Made by a program: the position numbers and the translations under genes. Below are positions 1 to 64,000 of a stretch of DNA of 64,000 nt, one piece after another. The notes below the pieces were generated by a model. That model was not told where the DNA came from. It ran no database searches and saw only the letters and a list, made by a program, of their open reading frames with translations. The first letter of the stretch is position 1. Every line of letters starts with the position of its first letter. The stretch is taken from positions 219,374 through 283,373 of IMG/VR virus record IMGVR_UViG_3300049460_000312. One strand, 5' to 3'.

Positions 1-437
1 CGTCATTTGTAATTTGTTGGTACGGATACTACACCAGAAGGAAATCATCTGGACCACACTTTTGTGCTCAGTGGTAAGCTTCACGCACTGCAGGTCTCGT
101 GTCTTCGCCGGTTCCAGGCGAACACTGTGACCACTGGCGCTGATAAAGCTCACCAAAGCGTGGCCTGCCAAGAACTTGGCGGTGTCACTTGAAAACAGGT
201 TGGACAAGAAACCCATGGTTGACTCCAAAAAGAAAAACCGGTGAAAAGAACGGGGAAGAGCTTGCGCCCTTCCCCGTATAAAGGCGTAACCCAGAAGGGA
301 AACGCAATCGAGAAAGAACCAGAAGCAGCCACATGGATGCTTATGTTCAGGTTTGTTATATGTGGTTGAAAATTATTAGACTTTAATCCAGCGGCATAAC
401 AGCCAGAGCAGGCGTATGCCCGCTCTGGCGAAAGCCT

Positions 438-1220
438 TTACTGAACGTGCGCCTGGGCGACCTGCCGGGCGAAATAGACCGTGTGGGTCGACTCCGTCGG
501 ATTGCGATCCTTGATACTCGCGATCACGCGTACCAGAACCTGTGGTGCTACCGCCATATTCTTGCCTGCGTCCGGAGTGGCATCCATCACAAACGACAGC
601 GACACGCGAATCGACCCGCTGGTCTGGTTCTGCGCGCAATGCTCGGTGATATACTTCTCATTGTTTTTCAGGCAATGGTAGAGGTAGACACCCAGTTGCT
701 CGACGCTATCGTTCATGCACATCCAGCCGTCCTGCGCCATGGCCGCAACCATCTCTTCTGTCAACACGGTCATAACAGAATAGTCCATCTCCAGTTGCTT
801 AAGCTCATGCCAGCGGTTCTTCTCGTAGCCCGCCACATTGCTGTAGTTGGTCACGCGCTGTTCACCCTCCGCTGTGTAATGGGTGGTGGTCACCAGGTTC
901 AGGCGCACCGGCCCCTTGCGGACGCCGGAGAGTTTGCGGATATGGCTCAGAATCGAAATGCAGGCACTACGCGGATCTTGCGGTTCGCTGATCGCCTGGA
1001 CATACGAGGACAGATCGATGAAGGGAATCGCTCGTGCGCTCGTCTGCTGCATCTCCTCAAGACTGTCAACCACTGATTCCTTGCGATCTTCCGGTACGGT
1101 TTCCTTCTTAGTGGCAGGCACTTCACGAGCACGATCGGGCAAGACATAGCCCGCGATAAACAGCAGCAGGTAGCCGAAGAACAGCCGGATACCGCGCACA
1201 CACCTGGCGATGGTTTTCAT
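438..1220 (-). CDS. Hypothetical protein with an N-terminal transmembrane segment
   Basis: 260 aa ORF; hydrophobic LFFGYLLLFIAGYVLP; ATGA overlap with the upstream NTase. Confidence 0.75.
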   Translation of the reverse strand: MKTIARCVRGIRLFFGYLLLFIAGYVLPDRAREVPATKKETVPEDRKESVVDSLEEMQQTSARAIPFIDLSSYVQAISEPQDPRSACISILSHIRKLSGVRKGPVRLNLVTTTHYTAEGEQRVTNYSNVAGYEKNRWHELKQLEMDYSVMTVLTEEMVAAMAQDGWMCMNDSVEQLGVYLYHCLKNNEKYITEHCAQNQTSGSIRVSLSFVMDATPDAGKNMAVAPQVLVRVIASIKDRNPTESTHTVYFARQVAQAHVQ

Positions 1221-2164
1221 TTGCCTCCTTCGAGCAACATTTCAGCAAAGCGAGTGTTCAGCCTGTTGATCTGCTTGAGATAGTTTTCCATACTCCGGTC
1301 CGCCAGATGCGGCGGGACGATGATCACCGGACGGCTCAGGACCAACGGGTGCAGCTTATCGATCACCCGAATACAGGTCGGGTGCCAATAGCTGTGACCG
1401 TTCTTGAACAAGCCATCGCGCAGATGCGGCAACATATTGCGTTGCAGGAACGAGACGTTGACATCCTGACCCACGTCCTGCAGATAGCCGTCGATGAGTT
1501 CGGCTAGGGTGAGGGTTTTGTTCAGCACCAGCTCGCTCACAAAGCGCTGGCTCGTCACTGCCCAGCCAAGGAACAACCGGTAGATCGCATCCGAGATTTC
1601 CGAATGCTTGATCTCACCGCCTGACTTCATCAAGCCCCGGGCTTTGCTGGCGCGCCCGGCACAGGAATGCCGATAGCGCTCTGCGTCGAACGTAGAGGCT
1701 GCGAACGTATCGATCTGCTTGGTAAGGACGTCATTGCCCATGAAGTCGATCACGAGGTTGTCGTGCCCGATGCGGAAGTCCAGATTACCCTTGCCGATTT
1801 CCCGCACAAAGAAGTCCAGGCTGACGAAGTTCAACTGCACCTCTTTTTCATCCACGGTGAAGTCTGCGTGCGTGCGTTGAAGCACTGACAGCGTGACTTG
1901 GGGCGGCACCGATTCTTCTTCAGCTACCTGACGCGTATCGGCGGGGATCATCCGGGCATACTGGGAGATACCGCCCAGATACACCACGTACAGATCGATG
2001 TCCGATTCCGGACCCGCATAGCCTTTGGCCTGTGAGCCGAAAACTCCGGCATAAACCGGACGGATGTGAAAACGATCGCACTGCGCCTGGATCTCACGCA
2101 TCAACATCCCGTAAAACGCTTCGCCGAACTGACGTTCGAACGTCTTGTTATCGAAAAGCCCCAT
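1217..2164 (-). CDS. Pol-beta superfamily nucleotidyltransferase (PF10127/RlaP-like)
   Basis: GVFGSQAKGYAGPESDIDLYVVY matches GS-x3-G-x5-SDxD; start placed at MGLFDNK after a GAGG RBS. Confidence 0.8.
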   Translation of the reverse strand: MGLFDNKTFERQFGEAFYGMLMREIQAQCDRFHIRPVYAGVFGSQAKGYAGPESDIDLYVVYLGGISQYARMIPADTRQVAEEESVPPQVTLSVLQRTHADFTVDEKEVQLNFVSLDFFVREIGKGNLDFRIGHDNLVIDFMGNDVLTKQIDTFAASTFDAERYRHSCAGRASKARGLMKSGGEIKHSEISDAIYRLFLGWAVTSQRFVSELVLNKTLTLAELIDGYLQDVGQDVNVSFLQRNMLPHLRDGLFKNGHSYWHPTCIRVIDKLHPLVLSRPVIIVPPHLADRSMENYLKQINRLNTRFAEMLLEGGK

Positions 2165-2217
2165 ACCACCCTCAATGTGTTCAGATGTTAAACGGGCCGC
2201 GCGAGGCGGCCCGGGTC

Positions 2218-3156
2218 TCATGCAGCCAACAACTCCGTCGGCGGCGTTTCGGCTTTGCTCTTGCCGTTACGCTCGTCTTCGTGATCGAGCAACTCCTGGT
2301 AGAGGTCGATCATTTCGCGAGTTTCTTCGGGCAGGTTCGGATACTGCTTCGGATGCTCGCGCAGGTAGTCCGTCGCCAGACGCAGTACGCGGCCGGTGAA
2401 CTGCCTGAGCAGGCTGACGGCGTTCTCGTTGATGCCCTGCGGCATGTCGAACGGGCTACGTTCGGTACGCGCACGAATCACGCCCGTGACTTCCCGAAGA
2501 AAGCCTTCGGACATCGAGGTGGCCCAATTGGCACGATTCATTTCGATCAGTTCCTGAATCGTACGGCAATGCTGCTTGTCGCCATCCAGGTAGGCGAGCA
2601 TGCGGTGCGCCGACCAGAGCGTACCGAGGTAAGTGCGTTCCTGCTTGTACTCACGGCCATGATCGTCAATGGCTTGTAGCGTGCGCATACCGTTGGTGAT
2701 ATGTTCACCGCAGCGATGCACCAGGTTCGGCAACAGGAAATAATCCTGCGCGATGTCCTCGAACAGGAACCGTACCTGAGCGTTGTCCGCGGCGAAGCGT
2801 TCGTACGCCATCAGCGAGAAGGTGCTCGCATTCATGATGCCGCGCAAGAGACTACGCATATCCAGCAGCGATACCATGATCTGCCAGCCGAGCTCCCGCG
2901 ACATCTGCGTGGAGAGCTTGGCGAGCTTGTCGCGCCGGTCATCCAGCGTGCCTTCGAAAATCGGCGCGTTGGACATGTTCAGGTAGTCCGAGACGGGTCG
3001 GTTCAGCAGGAAGCAGATGTCCGTGTCGGAGTTCGGGTCATTGAAGCCGCGCAGGATCGATCCGTGGATCGTCGCTGCCGTTACTTCCAGTCCCAGGTGA
3101 CGAGAGACTAGGGCGGTGGCTTCAGCAAGTCGTTGCTTTTTGAGTTGTTCGTTCAT
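2218..3156 (-). CDS. Pol-beta superfamily nucleotidyltransferase (PF10127/RlaP-like), paralogue
   Basis: IHGSILRGFNDPNSDTDICF motif; LLDMRSLLRGIMNAS resembles the family WDLRKAL-type segment. Confidence 0.8.
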   Translation of the reverse strand: MNEQLKKQRLAEATALVSRHLGLEVTAATIHGSILRGFNDPNSDTDICFLLNRPVSDYLNMSNAPIFEGTLDDRRDKLAKLSTQMSRELGWQIMVSLLDMRSLLRGIMNASTFSLMAYERFAADNAQVRFLFEDIAQDYFLLPNLVHRCGEHITNGMRTLQAIDDHGREYKQERTYLGTLWSAHRMLAYLDGDKQHCRTIQELIEMNRANWATSMSEGFLREVTGVIRARTERSPFDMPQGINENAVSLLRQFTGRVLRLATDYLREHPKQYPNLPEETREMIDLYQELLDHEDERNGKSKAETPPTELLAA

Positions 3157-3209
3157 TTTGGTATCCTCGATGTGGTTTTTGGCAATAGACCTAGATCCAT
3201 TCTACGTTT

Positions 3210-3217
3210 GTGATATG
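3210..3217 (-). promoter_or_regulatory. Putative phage early promoter (CATATCAC)
   Basis: Variant of the phiKZ early motif TATATTAC, upstream of the NTase operon. Confidence 0.5.
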
Positions 3218-3308
3218 TGTCTGAAACTAAGTCCAGATCACCATCCAAGCCAGTTGCTCACAACAAGGACACCGTGCTGTATTTTCTAATTACTTACAAC
3301 TATCCTAC

Positions 3309-3716
3309 TCAGAAATATATCTGGATAGAATGACCGTCTGCTTCCCGGTGCAGTGTATCGGTATTATGCAACCGCATCGAGACCACGCCGTGACAGCCCT
3401 TGGCATTGTCCTTCGCCCATTGGCTTGTGACCTTCTCAAAGCCCGCGTACGTGCAGAACCACAGGCGTTCGTCACTGTTGTTGACGGTCTTGATCACGCC
3501 CTTCTCGTAAAAGGCTTCAGAAGTCACGACGTCGAAGATATCGCTGACTTCCGGACTCATCTCGGGATCGGTATCACCCCAGTAAGCGAGTAGGATAGCG
3601 ATGATCAAGCGAAAGTTATCGCGTAGCTCAGCCTGCGAGCGAGCGCGACCGACGCCGTAGAGCAAAGCCCGTGTGTAGATCTTGTTGTTCGGTGTGATAA
3701 GGTGAAGGAAAGCCAT
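3309..3716 (-). CDS. Hypothetical protein
   Basis: About 135 aa ORF collinear with its neighbours. Confidence 0.7.
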   Translation of the reverse strand: MAFLHLITPNNKIYTRALLYGVGRARSQAELRDNFRLIIAILLAYWGDTDPEMSPEVSDIFDVVTSEAFYEKGVIKTVNNSDERLWFCTYAGFEKVTSQWAKDNAKGCHGVVSMRLHNTDTLHREADGHSIQIYF

Positions 3717-3732
3717 AGTAAGCAATAAAAGG

Positions 3733-4140
3733 TTAAGTTTCCCAGGGACGAGGGCACGCTACCCCAAGCGCGCGTTTTCTTTGCAGTTCGTCCCGCCGTT
3801 TTGTTTCTTTGATACAAATCTGTCGCACCCGCTGATATGAGATATCCAACGCCTGCGCAATCCTGCGATACGTGTAGCCCCGGATGTTGTGCTGAATGAC
3901 GATGTGACCAAATAACTGCGCCACGCAATACACGCTGGTCTGTAAGCCGGTTTCCTTTCTCGCCACAAGCATGTTCTCCCGCGTACGGACTACCCACTCT
4001 TTCTGAGCGGACGTCAGTAATGGGGAAAGCTCTTGCTCCAGCTTATTCAGCTTGACCAGAATCTCGTCAAAACGCTGCAGATGAAAAGACTTACGCTCGT
4101 TGAGCTGCTCCATGGTTAGGGAATGGGGCTTAGCGATCAT
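3733..4140 (-). CDS. Helix-turn-helix protein, sigma70 region 4-like
   Basis: YTYRRIAQALDISYQRVRQICIKETKR resembles the sigma r4 HTH (T.EIA..L.IS.ERVRQI). Confidence 0.65.
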   Translation of the reverse strand: MIAKPHSLTMEQLNERKSFHLQRFDEILVKLNKLEQELSPLLTSAQKEWVVRTRENMLVARKETGLQTSVYCVAQLFGHIVIQHNIRGYTYRRIAQALDISYQRVRQICIKETKRRDELQRKRALGVACPRPWET

Positions 4141-4313
4141 CGTTCTTCCTCATGTGGGTGCATGCGATAAAATAACCCTCCGAGTAAGAATTAGCAGCGC
4201 GCCCGCATTCTGTAGCCGCCACAACCCAATCCCGGTGGCTAGTTACATTCCATTTAACCTGGGTCGCTGTTCAGCTCGTTGGTTGAGGAAGTGCCGGTAA
4301 CGCCCGCAGTACC

Positions 4314-4384
4314 TGCTCTGGTAGTAGATTGGAATAACGCCGGTTACGACCCGGAAAAGTGGGTTCGATTCCCATCCAGGCAGT
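4314..4384 (+). tRNA. Degenerate tRNA-Arg(ACG)-like element
   Basis: Canonical T-arm GTGGG-TTCGATT-CCCAT; anticodon arm CCGG-TTACGAC-CCGG; bulged acceptor TGC(T)CTGG/CCAGGCA; weak D-stem; no encoded CCA. Confidence 0.55.
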
Positions 4385-4391
4385 GTCACAG

Positions 4392-4437
4392 CAAAAAAAA
4401 AAATAAAGCAGGGAGGCCGAAGCCTCCCTTTATGCCG
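4392..4437. terminator. Bidirectional intrinsic terminator
   Basis: A-run, then AGGGAGGC-CGAA-GCCTCCCT hairpin, then TTATGCCG. Confidence 0.8.
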
Positions 4438-4441
4438 CTGA

Positions 4442-4792
4442 TTACCAGTAACGGGCATCCCCGGGCTTCTCGTACACCTGCACCTCGTGGTCTGCGTTAC
4501 GCGTGTAGCGATGCAGTTCTTTCGAGACCTGTTGACGATAAGTCCGTTCTGCCGTATTGCGATAGCTCCAGGGCACACTCGCGTGAAGGTATTCCTTGGT
4601 CAGGCAATCGCCGCGCTTCTTGCGAAGTTTGGCGTACTCGACTTTGGACAGCATTTCCTGCGCCGCCTTCCATCCGCCCGATGCGACTGGAATCCAGTGC
4701 AGATCCCACAGATAACCGCCGTCCACCGGACGGGAGTTATCGATGCAGTATTCGAGTGTACGGCTGGCGTTGCTGCGATAGGTGCGAGACAT
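4442..4792 (-). CDS. Small basic phage protein (MSRTYR... type)
   Basis: 116 aa, Arg/Lys rich. Confidence 0.65.
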   Translation of the reverse strand: MSRTYRSNASRTLEYCIDNSRPVDGGYLWDLHWIPVASGGWKAAQEMLSKVEYAKLRKKRGDCLTKEYLHASVPWSYRNTAERTYRQQVSKELHRYTRNADHEVQVYEKPGDARYW

Positions 4793-4883
4793 GGTTTTCT
4801 CCGAATGAAGGGCACATTCGGGTACTGGCATGCCAGCGTGTGGCGACGTGATACATGAGAGACTCCAAAGTTGGACTACAGTA

Positions 4884-5555
4884 TTACAGGTCGTGAAGCA
4901 TCGCGATCAGTTCCTGATACTGGGCACGCGTCCAGCTCGCCAGCATCTGGTGCTGGGTGTTGTCTGCCTGCAGCTCTTCACGGAATTCGATCGTGCTGGC
5001 GTCACCATTCAATAACTTGGCGACACCATTCGAAAACGGTGTGGTGGTGCAGCCGAGCCATTGGCTGAAGTGGAAGAGCCAGTAGCATTCGCCAATCGTC
5101 AGCGGCAGCGGTTCCTTGCTGTTAAAGCGCTGATGAAACAGCGCGGTGTGACGTGTGGTCGGCGCTGTCTGGTAGTTGGTGAACACGTTCTTGCGAGCGT
5201 ACTCGGCGAGCAGGAAGCGATCGAAGTCCGGATCGTTCGAAGCGATCAAACGCATGACTTCGTTGCTGCCCATATACAGATCGCGCGCCAGGTGACTCGG
5301 CACACAGACGAGGTAACGAGCGACTTTCACGTTGGCAGCGAGGGTATCGAACATCTCGTAGATACCGAGCTGCAGCGTGTGACGGGTCATCTCGACGTGT
5401 TCGAGATCGCGCTGTTCTTCAAGCGACAGGGTGTTCCAGTTCGCAGGACGCGGGCGCGTGACCAGCGCGCCACGACTGGCCGCGCTGCGCTGAATCGCTT
5501 GTTCGAACTTTTCAGCCAGCGCCTTGGTCTTTTCTTGGGTGGTGATGATGCTCAT
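4884..5555 (-). CDS. Hypothetical protein
   Basis: Start at MSIITTQEK with a GGAG RBS; 223 aa. Confidence 0.7.
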   Translation of the reverse strand: MSIITTQEKTKALAEKFEQAIQRSAASRGALVTRPRPANWNTLSLEEQRDLEHVEMTRHTLQLGIYEMFDTLAANVKVARYLVCVPSHLARDLYMGSNEVMRLIASNDPDFDRFLLAEYARKNVFTNYQTAPTTRHTALFHQRFNSKEPLPLTIGECYWLFHFSQWLGCTTTPFSNGVAKLLNGDASTIEFREELQADNTQHQMLASWTRAQYQELIAMLHDL

Positions 5556-5634
5556 GGTAAAACTCCTTTGTGGTGAGAGAACAGAGGGATTGAACGGCAT
5601 AAAGGCCCAGAGCCAAAGCCCTGGGCAGACAGCA

Positions 5635-5988
5635 TTACAGGAACACCAGTAGCACGTGTGCCGTGGCCGGATTCTCCAGCACCGTGATGACGAGCTCATA
5701 CCCCGCTTCAGGATGCTGCGCCAGCGCCCACTTGCTGCTGGTGGCGCGCAAGCCCGTGCGACCGAAGGTGAGCGGCTTGAGGAGGTCGAACGGCAGCACG
5801 ACGTTACCCTGCTTCTCGGCCGCCTGCAGGTACGCCAGCGTATCGGTCACCAGCTCCTGGATGTTCAACGACGTGCCACGAAAATCGATGGTGGCGACGT
5901 CCAGCTGCAGCGCGTCGTGCTGATGGACCAGCTGGACGTCATGAGGGTCGGGGATGATCTGATGCAGATCGATAACAGCAATACTCAC
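5635..5988 (-). CDS. Hypothetical protein
   Basis: 117 aa ORF. Confidence 0.7.
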   Translation of the reverse strand: MSIAVIDLHQIIPDPHDVQLVHQHDALQLDVATIDFRGTSLNIQELVTDTLAYLQAAEKQGNVVLPFDLLKPLTFGRTGLRATSSKWALAQHPEAGYELVITVLENPATAHVLLVFL

Positions 5989-6014
5989 GGGGAAGACTCC
6001 TGGAGGGGGGGGGG

Positions 6015-6344
6015 TTAGAGCAGACAGCGTTTGAGCGTGGGATTGGAAATCAGACGACCCTTCACCTTGCCTTGTTGTGCCAGTTCAGCCGCTGCCGTGT
6101 GTTCACCTAACAGCACGACGAACTTGCCTTCAAATTTGGCGAACACAGGTTCCCGATAGAAGAGCTTGGCGCGCACCCGGTCAGTCAGCTTGTCCCGAGG
6201 TTCCACATTGGCTTGGTGCGACAACGCAGCCTGCGGGACTTCCACCGCCGGTGCCATGGCCAGATGAGCCAGCACTGCCTCAGCATTGTACTGGTGACCC
6301 TTGAACGCGATAAATGGCTTGGCCTTCAGAGTGAGGGTAGTCAT
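6015..6344 (-). CDS. Hypothetical protein
   Basis: 109 aa ORF with RBS. Confidence 0.7.
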   Translation of the reverse strand: MTTLTLKAKPFIAFKGHQYNAEAVLAHLAMAPAVEVPQAALSHQANVEPRDKLTDRVRAKLFYREPVFAKFEGKFVVLLGEHTAAAELAQQGKVKGRLISNPTLKRCLL

Positions 6345-6373
6345 GATTTCCTTTGGAAGTTAAGGCGAATTAC

Positions 6374-7720
6374 TCAGACACTGAGCGTGTCTGCTTTGCT
6401 ACGAAACACTTCGTCAGCAGCAGGCGTCGATGACGTGACAGCCTGCACAAAACCTTCTGGGTCGTCCTCGTGCTCACTGAAGAAGGCGCTGATGTCGCAG
6501 GCCCGCAGCGAGCGCTCAATGGGCGTATACGCCGGCCAGGAGCGTCCGTAGGACTTCTCGTAATACTCCATGATCGAGCGGGGTTCCATCCGACCCACTT
6601 CAATCAGACACGTCACGCGACCCGGGCGATACAGAGCAGGATCAATCTGCTCCAGATGGTTGGTGGTGAAAATCACCACGCAATCCGTGACCTCTGTGGG
6701 TGACTGCAGACTCGCCAGCATGCGACCCAAAACCGGATCATCGTCCATGATGAATTCACCAGGCTTTGGTTCAGTTTTCTGACGCTTACGCAGCCCCTGC
6801 ATATAGGTGTCGAAATCATCCATCAAAAGGACAGGCACTTCCCCTTCAGTGATGTTCTCGCGCGCGGCGTAGACCATCTCGGAGAGCAGTACCGGATTGT
6901 GTCCGGAGCTGCTGATGGCGTTGACCACAAAAAGCGAAGTCCGTAAACGCCAGGCGATATACTCCGCCAGTGCGGACTTACCGGTGCCGGGCTCACCATA
7001 CAGCATGATCACGAGCTTGTGCGGGAAGTCCATCCTATTCTTCTTCTCGCGATGCCGAAGAAAAGTATCGATAGCTTCATCGATCTGCTGCTTGACCTTG
7101 TGGTCCAGTGCTAGAATGGGTAGCCCGGTAAAATTACGCTGACGCATGGCTTTAGGCTCAGCGCTCGACCACGGCGGCGTGATCAACTGATAGATACCAG
7201 GCACGGTATATTCACGCGCACTTTCACCCAGCACCTCCAGAATCCGCTTGCGATGCATGCGCAGCGAGGTCAATGACAGGGTGATGATGCGGCGTTGCTT
7301 CTCGCCCTTTTGCTGCTGTTCCTGCCGCCGCGACACCCAGATCCAGGCGCCAGCATAATAGAAGAAGAAACCGCCATCGGCCAGCGTCTCAGCGAGCCGT
7401 TTCTTACGGGTGGTGAGGCGCGCGGTCGAACGTTGTCCGGAGATCCGTTTCTGGAGCGCATGCTCAAACTTCTCTGCCACCATCTGGATCATGGTGCGAC
7501 CATCATCGTAGTCGTACTCGATGTAATACGTGAAGACCACGAAGCGACGGGCAGCGAACCAGAACTTCTTGGGTAAGCCCCGCGCGAAATACGCAATCGA
7601 TGCAAAGATGGACGCTGTCGCTGCCCCGGCGATAAGCGGATTACCATTCAGCGCACTGGAGACCCAGCCCGTGAACATACCTACTAACTGCTGGACCTGC
7701 ATAAGGGAGCTTGAAATCAT
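6374..7720 (-). CDS. Membrane-anchored AAA+ ATPase (BCS1-like architecture)
   Basis: N-terminal hydrophobic helix; Walker A GEPGTGKS; Walker B LLMDDFD; SRH TTNHLEQIDPALYRPGR. Confidence 0.85.
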   Translation of the reverse strand: MISSSLMQVQQLVGMFTGWVSSALNGNPLIAGAATASIFASIAYFARGLPKKFWFAARRFVVFTYYIEYDYDDGRTMIQMVAEKFEHALQKRISGQRSTARLTTRKKRLAETLADGGFFFYYAGAWIWVSRRQEQQQKGEKQRRIITLSLTSLRMHRKRILEVLGESAREYTVPGIYQLITPPWSSAEPKAMRQRNFTGLPILALDHKVKQQIDEAIDTFLRHREKKNRMDFPHKLVIMLYGEPGTGKSALAEYIAWRLRTSLFVVNAISSSGHNPVLLSEMVYAARENITEGEVPVLLMDDFDTYMQGLRKRQKTEPKPGEFIMDDDPVLGRMLASLQSPTEVTDCVVIFTTNHLEQIDPALYRPGRVTCLIEVGRMEPRSIMEYYEKSYGRSWPAYTPIERSLRACDISAFFSEHEDDPEGFVQAVTSSTPAADEVFRSKADTLSV

Positions 7721-7816
7721 GTTGTTCTCACAGGGGATATTAGGATTGGTCTACTAACAAATCCCCTTGGTCGGTAAAAAGACGGCATAAGAGGCGGGTT
7801 ACCCCGCCCCTCATGT

Positions 7817-8416
7817 TTAAGCCGCCATGGCTTCGTAGCTGTAGTCCAACGTGAGACTGAGTACCGATTTGCCAGCCACCATAAAGGCGACGTGCATGCC
7901 GGTCTGTGTGGGCGTGAAGCGCACGTGATGCGGCGTGGTCGCGTCTTTCGGCTTGACTGACGTTCGCAGGGCTTTAAAACCTTCCACAGCGTAATGGGAA
8001 AAGCGCGGATTGGCCATCAGCACTTCATGCGCCTTAGCCCACTCCACACTCTTACCGAGCAGTGACAAGTCATGCTTGCGTGGCACCACAGGCTCACGTA
8101 CCACGTCGGTATAGACCGCCAGACTCTCACCACGTTCAGCCACCAGCACATTCACCACCTGAGAGACCGTCTCGTTTGAGCACAACGCAATGCGCAGTAC
8201 TGGCACGCTCGTATGTTCGCGACTCTCCCAGGTCTGGATATGGAAGCCGCGTGTCTTGGCCTGTTTCCACAAACGATCCAGCGCATCCCACAGCGCACGC
8301 ATGACCAGACCGTTATCGAACTCGTGATCGAATCCCGCATCCCGGAATGTGTACATCAATTCCATTACATCCTTGAACTGCTTGCCGTTAAAGGCTTTGA
8401 GCTTACTCGTGGTCAT
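7817..8416 (-). CDS. Hypothetical protein
   Basis: 199 aa ORF followed by the hairpin element. Confidence 0.7.
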   Translation of the reverse strand: MTTSKLKAFNGKQFKDVMELMYTFRDAGFDHEFDNGLVMRALWDALDRLWKQAKTRGFHIQTWESREHTSVPVLRIALCSNETVSQVVNVLVAERGESLAVYTDVVREPVVPRKHDLSLLGKSVEWAKAHEVLMANPRFSHYAVEGFKALRTSVKPKDATTPHHVRFTPTQTGMHVAFMVAGKSVLSLTLDYSYEAMAA

Positions 8417-8446
8417 GGCGGTCTAGTCCTCAAAGACTACATCCAG

Positions 8447-9100
8447 TTATCCCCATGGATGCCAGTTGGCGTCCCGGTCCTTTTTCTCTGCAGCCACCAG
8501 CGCTTCGACCTCGGGCAAAGTCCACGGCGGTTCGAAGTCTGGGTCTTGCTGATAGCACTGAAACGGGGTGAGCTCACCCGTCGCAAGCTTTTCTTTCTGC
8601 TCGCGCGAATATTCGTGGTGTTTCGGATGCCGGCTGTCACTGACGAAACCGTGATCCCCATCGTAGCGCATGCCTTGGCGCTCCACAAACTGCTTGCCGT
8701 CATAAACGAGCACGCTTTCCCACCAGGAGTCTTCCCCGGCTTCGCGCATCAGGATGTCGCCTTCAGTGAGCACCAGGTACTGTTCGATGCCGAACATCAG
8801 GGAGGCGAAGAGTTGCATGTTCGGGTGCTTGGTGGCGGCCCGGCTTTGATACAGCCAGTAGTCACCGCAGTCTTCCTTCACGCGCCACTTATACGTCTTG
8901 AAGATCACATCCTCGATACAGCTCGTGAGGCGCTGTAGGAGCGGGATAGCGTCCTGCACGAACGCGCTCTGTGCATCGGTCATCGGATAGACCGATTCAC
9001 CTTCCTCCAGCTCGAACACGCGGTCCAGAAATTGATACACCTCTTTAGGTGCAAACTTCCGGACCTTGATACGCGTTGCGATGGCAGTGTAGTAACCCAT
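8447..9100 (-). CDS. Hypothetical protein, paralogue of 9532..10143
   Basis: Shares ATR[IL]K[VI]RK.AP and WRVKE..G..W.Y.SRAA motifs. Confidence 0.75.
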   Translation of the reverse strand: MGYYTAIATRIKVRKFAPKEVYQFLDRVFELEEGESVYPMTDAQSAFVQDAIPLLQRLTSCIEDVIFKTYKWRVKEDCGDYWLYQSRAATKHPNMQLFASLMFGIEQYLVLTEGDILMREAGEDSWWESVLVYDGKQFVERQGMRYDGDHGFVSDSRHPKHHEYSREQKEKLATGELTPFQCYQQDPDFEPPWTLPEVEALVAAEKKDRDANWHPWG

Positions 9101-9107
9101 ATTAGCC

Positions 9108-9518
9108 TCAGATAAGTGAAAGGAGGGTGTAGTCGTTTGGTGAGAGCCTGTAATGGTCAGGGTCTAATCCCTGCTCATCAAAGCTTCCGTACGGCTTACC
9201 CTGATCCAGCGTTTCGAGCGCCATGGTCTTAATCTTGAAACCACCAAAGCGCAACCGATCAATGCCTCGGGAATGACCGATCCACAGCACAGCTTTCTTG
9301 TTCGGCACGGTGTGAGGTGCGCCTTCGTCGAACTCCACCTCAAAGCCGCGCTTTTCCAGGATAACCCGGATCTCGTTATAGAACGCGTCAGCCAACGGCT
9401 GGATCTTGGGATCGTCCAGATATTTCGGATTACCCTTGATTACCACCGCCAGAGGTTTCTTCTCGACCAGTCCTTCCAGACCGGCGACACTCAGCACTGC
9501 TTTCAGAAAGCTTTTCAT
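9108..9518 (-). CDS. Minimal alpha/beta-hydrolase-like protein
   Basis: LWIGHSRG nucleophile elbow; C-terminal DPDHY. Confidence 0.55.
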   Translation of the reverse strand: MKSFLKAVLSVAGLEGLVEKKPLAVVIKGNPKYLDDPKIQPLADAFYNEIRVILEKRGFEVEFDEGAPHTVPNKKAVLWIGHSRGIDRLRFGGFKIKTMALETLDQGKPYGSFDEQGLDPDHYRLSPNDYTLLSLI

Positions 9519-9531
9519 TCCTTGTTTTCCT

Positions 9532-10143
9532 TTAAGCCGCCTTTTCTACCGCGTCCAGTAGACGGGTATTCCAGGGCGGCACAAAACCTTCACAGGCCGC
9601 CTTACGGGAGGTACGGCTAATGGCCCCACAGAGGATCTGGGTGCGCTGGTCCTGCGGGTATTTGAAGTGGGTCGGATGGCGTTCGTCATCCAGCGTCTCC
9701 GAGAAACCCCGGAAGCTGGCGTTGTATTCGAAACCAATCGACTCGATGAACTTCATGCTCCAGTGACAGAGGACGATTTCCCGCACACTTGTAGTGTAGA
9801 GTTTACGGGCGAGGATGTCTCCGTCTTTCACAATCAGCCACGGCTGAATCGAGCGCAGCAACATCGCGAAGAGGTCGAGACTGCCAAAGTGGCAGGCTGC
9901 CCGACTTTCATAGACCCAGTGATTGCCCTTGTTCTCTTTCACCCGCCAGCCCCAGGTCTCGAACGACTCAGCGCCCGAGGTCAGCATCGTGCGCAGTGTC
10001 GAGCTGTTGTGCAGACCCAGTAACGAGTCTTTGAACTCCGGCGGATTCGTGATGCCATACAACTGATCCAGCATGGCGATGGTCCGCGCCGGAGCTGACT
10101 TGCGGATTTTCAAGCGGGTAGCGACACCTTCATAAGCACTCAT
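9532..10143 (-). CDS. Hypothetical protein, paralogue of 8447..9100
   Basis: Shared motifs with 8447..9100; lies just downstream of an early promoter. Confidence 0.75.
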   Translation of the reverse strand: MSAYEGVATRLKIRKSAPARTIAMLDQLYGITNPPEFKDSLLGLHNSSTLRTMLTSGAESFETWGWRVKENKGNHWVYESRAACHFGSLDLFAMLLRSIQPWLIVKDGDILARKLYTTSVREIVLCHWSMKFIESIGFEYNASFRGFSETLDDERHPTHFKYPQDQRTQILCGAISRTSRKAACEGFVPPWNTRLLDAVEKAA

Positions 10144-10173
10144 TGGTAAGACCTTTCAGATATATTCCACGTA

Positions 10174-10181
10174 GTAATATA
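10174..10181 (-). promoter_or_regulatory. Putative phage early promoter TATATTAC
   Basis: Exact phiKZ early consensus on the minus strand, about 30 nt upstream of the ATG at 10143. Confidence 0.65.
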
Positions 10182-10243
10182 CGCCCAACGGAAAGTTAGA
10201 ATCAATTCCACACTATAAATTGGACAATGCCTATAAAATTTGA

Positions 10244-10279
10244 CGGCATAAAAAAGGGAGAGGGCCAATGCCCTCTCCC
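10244..10279 (-). terminator. Intrinsic terminator closing the ORF-free region
   Basis: GGGAGAGGGC-ATTG-GCCCTCTCCC followed by TTTTTTATGCCG. Confidence 0.85.
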
Positions 10280-11020
10280 GGAGTGCATTGCCTCGCGGGA
10301 ACGTTCCACCAAACGTCCCGAGATTCAACCCGCAAACAAACCACAGCTGAACGACGCCACCAGTCTTAGTGAGCGCGGGGAGGGGATACGGGCCCATCTA
10401 CCTATCTTACCCCTCCCCACCGCCTCGTCCCAGGTCACCATCAAACCTGAGCGGAGTGTGGCTAAGCCCACTCACTACCCTCATTGTTCTCCGCACCCGT
10501 AAGTGCATTGGGTCAGCTCCCAACTCAATGAAGGAACTACGCTCGTTCTAACGTAGCTTTGCTTTTTACCGCATACCAAGATAGCGGTGTTGACCTCTCC
10601 TCGTTTGCTTGGGTCTTCGAGGTTTCGCAATACCCATATCCTTCTCAGATAGGCTGGTGCTGCTGAGGTAGAGACATGCTGACGCCACTGGCGGACCTGC
10701 ACTTTTCCCTACGCTGCTGCTACCCAGGCTAGCCTTCTAAACTGATCCATGACCTTTGCATGGCTGCGTCGGCTCGTCTGCATTTGACTTTAATTGTCGA
10801 TCCCAACCGCTACACTACCTTAGTTCGTTCGAGGTGTTGTCGGTCTTACTTATCCTACTACTGGTCCGATGACTCGGGTGGAGGAACCAGTGGCAGGCTG
10901 CCGCTGTAGGAGGAGCTGGTGATCGCCTGTCACTCACGCCAGACGAAAAATGTTACCGTTCAGAAAGATAGTCCACGAGCTGCCGAACATAAAAGTTCCA
11001 TGCTGGCTTAGGGGGACATA
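10280..11020 (-). ncRNA. Candidate large structured ncRNA (about 740 nt)
   Basis: No credible ORF; more than 10 hairpins, some with UACG/CUUG-type loops; most G-U wobbles favour the minus strand; lies between a TATG motif at 11016-11019 and a terminator. Confidence 0.55.
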
Positions 11021-11097
11021 ATAATTAGGGAACTTTTTTACAGTTATCATACATAACAGCAAAAAAAAAGAACTCAGGTGGCCGAAGCCACCCAAGC

Positions 11098-11226
11098 TTA
11101 CTTGAGCCAGTGCACCAAGAGAGCAATCGCACCCAGAGCTACAACCAGCTTCAGCTTGTTCTTCTGCACTTGCACGTAGAACTCGGGTTCTTCTACGAGG
11201 CGAACGAAGACGGTACGCTTTTTCAT
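11098..11226 (-). CDS. 42-aa single-pass membrane peptide
   Basis: Manual translation MKKRTVFVRLVEEPEFYVQVQKNKLKLVVALGAIALLVHWLK; ATGA coupling; terminator follows. Confidence 0.6.
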   Translation of the reverse strand: MKKRTVFVRLVEEPEFYVQVQKNKLKLVVALGAIALLVHWLK

Positions 11227-11390
11227 GTCAGGGCTTGCACTGCGGCGTGCAGTTCTTTGTTTTCCTTGAGCACGGCGTCCAGGCGAGAACCTGCGTCACG
11301 ACACTCGGTACAGTTGCTGTGGATCAGATGCTCGACAAGTTGTTCATCGGTGAACTCTTCGTCCAGGTCCTTCTGGTGACAAATCGTCAT
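11223..11390 (-). CDS. 55-aa hypothetical microprotein
   Basis: Manual translation MTICHQKDLDEEF...; GGGAG RBS. Confidence 0.6.
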   Translation of the reverse strand: MTICHQKDLDEEFTDEQLVEHLIHSNCTECRDAGSRLDAVLKENKELHAAVQALT

Positions 11391-11393
11391 GGC

Positions 11394-11507
11394 TTATCTC
11401 CCGTAAAGCGCGATCGCGCCGACCACTAGAAGAATAAGTGACGCGGTTGAAAGTAGCCGAGGCCAGAAGAACTCGGCCAGACTGACTTCGTGTTCTCCGA
11501 CCCGCAT
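11394..11507 (-). CDS. 37-aa single-pass membrane peptide
   Basis: MRVGEHEVSLAEFFWPRLLSTASLILLVVGAIALYGR; TAATG overlap with the upstream stop. Confidence 0.55.
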   Translation of the reverse strand: MRVGEHEVSLAEFFWPRLLSTASLILLVVGAIALYGR

Positions 11508-11734
11508 TACTGCCCCTCCGGCCACATCAATGCATCAGCCTTGCCGGTGAACACCCGCCAGGCGGCCCGAAAGCGCGATACGATGCCAATGGCACATTGC
11601 GGTCGCATCGGCACCCACTTGCCATTGATTTCGGTGGAGACTTCACGGGTACACTTGACCAGGCCTGCCAGGGTCCAGATCGTGGGTTCTTGTTTGAATT
11701 CCGGCCATAGTTTCAGTTTGCGCAACAACTTCAT
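11507..11734 (-). CDS. Small conserved-type phage protein
   Basis: KWVPMRP...RFRAAWRVFTGKADALMW motif; 75 aa. Confidence 0.7.
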   Translation of the reverse strand: MKLLRKLKLWPEFKQEPTIWTLAGLVKCTREVSTEINGKWVPMRPQCAIGIVSRFRAAWRVFTGKADALMWPEGQ

Positions 11735-11779
11735 TTTTCTTTCCTTTGGTGTTGGTGACAAAAAATAACAGCATAAAGG

Positions 11780-12020
11780 AGCGCAGGGGGCGGCGATGAC
11801 CCGAGGCTAACCCGTCCCCGTCCACCGCCGCCCTTCTCCTACACCGCCCTCCCCGGATTTGCCGGACGGAGGACTATTTTCGATCGCATGCACGAAAGGT
11901 CGCACTTCCGGATACTCCCGCGTAGGAAGCAATCCGACATGGCGTACCGCACGCGACCGACGTCGCGGGAACTCCCGCGAGGGTCAGCGCCGTCGGGTCT
12001 CTCTTCCCGGGGGCGCCAGA
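11780..12020 (-). ncRNA. Candidate structured ncRNA downstream of tRNA-Asn (about 240 nt)
   Basis: Consecutive GC-rich stems: TCGCGGG-AGTT-CCCGCGA; CCCTCC..CCGG-CAAAT-CCGG-GGAGGG; GGGCGGCGGTG/CATCGCCGCCC. Confidence 0.5.
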
Positions 12021-12040
12021 CTCTTTACTACAACAATACT

Positions 12041-12116
12041 TGGCTCCCCGGGTTGGACTTGAACCAACGACCAACGGATTAACAGTCCGCTACTCTACCG
12101 ACTGAGCTACCAGGGA
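12041..12116 (-). tRNA. tRNA-Asn(GTT)
   Basis: Full cloverleaf, anticodon loop CTGTTAA, encoded CCA. Confidence 0.97.
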
Positions 12117-12132
12117 TCTACTACAGAAACAA

Positions 12133-12209
12133 TGGCGCGGCGTAGGGGACTTGAACCCCTGACCCCTGGCGTGACAGGCCAGTACTCTAACCAACTGAGC
12201 TAACACCGC
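12133..12209 (-). tRNA. tRNA-Asp(GTC)
   Basis: Full cloverleaf, anticodon loop CTGTCAC, encoded CCA. Confidence 0.97.
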
Positions 12210-12219
12210 AAACTACAAA

Positions 12220-12590
12220 ACAAGAGGCTATACTCCCAGGGGCGACAGTTCGTTCTCTCAACCGCCGCTAACGCCGCAGTCAACTCTCGATCCTGCCCTA
12301 GGGGCTATAGTCTCGCTGCTAACGAGTTAATAACTTGAAGTTCCGATTGATGGTCTTCCCTTCCTACACTTTGACGCAAGGGTATCAGCCTTCGTCTCAT
12401 TGAGTCCCCGATGGGCGCGCCTCCTTTCGGTTAGCGCGCATGAGGCGATCGCGGCCTTTCGCCGCGCTCTACGTAGTTTCCGGCACCGTCCCCTTCGGGC
12501 GGCCGTGTCTTTGCCAGAACGCCAAAGTAGCTGCTTCAGGATTCTGGTAGAGCCGGATGCGAATGCTAGTGTGAGTCTTCGCATGTAATT
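12220..12590 (-). ncRNA. Candidate structured ncRNA upstream of tRNA-Asp (about 370 nt)
   Basis: GAAA/GAAG-capped stems, nested helices, a long 3' stem pairing 12224-12242 with 12296-12314; no credible ORF. Confidence 0.55.
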
Positions 12591-12742
12591 GACCGAACGT
12601 GTATTTTTTCACTCAATCAGGTTAGGAGAAAGCCTTGAGTAAACCCACGATAATCACCTCGACAATGATGCAGGCTAACAGCAAGTCATCGAGGTCACAC
12701 GAGGGTTCGTTCCAGGGTTCGTTCGGATCTTCGACCATCGGG

Positions 12743-13450
12743 CTAGTGAACCACTCGGCCAGGCACGTCACCGTACTGCTCGTACGGCGCTTCGTCGAAG
12801 TCCTGCTGCTCGATTTCCTGTTCCGACTTCCACTGGTATTGCGAATGGAAGCCAATCAGAATTTCCAGCCACCAGACACGGGCAAAGGGCGACGGCGAGA
12901 TGGCGATCTTGTGCTCAACGCCTGCGTCGTCGGTCACGAGCAGCACGGGCATCGCCAGCCACTTGTACTTCTCCTTGATCGTGCCCGACTTGTAATCCAT
13001 CGCGATGCGCAGCTTGTGCTTCTTGAGGAAGGTGTCCTCGAACTGCTTGTTCAGCTTGAGCGACGAGAAGACGGCTTCCCAGTCTTCCTTTTCCAGCGCG
13101 GCCTTGTTCTTCACGCAGGTGATGCCGAGATTGGCCACCGCGTCACAGAAAGTGAACCAGCGATTGAAACGATCAGCCCACTCCTTGTGGGTGAGCTTGT
13201 CCTTGCGCAGCGCCGACTGTTGGTCGCTGATAATAAACGGCAGAGCTGCTTCGAATTCCGCGCGGTCGAAAATGTAGCCATCAGCTTTCGAACGCTCTTC
13301 CTCGATCTGCTTTTGCACCTCTTCGAGCGTCTGCACGATGCTGTTGTAATGCGGGTCGACTGCGTCCACCGATTCCATTTCTTGTTGCACAGCAGAGATG
13401 CCGGCTTCGATGTCAGCCTGGACGTCGTCGGGAATCTTTGAATCAGACAT
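12743..13450 (-). CDS. Hypothetical protein with an acidic coiled-coil N-terminus
   Basis: 235 aa ORF. Confidence 0.75.
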   Translation of the reverse strand: MSDSKIPDDVQADIEAGISAVQQEMESVDAVDPHYNSIVQTLEEVQKQIEEERSKADGYIFDRAEFEAALPFIISDQQSALRKDKLTHKEWADRFNRWFTFCDAVANLGITCVKNKAALEKEDWEAVFSSLKLNKQFEDTFLKKHKLRIAMDYKSGTIKEKYKWLAMPVLLVTDDAGVEHKIAISPSPFARVWWLEILIGFHSQYQWKSEQEIEQQDFDEAPYEQYGDVPGRVVH

Positions 13451-13575
13451 GGTGTACTCGGATTAGTTTGAGAGAGATGTTACGAAGGATATAGCTCGGG
13501 GTAAAAAGCGGCATAAAGAGGGAATCCAGCGACTCCCTCTTTGAATGTTTTGGTCTTTCCCGTAAAAGTGCGTTG

Positions 13576-13926
13576 TTATTGCTGATCCGTCATTTCCACG
13601 ACGATATCAAACCCCGGGGCACGAACCAACGCGCAAGCTCGAATGTGCGGCGTGCTGTGATGCGTGACCAGCTCTAGACCAGTTTCGTGGCAGAAGGTCA
13701 GCAGCGCTGACAGTCTGACCGCTTTAGTTTGCGGCTCGATGAAGGTATTCTTCATCGCTTCCAACAACTGGCCTTTTTTCTGATTGAAGGCGACGGTCTG
13801 CCCGGCCTTGTTGCGATTACGCGACAGGACGAGTCTATTACCATCTTGAGAGACAACCGTCGACTGGGAGACGAACATATCAAATTCGTCGATCAGTCGC
13901 GCACACTGTCGATATGCTGCGTCCAT
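13576..13926 (-). CDS. Hypothetical protein
   Basis: 116 aa ORF. Confidence 0.65.
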   Translation of the reverse strand: MDAAYRQCARLIDEFDMFVSQSTVVSQDGNRLVLSRNRNKAGQTVAFNQKKGQLLEAMKNTFIEPQTKAVRLSALLTFCHETGLELVTHHSTPHIRACALVRAPGFDIVVEMTDQQ

Positions 13927-14024
13927 TTTTTATTAACTCCTACGCAGTTGGTCTTAACTGCATAAGATGGACAGCATAAAGCGCAGGCCGAAACCCGCGC
14001 TTTATTGACAGGCGAGCGACTCGC

Positions 14025-14399
14025 TTAGAACGTTCCCCAGAAGGCTTTCTCGGGGAGATGCTTTGCCCATTTGCTATCAAACAGACAGTTGGGCGGCGCA
14101 TCAGCAAACAACGGTGCGATCTGCACATCGCGGAAACCCGCGTAACCACAGCCGATCCGAGTGACGTGGAAAATCCTCAGGGGATGCTGGCGAGCGTAAT
14201 CCAGAAACTTTCTCACGTTCCAGCTCACTTCCTGCAAAGACAGACTCTTGCTCCAGTCGTAGTCCTTGGTGGGAATCGCGTAACTGTTGCCTTGCGGGCC
14301 CGCGCCATTGCCTTGGAATGCACCGTAGTGTTCGACCGCAGCAAGCGCCGCGCCCGCGCCGTGGTGGCCGCTCATGTTGGAACCGAAGACGAAGATCAT
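14025..14399 (-). CDS. Macro-domain-like phage protein (A1S_2505-like family)
   Basis: IFVFGSN..G.HG.GAA, SYAIPTK and TRIGCGYAG motifs. Confidence 0.7.
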   Translation of the reverse strand: MIFVFGSNMSGHHGAGAALAAVEHYGAFQGNGAGPQGNSYAIPTKDYDWSKSLSLQEVSWNVRKFLDYARQHPLRIFHVTRIGCGYAGFRDVQIAPLFADAPPNCLFDSKWAKHLPEKAFWGTF

Positions 14400-14411
14400 G
14401 AGTGATTCTCC

Positions 14412-15014
14412 TTAAACCATCGGGTTCTGGGTGCCGACTTGCTTGTCGTACTTGCCACCCCGGTCCTTGTAGCTGACCGTGCATTGTGCATCCGTCTTGT
14501 TAAAGAGCAGCTGCGCGATCCCCTGATCGACGTAGATCTTGGAGTGGGTATTCGTCGAGTTGACGATCTCCACCACCAGGTTGCCTTCCCAGGTCGGCTC
14601 CAGCGGCGTCACCAGCGGGAACACGCCAATGCGAGCATACGTGCTCTTACCCAGACACGTCACCAGGATGTCACGCGGGATCTTGAAATACTCACGTGTG
14701 TGACCGAGCATCATGCTGTTCGGGGGCAGCACCACGTATTCCAGCCCGTCGTCGTCGACACACAGCTTCGGCTCCGTGTAGACATCCACGTTCAGCTTGC
14801 GCGCGTCCGAGAGCACACCGTTCAGGTTCGTGAACAGCTTCAGGTCGTGCGGGGAAAGGACGATATCGTAACCATACGACGACACGCCGTAGGACAGGAT
14901 CTTCTGGACGCCCTTGGGGGTTTCTTTGGTTTTGACCGATTCCCGTTCAAACGGGTAGATCATGTTTTCTTCTTCGCAGCGTTTGATAATCTGCCAGTCA
15001 GCGAGCATGGACAT
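14412..15014 (-). CDS. dcd: dCTP deaminase
   Basis: SYGVSSYGYD, GKSTYAR, PLEPTWEGNLVVEI, IAQLLF and YKDRGGKY motifs. Confidence 0.95.
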   Translation of the reverse strand: MSMLADWQIIKRCEEENMIYPFERESVKTKETPKGVQKILSYGVSSYGYDIVLSPHDLKLFTNLNGVLSDARKLNVDVYTEPKLCVDDDGLEYVVLPPNSMMLGHTREYFKIPRDILVTCLGKSTYARIGVFPLVTPLEPTWEGNLVVEIVNSTNTHSKIYVDQGIAQLLFNKTDAQCTVSYKDRGGKYDKQVGTQNPMV

Positions 15015-15039
15015 ACGTGGCTTCTTTCAGGAGAGAGGG

Positions 15040-15558
15040 TTAGCGGTTAAGTCGGGCGAGTACAGCTTTCGCCAGATCGGTGAAGGCCTTGCAGTCTTCT
15101 TCGGTAAGGAAACGGCTGAACGAGCAGGTGACGTCTTCCAGCTCATGGCGGTAATACACCTTGGCGGTGAGCAGGTTCACGTGATCAAACTCGACAAGCG
15201 AGTCAAACTGCGGGCGCAGATGGATGCCCTTGGTCTGTTCGATGAACCAGCAGTTGTTCAGCTCGACCCGGCGACGCCCTTCACAGGTGTCGTTAAAGTG
15301 CTTGACGAGCATCCCTGCGGTTTCCGGAATGATCAGCGTCGAGGTCTTGCTTTCGTACGGTGTGCCCTTCAGGGCGAAGTCACGGTGGATCTGTCGCACC
15401 GCTTCCTCGTATTCGAGCTTGTTGAAGTAGGCGAGCGCAATCGCCTGCGTGTGCAGGGCAGTGGCGAGGTGGCCACGGGCGAAGAAATTGTCTTCGTTGC
15501 TGGGCGTGTGGTTAAGCTTTTCCTGCAGGGAATGAATCAGCAATGCATTGGAAGTCAT
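15040..15558 (-). CDS. Hypothetical early protein
   Basis: 172 aa ORF downstream of the promoter motif at 15613. Confidence 0.7.
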   Translation of the reverse strand: MTSNALLIHSLQEKLNHTPSNEDNFFARGHLATALHTQAIALAYFNKLEYEEAVRQIHRDFALKGTPYESKTSTLIIPETAGMLVKHFNDTCEGRRRVELNNCWFIEQTKGIHLRPQFDSLVEFDHVNLLTAKVYYRHELEDVTCSFSRFLTEEDCKAFTDLAKAVLARLNR

Positions 15559-15612
15559 GAGAGCCTCACTAAGTGGGGGAAAGGGGTTTGTGACAAAGCC
15601 CTGTCTACGTTA

Positions 15613-15620
15613 GTAATATG
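15613..15620 (-). promoter_or_regulatory. Putative early promoter CATATTAC
   Basis: Matches the recurring motif. Confidence 0.55.
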
Positions 15621-15722
15621 TCGCCAAAGAATTCTAGACTTCACTTGTACATGCCATGGTTCTAGCAGGTAAAAAGTTTATAGCAGCATAGAGCGGGGCT
15701 TTTGGCCCCGCTCCTTATGCCG

Positions 15723-17528
15723 TTACAGCGCCGTAATCGTGCCGTCTGTGTTCAGCTGGTAATACGCACTATCCACTGTGCTCTGAACCTTTCGAGGCGA
15801 TCCGTAAAAGTCATGGGGCTTCAATCCCACGATTTCCTGGATCGTGCCACTCTTGTACGCATACACCTTGCTGGTCTGCGCGTCAATGATGACGGTGCCC
15901 GGATTCGCTGGCGCGGCTGCTACCGCCGTCGCCGTCAAGGCCGACGTCTTGTAGAGCTTCCCAGTGAGACCTTCCACGGTTTGCAGCTTGCCATCACGCA
16001 GAGACTGCAGGAATGCCACGTTCATAGCGAGCGAGAGCTTCTGCGGCATCAACCCAGGCGGTAAGGTAGCGCTGAGGCTATTGAAGATCTGCACTGCCAC
16101 ATTCCCGCCAGGTGACAAACCAAACAGGGTACGGGCTTCTGCCATCAGCTGGGCCAAGGACACCTTGCCTGCTCGGAAGGTCAATTCCGGTCGTACCACC
16201 GTACTGGCCTTGTTATACGAGAAGGGCACCCCAATGGCCTGAGTAATCACATCCCCATTCTTCATGGGCGTATTGCCCGCTGCGCCCGCATACCAGTAGG
16301 TGTAGGCCACACCACCTGAGTAATACTGCTCGCCGATGCGCTTGCCATTGAGCAGAATCTCGCCCCACACCGTACCCAGCGTGGAACCATCCAGATTCAT
16401 CGACATATTGGCCTTCCCCAGGAAAGACGCATACGCCTTGCCGCTATTCTGTTCATCCTGGTTTGTCGTCGGATTGCGCGAAGTCGAGAAGACGAATTCC
16501 GCGCCCTGGATGTTGTACACATAGCGGCCGGTGATCACGGACCCATCCGAAAGCGTCGCCAGCACGTTCAGGGTATTCAGACCAGCCGTTGAGACGCTCT
16601 GAGAGGGCACGGAGGCGGGCGCATACAAAGTCGTAGGGGTAACGACGACGATCGACTCCGAGCCGCCTGCAGCGATGTTATCGCTGTCTGCCATGCCTGC
16701 ATACAGCGGGTGGTCGCCGTAGTGGCTGCGGATGAAGCCTACGTTCACTGGCACCCGGTCCACGTTCCCCGTCAGATAGGCACCAAACTTCGAGGCGATT
16801 GCATTGGCGGTCTTGAAGAACGCCGGGTCGGTGGTCGCGACATCGGCAATCGACGTCAGGTTGTAGCCGTGGTCAGTGATGATAATAATGCCGTTCCCGT
16901 TTTCCCGGTAGGTCACGATATCGTTCACTGCTTGCGCTGTAATCCCGGGTGTAGGCTGCCAGTTGGAGCTGAGCATCAGCACACAGGCAAACTGCTCGTA
17001 ATACGCCAGATTCGGATTGAGCAGGCCACCACCATAGTCGTCCGGCGCGAGGAACGTCGGGGTGAAGCCCGCCAGCGCACAGACATTGGTCATGGTGTCG
17101 TAAAAGCCGCTACTCGATGCAGCATTATTGGCTTTCACCGCATAGTTCGCCGGTGAGATCACATCGCCCATGATCAGGACTTTCTTGTTCCCCGCTGCTA
17201 CCTTGGAGGGATTGGCCACCCAGTTCAACGCGTTATACAGATACTTACAGGCCGGGGTCAACCCCGCAAAGCTCGCCTGGGCCGGGTTCGCTCCATTGTA
17301 GAACTTGGGGAAGCCGCCGTCGTACACCACCCGCCCGCGCCCGTCTTCCGTGACTGCAATAAACGGATTGGCAGGCGTGAGGGTGTCGTAAGCGATGTAC
17401 TTGGAAATGGATGGCGCCGCCGCATTCTTCGTGACTGCGACCTGGGTGATGTCACCACTGAAGGTGAAGGAGATCGTTTGGGGATCGAAGTACGACCCCG
17501 GAGCGACGCTAGGCGTAATGGTCCCCAT
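15723..17528 (-). CDS. Putative virion/tail-associated multidomain protein
   Basis: 601 aa; N-terminal Fn3-associated-like strand pattern, central GRVVYDGGFPKFYN alpha/beta domain, beta-rich C-terminus. Confidence 0.65.
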   Translation of the reverse strand: MGTITPSVAPGSYFDPQTISFTFSGDITQVAVTKNAAAPSISKYIAYDTLTPANPFIAVTEDGRGRVVYDGGFPKFYNGANPAQASFAGLTPACKYLYNALNWVANPSKVAAGNKKVLIMGDVISPANYAVKANNAASSSGFYDTMTNVCALAGFTPTFLAPDDYGGGLLNPNLAYYEQFACVLMLSSNWQPTPGITAQAVNDIVTYRENGNGIIIITDHGYNLTSIADVATTDPAFFKTANAIASKFGAYLTGNVDRVPVNVGFIRSHYGDHPLYAGMADSDNIAAGGSESIVVVTPTTLYAPASVPSQSVSTAGLNTLNVLATLSDGSVITGRYVYNIQGAEFVFSTSRNPTTNQDEQNSGKAYASFLGKANMSMNLDGSTLGTVWGEILLNGKRIGEQYYSGGVAYTYWYAGAAGNTPMKNGDVITQAIGVPFSYNKASTVVRPELTFRAGKVSLAQLMAEARTLFGLSPGGNVAVQIFNSLSATLPPGLMPQKLSLAMNVAFLQSLRDGKLQTVEGLTGKLYKTSALTATAVAAAPANPGTVIIDAQTSKVYAYKSGTIQEIVGLKPHDFYGSPRKVQSTVDSAYYQLNTDGTITAL

Positions 17529-17536
17529 GTTTCACC

Positions 17537-17896
17537 TCAGACTTCATTCAGGACAACAAATACCCGGATGATAAACGACAGCGTCGCCGTGTGCTGGTTT
17601 ACCACCCGTACCTGGCCGGTTTCCTTGAAGCCGATGCCGGCCACCGCACCCGCCGGCACGTAAAAACCGTTAGTGGGGGAACCTACGTCCGTATCGAGCA
17701 CATACACTTCAATTTCGGTCTTGGTCAGGTTGTACTTGGCTGCGTCGGCGCCTAGCGCAGCGGCACAGTCAAAGTCCCACACCTGAGCTGCAGTGAGGTC
17801 AGTCTTGGCCACATTGAGATAAGAGCGCCGCCCATACAGCGCCGCCTTGGACACGAGAATCGCGTCCTTCAGATTAGGGTAAGGTCCGGTAGCCAT
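17537..17896 (-). CDS. Putative virion protein
   Basis: Start at MATGPYPN; 119 aa; adjacent to 15723..17528. Confidence 0.65.
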   Translation of the reverse strand: MATGPYPNLKDAILVSKAALYGRRSYLNVAKTDLTAAQVWDFDCAAALGADAAKYNLTKTEIEVYVLDTDVGSPTNGFYVPAGAVAGIGFKETGQVRVVNQHTATLSFIIRVFVVLNEV

Positions 17897-18042
17897 AACT
17901 CGCTTGTCGAAAACAAAAAAAAAATAAAGACTCACGGGTTGTGAGCCAAACTCATAGTAATCGACGGCATAAAGGGGAGAGGTGTGACCCTCTCCCCCGA
18001 GCTTCAAGAACCTACGAGAAAAGCTTACACCGATCTACTACG

Positions 18043-18561
18043 TTAAGACAAACGTAAGGTATGCGTGTCCAAAACGTTTTTGACGTGCAAGATGCCACCC
18101 AGCGGAACGTGTTGATTGTCCAGACCAGGGAGTACATTGCCGCTATCCCGGACCACGGGTTCGATATGAGTTTGCCAGAACTCCACCGGACACCCCGCGT
18201 ACGGCTGAAACTGGTCGCCTTCCAGAACTGAGAGGAAAGGCAACTGTCGATCGACGGCTTCGTGAGGGTCACGCAATGCCACCACGTGACGACCCCCACC
18301 TACTACCAAATAGTTACTTTCACACAGCAGTTCGCCACCGATGTAGCCCACCGTCGTACGACAGATGTAATGCATGGGTTGCGTCTTGTACTGGTGAATG
18401 AAGTGCGCCCCGCTCTCGTGAAGACTCTGTAAGAAGTCAAACGCGAGCACTTCTACAAACTTGCACAAACGATTGCGCACGTTGCGATAAAGCATTTCAT
18501 ACTGCTGGAAACGCATCCGGTCCTGCATCGTAACGTGACCACAAACTTCGTTGTTGAACAT
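18043..18561 (-). CDS. Hypothetical protein
   Basis: 172 aa ORF. Confidence 0.7.
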   Translation of the reverse strand: MFNNEVCGHVTMQDRMRFQQYEMLYRNVRNRLCKFVEVLAFDFLQSLHESGAHFIHQYKTQPMHYICRTTVGYIGGELLCESNYLVVGGGRHVVALRDPHEAVDRQLPFLSVLEGDQFQPYAGCPVEFWQTHIEPVVRDSGNVLPGLDNQHVPLGGILHVKNVLDTHTLRLS

Positions 18562-18829
18562 CTCTAGCTACACCTTTCTCTGAGGTTATCGAATAGAAGA
18601 GATTTTCAGGCTGGCTTCTTTCCCTGTCACTATTAGTATCATTTTTATCGTGCTACATTGGCCGTTACTGAATTCTTACGGAAAAACCCTTCCACCAAGA
18701 TTACTGCTTCCTAGTAAAAAATATATTTTCCTCATCTTCTTACTTTTGGTTGATCTCCAGCAACGAGGGATGGATTTCGCCTGCCTCCCCAGGACAGGTG
18801 TCTATCTTTTTTCCTCGCGCCACCCCCGA

Positions 18830-19141
18830 TTACCGTGCTATCGTAATGCCCTTCACACGGGTCTTTCTCAACTGCGGTGCTGCCTGGCGTCGAGATGCCA
18901 AGCGACGCACTTGATGCGCTTTACGGCTTTGCTGCGTGCGCACTTCCTTGTTGATGGCATTCACCCACCCCATCTGGGCATGCATCGTGGTGTTTTCGTA
19001 ACGCGTGTGGCCAGTGGCCCACCAGCTACGCCATGACCAATCCTGATCGGCAGCACTGGCTGCTGAAACCAGTGCCCCGAGCTTCTGTCTAAGCATGGTC
19101 CGTACGGTGGCTGAGCCACCGATCACGAGTACGTTACTCAT
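18830..19141 (-). CDS. Small basic hypothetical protein
   Basis: Start at MSNVLVIGG; Arg/Lys-rich C-terminus. Confidence 0.55.
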   Translation of the reverse strand: MSNVLVIGGSATVRTMLRQKLGALVSAASAADQDWSWRSWWATGHTRYENTTMHAQMGWVNAINKEVRTQQSRKAHQVRRLASRRQAAPQLRKTRVKGITIAR

Positions 19142-19223
19142 TTCTTGTTCTTCCTGTTTTGCGAACTGACTTCGGTCCGTACTATGTTCCTCGCGGTATA
19201 TTCGTGCATATGCACACGGCATA

Positions 19224-19526
19224 CTAGAGATTGCCAAATGTACCAGCAGGCATCCGCGCTTCAGCTTCGGTCACTGCGCGAGCCAATAGGACCTGCCGGG
19301 TAGCACCGGGGGTGGTCAGATAGACGTGCAGCATCGCCAGTAATTCATCCGGTGTGTACTCGCCTTCGAGCAGGATCACCGGTGTGCTGTCTTGCGTACT
19401 GCGCTGATGCCAGAGCGTGTCCGGCGTCTGGTCATTCCAGTCCGGTAGCGGGTCTTTCGTCGCATTCAGAATCACCCGTGCTTCGTCATCCGTCATCTGC
19501 GTGAAATTCATCACGGTCATGATCAT
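19224..19526 (-). CDS. Hypothetical protein
   Basis: 100 aa ORF with a GGAG RBS. Confidence 0.65.
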   Translation of the reverse strand: MIMTVMNFTQMTDDEARVILNATKDPLPDWNDQTPDTLWHQRSTQDSTPVILLEGEYTPDELLAMLHVYLTTPGATRQVLLARAVTEAEARMPAGTFGNL

Positions 19527-19556
19527 CTCCTAAGTGAGGTACGAATAAGGCAACAG

Positions 19557-19693
19557 AGCTGTGTCGTAGGCACAGCTAAAAATGGAAAAGCAAAACCCCC
19601 CGTCAGGCTGGACTGGCTGTCTCTACAACCGCAAGGTCGTAGAGACGCGTCTCAGAGCAGCAGCAAGCTGCTCCATCGAATAGAGTCGGGAGG
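19557..19693 (+). ncRNA. Intergenic multi-hairpin element, candidate small RNA
   Basis: Three hairpins, one capped by GCAA and one by AGCAA on +, plus an enclosing CCCCCCG/CGGGAGG stem. Confidence 0.35.
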
Positions 19694-19701
19694 TAAAAAA
19701 T

Positions 19702-20235
19702 TCAGATCCAGCAGTTCAACTCATCGTCCCAGAACTTGGTCGCGCGGTACGCGCGTTCGAAGTCATAGCCGTCCCACTCGTGGAACTCCATCATGTCGTG
19801 GACTTTGATTCGGTCGTTGTTCAGATACACGGCGCGGATCTTGTTGTAACAGCGCACGATGATTTCCGTATCAGGAATCAGCTGACTCAGGGCCAGGGCA
19901 TCTTGATTGACAGAGAGTGCCGATGCCCACAGCACGAGCGGTCGTTGATGATGACCTTTGATCGCATTCGTGAGCACGATGAGTTCAAACATCGCCTGAT
20001 CACCACCGGCCTGACGGGTGAGTACGAGCTCGTGGCGCTGCTCACGAACCTGACCGCGACTGAGCAGCAAGCGACAGCTCGACGATTGATTGCGCTCGCG
20101 TTGCTCAGCGAACTGCTGGCGGGACTGGGCAATCTGCTCAATGGTGATTTCCAGATCCTTGGCCTTGAGCGTGCTCTCGGGCGTGGTGTCGTGTTCGTAC
20201 AACTCCGTGGTGCCGGGAAACTTCTTTCCAAACAT
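19702..20235 (-). CDS. Hypothetical early protein
   Basis: 177 aa ORF; promoter-like TATATCAC at 20264-20271. Confidence 0.7.
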   Translation of the reverse strand: MFGKKFPGTTELYEHDTTPESTLKAKDLEITIEQIAQSRQQFAEQRERNQSSSCRLLLSRGQVREQRHELVLTRQAGGDQAMFELIVLTNAIKGHHQRPLVLWASALSVNQDALALSQLIPDTEIIVRCYNKIRAVYLNNDRIKVHDMMEFHEWDGYDFERAYRATKFWDDELNCWI

Positions 20236-20332
20236 TGTGTTTCTCCTAGGGGTTTACATGTAGGTGATATATGGTCAGAAGAAGTTAGAAATGGCTCGAC
20301 GGCATAAAAGCCAGCCCGTAGGCCGGCTTTTA

Positions 20333-20557
20333 TTAGTAGTAGACTCGCTCGGCCCACCAGCCCATGTTGTCGATACCGCCGCCAGACGGATTCAGACGAA
20401 TCTGGATACGGATGTCTTTCGACAGTTCCTTCAGGTCATCCGTGATACCACTGGCAATCAACAACACGCGGTAACCACGGAACAGCAAGCGCTTGGCGTA
20501 AGCGCTGACCTCGGGGGCTTGTGCTTCAAAGAGTACGACTTTAGGGAGGGGTCGCAT
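20333..20557 (-). CDS. Hypothetical protein
   Basis: 74 aa ORF. Confidence 0.5.
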   Translation of the reverse strand: MRPLPKVVLFEAQAPEVSAYAKRLLFRGYRVLLIASGITDDLKELSKDIRIQIRLNPSGGGIDNMGWWAERVYY

Positions 20558-20587
20558 GATGGTAGATAAAGGTGATGGAACACACCA

Positions 20588-21022
20588 TTAAGTCATCGCC
20601 ACGCCATTGAGCAGATAGATCTCCCACTCGGATTCGACGTAGAAGACCTTACCTGTCGCGAGTGTGATGAACATCCGGCCCGAGCCCTTGTCTTTAACGG
20701 GAGCGTGTGCGGCATCCGCCACCCAGGCGCTGCCGTTGTACGAGTACGCCACCTGGTTAGGTACATCGTAAATGATATCCGTTGGCGTCGCGGCTGCCTG
20801 GGCGTTCGTCAGTTCCGTCGACGAGGTAATGAAAAACGCCGGTTGCAGAGCGAAGTCGAACTTCAGCTGGTTGGTGCCATCCACTGCGATAAAACCAATC
20901 TTGCCGGCAGCCCCTGACTGAATCGTCTTGTCACGAGCCGTATTGAAAGCGGTTTCAGCAGCGAGCGCGTTAGCCCCATCGGCCAATTGCTTGCCGTTGA
21001 TATTGGGATACGGAACAGCCAT
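20588..21022 (-). CDS. Putative tail/virion accessory protein
   Basis: 144 aa, beta-rich with a YSYNGSAW motif; in an operon with 21026 and 21436. Confidence 0.6.
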   Translation of the reverse strand: MAVPYPNINGKQLADGANALAAETAFNTARDKTIQSGAAGKIGFIAVDGTNQLKFDFALQPAFFITSSTELTNAQAAATPTDIIYDVPNQVAYSYNGSAWVADAAHAPVKDKGSGRMFITLATGKVFYVESEWEIYLLNGVAMT

Positions 21023-21025
21023 CTC

Positions 21026-21436
21026 TTAACTCCCTGCGTGAATGACGATGGTGTTGCCAGTCTGGGTATAGCCCAGCACACCGTTGCTGCAGTAGACAAA
21101 GCGACCCGGTCCTACGTCGGCGAGTAGCCGGTTGCCAGTCACCTTGACCCAGGAACCACCACTCCAATCCCAGCGACTGCCGTCACGCAGATCGTAGATA
21201 GACCCGCCTGGGCCCGCCTGCTCGCGTGCTTTCGCATCGGCGAGCTGGGTATCGGTGAGGATAAATTCCCCCAGCGCTACCAGCCCGCCTGCTACCAGGG
21301 TCTTGCTCGCATCGCCTTTGGTAAAATACGTGGCGCTCACACCCAGGGCCGGCACATTAGCTGCGTGATACGTCGCTGCTCGTGACTGAATAGCCGTGGC
21401 TGTGGTGCTTGAGAGTACTGTTTTATTGGAAAGCAT
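21026..21436 (-). CDS. Putative tail/virion accessory protein
   Basis: 136 aa with a RWDWSGGSW motif. Confidence 0.6.
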   Translation of the reverse strand: MLSNKTVLSSTTATAIQSRAATYHAANVPALGVSATYFTKGDASKTLVAGGLVALGEFILTDTQLADAKAREQAGPGGSIYDLRDGSRWDWSGGSWVKVTGNRLLADVGPGRFVYCSNGVLGYTQTGNTIVIHAGS

Positions 21437-22536
21437 TACATGAACCTCCGCACCGTATCGGGTCCGGCGTGAAATGTTTTACCCGTAATCGGGTTATGGA
21501 AGATCCGCCATACGCTCAGGGCTTGCACCATCTGCAGATCGGTCATCACCGCACTGCCGCTCCAGGAGTTGTCCGCGTTCTGGGTCCAGATTTGCTTGTT
21601 AAACAAATCGAAGATATAACGCTGGTCGCCCGTGAACTTGAGCGTTTTGAACAAGGCATTCTGTTGCGATTCGGCGGTGTAACCGTACGCACACGGACCG
21701 CGGAAGATCGCCAGCGACGGATCAGCACTCAGATCCACCGTGAAGTCAGCGCTCGGCTTATACGTCTGGTAACTGGCGCCAAACTCCGTGGTCGAGAAGG
21801 TGATGATGTCACCATTACGGACGATCTTGATACGCGTCGGTCCCAGACTACCCCAGCCCTGACCGGCCGTATTAGCCACATAGCCTGCGGCGGTGGCTGA
21901 TGCGCCATAGCCACCGTTACCGTAGGCAATCTGGTCGCTGGAGAAAAGATTCTTGGCGCCCGTCTTTTGCTGGTAGTTCTTGCCCACGAACCAGGACTTG
22001 CTGTTGCCACCCGGACTACGGATTGCCGTGAGCTTGTTCTCGTAGCCCGTAACCGGATCACGGGCAAAGGCGGCGACCAGACCTACATCGTCATCATCCG
22101 TATTGTCCGATGAGATCTCAACTTCGAGCGTGTACTGGTCGTACTTCTTTTTGCTCACAAAGCCCAGAATCGAGGCTGAGTTAAGCGTACTCATGATCGT
22201 GTCGGTGCCGCTGTCATACGACCAGCTGGAGAGCTCGCTCGGCAGGGCTGGTTGTGCATCCGTGCCAGTCTGGTGCGAAAAGCGATACCAGTTATTGAAC
22301 ACGTCCGCCATCGAGACGGTGCGAGCTTTTTCGTTGGCCAGCTCAGTGGCGTTTTCAGTGATCGAGGCCAGCGTCACGAGCCGGAAAGGTTTGGGTATGC
22401 CGTTGTTATCAGCCTGGATATACGAGCCTTCCTGACTGATCGGGAAAGCAGCTTCCATGCGGGCTTTGGCCTCTGCCTGCACTGCAGCGATCGTGGTCGG
22501 GCTGGCAAGCTGGCCTTGGAGCGGAAATGTGGACAT
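21436..22536 (-). CDS. Putative virion lectin-like protein (TSP C-terminal/L-type lectin-like)
   Basis: SSDNTDDDDVGLVAAF resembles the thrombospondin C-terminal DDD motif; 366 aa. Confidence 0.55.
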   Translation of the reverse strand: MSTFPLQGQLASPTTIAAVQAEAKARMEAAFPISQEGSYIQADNNGIPKPFRLVTLASITENATELANEKARTVSMADVFNNWYRFSHQTGTDAQPALPSELSSWSYDSGTDTIMSTLNSASILGFVSKKKYDQYTLEVEISSDNTDDDDVGLVAAFARDPVTGYENKLTAIRSPGGNSKSWFVGKNYQQKTGAKNLFSSDQIAYGNGGYGASATAAGYVANTAGQGWGSLGPTRIKIVRNGDIITFSTTEFGASYQTYKPSADFTVDLSADPSLAIFRGPCAYGYTAESQQNALFKTLKFTGDQRYIFDLFNKQIWTQNADNSWSGSAVMTDLQMVQALSVWRIFHNPITGKTFHAGPDTVRRFM

Positions 22537-22626
22537 GGCTTTATAAGAAGGGATTGAACATAAAATTACAGGACTAAATACACTTTATGAGCCGTCTCAC
22601 CTTTCTTCCTTTCCCCGGGGTCTACC

Positions 22627-23217
22627 ATGTTGTCCAAGCTGTCTCTCCTTGCACGGTTAGCCGTGATTGCTGTCGCCATCTATCTGTTTCTTGCTGAGAC
22701 CACCGGACCCGTGATGGTCTACTGGGCTGTTGGCGCGGGGATCTGTTTTGCCACACTGTTCAAGCTCAAACGCAAGACCCCGAAGGGCGAGGAAGTGACG
22801 ATGCCCAAGCAGATTCCGACCACCGATGGCCGTGTCGCTTATGCTGGTAAGGCAAAAGCGTTCACCACGTACTTCGGCGGCCGGGACATCGATCCCGAAT
22901 CGATCAGTATGGCAGCGATGCGCCGGGAAGACGGTTATATCGTGGCATTGGATAAGCAGGGTGGCTACGACGAGCTCGTCTTCGTGCTGTTTAACATGAA
23001 GCTGATTCGTGAGCCTGGCAGGCACACCACCATGAATTGGGAGAAGGGTTACCTGACATCGGAAGGCCGATTTGTCTCAGGCAAGAAGGTAATCAAAATC
23101 GCCCAACTCGCCGGCCAGTTGCCAAACGACACGCCGATGGAGCGTCTGTTCTCCATCAGGGATTTGTACCCGGACGAGCCGACTCTGGCCCGGCAGGCAA
23201 TGGCTGTAGTGGGTTAA
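22627..23217 (+). CDS. Membrane-anchored hypothetical protein
   Basis: Two N-terminal hydrophobic segments; C-terminal GYLTSEGRFV...IAQLAGQL...LFSIRDLY phage motif; convergent terminator at 23224-23261. Confidence 0.7.
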   Translation: MLSKLSLLARLAVIAVAIYLFLAETTGPVMVYWAVGAGICFATLFKLKRKTPKGEEVTMPKQIPTTDGRVAYAGKAKAFTTYFGGRDIDPESISMAAMRREDGYIVALDKQGGYDELVFVLFNMKLIREPGRHTTMNWEKGYLTSEGRFVSGKKVIKIAQLAGQLPNDTPMERLFSIRDLYPDEPTLARQAMAVVG

Positions 23218-23261
23218 TCGGAATAAAAAGCAGAGAGCGACCGCTCTCTGCTTTTATGTCG

Positions 23262-23939
23262 TTAAGATGTAAAGGGCGTAGCCTGAGGAGTAAAGGCGCT
23301 GGTGTAAAGAGCCTTCCCTTTTGAAAGACGAACCTCGTCCATATAACCTGGAAAGGTGCCGTTACCATTCTGTACGTTACCAATGATGAGTGGGCCCGTA
23401 TTTACCCCAAACGTTTGTGAGCTCACAAACGAACCCACTAACGCCCCGTTATACCATGCAGACCACGTGTTACCCGATCGCGTAACAGCAAAGTGAAACC
23501 ACTGCCCGGTGACGAGAATGTCATTTACCAACAACTGGGCCTGTCCGGCATTGCCTGCGAGCTTCAGATAAATTTTACGCTGATAGAATTCAATCCAGCA
23601 TCGATTAACCTGATTCATGTCGGGCGATTTTTCTATAAAAACGGTGTCGTTCGCCACCGTCGTCAGATAACACCAGGCCTCCATGGTACAGTCTGCATTG
23701 AACTGCAGGTCAGCTGCATTGGGAGTGGTGACCATCGCGTTCGCGCCAGTCGGCAATAGCGAGGAACCCCCGAACCTGGCCTGAACGGTGCTGAGCGCCG
23801 CACCATTCGAAGCCGTCATCGGGTGACCGTACACGTCAACGATATTGGTTGAGCCGTTTGCCCCGTCGGCATGCAGGAGAAGGGAGGTAAAATTAGCCGC
23901 GACTACCTGACTGCGAGTCGCTAGAAGGGATTCAAACAT
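23262..23939 (-). CDS. LamG/concanavalin-like jelly-roll virion protein
   Basis: LLLHADG...CTMEAW...WFHFAVTR...GYMDEVRLSKG.ALYT..FTP; N-terminus MFESLL. Confidence 0.8.
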   Translation of the reverse strand: MFESLLATRSQVVAANFTSLLLHADGANGSTNIVDVYGHPMTASNGAALSTVQARFGGSSLLPTGANAMVTTPNAADLQFNADCTMEAWCYLTTVANDTVFIEKSPDMNQVNRCWIEFYQRKIYLKLAGNAGQAQLLVNDILVTGQWFHFAVTRSGNTWSAWYNGALVGSFVSSQTFGVNTGPLIIGNVQNGNGTFPGYMDEVRLSKGKALYTSAFTPQATPFTS

Positions 23940-23958
23940 ATCGCTTTTCCCTTTTTCC

Positions 23959-24657
23959 TTAGGAGGTAAATGGTGCGCTCGGCGGCGTGAACGCTGTGGT
24001 GTAAAGCGCTATGCCCTTCACCGTACGAAACTCGTCGATATAGCCGTTATAGTTGAAGGGCTTGGAACTGGTCGTTAATCCCCAGTTACCAATCATCAGA
24101 GGTCCGGCATAATTACCGAAAGTTGCCGAGCTGGTCCGAGTTCCCGCAGCTACTCCATCTATCCACAGCGTATAAAGATTTCCCAGCCGGGTCAACGCGA
24201 TGTGTTGCCATTGACCTGCTTTAAGTGCACCGGCATTCACGATCTTGGTGGCGGGCTGCGGCTCTCCATCCAGTTTCAGATAGGCCGTGCCTTGATAGAA
24301 TTCAATATACGACGACTGTGCAGCACTTGACCAGTTCGACAGATACTTGCAAACCGGCATCGAATCGTAGTTACTGAAATCAATGAGATACGACCAGAAT
24401 TCCAGCGTGAAGTCGGCGTCAAACCGTAACGTAGCATCATCGGTCACGACGATACTCGATGCCCAGTTAGGAAAGGAGGCCGACGCTCCCCCAAATTTAG
24501 AAAACGCGGTAGTGAGGGAGCCTGAGTTCGATGCTGTACACGTCCGACCATGGACGTCGACAATATTGGTCGAACCATTCGTCCCATCAAAATGTAGCAG
24601 CAACCGATTTGGATCAAGCGCCTGTGGTTTTCTGATAGCTAACAAAGCTTCTAACAT
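23959..24657 (-). CDS. LamG-like jelly-roll virion protein
   Basis: LLLHFDG...DFTLEFW...WQHIALTR...GYIDEFR; N-terminus MLEALL. Confidence 0.8.
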   Translation of the reverse strand: MLEALLAIRKPQALDPNRLLLHFDGTNGSTNIVDVHGRTCTASNSGSLTTAFSKFGGASASFPNWASSIVVTDDATLRFDADFTLEFWSYLIDFSNYDSMPVCKYLSNWSSAAQSSYIEFYQGTAYLKLDGEPQPATKIVNAGALKAGQWQHIALTRLGNLYTLWIDGVAAGTRTSSATFGNYAGPLMIGNWGLTTSSKPFNYNGYIDEFRTVKGIALYTTAFTPPSAPFTS

Positions 24658-24666
24658 AATTTATCC

Positions 24667-25965
24667 TTAGCTCGGCGACAAGAACTGCGACGGGTCGAGC
24701 GCAGTCCCTTTAATCAGCCGCACTTTACGGATATAGCCATTGAAATAGCTAGAGGAAATCGCGTCACCGCTATCACCGAGCCAGATAGCGTTCGCAGTCC
24801 CTACCACCTTCACGGTCGTCGCATACGTGGCTTCTTTCACCCCGTTCACATACAGACTCAACGAACCGGCTTTACGCACCAGCGCGAGGCGTGTAGGTGT
24901 ACCGTAGGCAATGCTCGACTGACTCTGCATTACCGGGAACGTACCATTGAAGCCCACGCCGTATTTCGTGGTATCACCAGCACTGTGACCCGCAAAGATC
25001 GACATTGAACCGTTAGCGCCCCAGGTACTGTAGTTACTGAACAGCGCCGGATACTGCACCGACCGCGCTGTTGGGTTGACCACCATTTCAAGCGTGAAGT
25101 CACCCGGCAAAATGAAATCAGGCTGAGTAGCCGTCAGCGTCAGATACTTGGAAGAACCATTCAGCGCAATACCACTTCCCGCTACTGATGCCGCGCCACC
25201 AATGCTGGAGATACTGCGTGTGTAGTGACTGGCGTCCGCGAGCGTGCCGTCCATGGCATTGATATCGAGCAGCGTGTCATAGTGATCGAATGGTGCGGTA
25301 GGTGGAGTGAAATCTCCGTCGTACAGTACTTGCTCCACCATGCGCATTTCATCCAAAAAGCCTGGGAACTGGGAGGCACCGTTGTACTGGTTACCGCCAA
25401 TGGTCCAGGTGCCGGTGGCCAGACCAAAGCCCAGTGCCGAAGCCAGTGTCTGCTGGCCAACTCCGTTGATATAGCCTTTGTAGACCCCTGCTTTCTTGAC
25501 CACCGCCCAGTGATTCCACTGGTTCAGCGGAAAAGCTGAAGTCGGTGCCAACGACTTCCAGCCGGCGCCATCAGTCAGGAAAATGCCCAGGCCCTTGTCA
25601 GACTGCTGGCCAATCGAGGTCTGACCGGTGCTGGTGTTCGCGGTCTTGCAGCTGAACATCGTGGTGTCACCAAACGCGCCATTACGGAACGCCCAGCCTT
25701 CGATCGTAAAGTTATCCGTGAGGACGAGACGGGATGAGCCCGGGAAAGAAAGGTTGCCTGTGCCAGGATTAAGCGCGGCGCCGCCAAACTTGGACTGGGA
25801 GGTACTCAGGGAGCAGCTGTTGGCCGTGGTGACGATGCCGTTCTCTTCCGGCATACTCGTTGAGCCATTGGTTCCGTCAAAGTGGATCAGCATCAACGTT
25901 TTGAGATCGACCGGTAGCACCCCGGTCGCCGGCTTTTTATACGCGGTAAGAAGTGCTTCTAACAT
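24667..25965 (-). CDS. Tandem LamG-like (two-domain) virion protein
   Basis: Two copies of the DFT[IL]E...G[FY][LI] jelly-roll signature; N-terminus MLEALL. Confidence 0.8.
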   Translation of the reverse strand: MLEALLTAYKKPATGVLPVDLKTLMLIHFDGTNGSTSMPEENGIVTTANSCSLSTSQSKFGGAALNPGTGNLSFPGSSRLVLTDNFTIEGWAFRNGAFGDTTMFSCKTANTSTGQTSIGQQSDKGLGIFLTDGAGWKSLAPTSAFPLNQWNHWAVVKKAGVYKGYINGVGQQTLASALGFGLATGTWTIGGNQYNGASQFPGFLDEMRMVEQVLYDGDFTPPTAPFDHYDTLLDINAMDGTLADASHYTRSISSIGGAASVAGSGIALNGSSKYLTLTATQPDFILPGDFTLEMVVNPTARSVQYPALFSNYSTWGANGSMSIFAGHSAGDTTKYGVGFNGTFPVMQSQSSIAYGTPTRLALVRKAGSLSLYVNGVKEATYATTVKVVGTANAIWLGDSGDAISSSYFNGYIRKVRLIKGTALDPSQFLSPS

Positions 25966-26203
25966 ACGGAGAGGCCCAGGAGAATTTAGTTATACACATA
26001 CGATTTACGGCATAAAGACCCGGCTTTGTGCCGGGCTTTTATGGGTAGCTTAAAGAGTGAACGGTGCGGTGGGTGGGGGGAAATGGCAGCCGTATAGACA
26101 GCCACGTCTTTCATGATCTGCACTTCATCGATGTAACCCGGAGAAACTCGTTGATAGAAATTACGGCACAAGGGTCGGGAGAACCCGACCCTATACCTGA
26201 GCT

Positions 26204-27364
26204 TTACTGCAAAACTTCTTTCAATACATTTTCAGTCAGTGACAAACCAGTCACAGTTTTAAGCGTATCGAAGTTGGTTCCGTCATTGCTCCCCTGAATC
26301 ACAAAGTTGGTGGGTTGTTGATTAGCCCCCGTGAGCGCGGCAATCTTGATAGAGTCAAACGAACGCGCCTGCCCCAGATCTATCATCCACCAGTGCGGTG
26401 GTGTCTGGCTTCCAGATGACCAGCGATGCTCCGGAAGCTGATCGATATAACCATCAATTGCATTGCCCGGCGCCTGAGGAAGACCCGTCAGCGCATAGTA
26501 GGTGCTAGCCGTCGCGACAACGCCGCTCTGACGACACCAGTTCGTAGCACTGGCGGTATCGAGAACCTGTACTTCACTCAGTGTAGCGTACCCATTACCC
26601 ACTGGAACAATGCTGTTCAAACGCACATAGCGATACGAGCCGGAGTTCGAGAACGAGGTCGGTGGGGTGAACGAGGCGGCGGTGTAGCGTGCGACACCGT
26701 TAGTAAACCGGAAGGCATCCATCAAGCCCGGGAAAGAAACACCCGTCGGGCCACCCGCCGTGCGGGCACCCACCGTTGGCTTATAAGCGCTGTACCATGG
26801 AATCGCCACAGCACCGATACTGCCCTGAGCAATACGACTGCCGTCCAGGTACAGAGAGATCGTAGTACCCTGCCTTACCGCTGCAATGTGTGACCAGACA
26901 TTCTGCGTCATAGGTACGGATGTAGAGACCAGATCCAGCAACGTGCCTGAATCACCCCGGATTAGTATTCGCGGTTTCGCGCCTGTAGACGTGTTACCTA
27001 CCAGCTCAAACGAAAATATCTGCTGATTGCCGGCAGTCTCGCCCTGGTAGTAAATACCACAGTCGTTGTTCGTCGGAATGTCGCTGATCCGATTGAGGAT
27101 CGCTTCGATCGTCCAGTCGTTGGTGCCGAGGTTAAACTCGCTGGCGTTGGGCGTGGTGTAACACGACAGCGCGCTGCGCAAATCCACAGCGGTGCCATGG
27201 GTATCTGTTGTAAAAGAAGGCGCCCCCGAGGCAGTCATCGGGTGGCCTTTCACATCAGTTCCGTTGCCATTAAACTGCATCAACAGTTTGACATAGGAGA
27301 AGTAAGGATCAGCTGGCGCAACCGGTATGCCCGGCGGCTTTCCAGTCAACAAAAATTCCAACAT
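26204..27364 (-). CDS. LamG-like plus F5/8-type C (discoidin) domain virion protein
   Basis: DWTIEA...WSHIAAVR...DAFRFT followed by NAIDG...WSS...HWWMIDLGQARSF...IQGSNDG; N-terminus MLEFLL. Confidence 0.8.
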   Translation of the reverse strand: MLEFLLTGKPPGIPVAPADPYFSYVKLLMQFNGNGTDVKGHPMTASGAPSFTTDTHGTAVDLRSALSCYTTPNASEFNLGTNDWTIEAILNRISDIPTNNDCGIYYQGETAGNQQIFSFELVGNTSTGAKPRILIRGDSGTLLDLVSTSVPMTQNVWSHIAAVRQGTTISLYLDGSRIAQGSIGAVAIPWYSAYKPTVGARTAGGPTGVSFPGLMDAFRFTNGVARYTAASFTPPTSFSNSGSYRYVRLNSIVPVGNGYATLSEVQVLDTASATNWCRQSGVVATASTYYALTGLPQAPGNAIDGYIDQLPEHRWSSGSQTPPHWWMIDLGQARSFDSIKIAALTGANQQPTNFVIQGSNDGTNFDTLKTVTGLSLTENVLKEVLQ

Positions 27365-27448
27365 AATGCGCACCGGCTAGAATAGAGGACATACGATTTG
27401 CGGCATAAAAGCCCGGGTTGCCCCCGGGCCCTTATGTCCACTAACTGA

Positions 27449-28447
27449 TCAAATCAGCTCCAGCACTGGCCGCCAGTACAGATTCGCGTTATACGCCGCC
27501 GTATTGGTTTTACCCGGATGATAGCTGATGGAGGACGCCGGCAAATAACCGCGCGTGATCGTCTTCAGCCCAGGGATCATCTCCTGATGAATGTTGTTTT
27601 CAGTCATGCCGATGTAGGGCGAACCGTTGTAGGCCATCTGGGCATCGTAAGCCGCCCAGTTCTCACCGCGCTGGGATGCCGAGGTCCAGGACAGCAGCTT
27701 CATGATCAGGTCGTTCCATTCCGAACCCACCAGATTCAGCGTAGTGTCGTAGGAGTCGGCCGTGTACCAGTTGGTGTTGAGCGGTGAGTTAGTTGCGCCC
27801 GTATTGCTATTGACAAAATCCGAAGTCAGGTCAAATCCTGGCGGCACGGCCGTCGGCAGGCGAACCTTGAACTGCGAGTTCTGGACGGTGATAATCCGCA
27901 GCTGGTTGGTCGCGGCCATCGTATTATAGGTACGCGGCCCCACGTCGTCGATACCGTACACCAGACCTCCCGCATACAGCGTAGACCAGGCACAGGTGCC
28001 CACCGGTTGGTACGGCATGAACAACGTTTTGCCCTTATAGGCAAACTTGAGCCACATCTGGTTGGCGTAGGGATTCTTCGCCGGTACGCTGACGTTAGCC
28101 CAGGCGATAAACGTCGTCCAGTCGATAAAGTCACTTGCATTCACGGTGCCGTAAAAGCCCATATCCAGATCGCCGGCGATCAGTGCCTGCGGTCCCGGTC
28201 CACTATAAGCCGCCGCCGTCGCCACAACGTTGGGGCTGAATACCCGGTCCGCGCCTTTATAGACTTCAAACATGTAGTAGTACGTCACTCCGATCAATAC
28301 GCTTGTATCGATGTAGGTGGCCGCATTACCGGCCAGGGTGGCGTAAACTGCCGGCAGATTTGCCGGATCAATAGCAGAAGCTGATCGATAGACACGTACA
28401 CCGTCTGCTGTCGTATTCAGGTTCTGCCAACCAATTTTAATTTGCAT
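27449..28447 (-). CDS. Virion structural protein: FN3-like N-domain plus GPGPQ-GD domain (phiKZ-type paralogue family)
   Basis: IGW.N...GVRVYRS...YIDT...TYYY; SGPGPQALIAGDLDMGFYG...WRPVLELI. Confidence 0.75.
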   Translation of the reverse strand: MQIKIGWQNLNTTADGVRVYRSASAIDPANLPAVYATLAGNAATYIDTSVLIGVTYYYMFEVYKGADRVFSPNVVATAAAYSGPGPQALIAGDLDMGFYGTVNASDFIDWTTFIAWANVSVPAKNPYANQMWLKFAYKGKTLFMPYQPVGTCAWSTLYAGGLVYGIDDVGPRTYNTMAATNQLRIITVQNSQFKVRLPTAVPPGFDLTSDFVNSNTGATNSPLNTNWYTADSYDTTLNLVGSEWNDLIMKLLSWTSASQRGENWAAYDAQMAYNGSPYIGMTENNIHQEMIPGLKTITRGYLPASSISYHPGKTNTAAYNANLYWRPVLELI

Positions 28448-28473
28448 GATAAAACTACCTTAAGAGTCAGCGA

Positions 28474-29499
28474 TTACAGAACCAGTTCCAGCACCGCGCG
28501 CCATGCCGGATTGACGGTGACCCCTGCGGCGTTGTTCACCGCGACTGTCGAAGTGGTGTTGCTCGTGACGATTGATCCTGCGCAGCCCGGATTCCAGCCA
28601 GAGCCGGCGCTGTTGAGTCGCCCACCGCGCCACGGGGCGCTGGTATTGGCCAGACCAGCCCATTGCTGGCAAAGATCGCTGATGACAAGGTTCGACACGT
28701 AGGCACCAAACTCGTCCCGCAGATTGGTGAGGCTACCGTAGAGTTTGTCCCCTACGTAACGCGGAGAGTAAGCACCGGTGGTGCCGACAATTGCTCCCAT
28801 GATGTCGTCCCATTCGTTGCTCGCCAGGGCGGCGGTCAGCAAAGAGTTGTTGGTCGACGTCGCGGGAATACCGCTCTGACTGGCAGGCATGCCCTGTAGA
28901 ATCCGGGGCAGTACCGTGAAGCCACCAATGACGAGCGGCTTGTACTGGTTAGTGGCAGTGACACCGCTCGGTGTGACTAATCCGTTATCATTGGTGCCGT
29001 AAATCAGACCCAGCTGATAAAGCGCATTGTAGGTGACGCCATATCGCAGGATGCCACGGGCGATAAAGAGCACCTTACCCTTATACGCCATCTTGACCCA
29101 GTCCTTGTCAGCCGGTCCAACCGTACCCGTTGTTACCCCTACCGCGGCTGTCAGGCTGGCATAGGTAATCAGATCAGAGGATTTCGCGATACCGAAATAG
29201 CCCAGGTCCCAGTCACCCGCCTGCAGTACCTGCGGGCCCGGGCCGGTATCGGTCGGCGCTACCGCTTTGACCACAATGTTTTTGGTCAGCAGGACGTCAC
29301 TACCCTTGACACTGCCCATGCGATAGTAGTATTTCGTGCCGCGTACAGCGGTCGTATCCACGTAGGTGTTGCTTCCTGCAGCGAGACTTGCCAGCGGCGC
29401 CGGCAAGGGTGTATCGGGGATCGGGTTGGTATCGCGGTACACATTGACGCCATCTTCCAGCGCGCCGTTATAATTGTTCCAATTAATGGTGAGGTTCAT
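28474..29499 (-). CDS. Virion structural protein, same family
   Basis: INW.N...GVNVYRD...YVDT...KYYY; TGPGPQVLQAGDWDLGYFG...WRAVLELV. Confidence 0.75.
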   Translation of the reverse strand: MNLTINWNNYNGALEDGVNVYRDTNPIPDTPLPAPLASLAAGSNTYVDTTAVRGTKYYYRMGSVKGSDVLLTKNIVVKAVAPTDTGPGPQVLQAGDWDLGYFGIAKSSDLITYASLTAAVGVTTGTVGPADKDWVKMAYKGKVLFIARGILRYGVTYNALYQLGLIYGTNDNGLVTPSGVTATNQYKPLVIGGFTVLPRILQGMPASQSGIPATSTNNSLLTAALASNEWDDIMGAIVGTTGAYSPRYVGDKLYGSLTNLRDEFGAYVSNLVISDLCQQWAGLANTSAPWRGGRLNSAGSGWNPGCAGSIVTSNTTSTVAVNNAAGVTVNPAWRAVLELVL

Positions 29500-29512
29500 A
29501 TCCTACCTGTGC

Positions 29513-30508
29513 TTAGGCATTAAAAGTAATGGTGGGGCTACTCGGCGCCTGAGGATTACCTGCGCTCTGAGGAACAATTACCGTGAGGCGGGTGAGATCG
29601 ACCACCGGGACAATAGCCGCACTACCCACGCTGCTCGCCGCCGTGGTTTGCGGAACAAACGCAGTCAGACGCTGCACGCTACTGGCGTCGACCGGATTAA
29701 CCGAAGCGCTGGCGAAAGCCTTATTGATATCCCCCACCTCCAGATCATTGATCTGGGGCTTGAACAGCTCACTGGCACCCACGAGCTCCAGCACCGGTCG
29801 CCAACTAGCCGAAGACACCTTGGTGTTCATGGTGTAAGTGCGAATATCTCCGCCCAAGCCTGGCCGAATCACGTACTTGGTGGTGTCTGAGCTGACACTT
29901 TCGCGCAGGACTTCACTCCCGGACGTAATCTGGCTATCGGTGTAGGCGGCCCACTTGTCACTGGGGTAAGCCGATCCCATGCCACGCGAGCAGACTCGAT
30001 ACAGCAGATCCGTCCACATTGATGCACGATAAGGCGAGATATCGGTACTGTAGCTACCGGCCGCGATATAAGCCAGCGTAGTAGGGTCCGACGCATCGCT
30101 GGTGAGGGTACGGATCTTGAAGCGATATGGACCTGTACTTGCCAACCGGATCTGGTTAGTGGGTGCGCCGTTATTGAACGTGCCAGCGTCGTCCGTACCA
30201 TAGACCAGGCCTGCCGCATACAGTTTGTTCCACGTCAGTGTATTAAAGAGCGGTCGCTTGGCGATAAAGAGATACTTGCCGTTATAGACAAACTTCAACC
30301 AGGGGTCACCTGCATTGATTTGGCTGTAGGCGGCGAGATCAGAAATCTGCGTAGCCAGGGCGGTCGATGTCAATACATCACTGGCTGCTACTTCACCAAA
30401 GAAACCGAGATTCTGATCACCGAAAAGCAACTGCTGAGGCCCAGGACCGGAGTCCAGTAAGATGGGACGATTCCCACCGCCTCCTGTCATCAAAAGAAGT
30501 TCGAACAT
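29513..30508 (-). CDS. Virion structural protein, same family, lacking the FN3 domain
   Basis: SGPGPQQLLFGDQNLGFFG...WRPVLELV; N-terminus MFELLL. Confidence 0.75.
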   Translation of the reverse strand: MFELLLMTGGGGNRPILLDSGPGPQQLLFGDQNLGFFGEVAASDVLTSTALATQISDLAAYSQINAGDPWLKFVYNGKYLFIAKRPLFNTLTWNKLYAAGLVYGTDDAGTFNNGAPTNQIRLASTGPYRFKIRTLTSDASDPTTLAYIAAGSYSTDISPYRASMWTDLLYRVCSRGMGSAYPSDKWAAYTDSQITSGSEVLRESVSSDTTKYVIRPGLGGDIRTYTMNTKVSSASWRPVLELVGASELFKPQINDLEVGDINKAFASASVNPVDASSVQRLTAFVPQTTAASSVGSAAIVPVVDLTRLTVIVPQSAGNPQAPSSPTITFNA

Positions 30509-30591
30509 GGTGCATTCCCGAGAAAGCTTACATACGATTTGCGGCAGCATAAAAGGCCGGGGGTAACCCCGGCCCTTATGACTTTTAACGC

Positions 30592-31245
30592 TTAGACGTC
30601 CAGCGTCGCCGGGATCACCGGCAGGTCAGCCGCAACAGTAGCGGCATCAACCGCTTCCTTCAGGGTCCAGCTTGCTCCATAGACCGCGGAGACGCGCTGG
30701 AAAGCCGCGTTCGACATGGCCACGATCGCGTTGGCGGTAGCCATCACGACCTTGTTTTCGAGCGTCCGGAACGGCAGGGTCTGGTCACCCTGACCGGCGG
30801 CGATAAAACCGTCCGCCGTGACCCGCAGACCCGTGATGTTCAGACAGTCGCGCTCGCGCAGCTGCACGCCGAGCACACCATCAGTGCCACCGAAGTCGTA
30901 CTGGAAACCTTCACCCAGCTTGGCATCGCGCAGCGTGTCGATCTGTGTTGAGAGTGCCGCCTTCTGCGTGGTGAGCATGCCCGCCAGTTCATCGGTGGTG
31001 TAGTCACGCACGGCCCATTTCTGGGTCCACACACCATCGATCTGTTCGGGTTTGTCTTCAGTGACTACGTCGCCAGTCGGCGACGGGGCCGACTGCACTA
31101 CCGAATAACCGAGGTCTTCGATGAGCGATTCGTCCGGCTCCGCCGCGAAGCTGATCGTCGGATTGTCCTGACGGACCTTGAACAACGAGACCGGATACTC
31201 CAGTGTCTCGTTGTTGATCAGCAGGGTTGCTGCAGTGATTTTCAT
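30592..31245 (-). CDS. Tail fibre assembly chaperone (DUF4376-like)
   Basis: YPVS...E..P...DG.W.Q.W N-domain, then RD....GF.Y...QLR..D..NITG...FRT.EN; directly downstream of the fibre gene. Confidence 0.75.
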   Translation of the reverse strand: MKITAATLLINNETLEYPVSLFKVRQDNPTISFAAEPDESLIEDLGYSVVQSAPSPTGDVVTEDKPEQIDGVWTQKWAVRDYTTDELAGMLTTQKAALSTQIDTLRDAKLGEGFQYDFGGTDGVLGVQLRERDCLNITGLRVTADGFIAAGQGDQTLPFRTLENKVVMATANAIVAMSNAAFQRVSAVYGASWTLKEAVDAATVAADLPVIPATLDV

Positions 31246-31297
31246 GAGAGTTCCTGAGGGGAGACGGGGCAGTCCCGAAGGACCACCCCTAGGTTAC

Positions 31298-34200
31298 TTA
31301 GGCCGTCGCGCCCACCGAGCCCGTCCACTTCGTGCCATCCCACAAGAGGATAACGTTGGTGTACGTCGCGCCCAGCGTCGGTGCCGTACCGCCGGACCAG
31401 CTGATGCTGCCCGGCCAGGTGATTGCAGCGGCGTTACCCGTCACGGCGATCACGACCGTCATGGCCCGGTTTGCACCCGGGGCATTCACGAATGCCAGCG
31501 TCTTGGCCGTTGCCGCGCTCACAGTGAATGCCTGGTTCGCAGCCAAGTCCAAGTTGGCTGTCGTCGCCACGATCGGCAGATCGTAACGGTCCAGACGCTT
31601 CAGACCCACCGTGGTGCCGTTGTTGTAGGCCACGTAGTAGGCGCTGTCATTCGGCGCCAACGGGGTCGTCAGCGTTGCCACGTCCGTCCAGTTGCCACCC
31701 TTTTGCACGTAGGCCTTTGCGTCATTCGGCGCAGCCACCGTGGCCAAGGTCGAGAGATCGGTCCAGTTACCGCCCTTCTGAACATACGCCTTCGCGTCAT
31801 TCGGCGCTTTCGTATCCGTCAGCGTCGACAGGTCCACCCACGCACCCGTCTTCTGTACGTAGGCTTTCGTGTCGTTCGGAGCCGGCGTGAAGGCCGTCCA
31901 TGCACCATCCTTACGGAGATACAGGCCATGGTCGAGCGGAGCTTCGCCAACAGCCGGAGCCGGCAGCGGCACCCACGCACCGTTCTCACGAACGTACGGC
32001 GTGTCGTCGAGGTTGGCATCGTAGACGTTACCACCGCCCAGATAACCCAGCCAGCTCCAGGCCACCGTGGTGGTCTTCTGGAAGAAGCGCAGTGTCGAGC
32101 TGTTGAGGAAGTAGTCACCCACCACCCCGTCAGCCGGATTCGGATCACGGCCGAGCACAATCCAGCGCGTGCCTTGGTCACCCTTATCGCCCTTCAAACC
32201 TTGCAGACCCTGGTCACCCTTCAGACCTTGCAGACCTTGCAGACCGCGATCACCCTTGGGACCCTGAATCGGACCCACATCGATGAACGCGGAACCGGTC
32301 CACGCCCAGCCATGCAGCGTGTCGGACGCGATGTACATATCGCCCGCATTGGTAGCCGAGCCCGGCAGAGCCGCGCTATTGGCCACCGTGCCAAGAATCT
32401 TGACGCCCGGACCCATCGGACCCGTATCGCCTTGATCACCCTTGTCACCGGTGTCACCCTTCAGACCTTGAACGCCTTGAAGACCTTGGTCGCCTTGGAT
32501 GCCTTGGAGACCCTGGTCTCCCTTATCACCCTTGTCGCCCTTCCACTGTCCCACATCCACCCAGACCGTACCGTTGTACGAGTAAAGGTGATCGCCCACG
32601 CGGTAAGCATCACCTTGCGTGTTGCCCGAGACTGGGAGGTCACCCGAGGTCGCAACAGTGCCGAGGATCTTGACGTTGTTACCGGCTGTGCCAGTATCGC
32701 CCTTATCCCCCTTCACGCCTTGCAAACCCTGAATGCCCTGAATACCTTGCAAACCGGTATCGCCCTTATCCCCCTTGTCACCCTTCAGGCCCTGGAGACC
32801 CTGGATACCCTGATCGCCCTTCGGACCTTGAATCTGGCCCAAATCGGTGAATGCTGCACCCGTCCAGCCCCAGAAGTGGCCCTGGATCAGATAACCATCA
32901 CCGATGGCTTCAGTGGTGTGCGCTGGCAGTTGCGAGGAATCCGCGTACGTACCGAGAATCTTGATACCGGGACCGAGGTCACCCTTGACACCCTGGATAC
33001 CCTGAATACCCTGGATACCTTGATCGCCTTGGTCACCCTTATCGCCTTTATCGCCTTTGACACCCTGAATGCCCTGAATACCCTGGATACCTTGGTCACC
33101 CTTCGGGCCGACGAACGGACCTGCATCCACCCACGCGGTGTTCACGTAGATGAAGAGGTTCGAACCGACGATGTACGCGTCTTCTTGCGCCGGGTTGCCG
33201 GGTAGAGCAGCCTGATTCGCAACCGTACCCTTGATGACGATACCACGACCCATCGGGCCAGTCAGACCCACGTCACCCTTGGCGCCCTTCAGCGAAGCGA
33301 TCCATTGAGCCTGCGTACCCACGTAGCCGTTGTCGACTGCTGTCTGGTAAGCTGAGTCACCGGACACACCCACCAGCGAAGCCAACCACTGGGCCTGCGT
33401 ACCGACAAAGCCACCGGCGACTGCTGCCGTGTAAGCCGAGTCGCCTTGATCGCCCTTGTCACCCTTATCGCCCTTGACACCCTGGATACCCTGAATGCCT
33501 TGGTCACCCTTCGGGCCTTGCACCGGACCGACGTCGATAAACGCAGTGCCCGTCCATGCCCAACCGTGGAGGGTATCCGCGGCAATATACATATCGCCAG
33601 CGGTCGTCGACGAACCCGGCAGTGCGGAGCTCGTAGTCACCGTACCGAGGATCTTCACACCAGGACCCATTGGGCCTTGGATACCTTGCAGACCTTGGAT
33701 ACCCTGATCGCCCTTCGGGCCAACGAGGGTTGCCAACCATGCCGATTGCGAGCCCACAAAGCCGCTATCCAGCGCGAGCTGGTAAGCCGTTTTGCCCACG
33801 AGCGATTGCAGCCATGCGGCTTGCGTACCCACGAAACCATTGGCTTGCGCCACCTGGAACGCGGTCTTACCGTTGAGCGACGTGATCCACTGCGAGAGCG
33901 TCATCGTGCCCGGGATCAGCCCCGCATCCTTCGCGAGCTGGTAAGCGGACTTACCGTCCGGCCCCACCTGACCCACCGGCACCCAGTTCGTGCCATCCCA
34001 CACCCACATCACGGCGTCAATGATGAACGCGTCGCCTGCGGTGTTGCCAGCCGGACCCGGCGGCAGATCACCCACGGTCTGGAACGAACCCAGCACCTTC
34101 AGGCCGATACCATCTGCACCATGCAACGACGCGAGCCAGTCATCGGCTGTGCCGCTGAACCCAGCGATCAACGCGAGGTCATAGGCCGACTTACCGTCCG

Positions 34201-34879
34201 GGCCTTGCAGGTTACCGAGATAGGTCCAGGCGCCACCCGACAGCGCCCAGAATTGCGGTCCGATCAGGTAGCAGTCACCTTCTTGCGATTCACCCACCGG
34301 CGGCAGGGAAGCCTGATCAGCAACTGCACCCAGCAGACGGGCACCATTACCCATCGCGCCTTGTGCGCCGGCGTCGCCCTTCACGCCTTTCAGCGAGGCC
34401 GTCCATTGCGCTTCCGTACCCACAAAGCCAGCCAGCACAGCGGACTCGTACGCGCTCTTGCCTGCAGCGCCGTCGTTGCCTGCCGTACCCGTATCGCCCT
34501 TGTCGCCTTTATCGCCTTTGAGACCCTGGATACCTTGGAGACCCTGGTCGCCTTTGACACCCTTCAGACTGGCGAGCCAGTTGGCTTGCGTATCGGCGTA
34601 ACCGCCAGCAACAGCGAGTTCGTACGCGGATTTACCGTTCGTACCATCTGCGCCCTTGGCACCCACCAGTGACGCGAGCCACTGGGCTTGGGTGCCGGCA
34701 TAGCCGCCGTCAACGGCGACCTGGTAAGCGGATTTCCCCGCTACCATCAACTGCGCCAGGGTGAACTTGACGTTCTTGCCACCCTGGATGGCCTCGACTA
34801 CTTCAGCACCGGTGATGGCCGATGCATCCGGAAGGTCAGAGATCCGGTAATACAGTGCGGGATCGAGTGTATCACTCAT
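31298..34879 (-). CDS. Collagen-like long tail fibre
   Basis: 1193 aa; Gly-X-Y tracts, 9 SAY..A...G..GT...W..SL repeats, 7-8 [KR]ILGTV...LP....GD.Y...W beta modules, foldon-like repeats, C-terminal tip domain. Confidence 0.9.
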   Translation of the reverse strand: MSDTLDPALYYRISDLPDASAITGAEVVEAIQGGKNVKFTLAQLMVAGKSAYQVAVDGGYAGTQAQWLASLVGAKGADGTNGKSAYELAVAGGYADTQANWLASLKGVKGDQGLQGIQGLKGDKGDKGDTGTAGNDGAAGKSAYESAVLAGFVGTEAQWTASLKGVKGDAGAQGAMGNGARLLGAVADQASLPPVGESQEGDCYLIGPQFWALSGGAWTYLGNLQGPDGKSAYDLALIAGFSGTADDWLASLHGADGIGLKVLGSFQTVGDLPPGPAGNTAGDAFIIDAVMWVWDGTNWVPVGQVGPDGKSAYQLAKDAGLIPGTMTLSQWITSLNGKTAFQVAQANGFVGTQAAWLQSLVGKTAYQLALDSGFVGSQSAWLATLVGPKGDQGIQGLQGIQGPMGPGVKILGTVTTSSALPGSSTTAGDMYIAADTLHGWAWTGTAFIDVGPVQGPKGDQGIQGIQGVKGDKGDKGDQGDSAYTAAVAGGFVGTQAQWLASLVGVSGDSAYQTAVDNGYVGTQAQWIASLKGAKGDVGLTGPMGRGIVIKGTVANQAALPGNPAQEDAYIVGSNLFIYVNTAWVDAGPFVGPKGDQGIQGIQGIQGVKGDKGDKGDQGDQGIQGIQGIQGVKGDLGPGIKILGTYADSSQLPAHTTEAIGDGYLIQGHFWGWTGAAFTDLGQIQGPKGDQGIQGLQGLKGDKGDKGDTGLQGIQGIQGLQGVKGDKGDTGTAGNNVKILGTVATSGDLPVSGNTQGDAYRVGDHLYSYNGTVWVDVGQWKGDKGDKGDQGLQGIQGDQGLQGVQGLKGDTGDKGDQGDTGPMGPGVKILGTVANSAALPGSATNAGDMYIASDTLHGWAWTGSAFIDVGPIQGPKGDRGLQGLQGLKGDQGLQGLKGDKGDQGTRWIVLGRDPNPADGVVGDYFLNSSTLRFFQKTTTVAWSWLGYLGGGNVYDANLDDTPYVRENGAWVPLPAPAVGEAPLDHGLYLRKDGAWTAFTPAPNDTKAYVQKTGAWVDLSTLTDTKAPNDAKAYVQKGGNWTDLSTLATVAAPNDAKAYVQKGGNWTDVATLTTPLAPNDSAYYVAYNNGTTVGLKRLDRYDLPIVATTANLDLAANQAFTVSAATAKTLAFVNAPGANRAMTVVIAVTGNAAAITWPGSISWSGGTAPTLGATYTNVILLWDGTKWTGSVGATA

Positions 34880-34902
34880 CTCTTTAATCCTCTTATGTTA
34901 AA

Positions 34903-35454
34903 TCAGGAAACCGGCTTTTCGAGAACGCGGATGCGGCGTTTCTCATCGGTCGGGATATTACCGTCGACATTCCGCGCAGCAGGCTGCTTGGAGTTAGGCG
35001 CGTAGGGGAAGAAATAATCCCCAGCGAGCCAGGCGAGAGACGTGGTGGTGATTGTCAAGGTAAGACCATTGACCGGGATGCTGTCAAGAGCGGCATCCAC
35101 GACTTCCGAGGCCACGAGGTTCAGACCCAGACCCGCATTGATCTGCGGCAAGATAGCATGAACCGTGGTGGGAAAAGTCATGGGATCGAAGGGGACTAAT
35201 TCCCCTTCCGGCAAGCGCGAGAGCGCATCCATGCTCAGGCGCTTATAATTCACGTCCCGCGCCGCGTCACGTCGCGTCGTCGTATACGCTGTGGCCGCAA
35301 CCGTTGTCGAGCCAGCAACCGGAGCGGAACCTGCAGCAGGCGTTCCGAAATCGAAGTTGACGTTACTCGGCAACACCGGCGTCTGGGCGTTACGAATCAG
35401 TTGTGACAGGCGCACTTGGCTCGTGCCTTGATAGGGCTTGATACGACTTGCCAT
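34903..35454 (-). CDS. Putative virion protein associated with the fibre
   Basis: 183 aa; YKRL...TVHAILPQIN..LGL.L...EV.D motif typical of jumbo-phage virion proteins. Confidence 0.6.
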   Translation of the reverse strand: MASRIKPYQGTSQVRLSQLIRNAQTPVLPSNVNFDFGTPAAGSAPVAGSTTVAATAYTTTRRDAARDVNYKRLSMDALSRLPEGELVPFDPMTFPTTVHAILPQINAGLGLNLVASEVVDAALDSIPVNGLTLTITTTSLAWLAGDYFFPYAPNSKQPAARNVDGNIPTDEKRRIRVLEKPVS

Positions 35455-35617
35455 ATTCGACCTTGTCTAGCTTGGTGGAAAAAACAAAAAAACGACCCGT
35501 TAGCGAAACGGGGCGCCAATTAAGTCTATAAAATTGCGGCAAAAAAATACAGTCGCTACCACAGCATAAAGGCCCGGGTTTCCCCGGGCCTCGTATGTCG
35601 GAGTTATGCGATACGCA

Positions 35618-36829
35618 TTAGAAGCCGAGATCGATGTCCGCGCCAATCACTTCCTTCGACACGTTCTCGGTAGAAACGACGTTGACCAAATACTGGTTGT
35701 TATCCTGCTCCTGGGGCGACTTCTGGTTTTCGTTGATGTCGATCCAGTCACGCATATAGTTCAGCGGCAGCTGGGCCGGCATCGTGACAGCCAGACGCGT
35801 TTCGACTTCCTGCAGGATGCCGAACGAGATACACACCGCGCGGCCATTGAACAGCGTCCAGTCCTTGAGCTTCGGTTTGGTGGCGCCGGGCAGTTCGTCC
35901 CCGTCCGAGTGCACGTAGTCGAGCCAGCTCAGCTCACCGGTGAGCACTTCACACACCGCGTCGATCAGCATCGGTCGGATGGCCTTGAAGGCTGCGCGAC
36001 CCCAGGACGTTGCCATCAGGTGCTTGAACACCGCTTCGCCGAACGGCACGTGGTTGGTGTACTCGTCACGACAGATGGATTGCACCGCGGCACCGATCGG
36101 CTCAAACAGGCTCATCTCGCAGATCGCGAAGGTCACTGCGAACGAAGCCATGAACTGAATACGTTCCAGCATGTACACGGCAGCAATCAGTGCCACTACC
36201 GCTTGCTCGATCTCCGGCGTGCGGATACCCGTGGTCTGCCACTCCAGCGAAGCGAGACGAGCACGCTCCATGATCTTGCCGACGGCAGCCATGCGGCCAT
36301 GCGCTTCACGCACCGCCAAGATCTCGTTCAGGATCACCGACGGGTCTTCAAACGAACCCCGCACGATTTCCGAGTACGTCATCGCGTGCAGGTTTTCGTT
36401 GTCGATGATCCGACCGTAACCGACGCGCGACTCCGTGGCCGTACACAGCGGGATCAGGACGTCTGCCAGGCCCCGGGCGGCCGTGCTGTCGCCTTCCCAC
36501 TGCCAGGCCAGCGTACGGATCATCATCCGGTAGATAGACGGCGAGCAGGTCTTGAATTGCGCCACACACAACGAGTAGTCGAACTCGTTGTGCTTCCAGT
36601 CACTCGCCTTCAGCTCCTCGAAGAGGGTGAAGAGATCCGGGTAGGCCATGTGGATCGTATCGAGCAGGCCGCCGGGCTGCCCCAGGAACAGTTCGGGCTT
36701 CTGGTAGTCGTTCTTGCTGACGTTGAAGATGCGCGACGACAGTTGTTCTCCCCGCTGCGCCAGCGTGAGGTCGATGTAGTCGGCGGGGGCGGTTTCAGCC
36801 AGCGTGAGGTTGTTTGCGTTTTCGGACAT
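35618..36829 (-). CDS. nrdB: Ribonucleotide reductase class Ia beta subunit
   Basis: W..NEF, QWEGD, ENLHAMTY (radical Tyr), ERIQFMASF and RDEYTNH diiron ligands. Confidence 0.93.
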   Translation of the reverse strand: MSENANNLTLAETAPADYIDLTLAQRGEQLSSRIFNVSKNDYQKPELFLGQPGGLLDTIHMAYPDLFTLFEELKASDWKHNEFDYSLCVAQFKTCSPSIYRMMIRTLAWQWEGDSTAARGLADVLIPLCTATESRVGYGRIIDNENLHAMTYSEIVRGSFEDPSVILNEILAVREAHGRMAAVGKIMERARLASLEWQTTGIRTPEIEQAVVALIAAVYMLERIQFMASFAVTFAICEMSLFEPIGAAVQSICRDEYTNHVPFGEAVFKHLMATSWGRAAFKAIRPMLIDAVCEVLTGELSWLDYVHSDGDELPGATKPKLKDWTLFNGRAVCISFGILQEVETRLAVTMPAQLPLNYMRDWIDINENQKSPQEQDNNQYLVNVVSTENVSKEVIGADIDLGF

Positions 36830-36963
36830 GTTCTTACTGAGAGAGGGAGTGTGGAATGAGGTGCTGCTTCATGCAATACCGAAGGCCAGTATTTTCTCAT
36901 CCAGGAATTTTGAGGGCATAAACAGAGGGGAGATTTCTCTCCCCTCTGCCTAGGCTTGACTGC

Positions 36964-39669
36964 TTACAGCTTGCAGGCGCCGCCACCGCACGCGTCTTCC
37001 TGTTCGGATTCCACGTACTCCACCTCCGGCATGGTGAACAACTTGATCCACGCTTCGGTGTTCCAGACGTGCCAGCTATTGCCGATCAGGTAGCTATCGC
37101 CGAACTCGTCACCCGTGCTGGGTAAGTCACCGATACGCGAGACCGTACCACGGAACTTCACGAGACAGTCGGTGCCGAAAAGTTCACGTGCGACGGCGAA
37201 CTTCGCTTCTGCTTCCGCGTAAGCGGTCGGCTGCTTCACTTCAAACGACACGGCGTCTCCCGACGCTGCTTTACTGATGGCTTGCTGCGCCAGTGCTACC
37301 GGGGTCGGGACGTAGTGCTTGCTTTCTGCCGAGACAGCTTCGACAATTCCATGCGCTTCGGCTGCCGCTGCTGCTTCCGTAGCCGCTGCTGCTTCTGCTG
37401 CACCCGGAATCCGATCCACCAACGATTCCGCCTTGGCCGTATCCTTGACCTTCGGACGCAGCGTGTTGGTGTAGTAACGGCTCTTCATGCCACGCATGAT
37501 CATGTACAGGAAGGTGCGCACCACTTCTTCTTCCGAGACTTTCGTCTCACCCGACTTGAACTTGCGATACAGGTCCGCCGAGATCCCTTGGTCCGTCCAC
37601 TTCTGCGCGATTGCGTAGTCGTCGATCAGATCTTCGGTGGCGATGTCCCAGGCCGATTGATACGCGTCGCCGAGGATGTCGCCATCCACCGCGGCCCAAC
37701 GGATCATGTTGTTGTCGCCATCGCCCTTGGTGATCACGACCGACCGGATCGGGTAGATCGAGTTGGTCGACCCCAGCGCCTTCGACGACGACTCACCCGG
37801 CATCATCGACGACAGCACGCTGTGGCCGAGACCACCGTTGTCGATCAGTTCCTGCGAGAGCGCATCCCAGTCGTACACGTTGACGAAATCCGCGATCTTG
37901 TCGACGTTGCGGTTGTACGTCTTGAGCGGCGTCCAGCCTTCCGGCCACTTCGTCTTGTGCATCCATGGCGCGAGACCCCGTTCCTTCGAGATCTTGATCG
38001 ATGCCTTGATCAGCCAGTACATGTGACGTTCGAACACACGGTGAATTTCCTGCTTGCCTTCCACCGTGTCCCAGCGCAGACCCTTGCGCGCCATGTGCGT
38101 GGCGAGACCCATAATGCCGACGCCTGCGTTCATCCGTTGCTTGGCCGTGAAGCCCAGATGCGGAAACGGATACTTGCCGTTGAGGACCGTGAAGTCGATC
38201 ATCTTCAGCGCGTAATAACAGGCATCGAAGTAGTCAGCATCGTCCGTGATGTTCTCGATCGGAATCGCAGCCAGGTTACACATGGCGATTTCGCCCCGGC
38301 CGTGATCTTCTTCGCTGTACAGATCGCGCATGTCGTAGTACGGGGCCTGGATCTCGAAGATCTCCTGGCACAGATTCGACGAATGGATGCGATGCGTCGG
38401 CGTGATCTTGAACGGTGTGTGACGGTTTGCTTCATGGATGTTCGTGAGGTACGCTGTACCCGTGTCGAACGCTTCGGCAAACGAATGCAGCACCAGCTTG
38501 CGCGCCGAGATATACTTCTTCGGGAACAGCGGATCGTTCTCGTACTTGTTGTACAGCTCGACGAAGCCCTTGATGTCGTCCGAGAAGAACTTGTCAAAGA
38601 GATCCGGTGCCGAGAACTTGGTGAACGTAAAGATGTCTTCCGACTTCTGCACCTTCGCCGCGAACCACGGATTCACCAGCATCGAGAAGTGCAGTTCACG
38701 CAGCTGCTTGTCCGCCGGTTGCAGCGGATTGCGGTATTGCACAATGTCCACGGCTTCCGGATCGAAGGCCGAGAAGCTCGTCGTCCCAGCACCAGCACGG
38801 GCAGCTTGCTTGTTTGCGATGGTCGCTTCTGCATTCGCCTTGTAATAGCGATACTTGCCAGCGTGCTTGACCCGGCCCTTAGCGACGGGGTCGCCGACGG
38901 TACGCGTGTTGATGAACGAACCGAGCCCAGCCGAGTTCACGGTCATTTTGTACGCAATGTGGTCGCCAATCGCGAGCGACTCCGCGTCGTCGTCCGACGT
39001 GAAGATGCAGCACGAGGCGTAACCGTTGTGCGTTGAGCCCAGGTACAGGTAGTTCGGCGTCGGTGCCGACAGCTTCTTGCCCGAGAGCTTCTCGTAGAAC
39101 TTGCGCACGTGCATCATGCGCTGGGCCTGGGGTTCCTTCTCGGCCAGCTGCATCGCCATACGCATGTACAGGTGCTGCGGCGTCTCGAAGATCTCGCCCG
39201 TGGCGTGATTGCGAATCGCGTACTTGTCCCGAATCTGCTTCAGCGCAAATTCCGGATAGAAGAAATCCTTGTTGTGGTCGATCAGTGCTTCGATCTTCGT
39301 GTATTCCTCACGGGAATAGTCCAGCCTGCACATCAGGCCCAGTTCTTCACCGGCCAGACGCATGTGTTGTTCGTACACGGTCGGCGGAATGATAGAGCCG
39401 TACACGTCCTTGCGGTACACCGTTGCAAACAGGCGACCCGCCATCAGATAAGCCGGCCACGTACGGATCGCGAGCAACTCTTCGATAAGCGCGAGCATCA
39501 ATTCACGTGTGGAGGCCTTCTCGGGCAATTTCGCGACGGCAGCCAGCGCTGCCTGAGACCAGTCCACACGGTTCGAGAGGTGATTGGCGGCCCATTCACC
39601 CCAGCCGTTGAGCTTAGCCGGGATCATAGGCTCTTCGGAGCCGTTCCGCTTGATGAGAGTCTGCAACAT
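36964..39669 (-). CDS. nrdA: Ribonucleotide reductase class Ia alpha subunit with an extended C-terminal tail
   Basis: IKRNG cone-like N-terminus, SAPTP, ASCCIF, SNLCQEI, MCNL, MPGESSS, KSRYY, terminal CGGGAC. Confidence 0.95.
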   Translation of the reverse strand: MLQTLIKRNGSEEPMIPAKLNGWGEWAANHLSNRVDWSQAALAAVAKLPEKASTRELMLALIEELLAIRTWPAYLMAGRLFATVYRKDVYGSIIPPTVYEQHMRLAGEELGLMCRLDYSREEYTKIEALIDHNKDFFYPEFALKQIRDKYAIRNHATGEIFETPQHLYMRMAMQLAEKEPQAQRMMHVRKFYEKLSGKKLSAPTPNYLYLGSTHNGYASCCIFTSDDDAESLAIGDHIAYKMTVNSAGLGSFINTRTVGDPVAKGRVKHAGKYRYYKANAEATIANKQAARAGAGTTSFSAFDPEAVDIVQYRNPLQPADKQLRELHFSMLVNPWFAAKVQKSEDIFTFTKFSAPDLFDKFFSDDIKGFVELYNKYENDPLFPKKYISARKLVLHSFAEAFDTGTAYLTNIHEANRHTPFKITPTHRIHSSNLCQEIFEIQAPYYDMRDLYSEEDHGRGEIAMCNLAAIPIENITDDADYFDACYYALKMIDFTVLNGKYPFPHLGFTAKQRMNAGVGIMGLATHMARKGLRWDTVEGKQEIHRVFERHMYWLIKASIKISKERGLAPWMHKTKWPEGWTPLKTYNRNVDKIADFVNVYDWDALSQELIDNGGLGHSVLSSMMPGESSSKALGSTNSIYPIRSVVITKGDGDNNMIRWAAVDGDILGDAYQSAWDIATEDLIDDYAIAQKWTDQGISADLYRKFKSGETKVSEEEVVRTFLYMIMRGMKSRYYTNTLRPKVKDTAKAESLVDRIPGAAEAAAATEAAAAAEAHGIVEAVSAESKHYVPTPVALAQQAISKAASGDAVSFEVKQPTAYAEAEAKFAVARELFGTDCLVKFRGTVSRIGDLPSTGDEFGDSYLIGNSWHVWNTEAWIKLFTMPEVEYVESEQEDACGGGACKL

Positions 39670-39927
39670 AATCGTGTTGTTTTGGAGAGAAATGGTTAAA
39701 TGTGTGCGTACCTATGGGAGAATGATGGCTTCTCCAACACACTAAGGAACTGCCAGGTAATTTTACCATGACGCATAAGGCGCCCATGTGACACGGACGG
39801 GATTCGTCGTGTCTTTAGAGGGCATGGTTATACCCTCCTCTGGGCTATCGGCATAGCATACAGACAAGAAAAAAATAAGGCGGCATAAAACCCCGTGAGC
39901 CACGAGGGCTCACAGGGCGAGGGGCCT

Positions 39928-40377
39928 TTATGGCACGATAATGCTCGATGGTTCAGGCTCCGGCAAGCTCTCCGGGACCGGAAAGTAGATCGCCATTTCA
40001 CTGAGATCGACGTTTTCGTTGACCGACCCGTCCTTCGCCCAGATGACTTTGGGCAGAATGCGGATCTTGCCTTCCTTGGCGTCGAGTTCGTAGTGCATCC
40101 ACACCCGGAAACGGTCTTGTTCCGACCACGGGGTGACATCATCGTGGTCCGGCACCGGCTCCAGCGCGTTCATCATGAAGTTCAGGTCCAGAAAGATCCG
40201 TGAACCATTGACCGCAGTGTGGTTTTGCTGATCCGGGTGGTGACCCAGACACTGTTCCAGCACCGAGGCCATCCCTTCACAATACTCCACCAGCTTCTTC
40301 AAGCGCTCGTCCGGGTTACGCCGCACCTCAGCAGCCATCTTGGCCAGAAAGATGCGTTCACCTTCATTATTATCCAT
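39928..40377 (-). CDS. Hypothetical protein
   Basis: 149 aa; overlapping operon. Confidence 0.7.
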   Translation of the reverse strand: MDNNEGERIFLAKMAAEVRRNPDERLKKLVEYCEGMASVLEQCLGHHPDQQNHTAVNGSRIFLDLNFMMNALEPVPDHDDVTPWSEQDRFRVWMHYELDAKEGKIRILPKVIWAKDGSVNENVDLSEMAIYFPVPESLPEPEPSSIIVP

Positions 40378-40951
40378 GACAGATCCTGTTTCCCTCAGCG
40401 TCCTCTAGAGCGCCGTGGATTTGAGTGGGGTTACACATCTGAAATACAACCAAACCATTATCCCAGATGTCGGCCAGCCGGTAGACACTCCCGAAATCCG
40501 AGACGGCTGGACTCATGAAACGTTGCAGCACACTAATCACCGTGCCAATCAGTTTCTGCAACGCGCCGGTGAGCATAATCAGCTGTTCCTGGATTTGCTC
40601 TTCGATCCGTTTCGGATCTGATAGCGCCACTCTAAGATCTTGCCGGAGGGATTCGAGATCTCGGGAGGAAAGGAATTCGTCCGTGACGGCGACAACGCTT
40701 TCCCAATCGCAGTAATAATAGCAAGCCAAATCGATGACATCTGCCACCTCCACATGTAGACTTGGGGGCACGCTGGTGACAAAGCGTACGATTTCTTCAC
40801 GCAGCGTAATCGAAAAGCGCTCGGGCATGCGCTGGAGAATACGGGGGTAATGTTCATCATACTCTTCGACCGCGTAGATGGGAATGAAATCAAACAAACC
40901 CTGATCCACTCCCATCGTAAAGTAACGATCGTCCCCGTCAGGAACGATCAT
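40370..40951 (-). CDS. Hypothetical protein
   Basis: 193 aa; overlaps both neighbours. Confidence 0.7.
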   Translation of the reverse strand: MIVPDGDDRYFTMGVDQGLFDFIPIYAVEEYDEHYPRILQRMPERFSITLREEIVRFVTSVPPSLHVEVADVIDLACYYYCDWESVVAVTDEFLSSRDLESLRQDLRVALSDPKRIEEQIQEQLIMLTGALQKLIGTVISVLQRFMSPAVSDFGSVYRLADIWDNGLVVFQMCNPTQIHGALEDAEGNRICHG

Positions 40952-41870
40952 CGTCGTAAGGTTTCATGTTGTCGACAGGTTTGGTGCCGTCTGCATTCAC
41001 CCACCTACCGTTCTCGTCGAAGTGCCCGTATTCGTCGAGATCACTGGAAGGAACAGGGTGCCACGTCGCGCCCGATTCCCGGAAGGCTTTTTCCCGTGCT
41101 TCTTGCTCAGCCATCTCCTGTTCAAAGAGCCGTAGCTCGATGTCCTCGCCTTCGAGCTCCGACACCGTCCCATCCGGATTCACCGAGTGCTTGGGCACGT
41201 TGACGCCGTCATGCAGGCGCTTGAGCGTCTCTTCCTGCTCCAGCGTCTGTTGCTCGATCGCGGTGTCGTCATCCACACCACCATAGGCTTCGACGAACTG
41301 TTCGTAGGACTTCACGCGCAACGCGAGAATGCCTTTCGAATACTCTTCGACGCCATAGATGGATTCCTTCTCCACGATCGGGAACTTGGCGTTGATGAGA
41401 TAACGCTGAACCACGTTGGCGATTTCGTAGACCACCTCCATAGACGAGTTAAAGGGCGAACCCATCAGCACGGCAGTGGTATCGGTGTCTTCCAGCCCGA
41501 GCTTGGCCTGGATCTCGGCGGCGACGTCGTCTTCGAAGTCACCCCAGAGCATATCGGGGATATTGGTGTCTTCACCGAGGAAGTCGCAGACGATCTGAGC
41601 AATACGCTTGACATCAATGGCGCCGACGCCGTCGATATTCACCACCTTCAGATACTTGGCAATGTCCGAGACGTCGATAAACACCACAAAGGGAATATCC
41701 CGAATACAGCGCAGGTACTCTTCCTTGTTGGCAAAGTCATCGAACTCCACCTTCGGCACATCAGCCAAGTCTTGCGCAGTAATTGGTTGTCGGAAGAAGT
41801 TGTCATCCTTCTGGTACTTCAGCACGCCGCGGTCTTCTGGCGGCTCCTGGTCATGTTCAATTATCGGCAC
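40938..41870 (-). CDS. Acidic hypothetical protein
   Basis: 310 aa, Asp/Glu rich. Confidence 0.75.
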   Translation of the reverse strand: MPIIEHDQEPPEDRGVLKYQKDDNFFRQPITAQDLADVPKVEFDDFANKEEYLRCIRDIPFVVFIDVSDIAKYLKVVNIDGVGAIDVKRIAQIVCDFLGEDTNIPDMLWGDFEDDVAAEIQAKLGLEDTDTTAVLMGSPFNSSMEVVYEIANVVQRYLINAKFPIVEKESIYGVEEYSKGILALRVKSYEQFVEAYGGVDDDTAIEQQTLEQEETLKRLHDGVNVPKHSVNPDGTVSELEGEDIELRLFEQEMAEQEAREKAFRESGATWHPVPSSDLDEYGHFDENGRWVNADGTKPVDNMKPYDDDRS

Positions 41871-41872
41871 GG

Positions 41873-42334
41873 CTATATCCTTTTCATCACATACTCGATT
41901 AGGTCGAGCTGGCCCAGTTTCTCAAAGATCATGATCCTCTGGTTAGATCGAGCCACTTTGTAGGGGAAGAAGTCCCTGAAATCATTCATTACGCGCCCCA
42001 TCAGTTCCTCGTACTTATTAAGGAACGCTGCGTCCACCACTTCGTCGACTTGGGCAGACATACCAGCCTGTCGCATTGTCACGAGACTACGACGCTGGAC
42101 TTCGTCAGAGTGAGAAAGCTGCAGAGCTTGCGTCAGATCGAAACACCGTTCGCCCCAGATGTCGGCAGGCACCAGCGTATAGGCTTTCTGCATCACCGGC
42201 TCGTTATGCGAGACGAGGTGCTTGGGGAAGCGCAGAACGGTGTCGAAGAAATATTTGAGCGTGGTGTTGGTGGTGCGCGGCAAGCCCAATTGCTGGACGT
42301 CGCTGAGTTTCCTTACGTCGTAGGAGTTGGTCAT
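41873..42334 (-). CDS. Hypothetical protein
   Basis: 153 aa with a GGAGGAG RBS. Confidence 0.75.
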   Translation of the reverse strand: MTNSYDVRKLSDVQQLGLPRTTNTTLKYFFDTVLRFPKHLVSHNEPVMQKAYTLVPADIWGERCFDLTQALQLSHSDEVQRRSLVTMRQAGMSAQVDEVVDAAFLNKYEELMGRVMNDFRDFFPYKVARSNQRIMIFEKLGQLDLIEYVMKRI

Positions 42335-42434
42335 TTCTCCTCCTCAAGATAATAGTCAAAAGATCCCATCTCGTGGTAAATTCGGGCATTGCCGGCATAA
42401 AAGCCGAGAGAGCCGCAGCTCTCCCAGCCAGCAA

Positions 42435-42752
42435 TCAGTAGCTCGGTCGTTCGATGCCGAAGCTAAACGGCTGTCCAGCGTAACCCATCGCAGCCATATT
42501 CATGCGCATCTCGTCTTCCGACTCGCCTTCGATGACGATGGAGGTATCGAAGAGGTCCGGGTTCAGATGGCGCATGGCGCTGATGGTATCGGCGTCGTGC
42601 GTGGTGTGCATCGGGTATTCGACCGCGACATTCACGTCACGGAAACCAGCGGTGCGAAGTGCCGCAGCAACCACGGTGCACAGTTGGCTGTTTTCTTCGG
42701 CGCTACCGCCGTTGACGGCAATCGACATACCGGCAGAGAAATTGTTGAACAT
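42435..42752 (-). CDS. Hypothetical protein
   Basis: 105 aa ORF. Confidence 0.65.
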   Translation of the reverse strand: MFNNFSAGMSIAVNGGSAEENSQLCTVVAAALRTAGFRDVNVAVEYPMHTTHDADTISAMRHLNPDLFDTSIVIEGESEDEMRMNMAAMGYAGQPFSFGIERPSY

Positions 42753-42902
42753 GATGGGCTTTGCGATGTTGAGGTGTGAAGGAGGCCGGTGAGTGGTTTT
42801 ATGGACCGGCGGTGCTATGAAGCAGAGGACTGAGGAGGTGACTCAATCCTCTCGCGCATAGCATAAGTAACTGGTTTTTTCTTTGCAGAAAATTCGTTTG
42901 GT

Positions 42903-43154
42903 TTAAGCGAGTTCGCCGATTTCGAGCAGCTCATTCTCCAGACTTTTGATGCGATCGATCGCTTCCTGGAGGACATCCACCTGTTGCTGATGGTGGTCGA
43001 TCTTAGTCTGGTCGGCACGCTGGATGCGTTCTGCCCATTTCGGGTACTTGGCGTGTTGCACACCGTGCTTGTGATGCAGAGCCTGGTGACGGGCCACGGC
43101 GCTTTGATGATACTTCAGCATGTCTTGCAGACTAGCGATTTTCATAGTGGTCAT
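42903..43154 (-). CDS. Small coiled-coil hypothetical protein
   Basis: 83 aa ORF. Confidence 0.6.
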   Translation of the reverse strand: MTTMKIASLQDMLKYHQSAVARHQALHHKHGVQHAKYPKWAERIQRADQTKIDHHQQQVDVLQEAIDRIKSLENELLEIGELA

Positions 43155-43240
43155 AAAAGATGGAAAAAGCCCCAGAAGAGTTCGGACGTGAACAATCCTC
43201 TTCTGGGGTGAAACCCTCCCCCCGGAGGGCTTGGAGAGAC

Positions 43241-45196
43241 TTACGCGAAGAAGCTGAGGAAGGTGCGATAGTCGATGACGTCCACACCGAGCATGCCAGC
43301 CTTGCGCACCTTGGAACCAGGTGACTCTCCAGCGACTACATAGTCGGTTTTCGCACTGACACTACCGGCGACGTGACCGCCGCCCGCGAGCACCTTGTTT
43401 TCCAACGCGTCCTTGGTTTCCGGGAACTTGCCCGAGAAGACAAAGGTCTTGTCAGCCACTCCTTCAATCTTGACGACTTCACCCATCTCGTCGATCCTCA
43501 GACACGCATAGAGATCCAGGGCGTCCTGGCGCTTTTGCGGATTGGCGAAGTAGTTGGCGATATTGGTGGCGGTGCTCGGCCCGACATCTGGCACCTTAAG
43601 TTCAAGCACCTTCTCAGGTGTATCGAGCTCAAAGAGGGCAGCGTGTTTGTGGATGCGGTGTGCCAGTTTGCGTGCGGTGGACTTCCCCACCTCCAGAATG
43701 CCCAGAGACATGATAAAACGGTCCATGGTGGTCTCGTAGGAGGAGGCAATAGCAAACCGTAGCTTCTGCGCCGAGTAGGCCGTGTAGCCCTCTAGCGTCT
43801 CGATTTCATCCAGGGTGAGCTTGTACAGATCTGCCGTGCGTTTGATGAGTCCAGCTTTGAGCAACAGGTCGATGGTGTTTTCCGCCAGCCCATCAATGTC
43901 CAGTACGTCCCGGGACACCGCGTAGGCGATGCTCGCGACGGCTTGCGCTTCGCAGCGTGAGTTGTCGCAGTAATACGCTGCACCACGTTTGACCACAGGA
44001 GCCGAACAGCACGGACACTGGTGCGGAAACACGGCGGGCCTCGCGTCAGGCACCGTCTTGAGCAGCTTGCCAATGTGCGGGATTACGTCCCCCGAACGAT
44101 AGACTTCGTAGTTGTTGCCAATGGCGATCTGCTTCTCACGCATCCGGTCTTCGTTGTGCAACGAGACCGAGGTTACAACGACACCCATAAGTGGCGTTGC
44201 GGTAATCTTGGCCACCGGCGCGATTTCACCTGTACGCCCAACCTGGAAAACAACATCGACGACAGTGCACTCTCCTTTAATTGGAGGAAACTTGTATGCA
44301 AAGGCCCATCTTGGCGAATGCGACGTTTCGCCAAGCTGCACTTGCTTAGCTGTATCGTTAATCTTGAAGACCATCCCGTCAATGTCAAACGGGATATCCC
44401 CTCGTTCCCGAATCTCAGAGATTTGGTCGAATACTTCCTGGATCGCAGACGGCGTGAGCAGGAAGCAGCTAAGCATGGAGAACCCGAGGTTTTTGAGTGT
44501 CTCAAGCTTGTCGGTGTACGCGTTGAAGACAAAATCGACTCCTTCGATGTCGTAAGGAACGAAGGAAATGCCGTGCGTGTGTCGACCAGGCTCGTCTCGG
44601 CCGAGCAAACCGACTACCGCGCTGCGACAGTTCGCATACCGTTCTGATGTCGAATTCATGAGATCCAGCCAAGACTTCTTGACTAGCGCTTCCCCACGGA
44701 TTTCCACCGATCCCATGGTTTCAATCCGGTCCCGCACAAACTGCGCCGCGTGCTTGGTAATGTCCTCTCCATACTCGCCGTCCCCACGCGTGAGTGAACG
44801 AGTAAACACTCCGTCCATATAGCGGTTGGACACCGCCATACCGTCGTACTTGAATTCCCCCACTACTTTGACGTCTGGGCCAAAGGTTGAGACCCACAGG
44901 TTGATCCATGCCTGGGCTTCATCTTCGTCCAGGGCGTTTTCCAGCGAGAGCATCGGATACTCGTGCCGCAGGTGTTCCTTCTCCCGGCTCTGCGGCTCCA
45001 CAAAGCCCACCTTGAAGGTCGGCGAGAGTTCCAGCGTCTGGTCGGGATTGGCGGTCTCCCAGGCAATCAGGGCTTTACGGGTTTCGTCATACTCAGGGTC
45101 CGTGATCGGCGACTCGCCACCCGAGTGATAGATGCGATGGTACTCTGCCATCTTACTAGCGAGACTTACGTACTCAAGGTAGTTGGTAATAATCAT
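43241..45196 (-). CDS. ligA: NAD-dependent DNA ligase
   Basis: YH...ITDPEYD (domain Ia), MLSLEN, KYDG, TRGDG, RGE, DGMVFK, OB fold, C4 Zn finger, HhH, BRCT. Confidence 0.97.
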   Translation of the reverse strand: MIITNYLEYVSLASKMAEYHRIYHSGGESPITDPEYDETRKALIAWETANPDQTLELSPTFKVGFVEPQSREKEHLRHEYPMLSLENALDEDEAQAWINLWVSTFGPDVKVVGEFKYDGMAVSNRYMDGVFTRSLTRGDGEYGEDITKHAAQFVRDRIETMGSVEIRGEALVKKSWLDLMNSTSERYANCRSAVVGLLGRDEPGRHTHGISFVPYDIEGVDFVFNAYTDKLETLKNLGFSMLSCFLLTPSAIQEVFDQISEIRERGDIPFDIDGMVFKINDTAKQVQLGETSHSPRWAFAYKFPPIKGECTVVDVVFQVGRTGEIAPVAKITATPLMGVVVTSVSLHNEDRMREKQIAIGNNYEVYRSGDVIPHIGKLLKTVPDARPAVFPHQCPCCSAPVVKRGAAYYCDNSRCEAQAVASIAYAVSRDVLDIDGLAENTIDLLLKAGLIKRTADLYKLTLDEIETLEGYTAYSAQKLRFAIASSYETTMDRFIMSLGILEVGKSTARKLAHRIHKHAALFELDTPEKVLELKVPDVGPSTATNIANYFANPQKRQDALDLYACLRIDEMGEVVKIEGVADKTFVFSGKFPETKDALENKVLAGGGHVAGSVSAKTDYVVAGESPGSKVRKAGMLGVDVIDYRTFLSFFA

Positions 45197-45939
45197 TTTT
45201 CTTCTTTGTATTCGTCGAGTATGAAATGCCGCGCAGTGAAAGCACCCGGGGCGTTAGGGAATTCGTCACTGACTACCAGACCACGCATCGGCAGCATATA
45301 GGTGTCGTGACCGCGAATCATTTCGGCGATGGTATTCTCAATCGTCTCGTAGGTCGCGTACATGGAGTATTCAGTCGTCATCGACTTACCGATGTCATCC
45401 AGTACGTCATCTACGTCGGCTGAGAGTCCGTCGACATAAAGACGCTCCACCCGACACACCACCGATTGACTGGAGTAACGCGGTTGCGTGCCGAGCCGGA
45501 TAAACTTGCGTACTGCCGTTGGCACCTTATGCGCAGGCAACAGCTTGCGGCGAAACTTCTGCGGGTCTGAAATCGTCAGGATCACGTGCATGGTGATCTT
45601 ACCCTGATGTGGGATATCGAACGGCACAAAGCGTAAGGCTGTGATATCAGACAGCCGCTCTCCTTCTTCACCTGTACCTTTCAGGATCAGGCTCCGGAAT
45701 TTCCCGCCTTCGTAATTGACGCTGGCTTCGAGCCCGTAGTTGTCGTAAGAGACAAGCACAGTTCGATCCTGAAAGGGCGTTAGCGCCGCTTTCACCCGGG
45801 AAAGGATATTCTGGCGATCTACTGTTTCAGAGACGAAGTCAGGAAAGACAACCGGATGACGTTCGATACCTCGCACCGGTCCCTCTTTGCCCAACAAGTC
45901 TGTGTTGTCGTCGAGTTTCATGATGAAGGCCTCGTTCAT
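45193..45939 (-). CDS. Degenerate ligase adenylation-domain paralogue
   Basis: SYDNYGLEASVNYEGGKFRSLILKGTGEEGE aligns to EFKYDGMAVSNRYMDGVFTRSLTRGDGEYGE of LigA but lacks the catalytic Lys. Confidence 0.6.
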   Translation of the reverse strand: MNEAFIMKLDDNTDLLGKEGPVRGIERHPVVFPDFVSETVDRQNILSRVKAALTPFQDRTVLVSYDNYGLEASVNYEGGKFRSLILKGTGEEGERLSDITALRFVPFDIPHQGKITMHVILTISDPQKFRRKLLPAHKVPTAVRKFIRLGTQPRYSSQSVVCRVERLYVDGLSADVDDVLDDIGKSMTTEYSMYATYETIENTIAEMIRGHDTYMLPMRGLVVSDEFPNAPGAFTARHFILDEYKEEK

Positions 45940-46029
45940 TTTGCGTTTAGCTCCTACACACTTTAATGCCCGTCAGAGTAAAAAGCGGCATAAGCCCCAG
46001 AGAGCCGAAGCCCTCTGGGGAACCGCGTT

Positions 46030-46428
46030 TTATGCCTTCGCAGGCTCGTCATGCTTACCTGCCTCACACTTGTGCAGCCGCCACGAGGAAATCTCTTTCA
46101 ACGTGTAGACCTGCCAGTCCTGGGTATTGCGGCTACGGCGCCGCTCCACTACAAGCGGTTCAAGCTTGTCTGTAGCGCCATCCGGTCCACGCCACTGTAC
46201 CGACGTCGTATAGCCCGACAGGATCGGATCACCCCCGAAGCCAACAGCGTGGCGGAGAATGAACTCGATACAGGCGTCTAGCGGCGGCCAGTAGCCCTTC
46301 GGATGATGCGTGTTGCAGAATCGCGTATCCCATAGCGGGATCATGTCCTGCACCGGATCGGCCGTCGAGGGCAACGGGTCCTGGAGATTGACTTTGAACG
46401 TGCCCGTCATTACTACGTCCTTAGGCAT
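46030..46428 (-). CDS. Hypothetical protein
   Basis: 132 aa ORF. Confidence 0.6.
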   Translation of the reverse strand: MPKDVVMTGTFKVNLQDPLPSTADPVQDMIPLWDTRFCNTHHPKGYWPPLDACIEFILRHAVGFGGDPILSGYTTSVQWRGPDGATDKLEPLVVERRRSRNTQDWQVYTLKEISSWRLHKCEAGKHDEPAKA

Positions 46429-47024
46429 GCCGGGCCGCTGTCGTAGTTACCGTCAGCGTCAATTTTGCCTTTCTCGCGCAGCGTGTACTCCAGCGCCTTC
46501 CACTCGTTGTAGGTGAGATCAGAAGCTTCCCACATATCCGTGACCTCACATTGCGTCCAGCAGTTGGGCACTGAAGTTTCGACGAGCTTGAGCATAGCTG
46601 GTGTGAACTCGGCATAGTCGTTGATCTGCCGCCACTTACAGACTTCGGTGAATTCGTAGAGCGTCGTCGACGTTTCACCCAAGACTGCAAAACCACCGAT
46701 GTTTCGGTAGAATGGTCCGATCGGCTCACCCACCGGGGTATAGGCGCCCTTGAGCAGTACGTCGGGTTCCGCGATCAGCGAGAACTCGATGAAGATACCC
46801 ATCGGCGGGATCACACCTTCGATCTGGACATCTTTCGACTCCCGAAGGAATTCGAATTCACCCTGCCTGGCTTTGCTCCTGCAATCAAAGTACGGCTGCG
46901 GCGGCATCCGCACGTCAAGGCGCTTGGACTCGCCGCCCTCGGCATAAGGCTTGAAAATACGATGCAGCAAGGCGAGGCGTTTACTTTTATTCTCTGTACC
47001 GAACGAGACTGGAAAATCAGCCAT
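46413..47024 (-). CDS. Hypothetical protein
   Basis: Start at MADFPVSF with a TAAGGAG RBS. Confidence 0.7.
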   Translation of the reverse strand: MADFPVSFGTENKSKRLALLHRIFKPYAEGGESKRLDVRMPPQPYFDCRSKARQGEFEFLRESKDVQIEGVIPPMGIFIEFSLIAEPDVLLKGAYTPVGEPIGPFYRNIGGFAVLGETSTTLYEFTEVCKWRQINDYAEFTPAMLKLVETSVPNCWTQCEVTDMWEASDLTYNEWKALEYTLREKGKIDADGNYDSGPACLRT

Positions 47025-47043
47025 GATACTCCTTAATAGTTTA

Positions 47044-47622
47044 CTACTGCGCTGGCAGGGCGAGAGGCTCACAAACAATCCAGTCATACTTGCCCGGCAT
47101 TCTATCTGGGGACCCTTTACCCGTGGTATTCAACCACGCGCCGGCCAAAAGACAATCGACGCCAGCCCCACCCCGTGCCTTCACGTACTCGTTGCAGAGG
47201 TGGATGACTGGCAACAGGTCTTTACTCCAGTGGGGCGCGTTGTCGGTAATCCGATCTTGCAAGTCGGGCTGGTGGAAGCGGCTGAGGACGATGGTGACCT
47301 GGCCGAGCAGGCGCCGATAAGTAAGCTCATCGAAACCCTCAGACCAGTTCGGCGGCTCAAACTTTTTACAAGTCAGCTGAAAAGCAGCGTGCGACAAGTC
47401 GCCGATTTCGCAACTGGTCAGATGTGCGAGATGCTTCTCATAATCGAAGCACCGCAACCCATTCAGTTCGGAATAGCGCAAGCGCAGATAGTCGATCATC
47501 GATTGAATCGTGCGCACGTCGTTCTCATCCGGCTCATCACCACCCAGGCCAAACATCCCGTCCTCACTTTCATAGTGCCACTGTTTCTTGGAACTCATCG
47601 CCTTCTCCTTATCGACAATCAA
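47044..47622 (-). CDS. Hypothetical protein
   Basis: 192 aa ORF. Confidence 0.65.
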   Translation of the reverse strand: MIVDKEKAMSSKKQWHYESEDGMFGLGGDEPDENDVRTIQSMIDYLRLRYSELNGLRCFDYEKHLAHLTSCEIGDLSHAAFQLTCKKFEPPNWSEGFDELTYRRLLGQVTIVLSRFHQPDLQDRITDNAPHWSKDLLPVIHLCNEYVKARGGAGVDCLLAGAWLNTTGKGSPDRMPGKYDWIVCEPLALPAQ

Positions 47623-47670
47623 CTAGAATAGCAGGTAGTTGCGACTACCTGCCGCTTTATGCCGTCAACC

Positions 47671-49524
47671 TTACTTCCAGCTGGTAAGCGCGATCGTCTG
47701 CTTCGTGCCGTTCTTCAGCGTGGCTTCAAACACCATGCCGACGCGCAGCATCGCGCCACCGACCGTGTGCTCGGCATCCCGCCCTTCCATCGGGATACGC
47801 TTGGAGATCTCGCACAGCGGACGCGACATGCCGAAGTGATCGCTACGAATCGAGCTGCCGAGAATCATCGTGCCGAAGCTCGCCAGCTGGGTAGCGAAGC
47901 CCGAAGCAAAGCCTTCGACATGCACGAGATAATTCGGCTCCGTACCCGGAATGCGATGCGAACGTATGATCGCGCCGACCGGCAGATCTTTCGTCGCGGA
48001 CAGGATACGATCGTTGCCCATCACCGAACAGAAGTCCGCGTAGGTAATCGGCTTCGGCGTATGGAGCGTCGCGGCGTACGGCCCGAGTTCCTTGTCGAAC
48101 GTGAGCAACTGATCGTGATCGCCTTCGGTCGCGGCAGTCGTCACCAGCGCAGCCACCGCATTCACATTCAGCTGCGACAGACGAAGACTTTCGAAGTTAT
48201 CCAGTCCAGCGATAAAAGCCAGCACCGACATTGACACCTGTACGTTGACGTTACCGAGGAGCTTGTCCATCTCAGCGCCCGCGTTCAGGTCGGTGTTCTT
48301 CTCGACCTTGAGTCCGGCGATGGCCTGCGCCACCGGATCGTAGTCTTCTGCCGCCGTCGGTTCGAAGTCCGACTTGTTCCGCAGCGCGTCTTCTGCCGAC
48401 CACAGCACCGACTGCACTTCGTCCAGACGCATCAGGCGACGACGCATCGTGTCTTTCAGGCCGCGCTCCATCAGGAAGGCGACTGCCTGATCGAAACTGG
48501 CTTCTTTCGACGGTGCAGTCTTCTGCTTGTGGTTCTCGGGATCGGTTGCGGACGCCAACAGCGTCTTGACATTGCCCAGGATCAACGCCATCTTGCTCGG
48601 ATCAGCCTTGACTTCGCGTTCACCGTCCAGCACGATCCCCAGACACGAGCCGTTGATGTGGCGCATCCAGCTGTTCTGGCGTCGCTGCATCGTCGACCAC
48701 AGCCACAGTAGGCCACGACCCGTCTTGTCCTGAACCCGACGTGTGTCCAGAATCAACTGCACCAGGCGTTCACCGTGCACGAGTGCGGTGTGTTCCTGCT
48801 TGCCGATCTGCACTTCGATGTAGGTGAAGATCTTCGCGAGCAGATCGGTGTTCAGTTCGTTGGTTACGAACCGTTGGAACAGCGTCTGCACATATTCGAA
48901 ATCGAACACCGGGCGCAAACCTTCGTTGAACTCACGCAGATGTACCCCGTGCTTCAGGCCGTAGAAGTGCGACCAGCCACCGACGTCGTTTTCGAGCACT
49001 ACTTGCGAGAGCGACGAGACGGGGGTGAGGATCGCCCGCTGCGCTTTACGCTCGCCGAGCTTGTCGAGCAGGAGCGCGGCGAACGGATCGCCTTGAGCCA
49101 CTTCCTTTAGGGCGTCGACCAAAGGGTAGGTAATTACCCCATTGTCGTCCAGTACCGCGATACCTGACATCTGCGACCACACCTGGCGGCAGTGCGAGCA
49201 GTTGTAATACTGGTGCGTGGATGCTGGCAGTGCGAGTCGGAAGTCGTCGAAATTGAACGGGCCGTAGCTCATCGTAAGATCGCCGGGCGCCGAACCGTAT
49301 TGGGCTTTTTCGACAACGATATGTTTGCCGCTGGTGAGCGCCGCTTCGAAGTGACGGCCAATAGCGTCGCGCATCCGGTCGTAACAGCGGTCGGCGTCGT
49401 CGTGATCTTGCTTGAGCTGCAGGTCTTGTGACGAGAGTTCTGCTGCGTCGTTAACGTCAACTAGCGTTTGAATATTGTTCTCTTGCACGTTCTGGTCTTG
49501 AGGTTCGTTGAGAGGAGACGACAT
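47671..49524 (-). CDS. Large hypothetical protein with an NCxxC motif
   Basis: About 617 aa from MSSPLNE; HQYYNCSHCRQVW motif. Confidence 0.75.
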   Translation of the reverse strand: MSSPLNEPQDQNVQENNIQTLVDVNDAAELSSQDLQLKQDHDDADRCYDRMRDAIGRHFEAALTSGKHIVVEKAQYGSAPGDLTMSYGPFNFDDFRLALPASTHQYYNCSHCRQVWSQMSGIAVLDDNGVITYPLVDALKEVAQGDPFAALLLDKLGERKAQRAILTPVSSLSQVVLENDVGGWSHFYGLKHGVHLREFNEGLRPVFDFEYVQTLFQRFVTNELNTDLLAKIFTYIEVQIGKQEHTALVHGERLVQLILDTRRVQDKTGRGLLWLWSTMQRRQNSWMRHINGSCLGIVLDGEREVKADPSKMALILGNVKTLLASATDPENHKQKTAPSKEASFDQAVAFLMERGLKDTMRRRLMRLDEVQSVLWSAEDALRNKSDFEPTAAEDYDPVAQAIAGLKVEKNTDLNAGAEMDKLLGNVNVQVSMSVLAFIAGLDNFESLRLSQLNVNAVAALVTTAATEGDHDQLLTFDKELGPYAATLHTPKPITYADFCSVMGNDRILSATKDLPVGAIIRSHRIPGTEPNYLVHVEGFASGFATQLASFGTMILGSSIRSDHFGMSRPLCEISKRIPMEGRDAEHTVGGAMLRVGMVFEATLKNGTKQTIALTSWK

Positions 49525-49783
49525 CTGGTCGTCCTGAGGATAACAGCAGGGCATGACATGCATGACGCCCGGCACCCTGTGGCAGGAACAGGTACAGCCG
49601 CCATAGCTAGGATCACAACCCTCGGGTAATAAGGGAGGAGGCAACATCGTGAGTGGAAATAGTTGGTACACAACAACTTCCAGATGGGTTAAAAAACGAC
49701 TGCGGCGGCATAAAGGCCAGGAAGCCATCGCTTCCTGGCCTGTGCCCTGCACGTAGCAGTGTGCTGGACTTTTGTAAGTGTTG

Positions 49784-50425
49784 CTAATGCCCGGCGGCTA
49801 AGAGAGTTGCACGCGGGGGTGTCGGGTTAAACACGACAGATGAGGCAGCACTAACAGAAGTGGCGGTAGTTCCACGGGGGTTTTCAAAACGGGACGCATC
49901 GACGAGCGGATACCCATTCTGAAACCGGTACAAAAGGTCGGCCTTCCGGGCCAACGTATGTCCTGCTTTGAGTAAGGCAGCGTAATTACGCGCGTTACCC
50001 GAGTAACATCTCAGGGCAGGATGAATCTTGCCCTTGTAATCATCCAGGCAGTCTGCGAGGATTTGTGTACCGACTTGAATGTTGGTGTCGATGTTAAAAG
50101 GACTTCGGCCCTTGAGCTTGTCGCGGTGAAAGCGTGGCACAATCTGCATGAGACCAGTGGCACCGTAGCGATTTCGCACATTGGGCTTGAAGCGGCTTTC
50201 TTGTCGCATCACCGCCATGATCAGAAAGGGATCGACGCTATACCGTTGAGCATTGGTAAAGACGGCGTCCACGATATGGGCGGCTTCTGCGGGAGGGACA
50301 GCGTGTTTCGTTTCATCCACAATCAACTGCGCCATAGCGGCCTCAGTGGGTGAAGGATCAGCGTAAGCGAACGCTGATAGCAGAAGCACGGTGACCATTG
50401 CGATCACTGACTTCAGATTCGTCAT
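49784..50425 (-). CDS. SLT-family lytic transglycosylase with a signal peptide
   Basis: AVMRQESRF (catalytic Glu), GATGLMQI, NIQVGT..L, ALRCYSG; N-terminal signal peptide. Confidence 0.88.
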   Translation of the reverse strand: MTNLKSVIAMVTVLLLSAFAYADPSPTEAAMAQLIVDETKHAVPPAEAAHIVDAVFTNAQRYSVDPFLIMAVMRQESRFKPNVRNRYGATGLMQIVPRFHRDKLKGRSPFNIDTNIQVGTQILADCLDDYKGKIHPALRCYSGNARNYAALLKAGHTLARKADLLYRFQNGYPLVDASRFENPRGTTATSVSAASSVVFNPTPPRATLLAAGH

Positions 50426-50428
50426 GTG

Positions 50429-50578
50429 TTACTCCATGAGAGAGTTAAGCCGCAAGCTGCTGTGTAAGAACAGCTGGACTCGGATGAACCGTGTATTGGT
50501 TGTTACTTTTGGTTCATGCGCTTGTACAGGATACTGCTTTCGGAACACAAAGATGCGTCCGGTGTGTTTAATTCTCAC
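50429..50578 (-). CDS. 49-aa putative early microprotein
   Basis: GTG start with a GAGGAG RBS just downstream of CATATTAC at 50607-50614. Confidence 0.4.
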   Translation of the reverse strand: MRIKHTGRIFVFRKQYPVQAHEPKVTTNTRFIRVQLFLHSSLRLNSLME

Positions 50579-50606
50579 CTCTCTCCTCGTGGAGTATTAC
50601 CTAGTG

Positions 50607-50614
50607 GTAATATG
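50607..50614 (-). promoter_or_regulatory. Putative early promoter CATATTAC
   Basis: Matches the recurring motif. Confidence 0.55.
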
Positions 50615-50690
50615 TGGCTGGCGAATCTTTAGCTACAGTCAACGACCTACGGCATAAGGGCCAGCTTGCGCCGGCCCCTATACCAGATAA

Positions 50691-50733
50691 GGATCACCTC
50701 CTTTAGTTCGTCGACTCCATAACGCGCTCCTTA
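50691..50733 (-). promoter_or_regulatory. Minigene MESTN* followed by a 14-nt perfect complement of the 16S rRNA 3' end
   Basis: TAAGGAG-6nt-ATG GAG TCG ACG AAC TAA, then AGGAGGTGATCC; no downstream start codon before the terminator. Confidence 0.45.
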
Positions 50734-50864
50734 CACAAAGGCGTCACTGATAGCAAAACAATCTTCAAAGCACTAACCGTTTTCATTGCGCTAGTGTTTC
50801 TCCTGTTTTTAAGAACTGCGGGAGGGAAAAGGTGATGTAGACTACTGCTCTACACAAGATAGTT

Positions 50865-51824
50865 CTAAATTGCTACTTCATCGCAGGTATGCAATTGGTG
50901 GACGAAATCCAAGCCTTCTCGCAACGGCAACCGGAAGCTGGCTGCATGGGGATGACCTCCGCCACCGAACTTCGTGGCCACCATTTTGGCGGTGATAGCG
51001 GTGTTTTCAGCCGAACGAACATTGAACACGACGATATCACGCTTGATCCGATAGCCGATCGACACATCCACCTGCTTTTCCTGGCAGATGAAGCTACCCA
51101 GCTGGGAATGCAAAATCCCCATGCCGTTGTGCGCGGCGTAACGCGCCACTTTCACAGCGTTCTGTAACAGAGGTGACTCGAAAGTGTCCGACTCCTCCGC
51201 GGTCATCGCACGCGACAGATTACCATACGTCAGGTTGCCGCCAAAGACGATCGTACGCATCGCGCTCTCGTTGCTCTGTTCCAGGATCATCCCGGTCTTG
51301 ATCGCGTTATCCATCGCCGATGCATCAGTCGAGAGCAGATCCCACTTCTCCCAATTCTGCTTGACCCGGTCGTAGTGCAGGTAGGCTTCAAACGCCGCAG
51401 TCTGCGCGTACTTCCACGCCCACATATCGAAGTCGTTCACTAGCAGACAGGCCAGCGGCGGAGAACGGTCCTCGAAGAAGTATTCCCAGGCGAGCAGCGC
51501 CCCGGACTTGGTCTTATCGAAAAACACGTAGGGCGCACCCTGCAGCCGCTCTTCAGCCGATTCGTGGTGGTCCAGGACTTTCAGGAAACCCACTTTGGCA
51601 AACACCCGATCGAGCGTCTCGCGATCATACGAGAAGTCGAGGATGTACATCTGGTCGTTCACCGTCAACGACTCGATGTCCAGTGGAAAGGCCTGTTGAT
51701 ACTGGACTTCCTTGAACTGCACGTCCTTCAGGTCAAACGCCGGGTTATCCCGGAAATAGCGCCATGCGCAGTAACCCGCAAAGCGGCCATCACTGTCTGC
51801 ATGGTGGAGAATGTGGATCGTCAT
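50865..51824 (-). CDS. DHH/DHHA1 family phosphoesterase (NrnB-like)
   Basis: HHADSDG, DFS, DHH and GGGHPHAASF motifs. Confidence 0.9.
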   Translation of the reverse strand: MTIHILHHADSDGRFAGYCAWRYFRDNPAFDLKDVQFKEVQYQQAFPLDIESLTVNDQMYILDFSYDRETLDRVFAKVGFLKVLDHHESAEERLQGAPYVFFDKTKSGALLAWEYFFEDRSPPLACLLVNDFDMWAWKYAQTAAFEAYLHYDRVKQNWEKWDLLSTDASAMDNAIKTGMILEQSNESAMRTIVFGGNLTYGNLSRAMTAEESDTFESPLLQNAVKVARYAAHNGMGILHSQLGSFICQEKQVDVSIGYRIKRDIVVFNVRSAENTAITAKMVATKFGGGGHPHAASFRLPLREGLDFVHQLHTCDEVAI

Positions 51825-51833
51825 AAACTCTTC

Positions 51834-52130
51834 TCAGCTTTGAATAGGTTGGACAGGTGGACTGGACTCTCCGGCTGGGTCGGCGACACTCAGTGCGCCA
51901 CGCACCGTATGCAACGGAATGCACTTGGCTACGGGAAAGAAATAACCTTTGTAGCCGTTCGAGAAGAAAACCATCGACGGATACTCTTTCGGATAACCAA
52001 CCAAGTCCGATTTCATTTCGGCATAACTCTCGCCGAGAAACTTCTTCAGCGCTTTCCGGAAGCCAGCTTGAGTCCGAACTATGTAAACACCCGGTGCCAC
52101 ACGGTGGAAGTTAGGCGAGAGATTGTCCAT
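51834..52130 (-). CDS. Hypothetical protein
   Basis: 98 aa ORF. Confidence 0.65.
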   Translation of the reverse strand: MDNLSPNFHRVAPGVYIVRTQAGFRKALKKFLGESYAEMKSDLVGYPKEYPSMVFFSNGYKGYFFPVAKCIPLHTVRGALSVADPAGESSPPVQPIQS

Positions 52131-52146
52131 TCCAGATCTTTCCTAT

Positions 52147-52260
52147 TTAGCTTGCGCGGAGCATGTCAAAATGCTCGTAGCAGTAGTTGCTGTTAAGCAG
52201 GGGCGCATTCGTGCAGCCCTTGTGCATGCAGGGGAGATAAAAACTATAACGCTTGTACAT
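52147..52260 (-). CDS. 37-aa C3H zinc-finger-like microprotein
   Basis: MYKRYSFYLPCMHKGCTNAPLLNSNYCYEHFDMLRAS; GAGG RBS; below the ORF-track cutoff. Confidence 0.55.
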   Translation of the reverse strand: MYKRYSFYLPCMHKGCTNAPLLNSNYCYEHFDMLRAS

Positions 52261-52281
52261 CCAGTTCCTCTTCAGTGTTTA

Positions 52282-52617
52282 TCAGTGGTACTTTGCTACC
52301 GGACTGGGCACCGCTTTGATTACCGCAGATGTCCCGTCCTCACCGAGCACGATCACCCGCACGTCATGACAGATGCGCTTTTCCAGTTGATGGATCAGCT
52401 GACGCATCACGCCGATTTCTTCACCTTTCTTGAAACCGCCCAGCTGGCCTGCGATGATGGGTAAGGTCGGGCTCTGGTCCGGTGTCGGGTTGGCTGACCA
52501 GTGGGGCAGTTGAATGCTGCACAGGTTCTGGTCGCTACCCACCAGAATCCGACGAGCGCTTTCCAGACACCGCTCACAGCGGATATATTCGGTACAGAAC
52601 GAGCCGAGTTTGGTCAT
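52282..52617 (-). CDS. Hypothetical protein (CxxC)
   Basis: 111 aa ORF. Confidence 0.55.
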   Translation of the reverse strand: MTKLGSFCTEYIRCERCLESARRILVGSDQNLCSIQLPHWSANPTPDQSPTLPIIAGQLGGFKKGEEIGVMRQLIHQLEKRICHDVRVIVLGEDGTSAVIKAVPSPVAKYH

Positions 52618-52704
52618 GATGGTCTCCCGCTAACGGATGCTATACAAAACACAAGTGAAGTAAATAACCGCATAGACAGAGGGTTTCCCCTCCGTCTACA
52701 CGCT

Positions 52705-55077
52705 TTACCAGCTGAACTTCTCCAGACCCAGATTAAGCGGCGCAGCGGTGACTGCCGGTTGCTTGTTTGCAGGCTGGTTCACAGCAATAGCGACACCTAC
52801 GTCTTCCACCGAGACGGCGCGGTTGATGTGCGGGAACTTGGCGTAGCGTTGTGTTTCCGATTCCTCCCGTCCCCACAGTGTGCCATCTGCGAAGTAATGG
52901 AACGGATCGAGTCCCAGGCTTTCCCCAGCCATGTGCCCCGGATGCTTCTCCGGCGTAATCGACGGCTCCCCCGGCTCGGTCAACGAAATCGAGCGCATGG
53001 TCTGCTCATTGATCTCGGTGGTGTTGTTCATCAACCCCCAGAGCTCAACGCCGTCTTCCGAGTCCAACCACTCCAGGGCTGCGGCGCCTGACGTACCAGC
53101 GGTGCCGAGCATCTGCTCCACCTGACTCTTGGACCAGGCCATGATGTCGAGACTGCGAGTGGAGATATTAGGCTCCTTACCGGTATCCAGATACACGTCC
53201 CAGATCTGCACGACTTCAGTCTGACCCAGACGATCCACCCGGGAGCAGGCCTGCTCGTACTCATGATCGCGGAACGGCGCGTTCAGGAACACAACGGTGT
53301 TCGCCATAATCAACGGCACCGCAGTGGAGAGCGACTGCAACGTCGCAATCAATGGATTGGCGCGACCGTCCTTGTCAAACCGCCCCACGATCTGCGGCAG
53401 CTCACCATTGGTCTGGCCATAGACCTTAAGCGGCGCGGCGCCTTCCTTCGTGAGGATCTCCGCACAGCGATCGACCACTTCCACGTAGCTCGTGAACACC
53501 ACGGTCTTCTTCACCGAGTTCTCGATGATGTCCACCAGGTTGGTGTCGAACTTCTCGCCGGTCTGCACATCCGTGACACTGTAACGGTTCCAGGCGTTGA
53601 GCATGTCCACGTTACACTGAGTGCGGCGCTTGCCGAGAATCCGGCCGAGCGCTTCACCCTGCACTTTGAGCTTTACGTACTTGTAGACCGAACGTGCGTT
53701 CTTGAAGTCTTCCTTCAGTTCCCGCGGCAACACCGGCAGGATCTTGTTCTTCTCAAAGGCGTTGCAGAAGATCGGCTCTTCCTTGTGGACCATCGGGTCG
53801 TAGTTCGTGTGCAACAGATTGGCCGTGCGCACGTACTCGTCAAAGAGCTTGACTTCCGCCGTAGTCTTGATCGTGCGTTCGTAAGCGCGCAAGCCAGCCC
53901 GGTACTGAGCCACGTACTTGTCCATGTTCTGCTTGTAATACTCCAGCCGCTCCTTGACGAACTTCGCCATGTCCTTGCTGATCGCATCCAACGTGTAATC
54001 GTGCCCGTTGGGGAGCGTCACGTCCACCCGGTAGTGTTCCACCGTATTGCCAACGATCTGCTTCTTGTCGATCTTGAAGGTCATGTAACCAAGGCGGTGC
54101 GCCAGGATGTCCAGTCCTCGTGCCGACGATAGACCAAAGATGGCCTTGAAACGTTCTTCCGCTTCCTCGTCAAAGTACGGATCGATCGAACGCAGGATAG
54201 GAATGACTTCCGAACCCATCGCCTTGATCGGCGTACCCGAGGACCACAACGTGTCCTGGCTGTGCGTGACCTTGACCAGCTTGAGGAACAGCTCAGTGCG
54301 CAATGACTTCAGCTCATTCAGATTGTGCGACTCATCCAAAATGATGTTGATCTGCTTGTCCTTGAACGCCGGATCACTGAAGAAGTCCAAAATCAATTGC
54401 AGCTGCTCGTAGTGGGCCACGTAATAGCGGCAACCCTTCTTGAGCGGTTCACCGGAGGTCGACTTCCAGTACGGTTGCTTGGCCTTGAACACCCAGTCGA
54501 GCGTATCGGCCCAGACGCGATCCACCGCGTTCTTCGGCACGATACAGATGGTGATGTCCGTGTTCAGACACTCGGAGAGGGCAATACCAGTGATGGTCTT
54601 ACCCGAGCCCGGTGCAGCTCCGAGGATCGAACCCTTCAGCTGCCAGCGCGAGACCATCTCGTTGTAGTACGCGAGGAACTCGTTCTGGTGCGGCAGCAGC
54701 GTCACTGACAGACGATCCAGCGCTTTCAGATCCAGACGGTTCGAGTATTTATCCTCGAAGGCGGTCTTCATCCAGATGTTCGTTTCCATCTGGTTCAGGA
54801 TGTCTTGCACCGCCGAGCGATTGATACGTGCCCGGCGTTCACCCATCAAACGCTTACAGACGTAGTAGAAGTCCGGCGCAAAGAACGGGTGCATGTCCAG
54901 CTGACGACTTTTGATCTTGCGGAACATGTTGTTCGAGATCTTGGACGTCTTCCACAGCTTGTCGATCTCGTACAGAAAAGGTGGCACTTTCATGCCTAAA
55001 ATGCGCACGGTCTTGGAGTCTTCTTGCTTGACCTCCACGCCCGTGAAGAAACTTGTGATGTTATCGATGTCGAACAT
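52705..55077 (-). CDS. SF2 (SNF2-like) helicase/ATPase
   Basis: GAAPGSGKT, IILDESH, SGTP, C-terminal QACSRVDRLGQ. Confidence 0.88.
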   Translation of the reverse strand: MFDIDNITSFFTGVEVKQEDSKTVRILGMKVPPFLYEIDKLWKTSKISNNMFRKIKSRQLDMHPFFAPDFYYVCKRLMGERRARINRSAVQDILNQMETNIWMKTAFEDKYSNRLDLKALDRLSVTLLPHQNEFLAYYNEMVSRWQLKGSILGAAPGSGKTITGIALSECLNTDITICIVPKNAVDRVWADTLDWVFKAKQPYWKSTSGEPLKKGCRYYVAHYEQLQLILDFFSDPAFKDKQINIILDESHNLNELKSLRTELFLKLVKVTHSQDTLWSSGTPIKAMGSEVIPILRSIDPYFDEEAEERFKAIFGLSSARGLDILAHRLGYMTFKIDKKQIVGNTVEHYRVDVTLPNGHDYTLDAISKDMAKFVKERLEYYKQNMDKYVAQYRAGLRAYERTIKTTAEVKLFDEYVRTANLLHTNYDPMVHKEEPIFCNAFEKNKILPVLPRELKEDFKNARSVYKYVKLKVQGEALGRILGKRRTQCNVDMLNAWNRYSVTDVQTGEKFDTNLVDIIENSVKKTVVFTSYVEVVDRCAEILTKEGAAPLKVYGQTNGELPQIVGRFDKDGRANPLIATLQSLSTAVPLIMANTVVFLNAPFRDHEYEQACSRVDRLGQTEVVQIWDVYLDTGKEPNISTRSLDIMAWSKSQVEQMLGTAGTSGAAALEWLDSEDGVELWGLMNNTTEINEQTMRSISLTEPGEPSITPEKHPGHMAGESLGLDPFHYFADGTLWGREESETQRYAKFPHINRAVSVEDVGVAIAVNQPANKQPAVTAAPLNLGLEKFSW

Positions 55078-55201
55078 AGCGCGCTCGGGGAGGAATATTT
55101 GTTCAAAAGATTGAGCGGGACTATGATGACAAAAAAAAAATAAAGCAGCGACATAACGGAGAGAAGAGAGCCTTGTGCTCTCTTCTCTCCTAGCGAATTG
55201 C

Positions 55202-55675
55202 TTAAAACTTATTTGCACTCCAGCGACTGCTAACCGAAGCTCTTCCAGCTGGCGTGAATTCTTTCAGCACCGACATGCAGATGAAAAGAGATTTCTCACA
55301 CTCTCGGCGCTCGGCCACAGGGAGACTCTCTTCTCCAAACTTGCTCGCCGCGATCGCCCACGGCGGCGAGCAGTCGTTGTAGTAGTATTCAGCGCTCACG
55401 ATGTCCGGGACCCATTCATTTCGGTCAGCGTACGAGAGCGTGCCGTTGATGCGTTGAAGAATAGGCTGATACTCACGATTGAAAATGACTTCGCGCCCGC
55501 TCTTGCATGTCCACTTACCGTAAGGGAGTGTGCGACGCACCGAATGCACGATCATAAAAGCAATCGGATTCGTCTCAGGGCATGCCTGCGCGTAGCTCTC
55601 ACGAATCTCTTTCAATTTGAGCTTTTCAAAGCGCTCACGGGTTTCCGGGGCGTGCGCGGTAATAATTTCATCCAT
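55202..55675 (-). CDS. Hypothetical protein
   Basis: PYG.W.C..GREV.FNR.Y.PI phage motif. Confidence 0.7.
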   Translation of the reverse strand: MDEIITAHAPETRERFEKLKLKEIRESYAQACPETNPIAFMIVHSVRRTLPYGKWTCKSGREVIFNREYQPILQRINGTLSYADRNEWVPDIVSAEYYYNDCSPPWAIAASKFGEESLPVAERRECEKSLFICMSVLKEFTPAGRASVSSRWSANKF

Positions 55676-55749
55676 GGCATTTCTCCTTTTTAAATTACGA
55701 GAAAACAGCATAAGAGCCAGAGCCCGAAGGCCCCGGCTCCCATCAACAA

Positions 55750-56760
55750 TTACTCAATGCGTCCGGCCAGCACTGCAGCCATGCGAATACCCGACGGATC
55801 AGGCACCTCGAACCCGTATTCGGTCCGCGTCCCGTTGCTATCGGTGATGATCTTCATCGCCCCGATAAACTCCTGGAAACGTACACGCGACTCCAGTTCC
55901 ATCTTGTTCAGCATCAGGGCGAGTTCCTTGCCCTTGCCGTCCCTATTGCGTTCCTGCAACATCGTGGCGGTATTGCTGGACAGATCCGTCATGTGGGTGA
56001 TGTTGACGCTCGGCATCGAATCAATCATTGCATCCGTCAGACGCAACGCCGACTCGTACCCAGGCTTGAACGATTCGCTCGCGCGCAGGTAGTCGGACAG
56101 CCTGAAGTTCTTGACGTCACGCAGCATCGCAGTAATGATGCCACGTACCGCTTCTTCCGGCTCATCATAACCAACCACGGCCTTGCCACCGGCCCGATGC
56201 GACAGCACGAAGTGGAACTCCGACGTGCCAAACAAACCCCCGGTCAAGCGATACAGCTTAAGCGTGATCGGAATCAGCCGCGGGTTCTTATCCTTCATCC
56301 GGCGCTGACGATCTTCATGATACGCCTGCAGACCCGCCTCGATCGTGTCCAGATGTTTCATGAACAGATCGAAGTTACCGACGTACACCGTGTCGGCGAT
56401 GTTAAAGAACTCCTCGGTCGACACCACCTGGAGATCCTCAGCCGGCCGGAACATTTCGGGTGCATTGGCCACACCCAGAAAGCGAATGGTCAGGTCCTGG
56501 ATGTCCTTGAGAAGCTTCTCGGCCTTCCCGTACATCGCGCGCTCATCAGCCGTGAGGGTGTCCAAGGTTTCCATCTTGGCCTTGACATCACGGTCCAGCT
56601 GATTGATGACTGCACGCATACGGCGTGAGGGCGACGCATTCCCGGCACGCACAGTCTTGAAGCCCGGTACGCCGAAGATCTCGAACGACATCACGACGAC
56701 CGACTTGCTCGTCGAATCAGGCAGAACTACCACTTCTTCATTGCTGATGAAATCAGACAT
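55750..56760 (-). CDS. Hypothetical protein
   Basis: About 336 aa ORF. Confidence 0.75.
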   Translation of the reverse strand: MSDFISNEEVVVLPDSTSKSVVVMSFEIFGVPGFKTVRAGNASPSRRMRAVINQLDRDVKAKMETLDTLTADERAMYGKAEKLLKDIQDLTIRFLGVANAPEMFRPAEDLQVVSTEEFFNIADTVYVGNFDLFMKHLDTIEAGLQAYHEDRQRRMKDKNPRLIPITLKLYRLTGGLFGTSEFHFVLSHRAGGKAVVGYDEPEEAVRGIITAMLRDVKNFRLSDYLRASESFKPGYESALRLTDAMIDSMPSVNITHMTDLSSNTATMLQERNRDGKGKELALMLNKMELESRVRFQEFIGAMKIITDSNGTRTEYGFEVPDPSGIRMAAVLAGRIE

Positions 56761-56878
56761 GATTAACCCCTCCATGGGTCAGTTGAAATGTGGGTATCCA
56801 TACCCACAATAAAAATAGTGTCTGGGTAAAAAACAGAAAACCAGCATGAGAGAGCGTGGCGAAACCACGCTCTCTCAG

Positions 56879-57136
56879 TTAATCGTGTTTGTCCCGATCC
56901 TGCTTCCTGCACACATGGCGCACGCCCAGATACCCGGTAACTAGCGCCACAGGCAGAGCCATAGGCCAGAGCAGAATCGTCAATACCGTTGTGATACTGG
57001 TGACGTACCACGGCAGAGCCAGCTCATACAGGCTGAGGATTAGGGCTACTGAGCGGTACTTGAGGACATAGATGACGAACCAGCCAACGGCCGTCCAAAC
57101 AGCAAAGACTGCCAGGAAGACATCCCAGCTCATCAC
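56879..57136 (-). CDS. Small two-TM membrane protein
   Basis: Two hydrophobic segments; ATGA overlap. Confidence 0.65.
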   Translation of the reverse strand: MMSWDVFLAVFAVWTAVGWFVIYVLKYRSVALILSLYELALPWYVTSITTVLTILLWPMALPVALVTGYLGVRHVCRKQDRDKHD

Positions 57137-57645
57137 AGGTCATCCGGCATCTGATACGGCGGATGGAAATACGTCTCAGGCTCGCCGAATGCACGGATCG
57201 GTGCTACGCGATCCCGTGGACCGATGACCGGCGTCTCGGCAGCAGCCAGTTTGCGCGTCCAGTAGTCCCCTTCGACCTTTTTCTTCAGGCGCTCCTGCGC
57301 TTCTTTCAACAGAGTGGCATTGAGCTCCGGATACTTGCCGCTACGCACTTCTTCGACGGCCTGCATGGCTGAGCGACGATTGCCAAAAAACCAGCGCTCA
57401 CCGTAGCCGTCTTCACGCTTCGGTTCAGCCAGAAAGCCTCTCCAGCTATCTTGCTTGAACCAGGCGGTAGGCGGACGGAAGAACATAAACATGCCTTGTG
57501 CCGGAAGAATCCGTTTCTTACCGAGCAACAGATGAGCTTTCATCTCGACGACCAGCTCCAGCGAGTCATCGACGTAGGCGTCGACGTAGTACAGCGTCTG
57601 GCCGGAGACTAAGCGACTGACTTTCTGCAAAGAAAGATGTTTCAT
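57133..57645 (-). CDS. Hypothetical protein
   Basis: 170 aa; TAAGGAG RBS. Confidence 0.7.
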   Translation of the reverse strand: MKHLSLQKVSRLVSGQTLYYVDAYVDDSLELVVEMKAHLLLGKKRILPAQGMFMFFRPPTAWFKQDSWRGFLAEPKREDGYGERWFFGNRRSAMQAVEEVRSGKYPELNATLLKEAQERLKKKVEGDYWTRKLAAAETPVIGPRDRVAPIRAFGEPETYFHPPYQMPDDL

Positions 57646-57689
57646 GACTTACTCCTTAAGAAAGGGTGGCCGAAACCACCCTCGGTCCC

Positions 57690-58007
57690 TTAGGCTTGCG
57701 GGAACAGCGCGCGCATCATCTTGAGGAAGATCTTCTGGCCCATATTCGGGTTCGTCGCTTCCTTGATTAGATTACCCGCCAAACTCTTGGCGGTCATGCT
57801 GTCGCCCCAGATCGTTTTCGTGTAAGCATGCACACGTCGACGCAGTTCTTCCGGTGTCACTTGCTGATCCCGCAGAATCTGGGCATACATTGCCGAATAG
57901 ATCGTTGGTGAGTCATCGACAGCGGGCATATGCAACGCCGCCATCAAGAGGCCAATCTGATCTGCAGCGGCTTGTGAGACAACACTCACAACTTTCTGAC
58001 TTACCAT
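57690..58007 (-). CDS. Hypothetical protein
   Basis: 105 aa ORF. Confidence 0.65.
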   Translation of the reverse strand: MVSQKVVSVVSQAAADQIGLLMAALHMPAVDDSPTIYSAMYAQILRDQQVTPEELRRRVHAYTKTIWGDSMTAKSLAGNLIKEATNPNMGQKIFLKMMRALFPQA

Positions 58008-58044
58008 GACAATGCTCCTGTCTAAAGGGGAGGAGGGGAGAAGC

Positions 58045-58386
58045 TTATGAGCGCGGGCGGCTCATCGCGGCCAGCTGCGTGGTGAGGATATACCACTTGT
58101 TAAACTTGCGCGCGTCAGCAGCCGTCTTGATCGACAGGTACGCGTGCTTGGTGTTGGGGGCGGTCGTGGACTTGATCTTGCCCGAGTCCTTATCGACCAT
58201 ATACACGGTGTAGCGGTCGCCCGCCCATTCGAGACGCACGCGGCCGATATACTTGCGTTCGTCGAAGTTGATTTCGATGACGTCGTTGTTGTCGAGCAGG
58301 CGTACACGGGCGATGCCCGGAATGTCTTCACTGTGACGCAGTTTGGTCAGGACTGCGACGATTGCATTTTTGCTGGTAGTTGCCAT
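58045..58386 (-). CDS. Hypothetical early protein
   Basis: 113 aa; CATATTAC at 58441-58448. Confidence 0.7.
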   Translation of the reverse strand: MATTSKNAIVAVLTKLRHSEDIPGIARVRLLDNNDVIEINFDERKYIGRVRLEWAGDRYTVYMVDKDSGKIKSTTAPNTKHAYLSIKTAADARKFNKWYILTTQLAAMSRPRS

Positions 58387-58440
58387 TGTTCTAGTACCTT
58401 ATTGAGAGATAGACGGACTACGTGTTTGTATTCCATCTTA

Positions 58441-58448
58441 GTAATATG
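58441..58448 (-). promoter_or_regulatory. Putative early promoter CATATTAC
   Basis: Matches the recurring motif. Confidence 0.55.
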
Positions 58449-58509
58449 GCTCTGAATATTTTTAGAAACCAACGGCATAAAGGAGAAGGCCGCAGCCCTC
58501 TCCTGGTGC

Positions 58510-58899
58510 TTAGTGGGAACTGCGTCGACAGAACTCACGGAACTGGTTCTGCATCTTGGCGCTGGTATAACTCCAGCCCCATGGATAGGCAGTATTAACT
58601 TCTCGCTCTAAAACCGTCGGGGCGAACTGACGCTCGAAGATTTCAGCGTCTGCCGCAATGGCTCGATTCACCGAGGCCATATGGGCGGCGACCGGTCGCC
58701 GTTCCTGTTGCTTGGCGAGCTCGGCGGAGAAGATTTCCCGGGCTACGTTTAAATTACCTCGCCAGTAGGCATGGCTGACTGCTTCGCGGATTTTGGTCCG
58801 AACGTTTTCATCCAAAGCATGCATCACTTCGGAGGGAAAGAATTCAGCCACCATCTTCTCAACTTCTGCGTCATGTGCTTCCTGATTCAAAGTGCTCAT
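58510..58899 (-). CDS. Hypothetical protein
   Basis: Start at MSTLNQE with an AAGGA RBS. Confidence 0.65.
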   Translation of the reverse strand: MSTLNQEAHDAEVEKMVAEFFPSEVMHALDENVRTKIREAVSHAYWRGNLNVAREIFSAELAKQQERRPVAAHMASVNRAIAADAEIFERQFAPTVLEREVNTAYPWGWSYTSAKMQNQFREFCRRSSH

Positions 58900-58990
58900 T
58901 CGTAGTTCCTTGTCGGATACAAAGGTATCTTGTGTGTCAGGATAACCTGACCGTTTCAACCCACATCTAAGAACGGGTGCAGGAATGGCA

Positions 58991-59428
58991 ATGAGAATCG
59001 CCTTGTGGAAAGGCACCGACCCCGGCTTTGCCGGTATTCTCGATCGCGCGATTCGCTGGTGGACCAGTGGACCGTACTCGCATTGCGAGGTGATCTTTTC
59101 TGATGGCTGGACGGGCACCGCCTCTGCAGCCGATAAGGGCGTTGCACTGGTGCAGCGGCCCGAGGGGTATTACGACCCCAAGGATTGGGACTTCATCGAT
59201 CTCGAAGGAGACGAGCTAGCTGTACGTGCCTGGTACAAGCTGCATCGTGGTCTTCCATACGATCTGTTAGGCGACTTCGGTTTTGTCTGGCGACCGATAC
59301 GCGGGGATGGCGGAGCCTACTTCTGCTCCGAGGCTTTTGGTGCCGCGTTCCGCTGGCCAGACAGCTGGCAATTCAGTCCCAACCAGGTCGCGAGTGTGTT
59401 GCGCATTCCTAAATATGTTCCGGCCTGA
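58991..59428 (+). CDS. Permuted papain-like/NlpC-P60 (YiiX-like) cysteine hydrolase
   Basis: SGPYSHCEV (His), YDLLG and YFCSEA (Cys) in permuted order. Confidence 0.75.
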   Translation: MRIALWKGTDPGFAGILDRAIRWWTSGPYSHCEVIFSDGWTGTASAADKGVALVQRPEGYYDPKDWDFIDLEGDELAVRAWYKLHRGLPYDLLGDFGFVWRPIRGDGGAYFCSEAFGAAFRWPDSWQFSPNQVASVLRIPKYVPA

Positions 59429-59516
59429 TAAAAAGAAGCATTGATCGCCAGAGCGGGACGCCGCTCTGGCTTTTATGTCGGAATCCTATGTCATTCTTTG
59501 GGTTCCACTATACATC

Positions 59517-60221
59517 ATGCTTGAGGCGCTACTCACTGCCAAAAAAGCCGCAGCCCCCGCTGGGTTGCCACAGGATCAACCATTGATCGGCTTTAATTAC
59601 GACCGTAATGCCAGCACCGGCACCACGGCCATTACTTCCTCTCACTCCGCCAGCCAGTTGATTGTGCCGGGTGTAGCCGTCCCTGGTTACAACAAAGTGC
59701 TAAGCGCCAACGCGCAGTCCAATACCTTCACGAATTCATCGGCGATGAACGTAGGGACAGGTGACTTCACGATGGAGATGCGCGTGCTGTTAAAAGGCAC
59801 ATCCGGCTACGTACATCTTTGGTGGTCGACCAGTACGAACTCTACCGGTATCCGGATGGAAGATTCTGGCTTCGGCGATAAGCTCGCGTTCTTTATTAAT
59901 GCCAATACTCACGTCTTTTATGCCGGTGGTAAGACCAAAGCAGATATGCAGGTCTGGCGTCATTTGGTGCTGATGCGCAAGAACGGGAATGTCAGCTTTT
60001 ATTGGGATGGCGTACGCATCGGTATCGCTGCTGATCGTGGCGCTGACTTTTCGCAACAGGTATTGCCTGCTGCTGATGCACTATCGGCCTTCACGGCATC
60101 AGGCATTGGCTACGCAGGCTATGGTGCCGGGTACTGTGTAGCGGAATGGGCTTTTTACAACCGTGCCAAGTTTGACGGGATGACATCGTTCACACCGCCG
60201 TCTGGTTACATTGCGCCGTAA
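59517..60221 (+). CDS. LamG-like jelly-roll virion protein, displaced paralogue
   Basis: MLEALL N-terminus; GTGDFTMEM...WRHLVLMRKNG...FTPPS. Confidence 0.75.
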   Translation: MLEALLTAKKAAAPAGLPQDQPLIGFNYDRNASTGTTAITSSHSASQLIVPGVAVPGYNKVLSANAQSNTFTNSSAMNVGTGDFTMEMRVLLKGTSGYVHLWWSTSTNSTGIRMEDSGFGDKLAFFINANTHVFYAGGKTKADMQVWRHLVLMRKNGNVSFYWDGVRIGIAADRGADFSQQVLPAADALSAFTASGIGYAGYGAGYCVAEWAFYNRAKFDGMTSFTPPSGYIAP

Positions 60222-60251
60222 CAACAAAAAAAGAATGATCTCTCGCAGTAC

Positions 60252-60287
60252 AGGCTAGAGCGCCCGGGCGCTCTAGCCTTTATGCTG
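60252..60287. terminator. Convergent terminator; perfect 28-bp palindrome
   Basis: aggctagagcgccc/gggcgctctagcct followed by TTATGCTG. Confidence 0.75.
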
Positions 60288-60288
60288 C

Positions 60289-60801
60289 TTATTCGCGGAC
60301 TTGACCCACCAACAGCACGTCACCGTCCATCACGAAGAAACCAACCGCCGGTTCGTTCAGCGCGTTCTTCTTGGTGCCGACGATCATCGGTTCGTGACCG
60401 GTCATTTCCTTGATCGTCTGGAAGATCGAGTTGACTGCCGGAGCATACTTCTCACCCAGGCCCGACTCACGAAGCATTGCGTCGATCGTGAGATCGCGCA
60501 GCGTGTCCGGTTCTTCGGACAGCATCAGCTCGATCGCACGCCCAATCGTCACCGGCGCTCCATCCGTGTAGGTGGCTTGCGAGATGCGCAGATGGAAGCT
60601 GATCTCATCACTGTCGTCGTCCTTGAACTGGTTCATGCCGTAGTCAGCCACCACGAACTTGACGTGACGCGAATTCATCGTCTGACCTTGCTGACCACCG
60701 AGTTCGAATTCCACTTCGGCGGCACGGTTATAACGGGTCACCACACGAGCTTCACAACCCAGAACTGCTGCCAGCATATTGATCGACTTTGCGTATTCCA
60801 T
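60289..60801 (-). CDS. Hypothetical protein
   Basis: 170 aa ORF. Confidence 0.7.
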   Translation of the reverse strand: MEYAKSINMLAAVLGCEARVVTRYNRAAEVEFELGGQQGQTMNSRHVKFVVADYGMNQFKDDDSDEISFHLRISQATYTDGAPVTIGRAIELMLSEEPDTLRDLTIDAMLRESGLGEKYAPAVNSIFQTIKEMTGHEPMIVGTKKNALNEPAVGFFVMDGDVLLVGQVRE

Positions 60802-60949
60802 GATTCTTCCTGATTTAAAGTTAGATTGTTGAGCACCATGTAGGTATGGCTCTAGTTAGTATATGTGGTTAAAAGTTTTTTCATTTGACCCGCAGGCAAA
60901 AAAAAAGAACGGCATAAACGGAGAGGGCGCAGACCCTCTCCGTATGCAG

Positions 60950-61549
60950 TTAAAAGAGTGGCTCTTTCCAGATGTCACCCGAGAGCATGCCAAGCACGAG
61001 TTCGTCCGTGATCTCGTCATCGTAAGCGAGCTCGGAGATCGAGATGAAGTCGCCGTTGGCTGTCGCGATGACCATGCCGTGGATATTGCACGACGGCCCC
61101 ACGAACGGCTCGCGCATGACGTAGAACACCTTGTCCGGCGCCCCCATGCACGCGGTCCGAACTTTCTCCACCCAGCCATCCATCGGGATCAAAGGAGTTG
61201 CGGGATCGCGATTGTAGAGGATGTCAAAGCCACGGGCATGGCGCAGAAACTCCATTCCGTGCGTCCACGCCTGCACAGTATGATTGGCTTCATCCAGATT
61301 GCCATACAGCGTAACCGACATCGACAACCTACGATCTGGTGTCATGTACCGGTATGTATCGGCCTCCGGCGGTTCAGCCGGGATATGACGATTCTCGAAC
61401 GTCAGCGCGTGCGTTTTCTGATCGTACTGAAAAGGCCGGAAATCAAAGATGCGCACCAGATCCATACCTTCCGGACCGACGGCCTGTGCCTCAGCCTTTC
61501 GGACCACCTCGTTGGTGAATGAACTTGGTACGATAGAACGTTTTGTCAT
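60950..61549 (-). CDS. Hypothetical protein (start uncertain: 61549 or 61465)
   Basis: ORF followed by the hairpin element. Confidence 0.65.
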   Translation of the reverse strand: MTKRSIVPSSFTNEVVRKAEAQAVGPEGMDLVRIFDFRPFQYDQKTHALTFENRHIPAEPPEADTYRYMTPDRRLSMSVTLYGNLDEANHTVQAWTHGMEFLRHARGFDILYNRDPATPLIPMDGWVEKVRTACMGAPDKVFYVMREPFVGPSCNIHGMVIATANGDFISISELAYDDEITDELVLGMLSGDIWKEPLF

Positions 61550-62024
61550 AGCCTTTCGCCTTTGCGTGTTCAGCCCAGTCACTGGCCAGGAGGATGTAAG
61601 GATCGTAGATACCCGAGACTTCGTGTTCTTCCACAAAACGGCACGCTTCTGCAATCGTCTGGCAGCCACGTAGCAGCCGCAGATAAGCGTACGTGATGTC
61701 GCGCGACGCATTGAGCAGTTGGAACGTCTCGGTAGTAACAGGCGTGATCGTGATCGAGTTATCTTCCGAGTCGGCATGCATCACCATCACTTCCCCGTCG
61801 TTGTCCACGTGGATGAAGTAGCAGCCAATGGCATTCTTCGGCAACACATCCTTCATGCCCTTGCGCACCCAACGGATAAACTGGTAGCCCGAGAGCGTGA
61901 TCGGAATGAACATCCCGTATTCAGTTCCGAAGGCTTCAAACGGATCGATATGGACTGGTCCAAAGTCACCGCCGTCGTAGTTACGGAAGGCAATCACGTT
62001 TTTGTTGTAGATGATATTAACCAC
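61491..62024 (-). CDS. Hypothetical protein
   Basis: 177 aa, GTG start. Confidence 0.65.
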   Translation of the reverse strand: MVNIIYNKNVIAFRNYDGGDFGPVHIDPFEAFGTEYGMFIPITLSGYQFIRWVRKGMKDVLPKNAIGCYFIHVDNDGEVMVMHADSEDNSITITPVTTETFQLLNASRDITYAYLRLLRGCQTIAEACRFVEEHEVSGIYDPYILLASDWAEHAKAKGYDKTFYRTKFIHQRGGPKG

Positions 62025-62934
62025 GCTGTGCTTCCTCTTTCACTTGTTCTTCTGTGGACAGCCTAAAGCCAGTGATCTCGCAAGCGGTATCGAACCACTG
62101 GGTCTGACGCGACTCTGGTGTGGAGAAGTCGAAGCAGATACTGGCTTTGTTGAAATGGATCAGACCATCGCGATACTCGCCTAGCGAGAGGAACGTAGCA
62201 ATCGTTTCCGTCAGACGTTTGAGCGATTCGGCTCGGTCCTTTTCCTCGATGAGATTAAGCTTGAGATCGACTTGCAGGACTTCGTCCACATTCGAGAAGA
62301 GCTCAAGCAGGAAATCGTTATCGAGCACGGGCGGAAAGAGACTCGCGTCGAGCTGGTCGATGCCGAGCGTCTCAAACTCGTACCCTGTCGGAATCCCGGA
62401 ATCCCGCAGCGACTCGTAGACGTCGCTTAACGGCAAGCCGTGATCCAGCAGGATGGCGGCTTGCTTGCGGCCCGCGCCAATGATGGCGGGCTCGTCGTTG
62501 TTGTAGACATGGAACGCCCCGTTGTAGAAAACAAAGGTGGTTTCGATGCCCACGGCGATCATCTGCTGGTCGCGCGCATTGATTGCCTCGGAGAGGGCCT
62601 GACCGAGCATCCCGCGTAGCCGTTCGAGGCGTTTGCGGAACTTGAAGAAGGCGTCGAGATCGAGGATCGCGAAGCGATAGAATTCGGTTTGGCGAAAGCG
62701 GTCTTCGAGGAAGTAGTGCAGGGCAAAGATCGTGGCCAGGCGCTGCTGGTGATTGAGCTTGGCTGTCTCTGCCTGGTCGTCGCTGAACTCAAAGCCCGAG
62801 CAGCCGTAGATACAATAGGGCGTCACAGCGAGCTTAGTTTCGTCGCGCACGCCGATGAGGCCCACACCGTGGCCGTTCACGATCTTGCGGCGGTCCGCTG
62901 AGATCTGTTTTTTCTGAGCGATGATGGTGGTCAA
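62017..62934 (-). CDS. HslV/proteasome-beta-like Ntn-hydrolase
   Basis: N-terminal TTIIA...ADRR, a Lys near position 33 (ETKL), IGAG at the GSG position. Confidence 0.65.
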   Translation of the reverse strand: MTTIIAQKKQISADRRKIVNGHGVGLIGVRDETKLAVTPYCIYGCSGFEFSDDQAETAKLNHQQRLATIFALHYFLEDRFRQTEFYRFAILDLDAFFKFRKRLERLRGMLGQALSEAINARDQQMIAVGIETTFVFYNGAFHVYNNDEPAIIGAGRKQAAILLDHGLPLSDVYESLRDSGIPTGYEFETLGIDQLDASLFPPVLDNDFLLELFSNVDEVLQVDLKLNLIEEKDRAESLKRLTETIATFLSLGEYRDGLIHFNKASICFDFSTPESRQTQWFDTACEITGFRLSTEEQVKEEAQRG

Positions 62935-63024
62935 TTGTTTTCCTTAGCGAGTGCAAAAAATTCTACGTCATAGAACCCCGAAGAGCCGAAGCCCTTCGGG
63001 GAACTTTACAGCGTCGACGGGTGC

Positions 63025-63324
63025 TTAGAACAGCGCCTTCTCGGCAAAGCCATTGCAGCCCTGACGGGCGGCGGGCTTCGCGTTCTTCTCGGCAGCCGCC
63101 GGGGCGGTCGGCTGTTCTGCAGCGAGCACTTGCTCGTACGACTCTTCGCCGGTGACGGTGAGGTCGTAGACACCCGGTTCGACCGTGTCCTGGTCAGCCG
63201 GCAGGTCCATCTTGAGCGTTGCAGTGCCGTCGCTGAACGTGACGTTCTTGTCCGTGTAGGTGGCGGTGAGTTTCGTGCCAACGCCGAACACAGCGGCGAG
63301 CTTCTTGGCGATTGCAGTGGTCAT
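63025..63324 (-). CDS. Hypothetical protein with an Ala-rich tail
   Basis: Start at MTTAIAK with an AAAGGAAG RBS. Confidence 0.6.
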   Translation of the reverse strand: MTTAIAKKLAAVFGVGTKLTATYTDKNVTFSDGTATLKMDLPADQDTVEPGVYDLTVTGEESYEQVLAAEQPTAPAAAEKNAKPAARQGCNGFAEKALF

Positions 63325-63403
63325 GATGCTTCTTCCTTTTGATAATAGGTGGGTGAGGTGGCACTCGCTGGTGCTCACGAGATGGTGGTGTAGGGTATTT
63401 TTG

Positions 63404-63592
63404 CTACGAGGCGCGCGTGGGCGGAATGGGCTGTGCGGGCGGCGCGTCGAGTTCGGCACGCAACGCATTCATGTCGTCACGCAGCTTGAGGATACGGTCC
63501 CGCAACTCGCCGGCATACATGTCTTTGTAGACCGGGTCCGCCAGATAGCCGTCTATCTCTTCCACAGCTTCAAACAGCACATCAGAAATCAC
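63404..63592 (-). CDS. Small early protein
   Basis: 62 aa; CATATTAC at 63620-63627. Confidence 0.6.
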   Translation of the reverse strand: MISDVLFEAVEEIDGYLADPVYKDMYAGELRDRILKLRDDMNALRAELDAPPAQPIPPTRAS

Positions 63593-63619
63593 AGCGTTCT
63601 CCTGGAAAAATCTCTAGGG

Positions 63620-63627
63620 GTAATATG
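63620..63627 (-). promoter_or_regulatory. Putative early promoter CATATTAC
   Basis: Matches the recurring motif. Confidence 0.55.
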
Positions 63628-63637
63628 CTGCCGAAAC

Positions 63638-64000
63638 TTAGTTCGATCGAGCCTCGATCACGCGATGCTTCTTGGCCACCTGACAGAGCGCGGCCGTGTT
63701 AAGCGTCTTGACCAGCGCCGAGCCAGAGCTCTTGTCGCGCACCAGACTGTCTTTCAGGTCCGGTCGACAGAGGATCTCGAAGTGTTCGGTAGCCCGCGCC
63801 CGCACGGACGCGACAAAAGCCTTGACGTCCGCACAGACCTCAGGACGGGCTGCTTCCATCAGTTCAGCGTTGGATACCAACGACTCCACGCGAACCAGCA
63901 GGCGACGCCATACGTCAGGCTGAGACACCCCCTGAGCGACAGAAATGAAGTACGACATCCCGGTCAGTCGATGCTTGTACTCAAACACGTCGGCATTGAC
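63638..64000 (-). CDS. Hypothetical protein, probably 5'-truncated by the window edge
   Basis: Frame stays open to the window end. Confidence 0.6.
   Translation of the reverse strand, partial: VNADVFEYKHRLTGMSYFISVAQGVSQPDVWRRLLVRVESLVSNAELMEAARPEVCADVKAFVASVRARATEHFEILCRPDLKDSLVRDKSSGSALVKTLNTAALCQVAKKHRVIEARSN

What the first reader, a model, noticed from the sequence alone, without database searches (positions are those of the whole stretch)
392..60941. Hairpin + TTTATGCCG compound element at more than 25 gene boundaries
Seen: most intergenic hairpins end in a conserved tail TTTATG(C/T)(C/T)G rather than a plain U-tract, while the hairpin stems differ in sequence. At least 21 copies face minus and 6 face plus; some hairpins carry the motif on both sides (e.g. 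15684-15722). Known: phiKZ-type non-virion RNAP late promoters centre on TATG. Inference: the element may couple termination with re-initiation, or be a binding site for a phage RNAP or termination factor, or an RNA processing signal. The extra (C/T)CG conservation is not explained by intrinsic termination.
Basis: partly seen in the sequence, partly recalled or inferred. Interest (0 to 1): 0.62.

Follow-up and report, generated by a model that had tools for sequence, protein, structure and literature searches.

The report
Jumbo-phage terminator with conserved tail
The repeated "hairpin + TTTATGCCG" element is the transcription terminator typical of phiKZ-like giant phages, already mapped by RNA sequencing in two Pseudomonas relatives and found here in a Ralstonia phage; it ends genes rather than starting them, though how the conserved tail works is still unproven.

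Summary
TTTATGYYG occurs 24 times in the window (1.28 expected) and 63 times in the 283-kb genome, and 52 of the 63 copies directly follow a strong hairpin (3% at random positions). With the core TATGYYG there are 29 good elements in the window and 85 in the genome. They follow gene ends on the sense strand. They occupy 18 of 21 convergent junctions, often on both sides, but only 1 of 21 divergent junctions. That is terminator behaviour, not promoter behaviour. Orthologous junctions in FLC4-3B and RP12 keep the tail while the stems change. The same motif (hairpin + TTATKYYGT) was published for 61 phiKZ terminators mapped by ONT-cappable-seq, and a closely similar one for 201phi2-1. The eight 201phi2-1 3' ends given in that paper all fall in the tail. 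Seven are the pyrimidine just before the invariant G, 8 nt past the stem. This suggests YY|G acts like the Y-1/G+1 core of an elemental pause at the release site. Separate promoter-like motifs (ATATTAC type and AATYNTATGT type) lie downstream of many tails. Verdict: a new member of a known terminator class. The role of the tail, and its TATG shared with late promoters, remains open.

The parts
392..431 (-). terminator element: 14-bp stem, then TATGCCG
   Evidence: tandem junction, 40 nt after the stop of the upstream minus gene
4410..4437 (+). terminator element, plus-facing tail TTTATGCCG; the same hairpin is followed by a long T-run on the minus strand
   Evidence: follows tRNA-Arg 4313-4384 (+); the minus side ends gene 4442-4792
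5595..5626 (-). terminator element, TTTATGCCG
   Evidence: tandem; RBS and ATG about 40 nt downstream
7783..7811 (-). terminator element, stem then TATGCCG
   Evidence: 28 nt after the stop
10244..10279 (-). terminator element, TTTTTATGCCG
   Evidence: a promoter-like ATATTAC lies downstream at 10174
13509..13541 (-). terminator element, TTTATGCCG
   Evidence: orthologues in FLC4-3B, FLC1-1B, RP12 and RP31 keep the tail with other stems
13972..14002 (-). terminator element, TTTATGCTG
   Evidence: compensatory stem change in the FLC orthologue
15684..15713 (-). terminator element, minus-facing tail CTATGCTG of a two-sided hairpin
15691..15722 (+). plus-facing tail CTTATGCCG of the same hairpin
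   Evidence: FLC phages have an opposite-strand gene at this junction
17965..17998 (-). terminator element, TTTATGCCG
   Evidence: stems differ in the FLC and RP12 orthologues
20300..20330 (-). terminator element, TTTATGCCG
23227..23261 (+). terminator element, TTTATGTCG, at a convergent junction
   Evidence: ends plus gene 22663-23217 and faces minus gene 23262-23939
26008..26039 (-). terminator element, TTTATGCCG, followed 2 nt later by AATCGTATGT
   Evidence: the FLC orthologue has an unrelated stem with the same tail and promoter-like motif
27401..27432 (-). terminator element, TTTATGCCG, followed by AATCGTATGT
30545..30577 (-). terminator element, TTTATGCTG, followed by AATCGTATGT
35562..35592 (-). 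terminator element, TTTATGCTG, after the RNR beta gene
35570..35600 (+). plus-facing tail CGTATGTCG of the same hairpin
   Evidence: degenerate in the orthologues (TATGACG, TATGTTG)
39881..39918 (-). terminator element, TTTATGCCG
42393..42429 (-). terminator element, TTTATGCCG
   Evidence: different stem in FLC
45986..46020 (-). terminator element, CTTATGCCG
47629..47664 (+). hairpin with the tail only on the side antisense to the flanking minus genes
   Evidence: also antisense-facing in FLC4-3B, with an unrelated stem; purpose unexplained
49706..49741 (-). terminator element, TTTATGCCG
50650..50678 (-). terminator element, CTTATGCCG, followed by a promoter-like ATATTAC at 50607
55149..55190 (-). 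terminator element, 14-bp stem, GTTATGTCG
   Evidence: 72 nt upstream of the start of the helicase gene (52705-55077), 47 nt after the stop of gene 55202-55675
55706..55740 (-). terminator element, CTTATGCTG
58473..58504 (-). terminator element, TTTATGCCG, followed by a promoter-like ATATTAC at 58441
59447..59480 (+). terminator element, TTTATGTCG, followed by AATCCTATGT at 59482
60252..60287 (+). terminator element, TTTATGCTG, at a convergent junction
   Evidence: ends plus gene 59583-60221 and faces minus gene 60289-60801
60910..60943 (-). terminator element, TTTATGCCG
63597..63630 (+). doubtful hit, probably not a member
   Evidence: weak stem; the TATGCTG here is the reverse complement of the GCAGCATATTAC promoter-like motif at 63620 (-)

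Best explanation
The element is the intrinsic-type transcription terminator of phiKZ-like (chimallivirus) jumbo phages. It is a GC-rich RNA hairpin of variable sequence followed by a short U stretch and a sequence-specific tail (UU)UAUGYYG. Shown here: it lies just downstream of gene ends on the sense strand, marks convergent junctions (often on both sides), and avoids divergent junctions. The tail is conserved at orthologous junctions while the stems are remodelled. The phage encodes the phiKZ-type non-virion RNA polymerase. Shown in relatives by others: RNA 3' ends map at this motif in phiKZ and 201phi2-1, and eight such 201phi2-1 terminators also stop expression in uninfected host cells. 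Inferred: transcription ends 8-9 nt past the stem at YY|G. The tail would then be the last RNA-DNA hybrid (UUUAUGYY), and the invariant G would be the next nucleotide that is not added. Y at the RNA 3' end and G at +1 are the two most conserved positions of the elemental pause signal of multisubunit RNA polymerases. So the tail most likely supplies a weak upstream hybrid plus a pause at the release point, replacing a long U-tract. The frequent CATAR or CGGCATAR on the 5' side lengthens the stem (motif B of 201phi2-1) and makes many copies bidirectional. My own estimates: that it is a terminator, about 0.9; that YY|G works as the pause and release site, about 0.5.
For: Enrichment and hairpin linkage. 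Every core position is constrained: 85 of 177 TATGYYG copies follow a hairpin, against a much lower share (3-10%) for each class of single-position variants; logo. Orientation: 73 of 85 elements follow a same-strand gene, 25 of these face a convergent gene, and 1 is in a promoter-only layout. Junctions: convergent 18/21, divergent 1/21, tandem 51/262. Motif-independent hairpins at tandem junctions: 33 carry the tail on the downstream side vs 8 on the upstream side, and only 7 carry a T-run. Orthologues: tail kept, 16 of 23 stems remodelled; in the other 7, nine double changes all stay paired. Published motif: BCCYCCCCHWWDGGGRRGGBYTTATKYYGT at 61 mapped phiKZ terminators, a closely similar motif A at 59 terminators in 201phi2-1, and stronger termination with the elongated stem. 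I saw the same tail directly in phiKZ DNA. The eight published 201phi2-1 TTS coordinates fall in the tail, seven on the Y before the G and 8 nt after the stem. Here the second Y lies 8-9 nt from the outermost G:C pair in 60 of 85 elements. Pause consensus g-11G-10t-3g-2Y-1G+1. gp123 and gp55 homologues are present. The tail is shared with RP12, Erwinia Simmy50 and Salmonella SA002 and absent from T4.
Against: There are no RNA data for this phage, so 3' ends here are inferred from relatives. ONT-cappable-seq has 1-2 nt uncertainty, and its 3' ends could be processed ends. Only Y-1 and G+1 of the pause consensus match: position -10 is mostly C, and -3/-2 read G and Y instead of t and g. The pause model does not explain why TATG itself is invariant or why it equals the late-promoter core. 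Eleven or twelve elements face antisense to the flanking genes, and one of them is conserved that way in FLC4-3B. The reporter assays in 201phi2-1 used host polymerase in uninfected cells, so they do not show what the phage polymerases need.
Confidence: 0.8

Rival explanations
1. Terminator and promoter in one. After release at the tail the polymerase, or a new one, starts at the G of the tail's TATG, so the element insulates and restarts transcription between tandem genes.
For: The tail contains the exact phiKZ late-promoter core TATG with G as +1, and that core is read on the opened non-template strand by the gp123 beta-lobe pocket. This phage has a gp123 homologue. A terminating polymerase would already hold this DNA open. 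Forty-eight elements are followed by a same-strand gene, with a median of 85 nt to its start. Few other promoter motifs can be recognised in the genome.
Against: 86% of convergent junctions carry the tail, where restarting would give antisense RNA, and only 5% of divergent junctions do. TATG in divergent gaps is almost never followed by YYG. Separate promoter-like motifs sit 1-5 nt after several tails. P119L has no hairpin and resembles the AATYNTATGT motif instead. In phiKZ, TATG alone is not sufficient for promoter activity.
Confidence: 0.1
2. RNA processing or stability signal. Transcripts read through, an endonuclease cuts in or after AUGYYG or an exonuclease trims back to it, and the hairpin then protects the 3' end.
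For: The published 3' ends cannot tell termination from processing. The tail is conserved as sequence, not as a pairing partner, which fits a protein reader. [quoted passage not shown]
Against: The 3' ends lie 8 nt past the stem, the classic intrinsic-termination distance. The elements block downstream reporter expression in uninfected cells. The conserved block is only about as long as one RNA-DNA hybrid plus the next base. The tail is shared by phages of four host genera, so a host nuclease site is unlikely.
Confidence: 0.07
3. A DNA-level repeat unrelated to transcription, such as a mobile palindromic element, a cruciform or protein-binding site for replication or packaging, or start codons of small genes.
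For: Many copies are near-perfect palindromes, CGGCATAA-stem-loop-stem-TTATGCCG.
Against: Stems are unrelated in sequence, so they are not copies of a mobile element. Positions are orthologous between phages. The tail is polar with gene direction, 33 vs 8. RNA 3' ends map to it in relatives. The tail ATG opens only short frames, median 15 codons vs 26 for random ATGs.
Confidence: 0.03

Closest known systems
Conserved phiKZ terminator motif (Putzeys et al. 2024, Microlife 5:uqae002; PMC10914365) and motif A / motif B of 201phi2-1 terminators (PMC11512511)
   Same: GC-rich stem-loop directly followed by (Y)TTATKYYG(T). It is intergenic after gene ends and has bidirectional copies between convergent genes. 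A 5' complement lengthens the stem. The phage has phiKZ-type virion and non-virion polymerases. I saw the same tail directly in phiKZ and 201phi2-1 DNA.
   Different: The host is Ralstonia and the genome is 55% GC. The tail here is mostly TATGCCG (72 of 85 have C at the first Y), whereas phiKZ mostly has TATGTTG, TATGCTG or TATGTCG. Stems here do not follow the CCYCCCC...GGGRRGG bias. No RNA mapping exists for this phage.
Canonical bacterial intrinsic (rho-independent) terminator
   Same: GC-rich hairpin, a U-rich start to the 3' flank, release 7-9 nt after the stem, frequent A-tract/U-tract symmetry in bidirectional copies, and function with host polymerase in a reporter assay for the 201phi2-1 copies.
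   Different: Only 2-3 U follow the stem, and then an invariant AUG-YY-G with a GC-rich distal hybrid. Plain T-run terminators are the minority here, 7 of 76.
phiKZ non-virion RNA polymerase late promoter (TATG, G = +1; Yakunina 2015; PMC12809450)
   Same: The four bases TATG.
   Different: Late promoters need no hairpin and lie upstream of genes, including in divergent gaps. Here the likely late promoters read AATYNTATGT, like P119L. The tail's YYG and its position after gene ends are terminator features.
Consensus elemental pause signal of multisubunit RNA polymerases (g-11G-10t-3g-2Y-1G+1; Larson 2014 as cited in PMC11077087)
   Same: A pyrimidine at the RNA 3' end and G as the next nucleotide, if the 201phi2-1 3' ends apply.
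   Different: The upstream G-10 and the t-3 g-2 positions do not match in that register. Pausing by these phage polymerases has not been measured.

Membership tests
phiKZ-type (chimallivirus) conserved terminator motif | Stable GC-rich stem-loop immediately followed by (Y)TTATKYYG | tested here: met
   52 of 63 TTTATGYYG copies have an adjacent hairpin of dG <= -13 vs 3.2% of random positions; 85 hairpin+TATGYYG elements, logo
phiKZ-type (chimallivirus) conserved terminator motif | Lies after gene ends on the sense strand; bidirectional copies between convergent genes | tested here: met
   73 of 85 follow a same-strand gene, median 46 nt from stop to TATG; 18 of 21 convergent junctions, 7 of them two-sided
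phiKZ-type (chimallivirus) conserved terminator motif | RNA 3' ends accumulate at the motif during infection | not testable with these tools
   No RNA run was listed for this phage. Met in phiKZ and in 201phi2-1, where eight published TTS coordinates fall in the tail
phiKZ-type (chimallivirus) conserved terminator motif | Genome encodes phiKZ-type multisubunit RNA polymerases | tested here: met
   gp123 homologue E = 2.3e-59 and gp55 homologue E = 2.0e-71 in the same genome
phiKZ-type (chimallivirus) conserved terminator motif | Optional 5' complement (motif B) that lengthens the stem | tested here: met
   CATAR or CGGCATAR on the 5' side in many copies; 24 of 40 convergent sides and 8 of 76 tandem hairpins carry the full CRRCATA
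Canonical intrinsic terminator | Run of about 5-8 U directly after the hairpin | tested here: not met
   Only positions -2 and -1 and the T of TATG are T-rich; they are followed by invariant A, T, G, Y, Y, G
Canonical intrinsic terminator | Release 7-9 nt downstream of the stem | tested here: inconclusive
   The geometry fits (second Y 8-9 nt from the outermost G:C pair in 60 of 85), and relatives end there, but no 3' ends are mapped in this phage
phiKZ nvRNAP late promoter | TATG core with G as the start site | tested here: inconclusive
   The TATG core is present in every tail, but start sites cannot be mapped here
phiKZ nvRNAP late promoter | Placed upstream of a same-strand gene, wherever transcription must begin, including divergent gaps | tested here: not met
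   1 of 21 divergent junctions carries the element; 25 elements face a convergent gene; TATG in divergent gaps lacks YYG
Consensus elemental pause | Y at -1 and G at +1 relative to the RNA 3' end | tested here: inconclusive
   Holds if the 3' end is the second Y, as in 7 of 8 201phi2-1 sites; G-10 and t-3 g-2 are not matched; no pausing data exist

The most novel reading that the evidence does not exclude
The tail is a dedicated stop signal read by the phage's own multisubunit polymerases. The same beta-lobe pocket of the gp123-type subunit that captures non-template TATG at late promoters would capture the TATG of the tail during elongation. That would stall the enzyme so the hairpin can release the RNA at YY|G. 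At some tandem junctions the polymerase, still bound, might restart. One protein pocket would then read both the start and the stop signals, which would explain why the four bases are shared and why the tail is conserved across phages of Pseudomonas, Ralstonia, Erwinia and Salmonella but absent from more distant nvRNAP-encoding phages.
Probability: 0.15. Interest if true: 0.75.

Novelty: new member of a known kind. Interest (0 to 1): 0.4.

Why it matters
Giant phiKZ-like phages transcribe their genomes with their own non-canonical polymerases inside a phage nucleus, away from host termination factors. How these enzymes stop is largely unstudied. This genome shows that the published terminator motif is not a Pseudomonas-phage peculiarity. 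Its tail is conserved, base for base, in a 55% GC Ralstonia phage and in Erwinia and Salmonella relatives whose polymerase subunits share only about 28-30% identity, which points to a conserved reader. The layout data separate the stop signal (TATGYYG after a hairpin) from the start signals (AATYNTATGT and ATATTAC types). That helps annotate operons in this phage group and gives compact insulator parts for engineering. The placement of published 3' ends at YY|G gives a concrete, testable model for the unexplained bases.

Tried and rejected
1. Expression data: no RNA sequencing run was listed for the window.
2. Supplementary tables with phiKZ and 201phi2-1 TSS/TTS coordinates are not held. I used the eight coordinates printed in the 201phi2-1 text instead.
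3. First gene calls (longest ORFs) were too noisy, with wrong-strand shadow ORFs. I replaced them with a codon-usage and RBS caller. Its calls agree in order and strand with the FLC4-3B annotation in the syntenic part.
4. Strict ungapped pairing of the tail with the 5' flank gave only 35-60% paired positions. RNAfold pairs more, but that has no control, so I do not claim the whole tail is paired. The YY of the tail does not covary with the 5' RR.
5. The tail ATG as a start codon: rejected, because the frames are short.
6. Mobile repeat or DNA-level palindrome: rejected on polarity, unrelated stems and orthologous positions.
7. The lenient hairpin threshold (dG <= -8) flags 23% of random positions, so I quote the -13 threshold instead.
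8. Raw 8-mer counts do not show the motif in AT-rich phiKZ (59 vs control 62); only the hairpin context does.
9. Rfam has no family for the element; only tRNAs were found in the window.
10. No complex or structure prediction and no large protein search was run, because no claim here rests on them.

Full report
**What the window is.** The window is the last 64 kb (219374-283373) of a complete 283,373-bp virus genome with direct terminal repeats. It is 55% GC. Its nearest annotated relatives are the Ralstonia jumbo phages FLC4-3B and FLC1-1B (72-81% nucleotide identity) and, more distantly, RP12 and RP31. The genome encodes homologues of phiKZ gp123 (E = 2.3e-59) and gp55 (E = 2.0e-71), two subunits of the non-virion RNA polymerase. 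Window genes include a helicase, an NAD-dependent ligase, ribonucleotide reductase, a tail fibre and several virion proteins. Almost all genes run on the minus strand, with isolated plus-strand genes. This gives 21 convergent and 21 divergent junctions genome-wide.

**Checking the observation.**
- TTTATGYYG occurs 24 times in the window against 1.28 expected. It occurs 20 times in the window's intergenic DNA against 0.23 in shuffled intergenic DNA, and 54 vs 0.91 genome-wide.
- Genome-wide, 52 of 63 copies are directly preceded by a hairpin of dG <= -13 kcal/mol, against 3.2% of random positions.
- The three window copies without a real hairpin (2047, 45432, 59917) lie inside genes and match the chance expectation.
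- The conserved core is TATGYYG. 85 of its 177 genomic copies follow a hairpin, whereas each class of single-position variants does so for a much lower share of its copies, 3-10%.
- The logo shows T at -1 and -2, an invariant TATG, C over T at the two Y positions, an invariant G, and then weak preferences for two more bases.
- The window has 29 good elements between 392 and 60943. One further hit is really a promoter-like motif read backwards.
- The stems are unrelated in sequence.

**Terminator or promoter.** I asked where the element sits relative to gene direction.
- Of 85 elements, 73 follow a gene on the same strand, with a median of 46 nt from stop codon to TATG. Of these, 25 face a convergent gene, and only one is in a promoter-only layout.
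- By junction, 18 of 21 convergent junctions carry it (7 on both sides), 1 of 21 divergent junctions does, and 51 of 262 tandem junctions do.
- In a hairpin set chosen without the motif, tandem gene-end hairpins carry TATGYYG on the downstream side 33 times and its complement on the upstream side 8 times. Only 7 have a plain T-run.
- Divergent gaps, which must hold promoters, often contain TATG (27 of 42 gene-facing directions). It is followed by YYG only in one long gap that probably hides a small gene.
- This pattern fits a terminator and does not fit a promoter.
- One plus-facing copy that looked antisense (4410-4437) in fact follows a plus-strand tRNA-Arg.

**Where the promoters are.** Two other motifs are enriched upstream of genes and always point at them.
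- The first is AAAGATT, about 8 variable bases, then CAC-ATATTAC, with about 18 intergenic copies. It sits upstream of small hypothetical genes and resembles the TTAC-containing phiKZ early/middle promoter motifs.
- The second is AATYNTATGT, with 10 intergenic copies. It sits upstream of virion genes and closely resembles the model phiKZ late promoter P119L (ATTGCTATGT), which lies in a divergent gap with no hairpin.
- Six of the ten AATYNTATGT copies lie 1-5 nt after a terminator tail, forming terminator-promoter cassettes that are conserved in FLC4-3B.
- So the tail's own TATG is not the obvious start site.

**Comparative evidence.**
- At orthologous junctions in FLC4-3B, FLC1-1B, RP12 and RP31 the tail is kept while the stems drift or are replaced.
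- In 23 comparisons, 16 stems had a different architecture. In the 7 comparable ones, nine double substitutions all kept pairing, seven single changes kept pairing and three broke it. TATG was identical in all 23 comparisons, though only TATG-like anchors were accepted. G was identical in 20 of 23.
- Per 100 kb, hairpin sides followed by TATKYYG (with a reversed-pattern control) number as follows:

| Phage | Hairpin sides with TATKYYG | Reversed-pattern control |
|---|---|---|
| This phage | 23 | 1 |
| RP12 | 30 | 1 |
| phiKZ | 20 | 2 |
| Erwinia phage Simmy50 | 21 | 3 |
| Salmonella phage SA002 | 15 | 1 |
| Erwinia phage pEa_SNUABM_54 | 4 | 0 |
| Serratia phage Moabite | 6 | 3 |
| RSL2 | 3 | 2 |
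| Aeromonas phage PS1 | 1 | 1 |
| OBP | 0 | 1 |
| Klebsiella phage Miami | 3 | 2 |
| Pseudomonas phage HHBS47_1 | 3 | 1 |
| T4 | 2 | 1 |

- The tail is therefore a clade feature of part of the nvRNAP-encoding jumbo phages. It is independent of host and of GC content.

**What is already known.**
- Putzeys et al. 2024 mapped transcript ends in phiKZ by ONT-cappable-seq. They reported that 61 predicted intrinsic terminators share BCCYCCCCHWWDGGGRRGGBYTTATKYYGT, a stem-loop followed by a TTAT region. [quoted passage not shown]
- The 201phi2-1 study found a strongly similar motif A in 59 terminators. It often occurs with a motif B that lengthens the hairpin, and such double-motif terminators worked best in a reporter assay in uninfected Pseudomonas chlororaphis.
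- The element in this window is the same thing, including the 5' CATAR/CGGCATAR extension.
- I found no paper in the held library that explains the tail or tests termination by the phage polymerases.

**How it probably works.**
- The 201phi2-1 paper prints eight TTS coordinates. I fetched those sites. All eight lie in hairpin + TTTATGNNG on the plus strand.
- In seven, the coordinate is the pyrimidine immediately before the invariant G, 8 nt after the stem. In the eighth it is one base earlier.
- In the present genome the second Y lies 8-9 nt from the outermost G:C pair in 60 of 85 elements.
- If release happens there, the conserved block equals the last RNA-DNA hybrid (UUUAUGYY) plus the next templated base (G).
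- A pyrimidine at -1 and G at +1 are the most conserved positions of the elemental pause consensus g-11G-10t-3g-2Y-1G+1, which acts on diverse multisubunit polymerases.
- My reading is a pause-assisted intrinsic terminator. A few Us weaken the upstream hybrid, and Y|G holds the polymerase at the right distance for the hairpin to act.
- This part is inference. The other pause positions do not match, the method has 1-2 nt uncertainty, and the model does not explain why TATG is invariant.
- The YY bases do not covary with the 5' flank, so they are conserved as sequence rather than for pairing.

**Rivals.**
- Termination coupled to restart at the tail's TATG remains possible at some tandem junctions. 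The layout statistics and the separate promoter motifs argue against it as the main function.
- A processing or stability signal is not excluded by the published 3' ends. The fixed 8-nt distance, the hybrid-sized conserved block and the reporter results argue against it.
- A DNA-level repeat and a start-codon reading are rejected.

**Verdict.** It is a new member, in a Ralstonia phage, of a terminator class published for phiKZ and 201phi2-1. The idea of a polymerase-read termination signal is compatible with the data. What remains open, and of interest to specialists, is the mechanism of the tail and the meaning of the TATG it shares with late promoters.

Noticed in passing
window 10174-10180, 15613-15619, 50607-50613, 58441-58447, 63620-63626 (all minus strand): Promoter-like motif AAAGATT, about 8 variable bases, then CAC-ATATTAC. 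There are about 18 intergenic copies genome-wide, all pointing at the downstream gene (mostly small hypothetical genes). It resembles the TTAC-containing early/middle promoter motifs of phiKZ. Several copies lie 20-40 nt after a terminator tail.
   Followed up: partly
window 22559-22567, 25997-26005, 27390-27398, 30531-30539 (minus strand); 59482-59490 (plus strand): Late-promoter-like motif AATYNTATGT upstream of virion genes. It is similar to phiKZ P119L (ATTGCTATGT). It often starts 1-5 nt after the terminator tail, and this cassette is conserved in FLC4-3B.
   Followed up: partly
window 4313-4384 (+), 12041-12116 (-), 12133-12209 (-): Three tRNA genes: Arg(ACG), only just above the Rfam threshold, plus Asn(GTT) and Asp(GTC). 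The tRNA-Arg lies on the minority plus strand and is followed by a two-sided terminator: the tail on the plus side and a long T-run on the minus side.
   Followed up: partly
window 47629-47664 (+); L001 about 1040-1083 (-): This hairpin has its tail only on the strand antisense to both flanking genes. It is conserved in that orientation in FLC4-3B and FLC1-1B, although the stem sequence is unrelated. It may stop antisense transcription or an unannotated transcript. Eleven or twelve such antisense-facing copies exist genome-wide.
   Followed up: no
window 10280-11098 and 11735-12620: These are gene-poor stretches around the tRNA genes, with only very short called ORFs. The first runs about 850 nt from the nearest upstream stop to the terminator at 10244. 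They may hold small genes or non-coding RNAs.
   Followed up: no
loci L050-L054 (phage OBP), L035-L039 (Serratia phage Moabite), L020-L024 (RSL2): More distant nvRNAP-encoding phages lack TATKYYG after hairpins. OBP and Moabite still show TTATG, TATGT and ATGTT enriched there, which suggests a variant tail. RSL2 shows other words (TCTTC, TCGTT).
   Followed up: no
window 31298-34879 (-): The 1193-aa tail-fibre protein gives many repeated partial matches (up to 10 stretches) to tail-fibre families. It is the best-conserved stretch at DNA level with FLC4-3B, but only partly conserved with RP12 and RP31.
   Followed up: no
genome 122494-122997 (outside the window): This is the only divergent gap with terminator elements. 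It is 502 bp long and holds hairpin+TATGYYG copies on both strands, which suggests an unannotated small gene or RNA inside it.
   Followed up: no

Follow-up and report, generated by a model that had tools for sequence, protein, structure and literature searches.

The window analysed here is a 64,000-nucleotide stretch of the virus record IMGVR_UViG_3300049460_000312 (positions 219,374 to 283,373 of that record), in which positions 10244-11020 are free of genes. This gene-free stretch lies between two minus-strand hairpin/T-run terminators, shares the strand of all its neighbours, and is conserved in every relative that we could fetch. It was originally predicted to specify an independently transcribed, ornate non-coding RNA (ncRNA) of roughly 740 nt on the minus strand that belongs to no known family, and the analyses described below support this interpretation with some refinements. 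We call this RNA RNA-1, and a second conserved structured RNA located upstream, RNA-2. The features of the locus are as follows, where H1-H10 denote helices.

11775-12608, minus strand: RNA-2, with a 5' domain (12225-12608), the embedded tRNA-Asp and tRNA-Asn (12041-12209), and a 3' domain (11775-12040) ending in a hairpin plus TTTATGCTG; it is not part of RNA-1 itself.
11062-11098, minus strand: terminator of the upstream small-ORF operon, a 12-pair stem (11098-11071) with loop UUCG followed by T9, which would isolate RNA-1 from upstream transcription.
11017-11045, minus strand: promoter-like element AAAAGTTCCC-N9-TATG, upstream of and overlapping the inferred RNA start.
10250-11017, minus strand: RNA-1, with the inferred start at the G of TATG at 11017 and the inferred end in the T-run after the terminator hairpin, about 10250-10255.
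10727-10974, minus strand: 5' accessory domain of RNA-1, closed by a long helix in which GGACUAUCUUUCUGAACGG (10956-10974) pairs with GUUUAGAAGGCUAGCC (10727-10744).
10478-10622, minus strand: core domain A, comprising H1 (10618-10622 with 10599-10603), H2 (10568-10588), the linker AAAAAGCAA, H3 (10535-10558), H4 (10526-10534 with 10478-10486), which closes a three-way junction with H5 and H6, H5 (10507-10524, the invariant GAGYUGGGARCUGACCCARUG) and H6 (10493-10506).
10367-10477, minus strand: core domain B, comprising H7 (10470-10477 with 10367-10374), which closes the domain, H9 (10433-10447, loop UGAUGGU) and H10 (10375-10420, an 11-bp stem with an apical AGAUGG loop).
10280-10366, minus strand: 3' tail, with a conserved hairpin (ACGUUUGGUGGARCGU) and an ACAAU segment predicted to pair with the 5' end (UGUC).
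10244-10279, minus strand: terminator hairpin GGGAGAGGGC-AUUG-GCCCUCUCCC (stem 10279-10256) followed by T6, overlapping the TTTATGCCG punctuation motif.

Boundaries and absence of coding signal

The longest open reading frames (ORFs) overlapping the region are 73-91 aa, and they are not conserved; the relatives have 7-18 stops in every one of the six frames. Substitutions are flat over position mod 3 (42/45/41 and 80/81/72), and only 1 of 14, 4 of 24 and 1 of 15 indels in three pairwise comparisons are multiples of 3. Furthermore, no ORF piece hits Pfam or PHROGs at E<=0.1, and no gene is annotated or called at the syntenic place in any relative.

Both terminators were found by a terminator scan. 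The 10-bp stem of the downstream one keeps pairing through compensatory changes in relatives (alignment columns 812-835), while the hairpin core of the upstream one, GGCUUCGGCC, is invariant in FLC and RP12, the flanking stem positions differing in RP12. However, the T-run plus ATGCCG at 10244-10255 belongs to a genome-wide TTTATGCCG punctuation motif, with 16 copies against 0.35 expected, and is not specific to this RNA.

The TATG motif noted in the original prediction is real, but lies at 11020-11017 on the minus strand, one base off the position given there. The pattern AAnnTT[AC]CC followed by T[AG]TG occurs only twice in the window, and this is one of the two; it resembles the phiKZ middle motif AAanTTACc plus the late TATG, whose G is the start site (PMC4666361). 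The upstream element looks as much like a phiKZ middle promoter as a late one. Relatives keep the upstream element in various forms, followed by T(A/G)TGTCCC; in the phage FLC4-3B and the metagenome contig L026 it reads AAAATTACCC, and in these two lineages TATG is TGTG, which by phiKZ rules should weaken a late promoter. It is from motifs only, in the absence of expression data, that we infer RNA-1 to be its own transcription unit, which follows an upstream terminator, starts at a phiKZ-type promoter (AAnnTTCCC ... TATG, with G as the start) read by the phage's own RNA polymerase, and ends at a hairpin/U-run terminator.

Homologues and conserved structure of RNA-1

Homologues of RNA-1 occur in 12 phage lineages, of which four are isolates (RP12, RP31, FLC1-1B and FLC4-3B) and the rest are metagenome contigs, at the same place relative to the dCTP deaminase and the phrog_34653 gene. 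Full-length homologues are found in the four isolates and in the contigs L013, L014-L019, L026 and L035. RNA-1 is the best-conserved DNA of its neighbourhood, both against FLC1-1B (84% over its full length; flanking genes 75% or no hit) and against RP12 (76%; flanks mostly no hit). The productive route was to search protein representatives and then the contigs encoding them, whereas searches starting from a 235-aa protein and the downstream 203-aa protein found only the window itself and the query itself, respectively, and an ESM Atlas search with the latter was uninformative. Searching the neighbouring AAA ATPase and the 235-aa protein against phages with tblastn showed that no other cultured phage shares the locus.

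Among 50,697 phage records, only the 5 Ralstonia phage records (RP12, twice, RP31, FLC1-1B and FLC4-3B) match, and two conserved motifs are absent from 185,579 bacterial and archaeal genomes. Scans of viral contigs with three conserved k-mers returned only RP12, the window's own contig and chance hits. Among the latter, L008-L010 are the same unrelated sequence, while L011 and L034 share 21-22 nt with the H5 hairpin; however, L011's match lies inside an ORF, and both loci score only about 20 bits with R1, one of the two covariance models with which we modelled the core, L011's other strand scoring the same. We treat them as chance. R1 finds exactly one copy per phage. The exact 20-mer GCAAAGCTACGTTAGAACGA gave 0 hits in JGI metagenome contigs, although this says little, as that collection lacks even the source contig.

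A 264-nt core (10363-10626) is the only universal part of the family. Of its 67 tested base pairs, 44 show compensatory double changes, and 95-96% of cells are paired. In domain A, the 39 pairs are 96.4% paired in 13 lineages and 26 pairs change on both sides, against 30-45% paired in register-shifted controls; in domain B, the 28 pairs are 94.8% paired in 11 lineages and 18 pairs change on both sides, against 41-56% in the controls. In both domains, 0 of 500 shuffles reach these values. As the sequences come from few, related lineages, the shuffle statistics overstate significance, although the register-shifted controls and pair-type counts do not depend on this. Likewise, the alignments A7 and A9 were fitted to the model, which favours the structure, but the alignment A5, which was not fitted, gives the same result. 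The consensus fold of 7 sequences has 202 pairs, 48 of them with compensatory changes. The 5' domain rests on this RNAalifold prediction only, in which its closing helix (columns 54-72 with 298-315) is kept through many one-sided G-U-compatible changes and its inner helices show double changes; in the 3' tail, pairs 3-6 with 795-798 and helix 765-793 also show double changes.

The RNA folds better than expected by chance, and does so on the minus strand. The MFE z-score is -3.53 for the whole RNA (20 shuffles) and -4.40 for the core (0 of 200 shuffles), whereas the plus strand gives -1.36 and -1.74, respectively. In addition, the alignment folding energy is -184 versus -139 kcal/mol, and there are 211 G-U versus 23 A-C cells, which confirms the originally noted G-U bias toward the minus strand. 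Of the stems listed in the original prediction, those at 10493-10506 (H6) and 10568-10588 (H2), GCTACG/CGTAGT (H3) and CTGGTTCC/GGACCAG are real and covarying, and CCATG/CATGG is mostly kept, while CTCAG/CTGAG and the helix joining about 10890 to 10925 are not conserved. Possible tertiary motifs seen by eye, including an 11-nt receptor-like CCUAAG/UAUGG and a AAAGUCAA/UUGA pseudoknot, were not conserved or could not be tested.

The 5' domain of about 390 nt varies among lineages, being reduced in the contigs L027, L029, L030 and L031 and absent in L036 and L023. In L036, which carries a version of roughly 400 nt, the 3' tail is absent as well and the core runs straight into the terminator; the 5' domain and 3' tail are thus dispensable. 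The neighbours further upstream (beyond RNA-2) also differ in L036. Intriguingly, in the Logan contigs the RNA module has been swapped by recombination, with a breakpoint that coincides with the 3' boundary of the RNA, while the downstream genes and spacer stay 97-98% identical. Every locus that holds RNA-1 and includes enough upstream sequence also holds RNA-2. On the other hand, the adjacency of RNA-1 to tRNAs, which lie about 1 kb upstream in the window, is not universal, as tRNAs are absent near RNA-1 in L026, L027, L029 and L030; the link to tRNAs is therefore indirect and runs through RNA-2.

Possible roles and relation to known large RNAs

Taken together, these results show that the minus strand of 10250-11017 encodes a genuine, highly structured ncRNA, the first described member of a family that we found only in RP12-like, phiKZ-related jumbo phages and their uncultivated relatives. 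Its conserved 3' core comprises two multi-helix domains, i.e. a three-way junction bearing the invariant H5 hairpin and a domain with two conserved GAUGG-containing loops. No match to any described family was found: Rfam 15 gave nothing in the region at the gathering threshold, at E<=1, or at E<=10 on the region alone, four distant homologues also gave nothing at E<=1, and the papers searched do not mention it. From context and analogy only, RNA-1 might act in trans as a folded RNA (a scaffold, an RNP component or a self-assembling particle in the manner of GOLLD and ROOL), and is probably not a regulator of a neighbouring gene; it may work together with RNA-2, so a tRNA-related role is the leading guess. 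We put our confidence in the overall explanation at roughly 0.8; we are more confident still that RNA-1 is a real structured RNA of a new family, whereas the trans-acting scaffold or particle mechanism remains tentative and somewhat less likely than not. Nothing shows oligomerisation, protein binding or catalysis.

Among the alternatives, it is possible, though unlikely, that RNA-1 is a ribozyme, for example a tRNA-processing or RNA-repair catalyst in the manner of RNase P, or a self-cleaving or ligating RNA. Its large multi-junction core has invariant unpaired nucleotides (the AAAAAGCAA linker, the GGNGAAC junction and the AGCUGA loop), and two invariant loops contain UGG, the complement of the tRNA 3' CCA end, which might be comparable to the T-box and the RNase P L15 loop; it is also genomically coupled to the tRNA-bearing RNA-2, and an RNA ligase gene lies 2.5 kb downstream in L027. 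However, no RNase P, intron or small-ribozyme model matches even at E<=10, several lineages with the RNA have no tRNA in the sequence examined, and the UGG loops are invariant or differ in L029 and L030, so no covariation can test a pairing partner. It is very unlikely that RNA-1 is a divergent member of GOLLD, ROOL, group I or II introns, RNase P RNA or tmRNA that covariance models fail to recognise, although it shares the genomic habitat and the layout with a conserved 3' and a variable 5' part with GOLLD, and a conserved core with variable peripheral domains and a mosaic distribution with introns. In addition to the negative Rfam searches, ARAGORN finds no tmRNA in the window, no group II domain V-like hairpin was seen by eye, and there is no interrupted host gene or exon, because the RNA lies between two terminators in intergenic DNA and the flanking genes are intact.

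The remaining alternatives are also very unlikely. A long leader or 3' UTR that regulates the upstream small ORFs or the downstream phrog_4334 genes might be suggested by a same-orientation gene of about 200 aa that follows the RNA in most lineages (the phrog_4334 assignment being tested only for the window's two genes). However, terminators separate the RNA from both neighbours, about 100 nt including a TTTATGCCG unit lie between it and the next gene, at 520-800 nt with a multi-domain core it is far larger than known leaders, and the exchange in the Logan contigs indicates that RNA and gene are not co-adapted. A DNA-level element (replication origin, packaging site or recombination hotspot) would fit the lack of genes and the breakpoint in the Logan contigs, but not the strand-asymmetric pairing and the compensatory changes maintained over 12 lineages; moreover, the aligned sequences show no obvious iterons or AT-rich unwinding region, though no repeat search was run on the region. 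A decayed gene or small proteins are argued against by the lack of coding signal, and by blocks of 28-40 invariant nucleotides that alternate with compensatory variation, which is not a pseudogene pattern. A more speculative and rather doubtful possibility is that RNA-1 and RNA-2 are two parts of one phage-encoded RNA machine, an RNA-only or RNP assembly that captures, processes, protects or delivers phage tRNAs, possibly by binding their 3' CCA ends through the two invariant GAUGG loops; it would then be a functional class distinct from GOLLD and ROOL, possibly catalytic.

Very large, ornate bacterial and phage RNAs are rare, GOLLD, ROOL, OLE and raiA being the few known classes, of which the first two were recently shown to form RNA-only nanocages, although their functions remain unknown. 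Bacterial RNase P RNA and T-box leaders may resemble RNA-1 in being multi-domain RNAs with conserved unpaired GG-containing loops, and there is also a genomic link to tRNAs here, but a P4-type core could not be recognised in RNA-1. The non-coding RNAs reported for phiKZ (PMC13282480) are made by a phiKZ-related, nucleus-forming type of phage using phage RNA polymerases, as RNA-1 is inferred to be, but no RNA of this size or structure is described there, and no homologue occurs in any phiKZ-like phage outside the RP12/FLC clade among the 50,697 phage records. ROOL (Weinberg et al. 2017; PMC12286853) is also a large structured RNA of phages and prophages near tRNA islands, with no known protein partner; however, RNA-1 does not match its Rfam model, the size and helix layout differ, and ROOL is widespread in Firmicutes and the rumen, whereas the present family is so far confined to one jumbo-phage clade, the cultured members of which infect Ralstonia, a tractable plant pathogen. 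GOLLD (Weinberg et al. 2009; PMC12286853) is similarly a phage-encoded, ornate multi-domain RNA of about 800 nt that is often found at tRNA islands and has a conserved 3' and a variable 5' region, but these shared habits do not suffice for membership, the hosts and phage type differ, and there is no sequence or structure match to its Rfam model. GOLLD sometimes carries tRNAs in a linker, as the neighbouring RNA-2 does here, and the window locus splits the features between two separate RNAs.

The gene-free region and its homologues

The closest cultured relatives of the 283-kb uncultivated viral contig IMGVR_UViG_3300049460_000312, of which the window is part, are the Ralstonia jumbo phages FLC1-1B and FLC4-3B (about 84% identity over the region) and RP12 and RP31 (about 75%), the latter two being phiKZ-related phages (PMC5468394). 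Almost all credible genes around the region lie on the minus strand. Between a 203-aa gene and a 42-aa gene there are about 950 bp without a credible ORF, and the elements of the locus are as follows.

9532-10143, minus strand, the 203-aa gene of family phrog_4334
10279-10256, minus strand, terminator followed by T6
10367-10477, minus strand, core domain B of the RNA (RNA-1)
10478-10622, minus strand, core domain A of RNA-1
10956-10974 with 10727-10744, minus strand, predicted 19-bp helix closing the 5' domain of RNA-1
11020-11017, the TATG motif
11098-11071, minus strand, terminator followed by T9
11098-11226, the 42-aa gene
11775-12608, minus strand, a second conserved structured RNA (RNA-2)

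The four cultured relatives have an unannotated gap at the same place, and gene callers called nothing there in the metagenome contigs. In the homologous sequences every frame has 7-18 stops, substitutions are evenly spread over the three codon positions, and most indels are not multiples of three. Furthermore, none of the eight ORF pieces, searched separately, matches Pfam or PHROGs at E<=0.1. The folding energy of the minus strand is well below that of shuffled sequences, with z = -3.53 for the whole RNA and z = -4.40 for the core (0 of 200 shuffles), while the plus strand gives -1.36 and -1.74, respectively. The original prediction of a gene-free stretch packed with stems and bounded by terminators is thus confirmed.

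A BLAST search against 50,697 phage records found only RP12 (twice), RP31, FLC1-1B and FLC4-3B, both with the whole region and with a 51-nt probe of the most conserved hairpin at E<=10. More relatives were identified through the neighbouring genes. The cluster of the downstream 203-aa protein led to one JGI and seven Logan contigs; six of the Logan contigs hold the RNA, one of them only in part. An exhaustive HMMER search with the upstream 235-aa protein (phrog_34653) gave about 17 more distant clusters, whose contigs hold the RNA downstream of that gene, in full length in the contig L026, and with the core in the contigs L023, L027, L029, L030 and L031. A degenerate 21-mer of the invariant hairpin then found L035, L032/L036 and L037 in metagenome contigs. 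In all there are 12 lineages. Two conserved motifs have no exact match in one genome each of 185,579 bacterial and archaeal species. An unrelated 82-kb viral contig (L011:1670-1691) and a metagenome contig (L034:250-270) share a 21-22-nt exact match with the invariant H5 hairpin (GAGTTGGGAGCTGACCCAATG); however, the match in L011 lies inside a 109-aa ORF and the RNA model scores both at only about 20 bits, so this is probably chance.

Conserved structure, strand and family architecture

Blocks of 28-40 invariant nucleotides alternate with stretches where the changes are compensatory. In core domain A, six helices were defined by hand on a plain MAFFT alignment of 10 lineages: 96.2% of the cells pair, 22 of 39 pairs change on both sides, and 0 of 500 shuffles reach this, whereas shifting the 3' partners by 1-3 columns gives 29-47%. 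After model-based alignment of 13 lineages, these figures are 96.4% and 26 of 39. In core domain B, 11 lineages give 94.8% paired and 18 of 28 pairs with double changes, while slid controls give 41-56%. For the whole molecule, RNAalifold on seven full-length sequences predicts 202 pairs, 48 of them with compensatory changes, including the 19-bp helix closing the 5' domain and a pairing of the 5' end with an ACAAU segment just before the terminator. Of the stems listed in the original prediction, those corresponding to the helices H2, H3 and H6 of domain A as well as CTGGTTCC/GGACCAG are real, while CTCAG/CTGAG and the 10890/10925 helix are not conserved. In the consensus structure there are 211 G-U cells against 23 A-C cells, and the alignment folds to -184.4 kcal/mol on the minus strand against -139.2 on its complement; therefore, the RNA is read from the minus strand, like its neighbours.

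Only the 3' core (domains A and B, about 265 nt in the window) is universal. The 5' domain of about 390 nt is shortened in L027, L029, L030 and L031 (total 520-640 nt), although some of its motifs survive in L029 and L030 (ACAGGC, CUCCACC, GACAAUUAAAGU). In L036 (~4150-4560) and L023 (~3090-3311), coding sequence or gene calls run almost up to the core, which represents a natural minimal form of RNA-1 of about 400 nt with domains A and B only; in L036 the core then runs straight into a terminator plus TTTTATGCCG. A conserved 3' part with a variable 5' part is also how GOLLD is described (PMC12286853).

Transcription signals, module exchange and the neighbouring RNA-2

Upstream of the RNA, the close relatives keep AAAA(N)TT(A/C)CCC followed, 6-10 nt later, by T(A/G)TGTCCC. 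In phiKZ the late promoter consensus is TATG with the G as the start site, and middle promoters carry AAanTTACc near -24, sometimes with a TATG as well (PMC4666361). The element here therefore looks like a phiKZ-type promoter for the phage's own RNA polymerase, and is closer to the middle class than was assumed in the original prediction, which had envisaged a late RNA; as TATG is TGTG in FLC4-3B and L026, the exact start is uncertain. The inferred 3' end is a 10-bp GC hairpin with compensatory changes, followed by a T-run. The following ATGCCG, on the other hand, is not a feature of this RNA, but belongs to a motif, TTTATGCCG, that occurs 16 times in the window against 0.35 expected (e.g. 10244-10252, 13509-13517, 17965-17973, 26008-26016 and 60910-60918). 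At least 13 of the 16 copies sit directly after a GC-rich hairpin, mostly on the gene strand, and the motif also ends RNA-1 and RNA-2 in distant relatives. It is a genome-wide punctuation signal, either a terminator tail or a terminator plus the next TATG start.

Against FLC1-1B and RP12 the RNA is the best-conserved DNA of the neighbourhood (84% and 76% over its full length), while the flanking genes give 75% or no nucleotide hit. Against the Logan contigs, in contrast, the downstream genes and spacer are 97-98% identical, but identity drops to 76% within about 10 nt of the 3' boundary of the RNA (window 10244; L014:2900/2901 and L015:1733/1734 in two of these contigs), stays low through the small ORFs and the tRNA region, and rises again to 92% in the upstream RNA-2. 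The RNA-to-tRNA module has thus been exchanged between related phages by recombination, and the incoming RNA keeps every core helix through compensatory changes.

In L026, L030 and L031 the gene-free gap is twice as long, and its first half is another conserved non-coding stretch, whose signature GTTAGCAGCGAGACTATAGCC is found at window 12303-12323 on the minus strand. This RNA-2 starts with AAAAATACA, close after the stop codon of the 235-aa gene in most lineages, and consists of a conserved 5' domain (window 12225-12608) and a 3' domain that ends in a hairpin plus TTTATGC(C/T)G (window 12040 down to 11775). Its counterparts lie at L026:8745-9350, L031:8916-9580, L030:8833-9300, L027:6368-6936 and L036:3060-3690. 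In the window, tRNA-Asp and tRNA-Asn lie between the two domains, and in FLC1-1B four tRNAs and a tRNA-like element lie there, while in L026 and L031 the RNA is contiguous. A rough alignment gives 35 consensus pairs, 90% canonical against 40-49% when slid, and 20 with compensatory changes. nhmmer found the 5' domain in every locus that includes the region, including the loci L022, L024 and L025; in L022 a tRNA follows directly, and in L024 and L025 tRNAs lie further downstream. RNA-2 was present in every locus that holds RNA-1 and includes enough upstream sequence. tRNAs in a linker of a large phage RNA are also reported for GOLLD (PMC12286853), but RNA-2 has no Rfam match either.

The motif AAAAAATACA (a slight variant in L030) is conserved at the start of RNA-2 (window 12599-12608 and the same place in the nine compared lineages), and a similar AAAAAATACA precedes the short RNA-1 in L036; it may be another promoter class of these phages. 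In addition, tRNA-like elements with normal D- and T-arm sequences but an insertion of 15-45 nt in the anticodon region lie just before the 3' domain of RNA-2 (~5757-5870, minus, in the phage record L001; ~6195-6300, minus, in the phage record L002; and ~745-850 in L014). They are not annotated in the two phage records and ARAGORN did not call one in L014, and they could be intron-containing or degenerate tRNAs. Elsewhere in the window, a tRNA-Arg(acg) call at 4313-4384 on the plus strand, opposite to nearly all genes, scores 31.4 bits, just above the Rfam threshold of 29, and has several irregular pairs; it is doubtful as a functional tRNA.

Relation to known RNA families and possible function

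Rfam 15 (4,227 models) gives only the three tRNAs at gathering threshold. In the region it gives nothing at E<=1, and one meaningless HOTTIP hit at E = 1.3 when the region is searched alone at E<=10; the distant homologues give nothing either. ARAGORN finds no tmRNA, and as the RNA lies between two terminators and interrupts no gene, it is not an intron. The RNA is not described in the papers that we could search, i.e. the RP12 and FLC genome papers, a 2026 jumbo-phage review, the GOLLD/ROOL literature and a catalogue of 10,006 viral structured-RNA candidates, the IMG/VR-derived candidates of which average 67 nt and needed at least 3 IMG/VR loci, whereas this RNA has 2. RNA-1 is a new RNA family of unknown function, which belongs to the same general kind as GOLLD and ROOL (large ornate phage RNAs at tRNA loci), but is a member of neither, and the cultured phages and the natural long and short forms make it directly testable.

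The data show a conserved, strand-specific, multi-domain RNA structure under purifying selection, which lies between terminators and is portable between phages as a module. We infer that it is made as a discrete RNA by a phage polymerase and acts in trans; its size, its multi-junction core with invariant unpaired nucleotides and its independence from particular neighbours argue against a cis-regulatory leader. By analogy with GOLLD and ROOL, and because of its coupling to RNA-2, we tentatively favour a scaffold, RNP or self-assembling particle with a role in tRNA biology (a probability of about 0.35), while a ribozyme is the main alternative, though an unlikely one. The two invariant loops UGAUGGU and AGAUGG(G) contain the complement of a CCA end, which is a lead rather than evidence.

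Neighbourhood genes with possible nucleic-acid roles include a BCS1-like AAA ATPase in the window (6374-7720, minus strand), an RNA ligase in L027 (10748-12040) and a weak nucleotidyltransferase-domain protein in L030 (14236-15153), although no link to the RNA is shown. Downstream of RNA-1 lie two paralogous minus-strand genes of family phrog_4334 (8447-9100 and 9532-10143), a family of unknown function for which Pfam and the ESM Atlas gave no functional lead, and genes of about 200 aa also follow the RNA in most distant lineages; the two phrog_4334 genes are candidate partners of the RNA.

What the first reader, a model, noticed from the sequence alone, without database searches (positions are those of the whole stretch)
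23262..30508. Lectin-domain virion family sharing an M[LF]E[ASFL]LL N-terminal tag
Seen: six proteins start MFESLL (23939), MLEALL (24657), MLEALL (25965), MLEFLL (27364), MFELLL (30508) and MLEALL (59517). They continue into different payloads: one LamG, two LamG, LamG plus discoidin, or the GPGPQ-GD domain. The tag is conserved at amino-acid level with different codons, so it is a protein signal, not a DNA recombination site. Several of these genes look more AT-rich than nrdA (visual impression only). Inference: a plug-and-play adhesin system in which a short docking peptide attaches interchangeable glycan-binding heads to a shared tail or capsid site, tuning host range.
Basis: partly seen in the sequence, partly recalled or inferred. 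Interest (0 to 1): 0.72.

Follow-up and report, generated by a model that had tools for sequence, protein, structure and literature searches.

The report
Shared N-terminal tag on jumbo-phage lectins
A Ralstonia jumbo phage puts the same six-residue start (M-L/F-E-x-L-L) on a dozen virion-type proteins with unrelated sugar-binding folds, and the same tag heads virion proteins of phiKZ and many related giant phages, so it is most likely a common address that fixes swappable binding domains to the particle, probably to the head.

Summary
M[LF]E.LL occurs six times in six frames of the window, always at the start of a long ORF. The whole 283-kb genome has 12 such genes, against 0.017 expected by chance. 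The tag sits on three payload classes with no detectable sequence similarity: LamG (with or without discoidin), a "GPGPQ" domain that models as a C-type-lectin-like fold, and a glycine-rich domain. Third codon positions vary, so conservation is at protein level.

The tag is not private to this phage:
- About a third of the 150 best GPGPQ-family representatives start with it.
- phiKZ gp83 and gp298 and PhiPA3 gp238, all annotated virion proteins, carry it.
- The sister phage RP12 and SPN3US have none.

AlphaFold models it as a short, low-confidence helix on a Gly/Pro/Ala/Lys-rich linker. It lies outside a modelled trimer interface.

The untagged SPN3US relatives are head (or neck) proteins by mass spectrometry of tailless particles, so a capsid site is more likely than a tail site.

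Most tagged genes have a late-type TATG promoter. An extended box, ATC[CG]TATGT, occurs only upstream of tagged genes.

Docking is inferred and no partner was found.

The parts
23262..23939 (-). Tagged gene, 225 aa: MFESLL, then a linker, then one Laminin_G_3 (ConA-like) domain
   Evidence: Regex hit. Pfam PF13385 E 3.7e-20. PHROG matches to internal parts of large baseplate and virion proteins.
23959..24657 (-). Tagged gene, 232 aa: MLEALL, then a linker, then one Laminin_G_3 domain
   Evidence: AF2 model has pLDDT 88; residues 3-6 form a helix, residues 1-10 average about 64, and the beta-sandwich scores above 90. FLC1-1B orthologue is 72% identical.
24667..25965 (-). Tagged gene, 432 aa: MLEALL plus two Laminin_G_3 domains
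   Evidence: FLC1-1B gp150 starts MLEALL.
25996..26004 (-). ATC[CG]TATGT box, 39 nt upstream of the ATG at 25965, preceded by a second TATG
26204..27364 (-). Tagged gene, 386 aa: MLEFLL, Laminin_G_3 and F5/8 type C (discoidin)
   Evidence: FLC1-1B gp154 starts MLEFLL.
27389..27397 (-). ATC[CG]TATGT box upstream of the ATG at 27364
27449..28447 (-). Untagged paralogue, 332 aa: FN3-like N-domain plus GPGPQ (C-type-lectin-like) domain
   Evidence: phrog_1062 E 2.6e-58. tblastn to SPN3US E 1.6e-22. The N-terminus resembles SPN3US gp146/149 and PhiPA3 gp237.
28474..29499 (-). Untagged paralogue, 341 aa: FN3-like N-domain plus GPGPQ domain
29513..30508 (-). Tagged gene, 331 aa: MFELLL, Gly-rich linker, GPGPQ domain (C-type-lectin-like model), disordered C-terminal tail
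   Evidence: phmmer finds 1563 relatives. AF2 model. VIA-align matches to the CTLD fold. Modelled trimer.
30530..30538 (-). ATC[CG]TATGT box upstream of the ATG at 30508
30592..31245 (-). DUF4376 protein, 217 aa; likely chaperone of the neighbouring fibre
   Evidence: Pfam PF14301 E 3e-15. DUF4376 is listed as a tail-fibre chaperone domain in Alteromonas phages (PMC10579305).
31298..34879 (-). Collagen-like fibre protein, 1193 aa, immediately upstream of the cluster
   Evidence: phrog_3904 tail fiber E 4e-284. The RP31 orthologue ORF150 was detected in virions (PMC5468394 Table S3).
59483..59491 (+). ATC[CG]TATGT box upstream of the ATG at 59517
59517..60221 (+). Tagged gene, 234 aa: MLEALL, Ala/Pro linker and a divergent Laminin_G_3 domain
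   Evidence: An FLC1-1B orthologue starts MLEALL.

Best explanation
The six window genes belong to a set of 12 in this genome. Each encodes a small late protein built as follows: an extreme N-terminal helix of 6-8 residues (M-L/F-E-x-L-L), then a Gly/Pro/Ala/Lys-rich linker of 8-20 residues, then a ligand-binding domain. The domain is LamG (with or without discoidin), a C-type-lectin-like 'GPGPQ' domain, or a glycine-rich domain.

The tag is an old feature of a large virion-protein family of phiKZ-like jumbo phages, carried by phiKZ gp83 and gp298 and PhiPA3 gp238. The untagged SPN3US 'paralog family B' (gp138-154) belongs to the same family. In this Ralstonia-phage lineage the tag has spread onto further payload folds.

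Inferred mechanism: the tag is a common address or anchor. It inserts into one conserved site of the particle and so displays interchangeable binding domains on flexible tethers. The site is most likely on the head, because the untagged SPN3US relatives are in tailless particles.

The GPGPQ-type members probably oligomerise through their domains, leaving the tags free. They may form a heterotrimer with the two FN3-type paralogues that are encoded directly downstream in several phages.

Shown: the tag, its distribution, the payload folds, late-type promoters and the virion annotation of homologues. Inferred: docking, the site, and the adhesion role.
For: Tag at the N-terminus of 6 window genes and 12 genome genes, against 0.017 expected.

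Three payload classes show no detectable mutual similarity, yet M1, E3 and L6 are invariant.

Among the 150 best GPGPQ-family representatives, 49 start with the tag (as matched by a slightly broader pattern that also allows I/V/M at position 2, D at position 3 and other hydrophobic residues at positions 5-6) and roughly 20 more with near-variants. All are followed by a short linker and then an SGPGP-type motif or a variant (GPGN/S/T/D).

Untagged relatives have other N-terminal modules in the same position, or are internal domains of proteins of up to 2172 aa.

phiKZ gp83 and gp298 both start MFELLL and are annotated virion structural proteins; gp83 is noted as a 'structural head protein'. PhiPA3 gp238 is likewise annotated.

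In the phage collection, 166 phage records, where identified phiKZ-like jumbo phages (phiKZ, PhiPA3, SPN3US, Erwinia phages), hold the family, mostly as 'virion structural protein'.

SPN3US gp138-154 were found in tailless particles (PMC5105663; PMC5694885).

AF2 gives the tag as a helix at pLDDT 61-64 while the domains score above 90, in two different folds.

A three-copy model scores 0.56 against a best control of 0.00. In the tool's calibration this mark was reached by 21 of 30 proteins solved as pairs of one chain and 0 of 23 solved as single chains. No interface residue lies in the tag.

The payload model resembles C-type-lectin-like folds.

Most tagged genes (9 of 12; the others mostly lie directly behind another tagged gene) have TATG boxes 20-40 nt upstream. 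TATG is the phiKZ late promoter (PMC4666361).
Against: No binding partner was found. Phyletic profiling across five genomes gave nothing structural.

Neither phiKZ gp83 nor gp298 appears in the text of the phiKZ capsid structure or the whole-virion atlas, so their place is unknown.

Head location was shown only for untagged SPN3US relatives. SPN3US itself has no tag.

In this phage, FLC1-1B and PhiEaH1 the cluster follows a gene annotated as a tail fibre and a fibre-chaperone-like gene, which argues for a tail site.

Virion presence of the window's own proteins is untested. RP31, the nearest phage with a proteome, lacks these genes.

The fold match is middling, with Z no higher than 7.8.
Confidence: 0.5

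Rival explanations
1. Tail or baseplate docking. The tag plugs accessory lectin heads onto the collagen-like fibre or the baseplate rim, and they act as auxiliary receptor-binding proteins that shape host range.
For: The cluster lies directly downstream of a 1193-aa gene matching tail-fibre families and a DUF4376 chaperone-like gene. The same order is seen in FLC1-1B and, after a 'putative tail fiber protein', in Erwinia phage PhiEaH1.

The LamG payloads match internal segments of proteins annotated as baseplate wedge subunits.

In RP12 the same slot holds other paralogues that share their own N-terminus.
Against: SPN3US family members are present in tailless particles.

The phiKZ atlas assigns 29 tail proteins, and its text names neither gp83 nor gp298. 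phiKZ gp83 is noted as a head protein in its record.

Most tagged genes of this genome lie scattered among DNA-metabolism genes, not in the fibre cluster.
Confidence: 0.2
2. Capsid-targeting sequence. The tag directs diverse proteins into the prohead interior, as the N-terminal CTS of T4 internal proteins does, and they are carried inside the head or ejected.
For: The tag is at the extreme N-terminus, as in the T4 CTS (established knowledge, not tested here).

The family is head-associated in SPN3US, and its abundant members are listed as 'Head ejection?'.

The phiKZ capsid model holds 330 chains of unidentified minor proteins on the inner surface.
Against: The payloads are LamG, discoidin, C-type-lectin-like, FN3-like and Kelch-like. 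These are the kinds of domains phages usually show on their outside.

The same domains occur inside giant proteins annotated as baseplate wedge subunits or virion structural proteins in other phages.

No evidence of cleavage was found.
Confidence: 0.17
3. The tag is an oligomerisation element or an integral part of the domain fold, not an address.
For: It is predicted as a helix. Some C-type lectins trimerise through an N-terminal helical neck, for example the tetranectin and collectin hits.
Against: It is only 6-8 residues long and is separated from the domain by a Gly/Pro linker.

It has low pLDDT next to very confident domains.

It is absent from the modelled trimer interface.

The same tag sits on three unrelated folds.
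Confidence: 0.05
4. The conservation reflects mRNA-level or turnover signals, not virion assembly. Candidates are a translation-initiation context for late mRNAs lacking a Shine-Dalgarno sequence, or an N-terminal stability signal.
For: Half of the tagged genes lack a Shine-Dalgarno-like sequence. The first codons are A/T-rich in a 56% GC genome. A shared upstream box exists.
Against: Variation is concentrated at third codon positions, and Leu is encoded by both the CTN and TTR codon families.

The tag is kept in phages of very different base composition, such as phiKZ.

Other late genes of the genome do not carry it.
Confidence: 0.04

Closest known systems
SPN3US 'paralog family B' (gp83, gp138-154, gp161, gp237) and phiKZ gp83 (Thomas et al., PMC5105663 and PMC5694885)
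   Same: The GPGPQ-domain proteins of the window are sequence relatives of SPN3US gp145-153 and phiKZ gp83. This is a multi-copy family whose number varies between related giant phages, and its members are virion proteins.
   Different: The SPN3US members have no M-L/F-E-x-L-L tag. They carry FN3-like or 'LL..IN..NP' N-domains instead. In the Ralstonia phage the tag also heads LamG and glycine-rich proteins that are not members of that family. In the passages of these papers read here, and in a full-text search for the peptide, the tag is not described.
Short conserved N-terminal anchor peptides of secondary receptor-binding proteins in branched tailspike systems (KP32/K1-5/SP6-type), and the N-terminal tail of the adenovirus fibre
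   Same: A short conserved N-terminal peptide serves as the attachment element for exchangeable distal domains. This comparison rests on my own knowledge and was not tested here.
   Different: Those systems dock trimeric tailspikes or fibres at a known partner, either a T4gp10-like domain or adaptor, or the penton base. Here the payloads are small lectin-type domains, the partner is unknown, a dozen genes share the tag, and relatives are in the head.
T4 capsid targeting sequence (CTS) of internal proteins
   Same: A roughly 10-residue N-terminal address shared by unrelated cargo proteins of the head (my own knowledge).
   Different: [quoted passage not shown] Cleavage and interior location are untested here, and the payload types argue for display.
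T4 Hoc and other Ig/FN3-type capsid decoration proteins
   Same: Non-essential surface display of binding domains on the head for weak adhesion (my own knowledge). The family here includes FN3-like domains and head-located members.
   Different: Hoc binds through a C-terminal capsid-binding domain and is a single gene. Here a tiny N-terminal tag is shared by many paralogues.

Membership tests
Laminin_G_3 / ConA-like lectin superfamily (PF13385) | Profile match above Pfam's gathering score | tested here: met
   The five tagged window proteins (23939, 24657, 25965, 27364, 59517) score 34.5-108 bits against a cut-off of 27.6. The AF2 model is a beta-sandwich with pLDDT 88.
F5/8 type C (discoidin) domain (PF00754) | Profile match above the gathering score | tested here: met
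   The 386-aa protein matches at residues 284-370 with 56.8 bits against a cut-off of 28.2.
phiKZ gp83 / SPN3US paralog family B virion proteins | Sequence homology to named members | tested here: met
   Window protein 29513-30508 gives tblastn E 1e-13 to phiKZ gp83 and E 6e-22 to SPN3US gp145; eight places match in SPN3US. This holds for the three GPGPQ proteins of the window only, not for the LamG proteins.
phiKZ gp83 / SPN3US paralog family B virion proteins | Presence in the virion, in the head fraction | not testable with these tools
   Known only for the SPN3US members and from the phiKZ record notes. No proteome exists for this phage.
C-type lectin-like (CTLD/FGE/DGR variable protein) fold | Structural similarity over most of the domain | tested here: inconclusive
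   VIA-align gives nearly all of the top 50 as CTLD-type folds, with Z 4.4-7.8. Foldseek found nothing at E <= 0.001. The tool warns that Z under 8 is middling.
C-type lectin-like fold | Ca2+/sugar-binding motif (EPN/QPD, WND) | not tested
   No residue-level superposition was done.
Anchor-peptide docking of secondary receptor-binding proteins (KP32/SP6-type) | Short conserved N-terminal peptide on exchangeable proteins | tested here: met
Anchor-peptide docking of secondary receptor-binding proteins (KP32/SP6-type) | A defined docking partner (T4gp10-like domain or adaptor) | tested here: inconclusive
   Phyletic profiling found no partner candidate. No targeted search for T4gp10-like domains was made.
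T4-type capsid targeting sequence | N-terminal address removed by the prohead protease | not testable with these tools
   This needs N-terminal mapping of virion proteins.
phiKZ-type late genes | TATG promoter motif shortly upstream | tested here: met
   TATGT is enriched in non-coding DNA: 76 of 199 copies lie in 10% of the genome. It is present 20-40 nt upstream of 9 of the 12 tagged genes. The motif definition comes from PMC4666361. Transcription itself was not tested.

The most novel reading that the evidence does not exclude
M-L/F-E-x-L-L is a universal, so far undescribed virion-address peptide of phiKZ-like (nucleus-forming) jumbo phages. A 6-8-residue N-terminal helix suffices to load any soluble domain onto a fixed capsid site. 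Lineages such as this Ralstonia phage have exploited it to build a variable coat of a dozen lectins, expressed from their own promoter class. phiKZ gp83 and gp298, which are not mentioned in the text of the published virion atlas, would be the model cases.
Probability: 0.3. Interest if true: 0.8.

Novelty: new variant of a known kind. Interest (0 to 1): 0.62.

Why it matters
If a six-residue peptide is enough to place a protein on a jumbo-phage particle, three things follow.
- It would explain how these phages gain and lose whole sets of surface-binding domains: 0 tagged genes in RP12, 2 in phiKZ, 12-13 here.
- It would give a place in the virion to phiKZ proteins that cryo-EM has not located.
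- It would offer a very small display handle for phiKZ-like phages.

It also marks out a distinct sub-class of late promoters. If the site proves to be the head, these lectins are better read as Hoc-like environmental adhesins than as host-range determinants.

Tried and rejected
1. Lineage-private tag. The LamG homologue search and the pattern counts in RP12, FLC9, RSF1 and AD1 first suggested a tag private to this clade. The exhaustive search with the GPGPQ protein overturned that.

2. Relatives in IMG/VR by single protein: none found.

3. RP31 virion proteome. RP31 and RP12 carry different genes in this slot, so the proteome says nothing about the tagged proteins.

4. Partner by phyletic pattern (present in this phage, FLC1-1B and phiKZ; absent in RP12 and SPN3US). 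This returned only the family itself, an SspB-like protein and a 93-aa protein. None is a credible docking site.

5. Foldseek against the PDB: no match at E <= 0.001.

6. The single complex job went to a homotrimer before I saw the conserved [tag][FN3][FN3] gene triads. The heterotrimer could therefore not be tested.

I dropped it and did not send it elsewhere.

8. Literature search for the tag letters: no relevant paper.

9. The 183-aa neighbour (34903-35454) as an 'LL..IN..NP'-type family B member: only a weak match, E 0.007 in a pairwise comparison. Left open.

10. De novo 6-mer enrichment upstream of genes did not recover the promoter. The targeted TATGT scan did.
Full report
**What the window is.** The window is bases 219374-283373 of a 283,373-bp virus record with direct terminal repeats. 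[quoted passage not shown] Those phages are in turn nearest to the phiKZ-related phage RP12 (PMC11530567; PMC5468394).

**The observation.**
- A six-frame scan for M[LF]E.LL finds exactly six matches in the 64 kb.
- Pfam confirms one LamG, two LamG, and LamG plus discoidin. It finds nothing for the GPGPQ protein.
- The whole genome has 12 tagged ORFs of 200 aa or more. Composition predicts 0.017.
- The six tagged genes outside the window carry the GPGPQ domain (three genes), a Gly_rich_2-like domain (two genes) and a LamG-like 'virion structural' family (one gene).
- With the first 12 residues removed, the three payload classes show no BLASTP similarity to each other.
- Across 25 tagged proteins, M1, E3 and L6 never vary. 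Residues 7-22 are enriched in Ala, Gly, Pro and Lys.
- Leu is written with both codon families and third positions vary freely. Selection therefore acts on the peptide.

**Distribution.**
- Pattern counts give 13 hits in FLC1-1B (control 1), two spurious hits in RP12, and chance levels in FLC9, RSF1 and AD1.
- A relaxed scan of complete genomes gives 13 tagged genes in FLC1-1B, 12 here, 2 in phiKZ, and none in RP12 or SPN3US.
- The two phiKZ genes are gp83 (MFELLL, GPGP-type domain, Kelch-like repeats) and gp298 (MFELLL, Kelch-like). Both are annotated virion structural proteins, and gp83 is noted as a head protein.
- An exhaustive phmmer search with the tagged GPGPQ protein finds 1563 representatives. 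Of the best 150, 49 begin with the tag (as matched by a slightly broader pattern that also allows I/V/M at position 2, D at position 3 and other hydrophobic residues at positions 5-6) and roughly 20 more with near-variants such as MYELLL or MHEALL. In each, a short linker and an SGPGP-type motif or a variant (GPGN/S/T/D) follow.
- Untagged members carry something else at the front: an FN3-like domain, a roughly 50-residue domain that resembles (from my own recall, not tested) the N-terminal region of Mtd-type tail-fibre proteins, or an 'LL..IN..NP' domain. Others are internal modules of proteins of up to 2172 residues.
- In the phage collection the family occurs in 166 phage records, where identified phiKZ-like jumbo phages, mostly as 'virion structural protein'.
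- LamG homologues from metagenomes mostly have other short N-terminal peptides followed by Gly-rich linkers. A short N-peptide, a linker and a LamG domain looks like a general design.
- Two metagenomic LamG proteins carry the same tag. One lies on a phiKZ-like contig.

**Structure.**
- AF2 models the tagged GPGPQ protein with a very confident domain (residues 11-250). The tag is a helix at residues 2-8 with pLDDT about 61. The C-terminal tail is disordered.
- The LamG protein gives the same picture, with a helix at residues 3-6 at about 64.
- VIA-align places the GPGPQ domain among C-type-lectin-like folds, including the Lcl C-domain, PvdO, TvpA, CEL-I, CD72 and Mtd. Z values reach at most 7.8. 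Foldseek finds nothing.
- A three-copy model of residues 1-262 scores 0.56 against a best control of 0.00 and gets the verdict 'supports binding'. In the tool's calibration this mark was reached by 21 of 30 proteins solved as pairs of one chain and 0 of 23 solved as single chains. Interface residues lie between 19 and 243, and none is in the tag. The tool warns that its calibration used two copies.

**Gene order.** A tagged GPGPQ gene followed by one or two FN3-type paralogues recurs in several places:
- this window (30508, 29499, 28447);
- FLC1-1B gp153/152/151;
- PhiPA3 gp238/237/236;
- Erwinia phage PhiEaH1 twice;
- a metagenomic contig.

SPN3US shows the same period, with an 'LL..IN..NP'-type protein in place of the tagged one. 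This suggests a co-assembling triad. I could not test it.

**Where in the virion.**
- Thomas and colleagues found SPN3US gp138-154 in tailless particles and class them as head or neck proteins. The 2017 paper calls this 'paralog family B', with 2 members in phiKZ and 20 in SPN3US (PMC5105663; PMC5694885).
- The text of the phiKZ capsid structure and of the whole-virion atlas mentions neither gp83 nor gp298. The atlas builds its fibres from the gp131 family.
- Against a head site, the cluster here, in FLC1-1B and in PhiEaH1 follows a fibre-like gene and a DUF4376 chaperone-like gene.

**Expression.**
- TATGT is strongly enriched in non-coding DNA and lies 20-40 nt upstream of 9 of the 12 tagged genes (most of the rest lie directly behind another tagged gene). 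It often occurs in tandem after a GC-rich hairpin.
- TATG is the phiKZ late promoter, with its G as the start site (PMC4666361).
- The extended form ATC[CG]TATGT occurs seven times in the genome, and all seven lie 24-39 nt upstream of tagged start codons. Four of the five copies in FLC1-1B do the same.

**Conclusion.**
- The tag is real, ancient and linked to virion proteins.
- It behaves as a tethered terminal element, not as part of a fold or an oligomer interface.
- The most economical reading is a shared address or anchor for the particle. I favour the head surface (0.5) over the tail (0.2) or the head interior (0.17).
- Docking itself, the site and the biological role remain inferred.

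Noticed in passing
window 25996-26004, 27389-27397, 30530-30538, 59483-59491 (also genome 63192, 74360, 122971): The 9-mer ATC[CG]TATGT occurs 7 times in the 283-kb genome. All 7 copies lie 24-39 nt upstream of tagged start codons. They are usually preceded by a GC-rich hairpin and a first TTTATGC box. Four of the five copies in FLC1-1B also precede tagged genes. This looks like a dedicated sub-class of late promoter or a 5' leader element.
   Followed up: partly
L007 (RP12 136000-156000): ORF148, ORF149, ORF152: In RP12 the slot downstream of the fibre gene holds three proteins of about 555 aa and no tagged genes. ORF148 and ORF149 share an N-terminus (MNVV[DE]IDG.LYIDGSPYN), and ORF152 has a looser version of it. 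This is a second case of a common N-terminus on paralogues at the same locus.
   Followed up: no
L006 (Burkholderia phage FLC9 gp305-325) and L021 (SPN3US gp138-151): Large arrays of paralogues share an N-terminal 'LL..IN..NP...L' motif. In SPN3US this domain replaces the tag on every third GPGPQ gene.
   Followed up: partly
L005 12001 (FLC1-1B gp149) and L082 4641 (PhiEaH1 BASYS00086): The deposited start codons seem off. FLC1-1B gp149 is annotated from an internal Met, but a GTG 19 codons upstream behind an AGGA gives (M)LELIL. The PhiEaH1 gene is annotated 8 codons upstream of MLEMMM.
   Followed up: partly
window 31298-34879 and 30592-31245: The 1193-aa protein combines collagen-like Gly-X-Y runs with about eight repeated globular modules, and is followed by a DUF4376 chaperone-like gene. 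It is called a tail fibre only by homology. On its upstream side lies a 183-aa protein that matches PHROG families annotated as virion structural proteins and only weakly resembles (pairwise E 0.007) a head-located SPN3US family B member.
   Followed up: partly
genome 209076-209477 (outside the window): A 133-aa SspB-like (ClpX adaptor-like) protein is shared with FLC1-1B and phiKZ but not with RP12 or SPN3US. This is the same phyletic pattern as the tag and is probably coincidence.
   Followed up: no
window 21436-22536: A 366-aa protein matches tail-fibre and virion-structural PHROGs (phrog_33406, phrog_21285). It has its own TATGT box upstream. It is untagged and adjacent to the cluster.
   Followed up: no
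window 29513-30508, residues 263-331: The tagged GPGPQ protein ends in a roughly 70-residue Ala/Ser/Pro/Val-rich tail modelled as disordered. The solitary paralogues elsewhere in the genome (231-243 aa) lack it.
   Followed up: no
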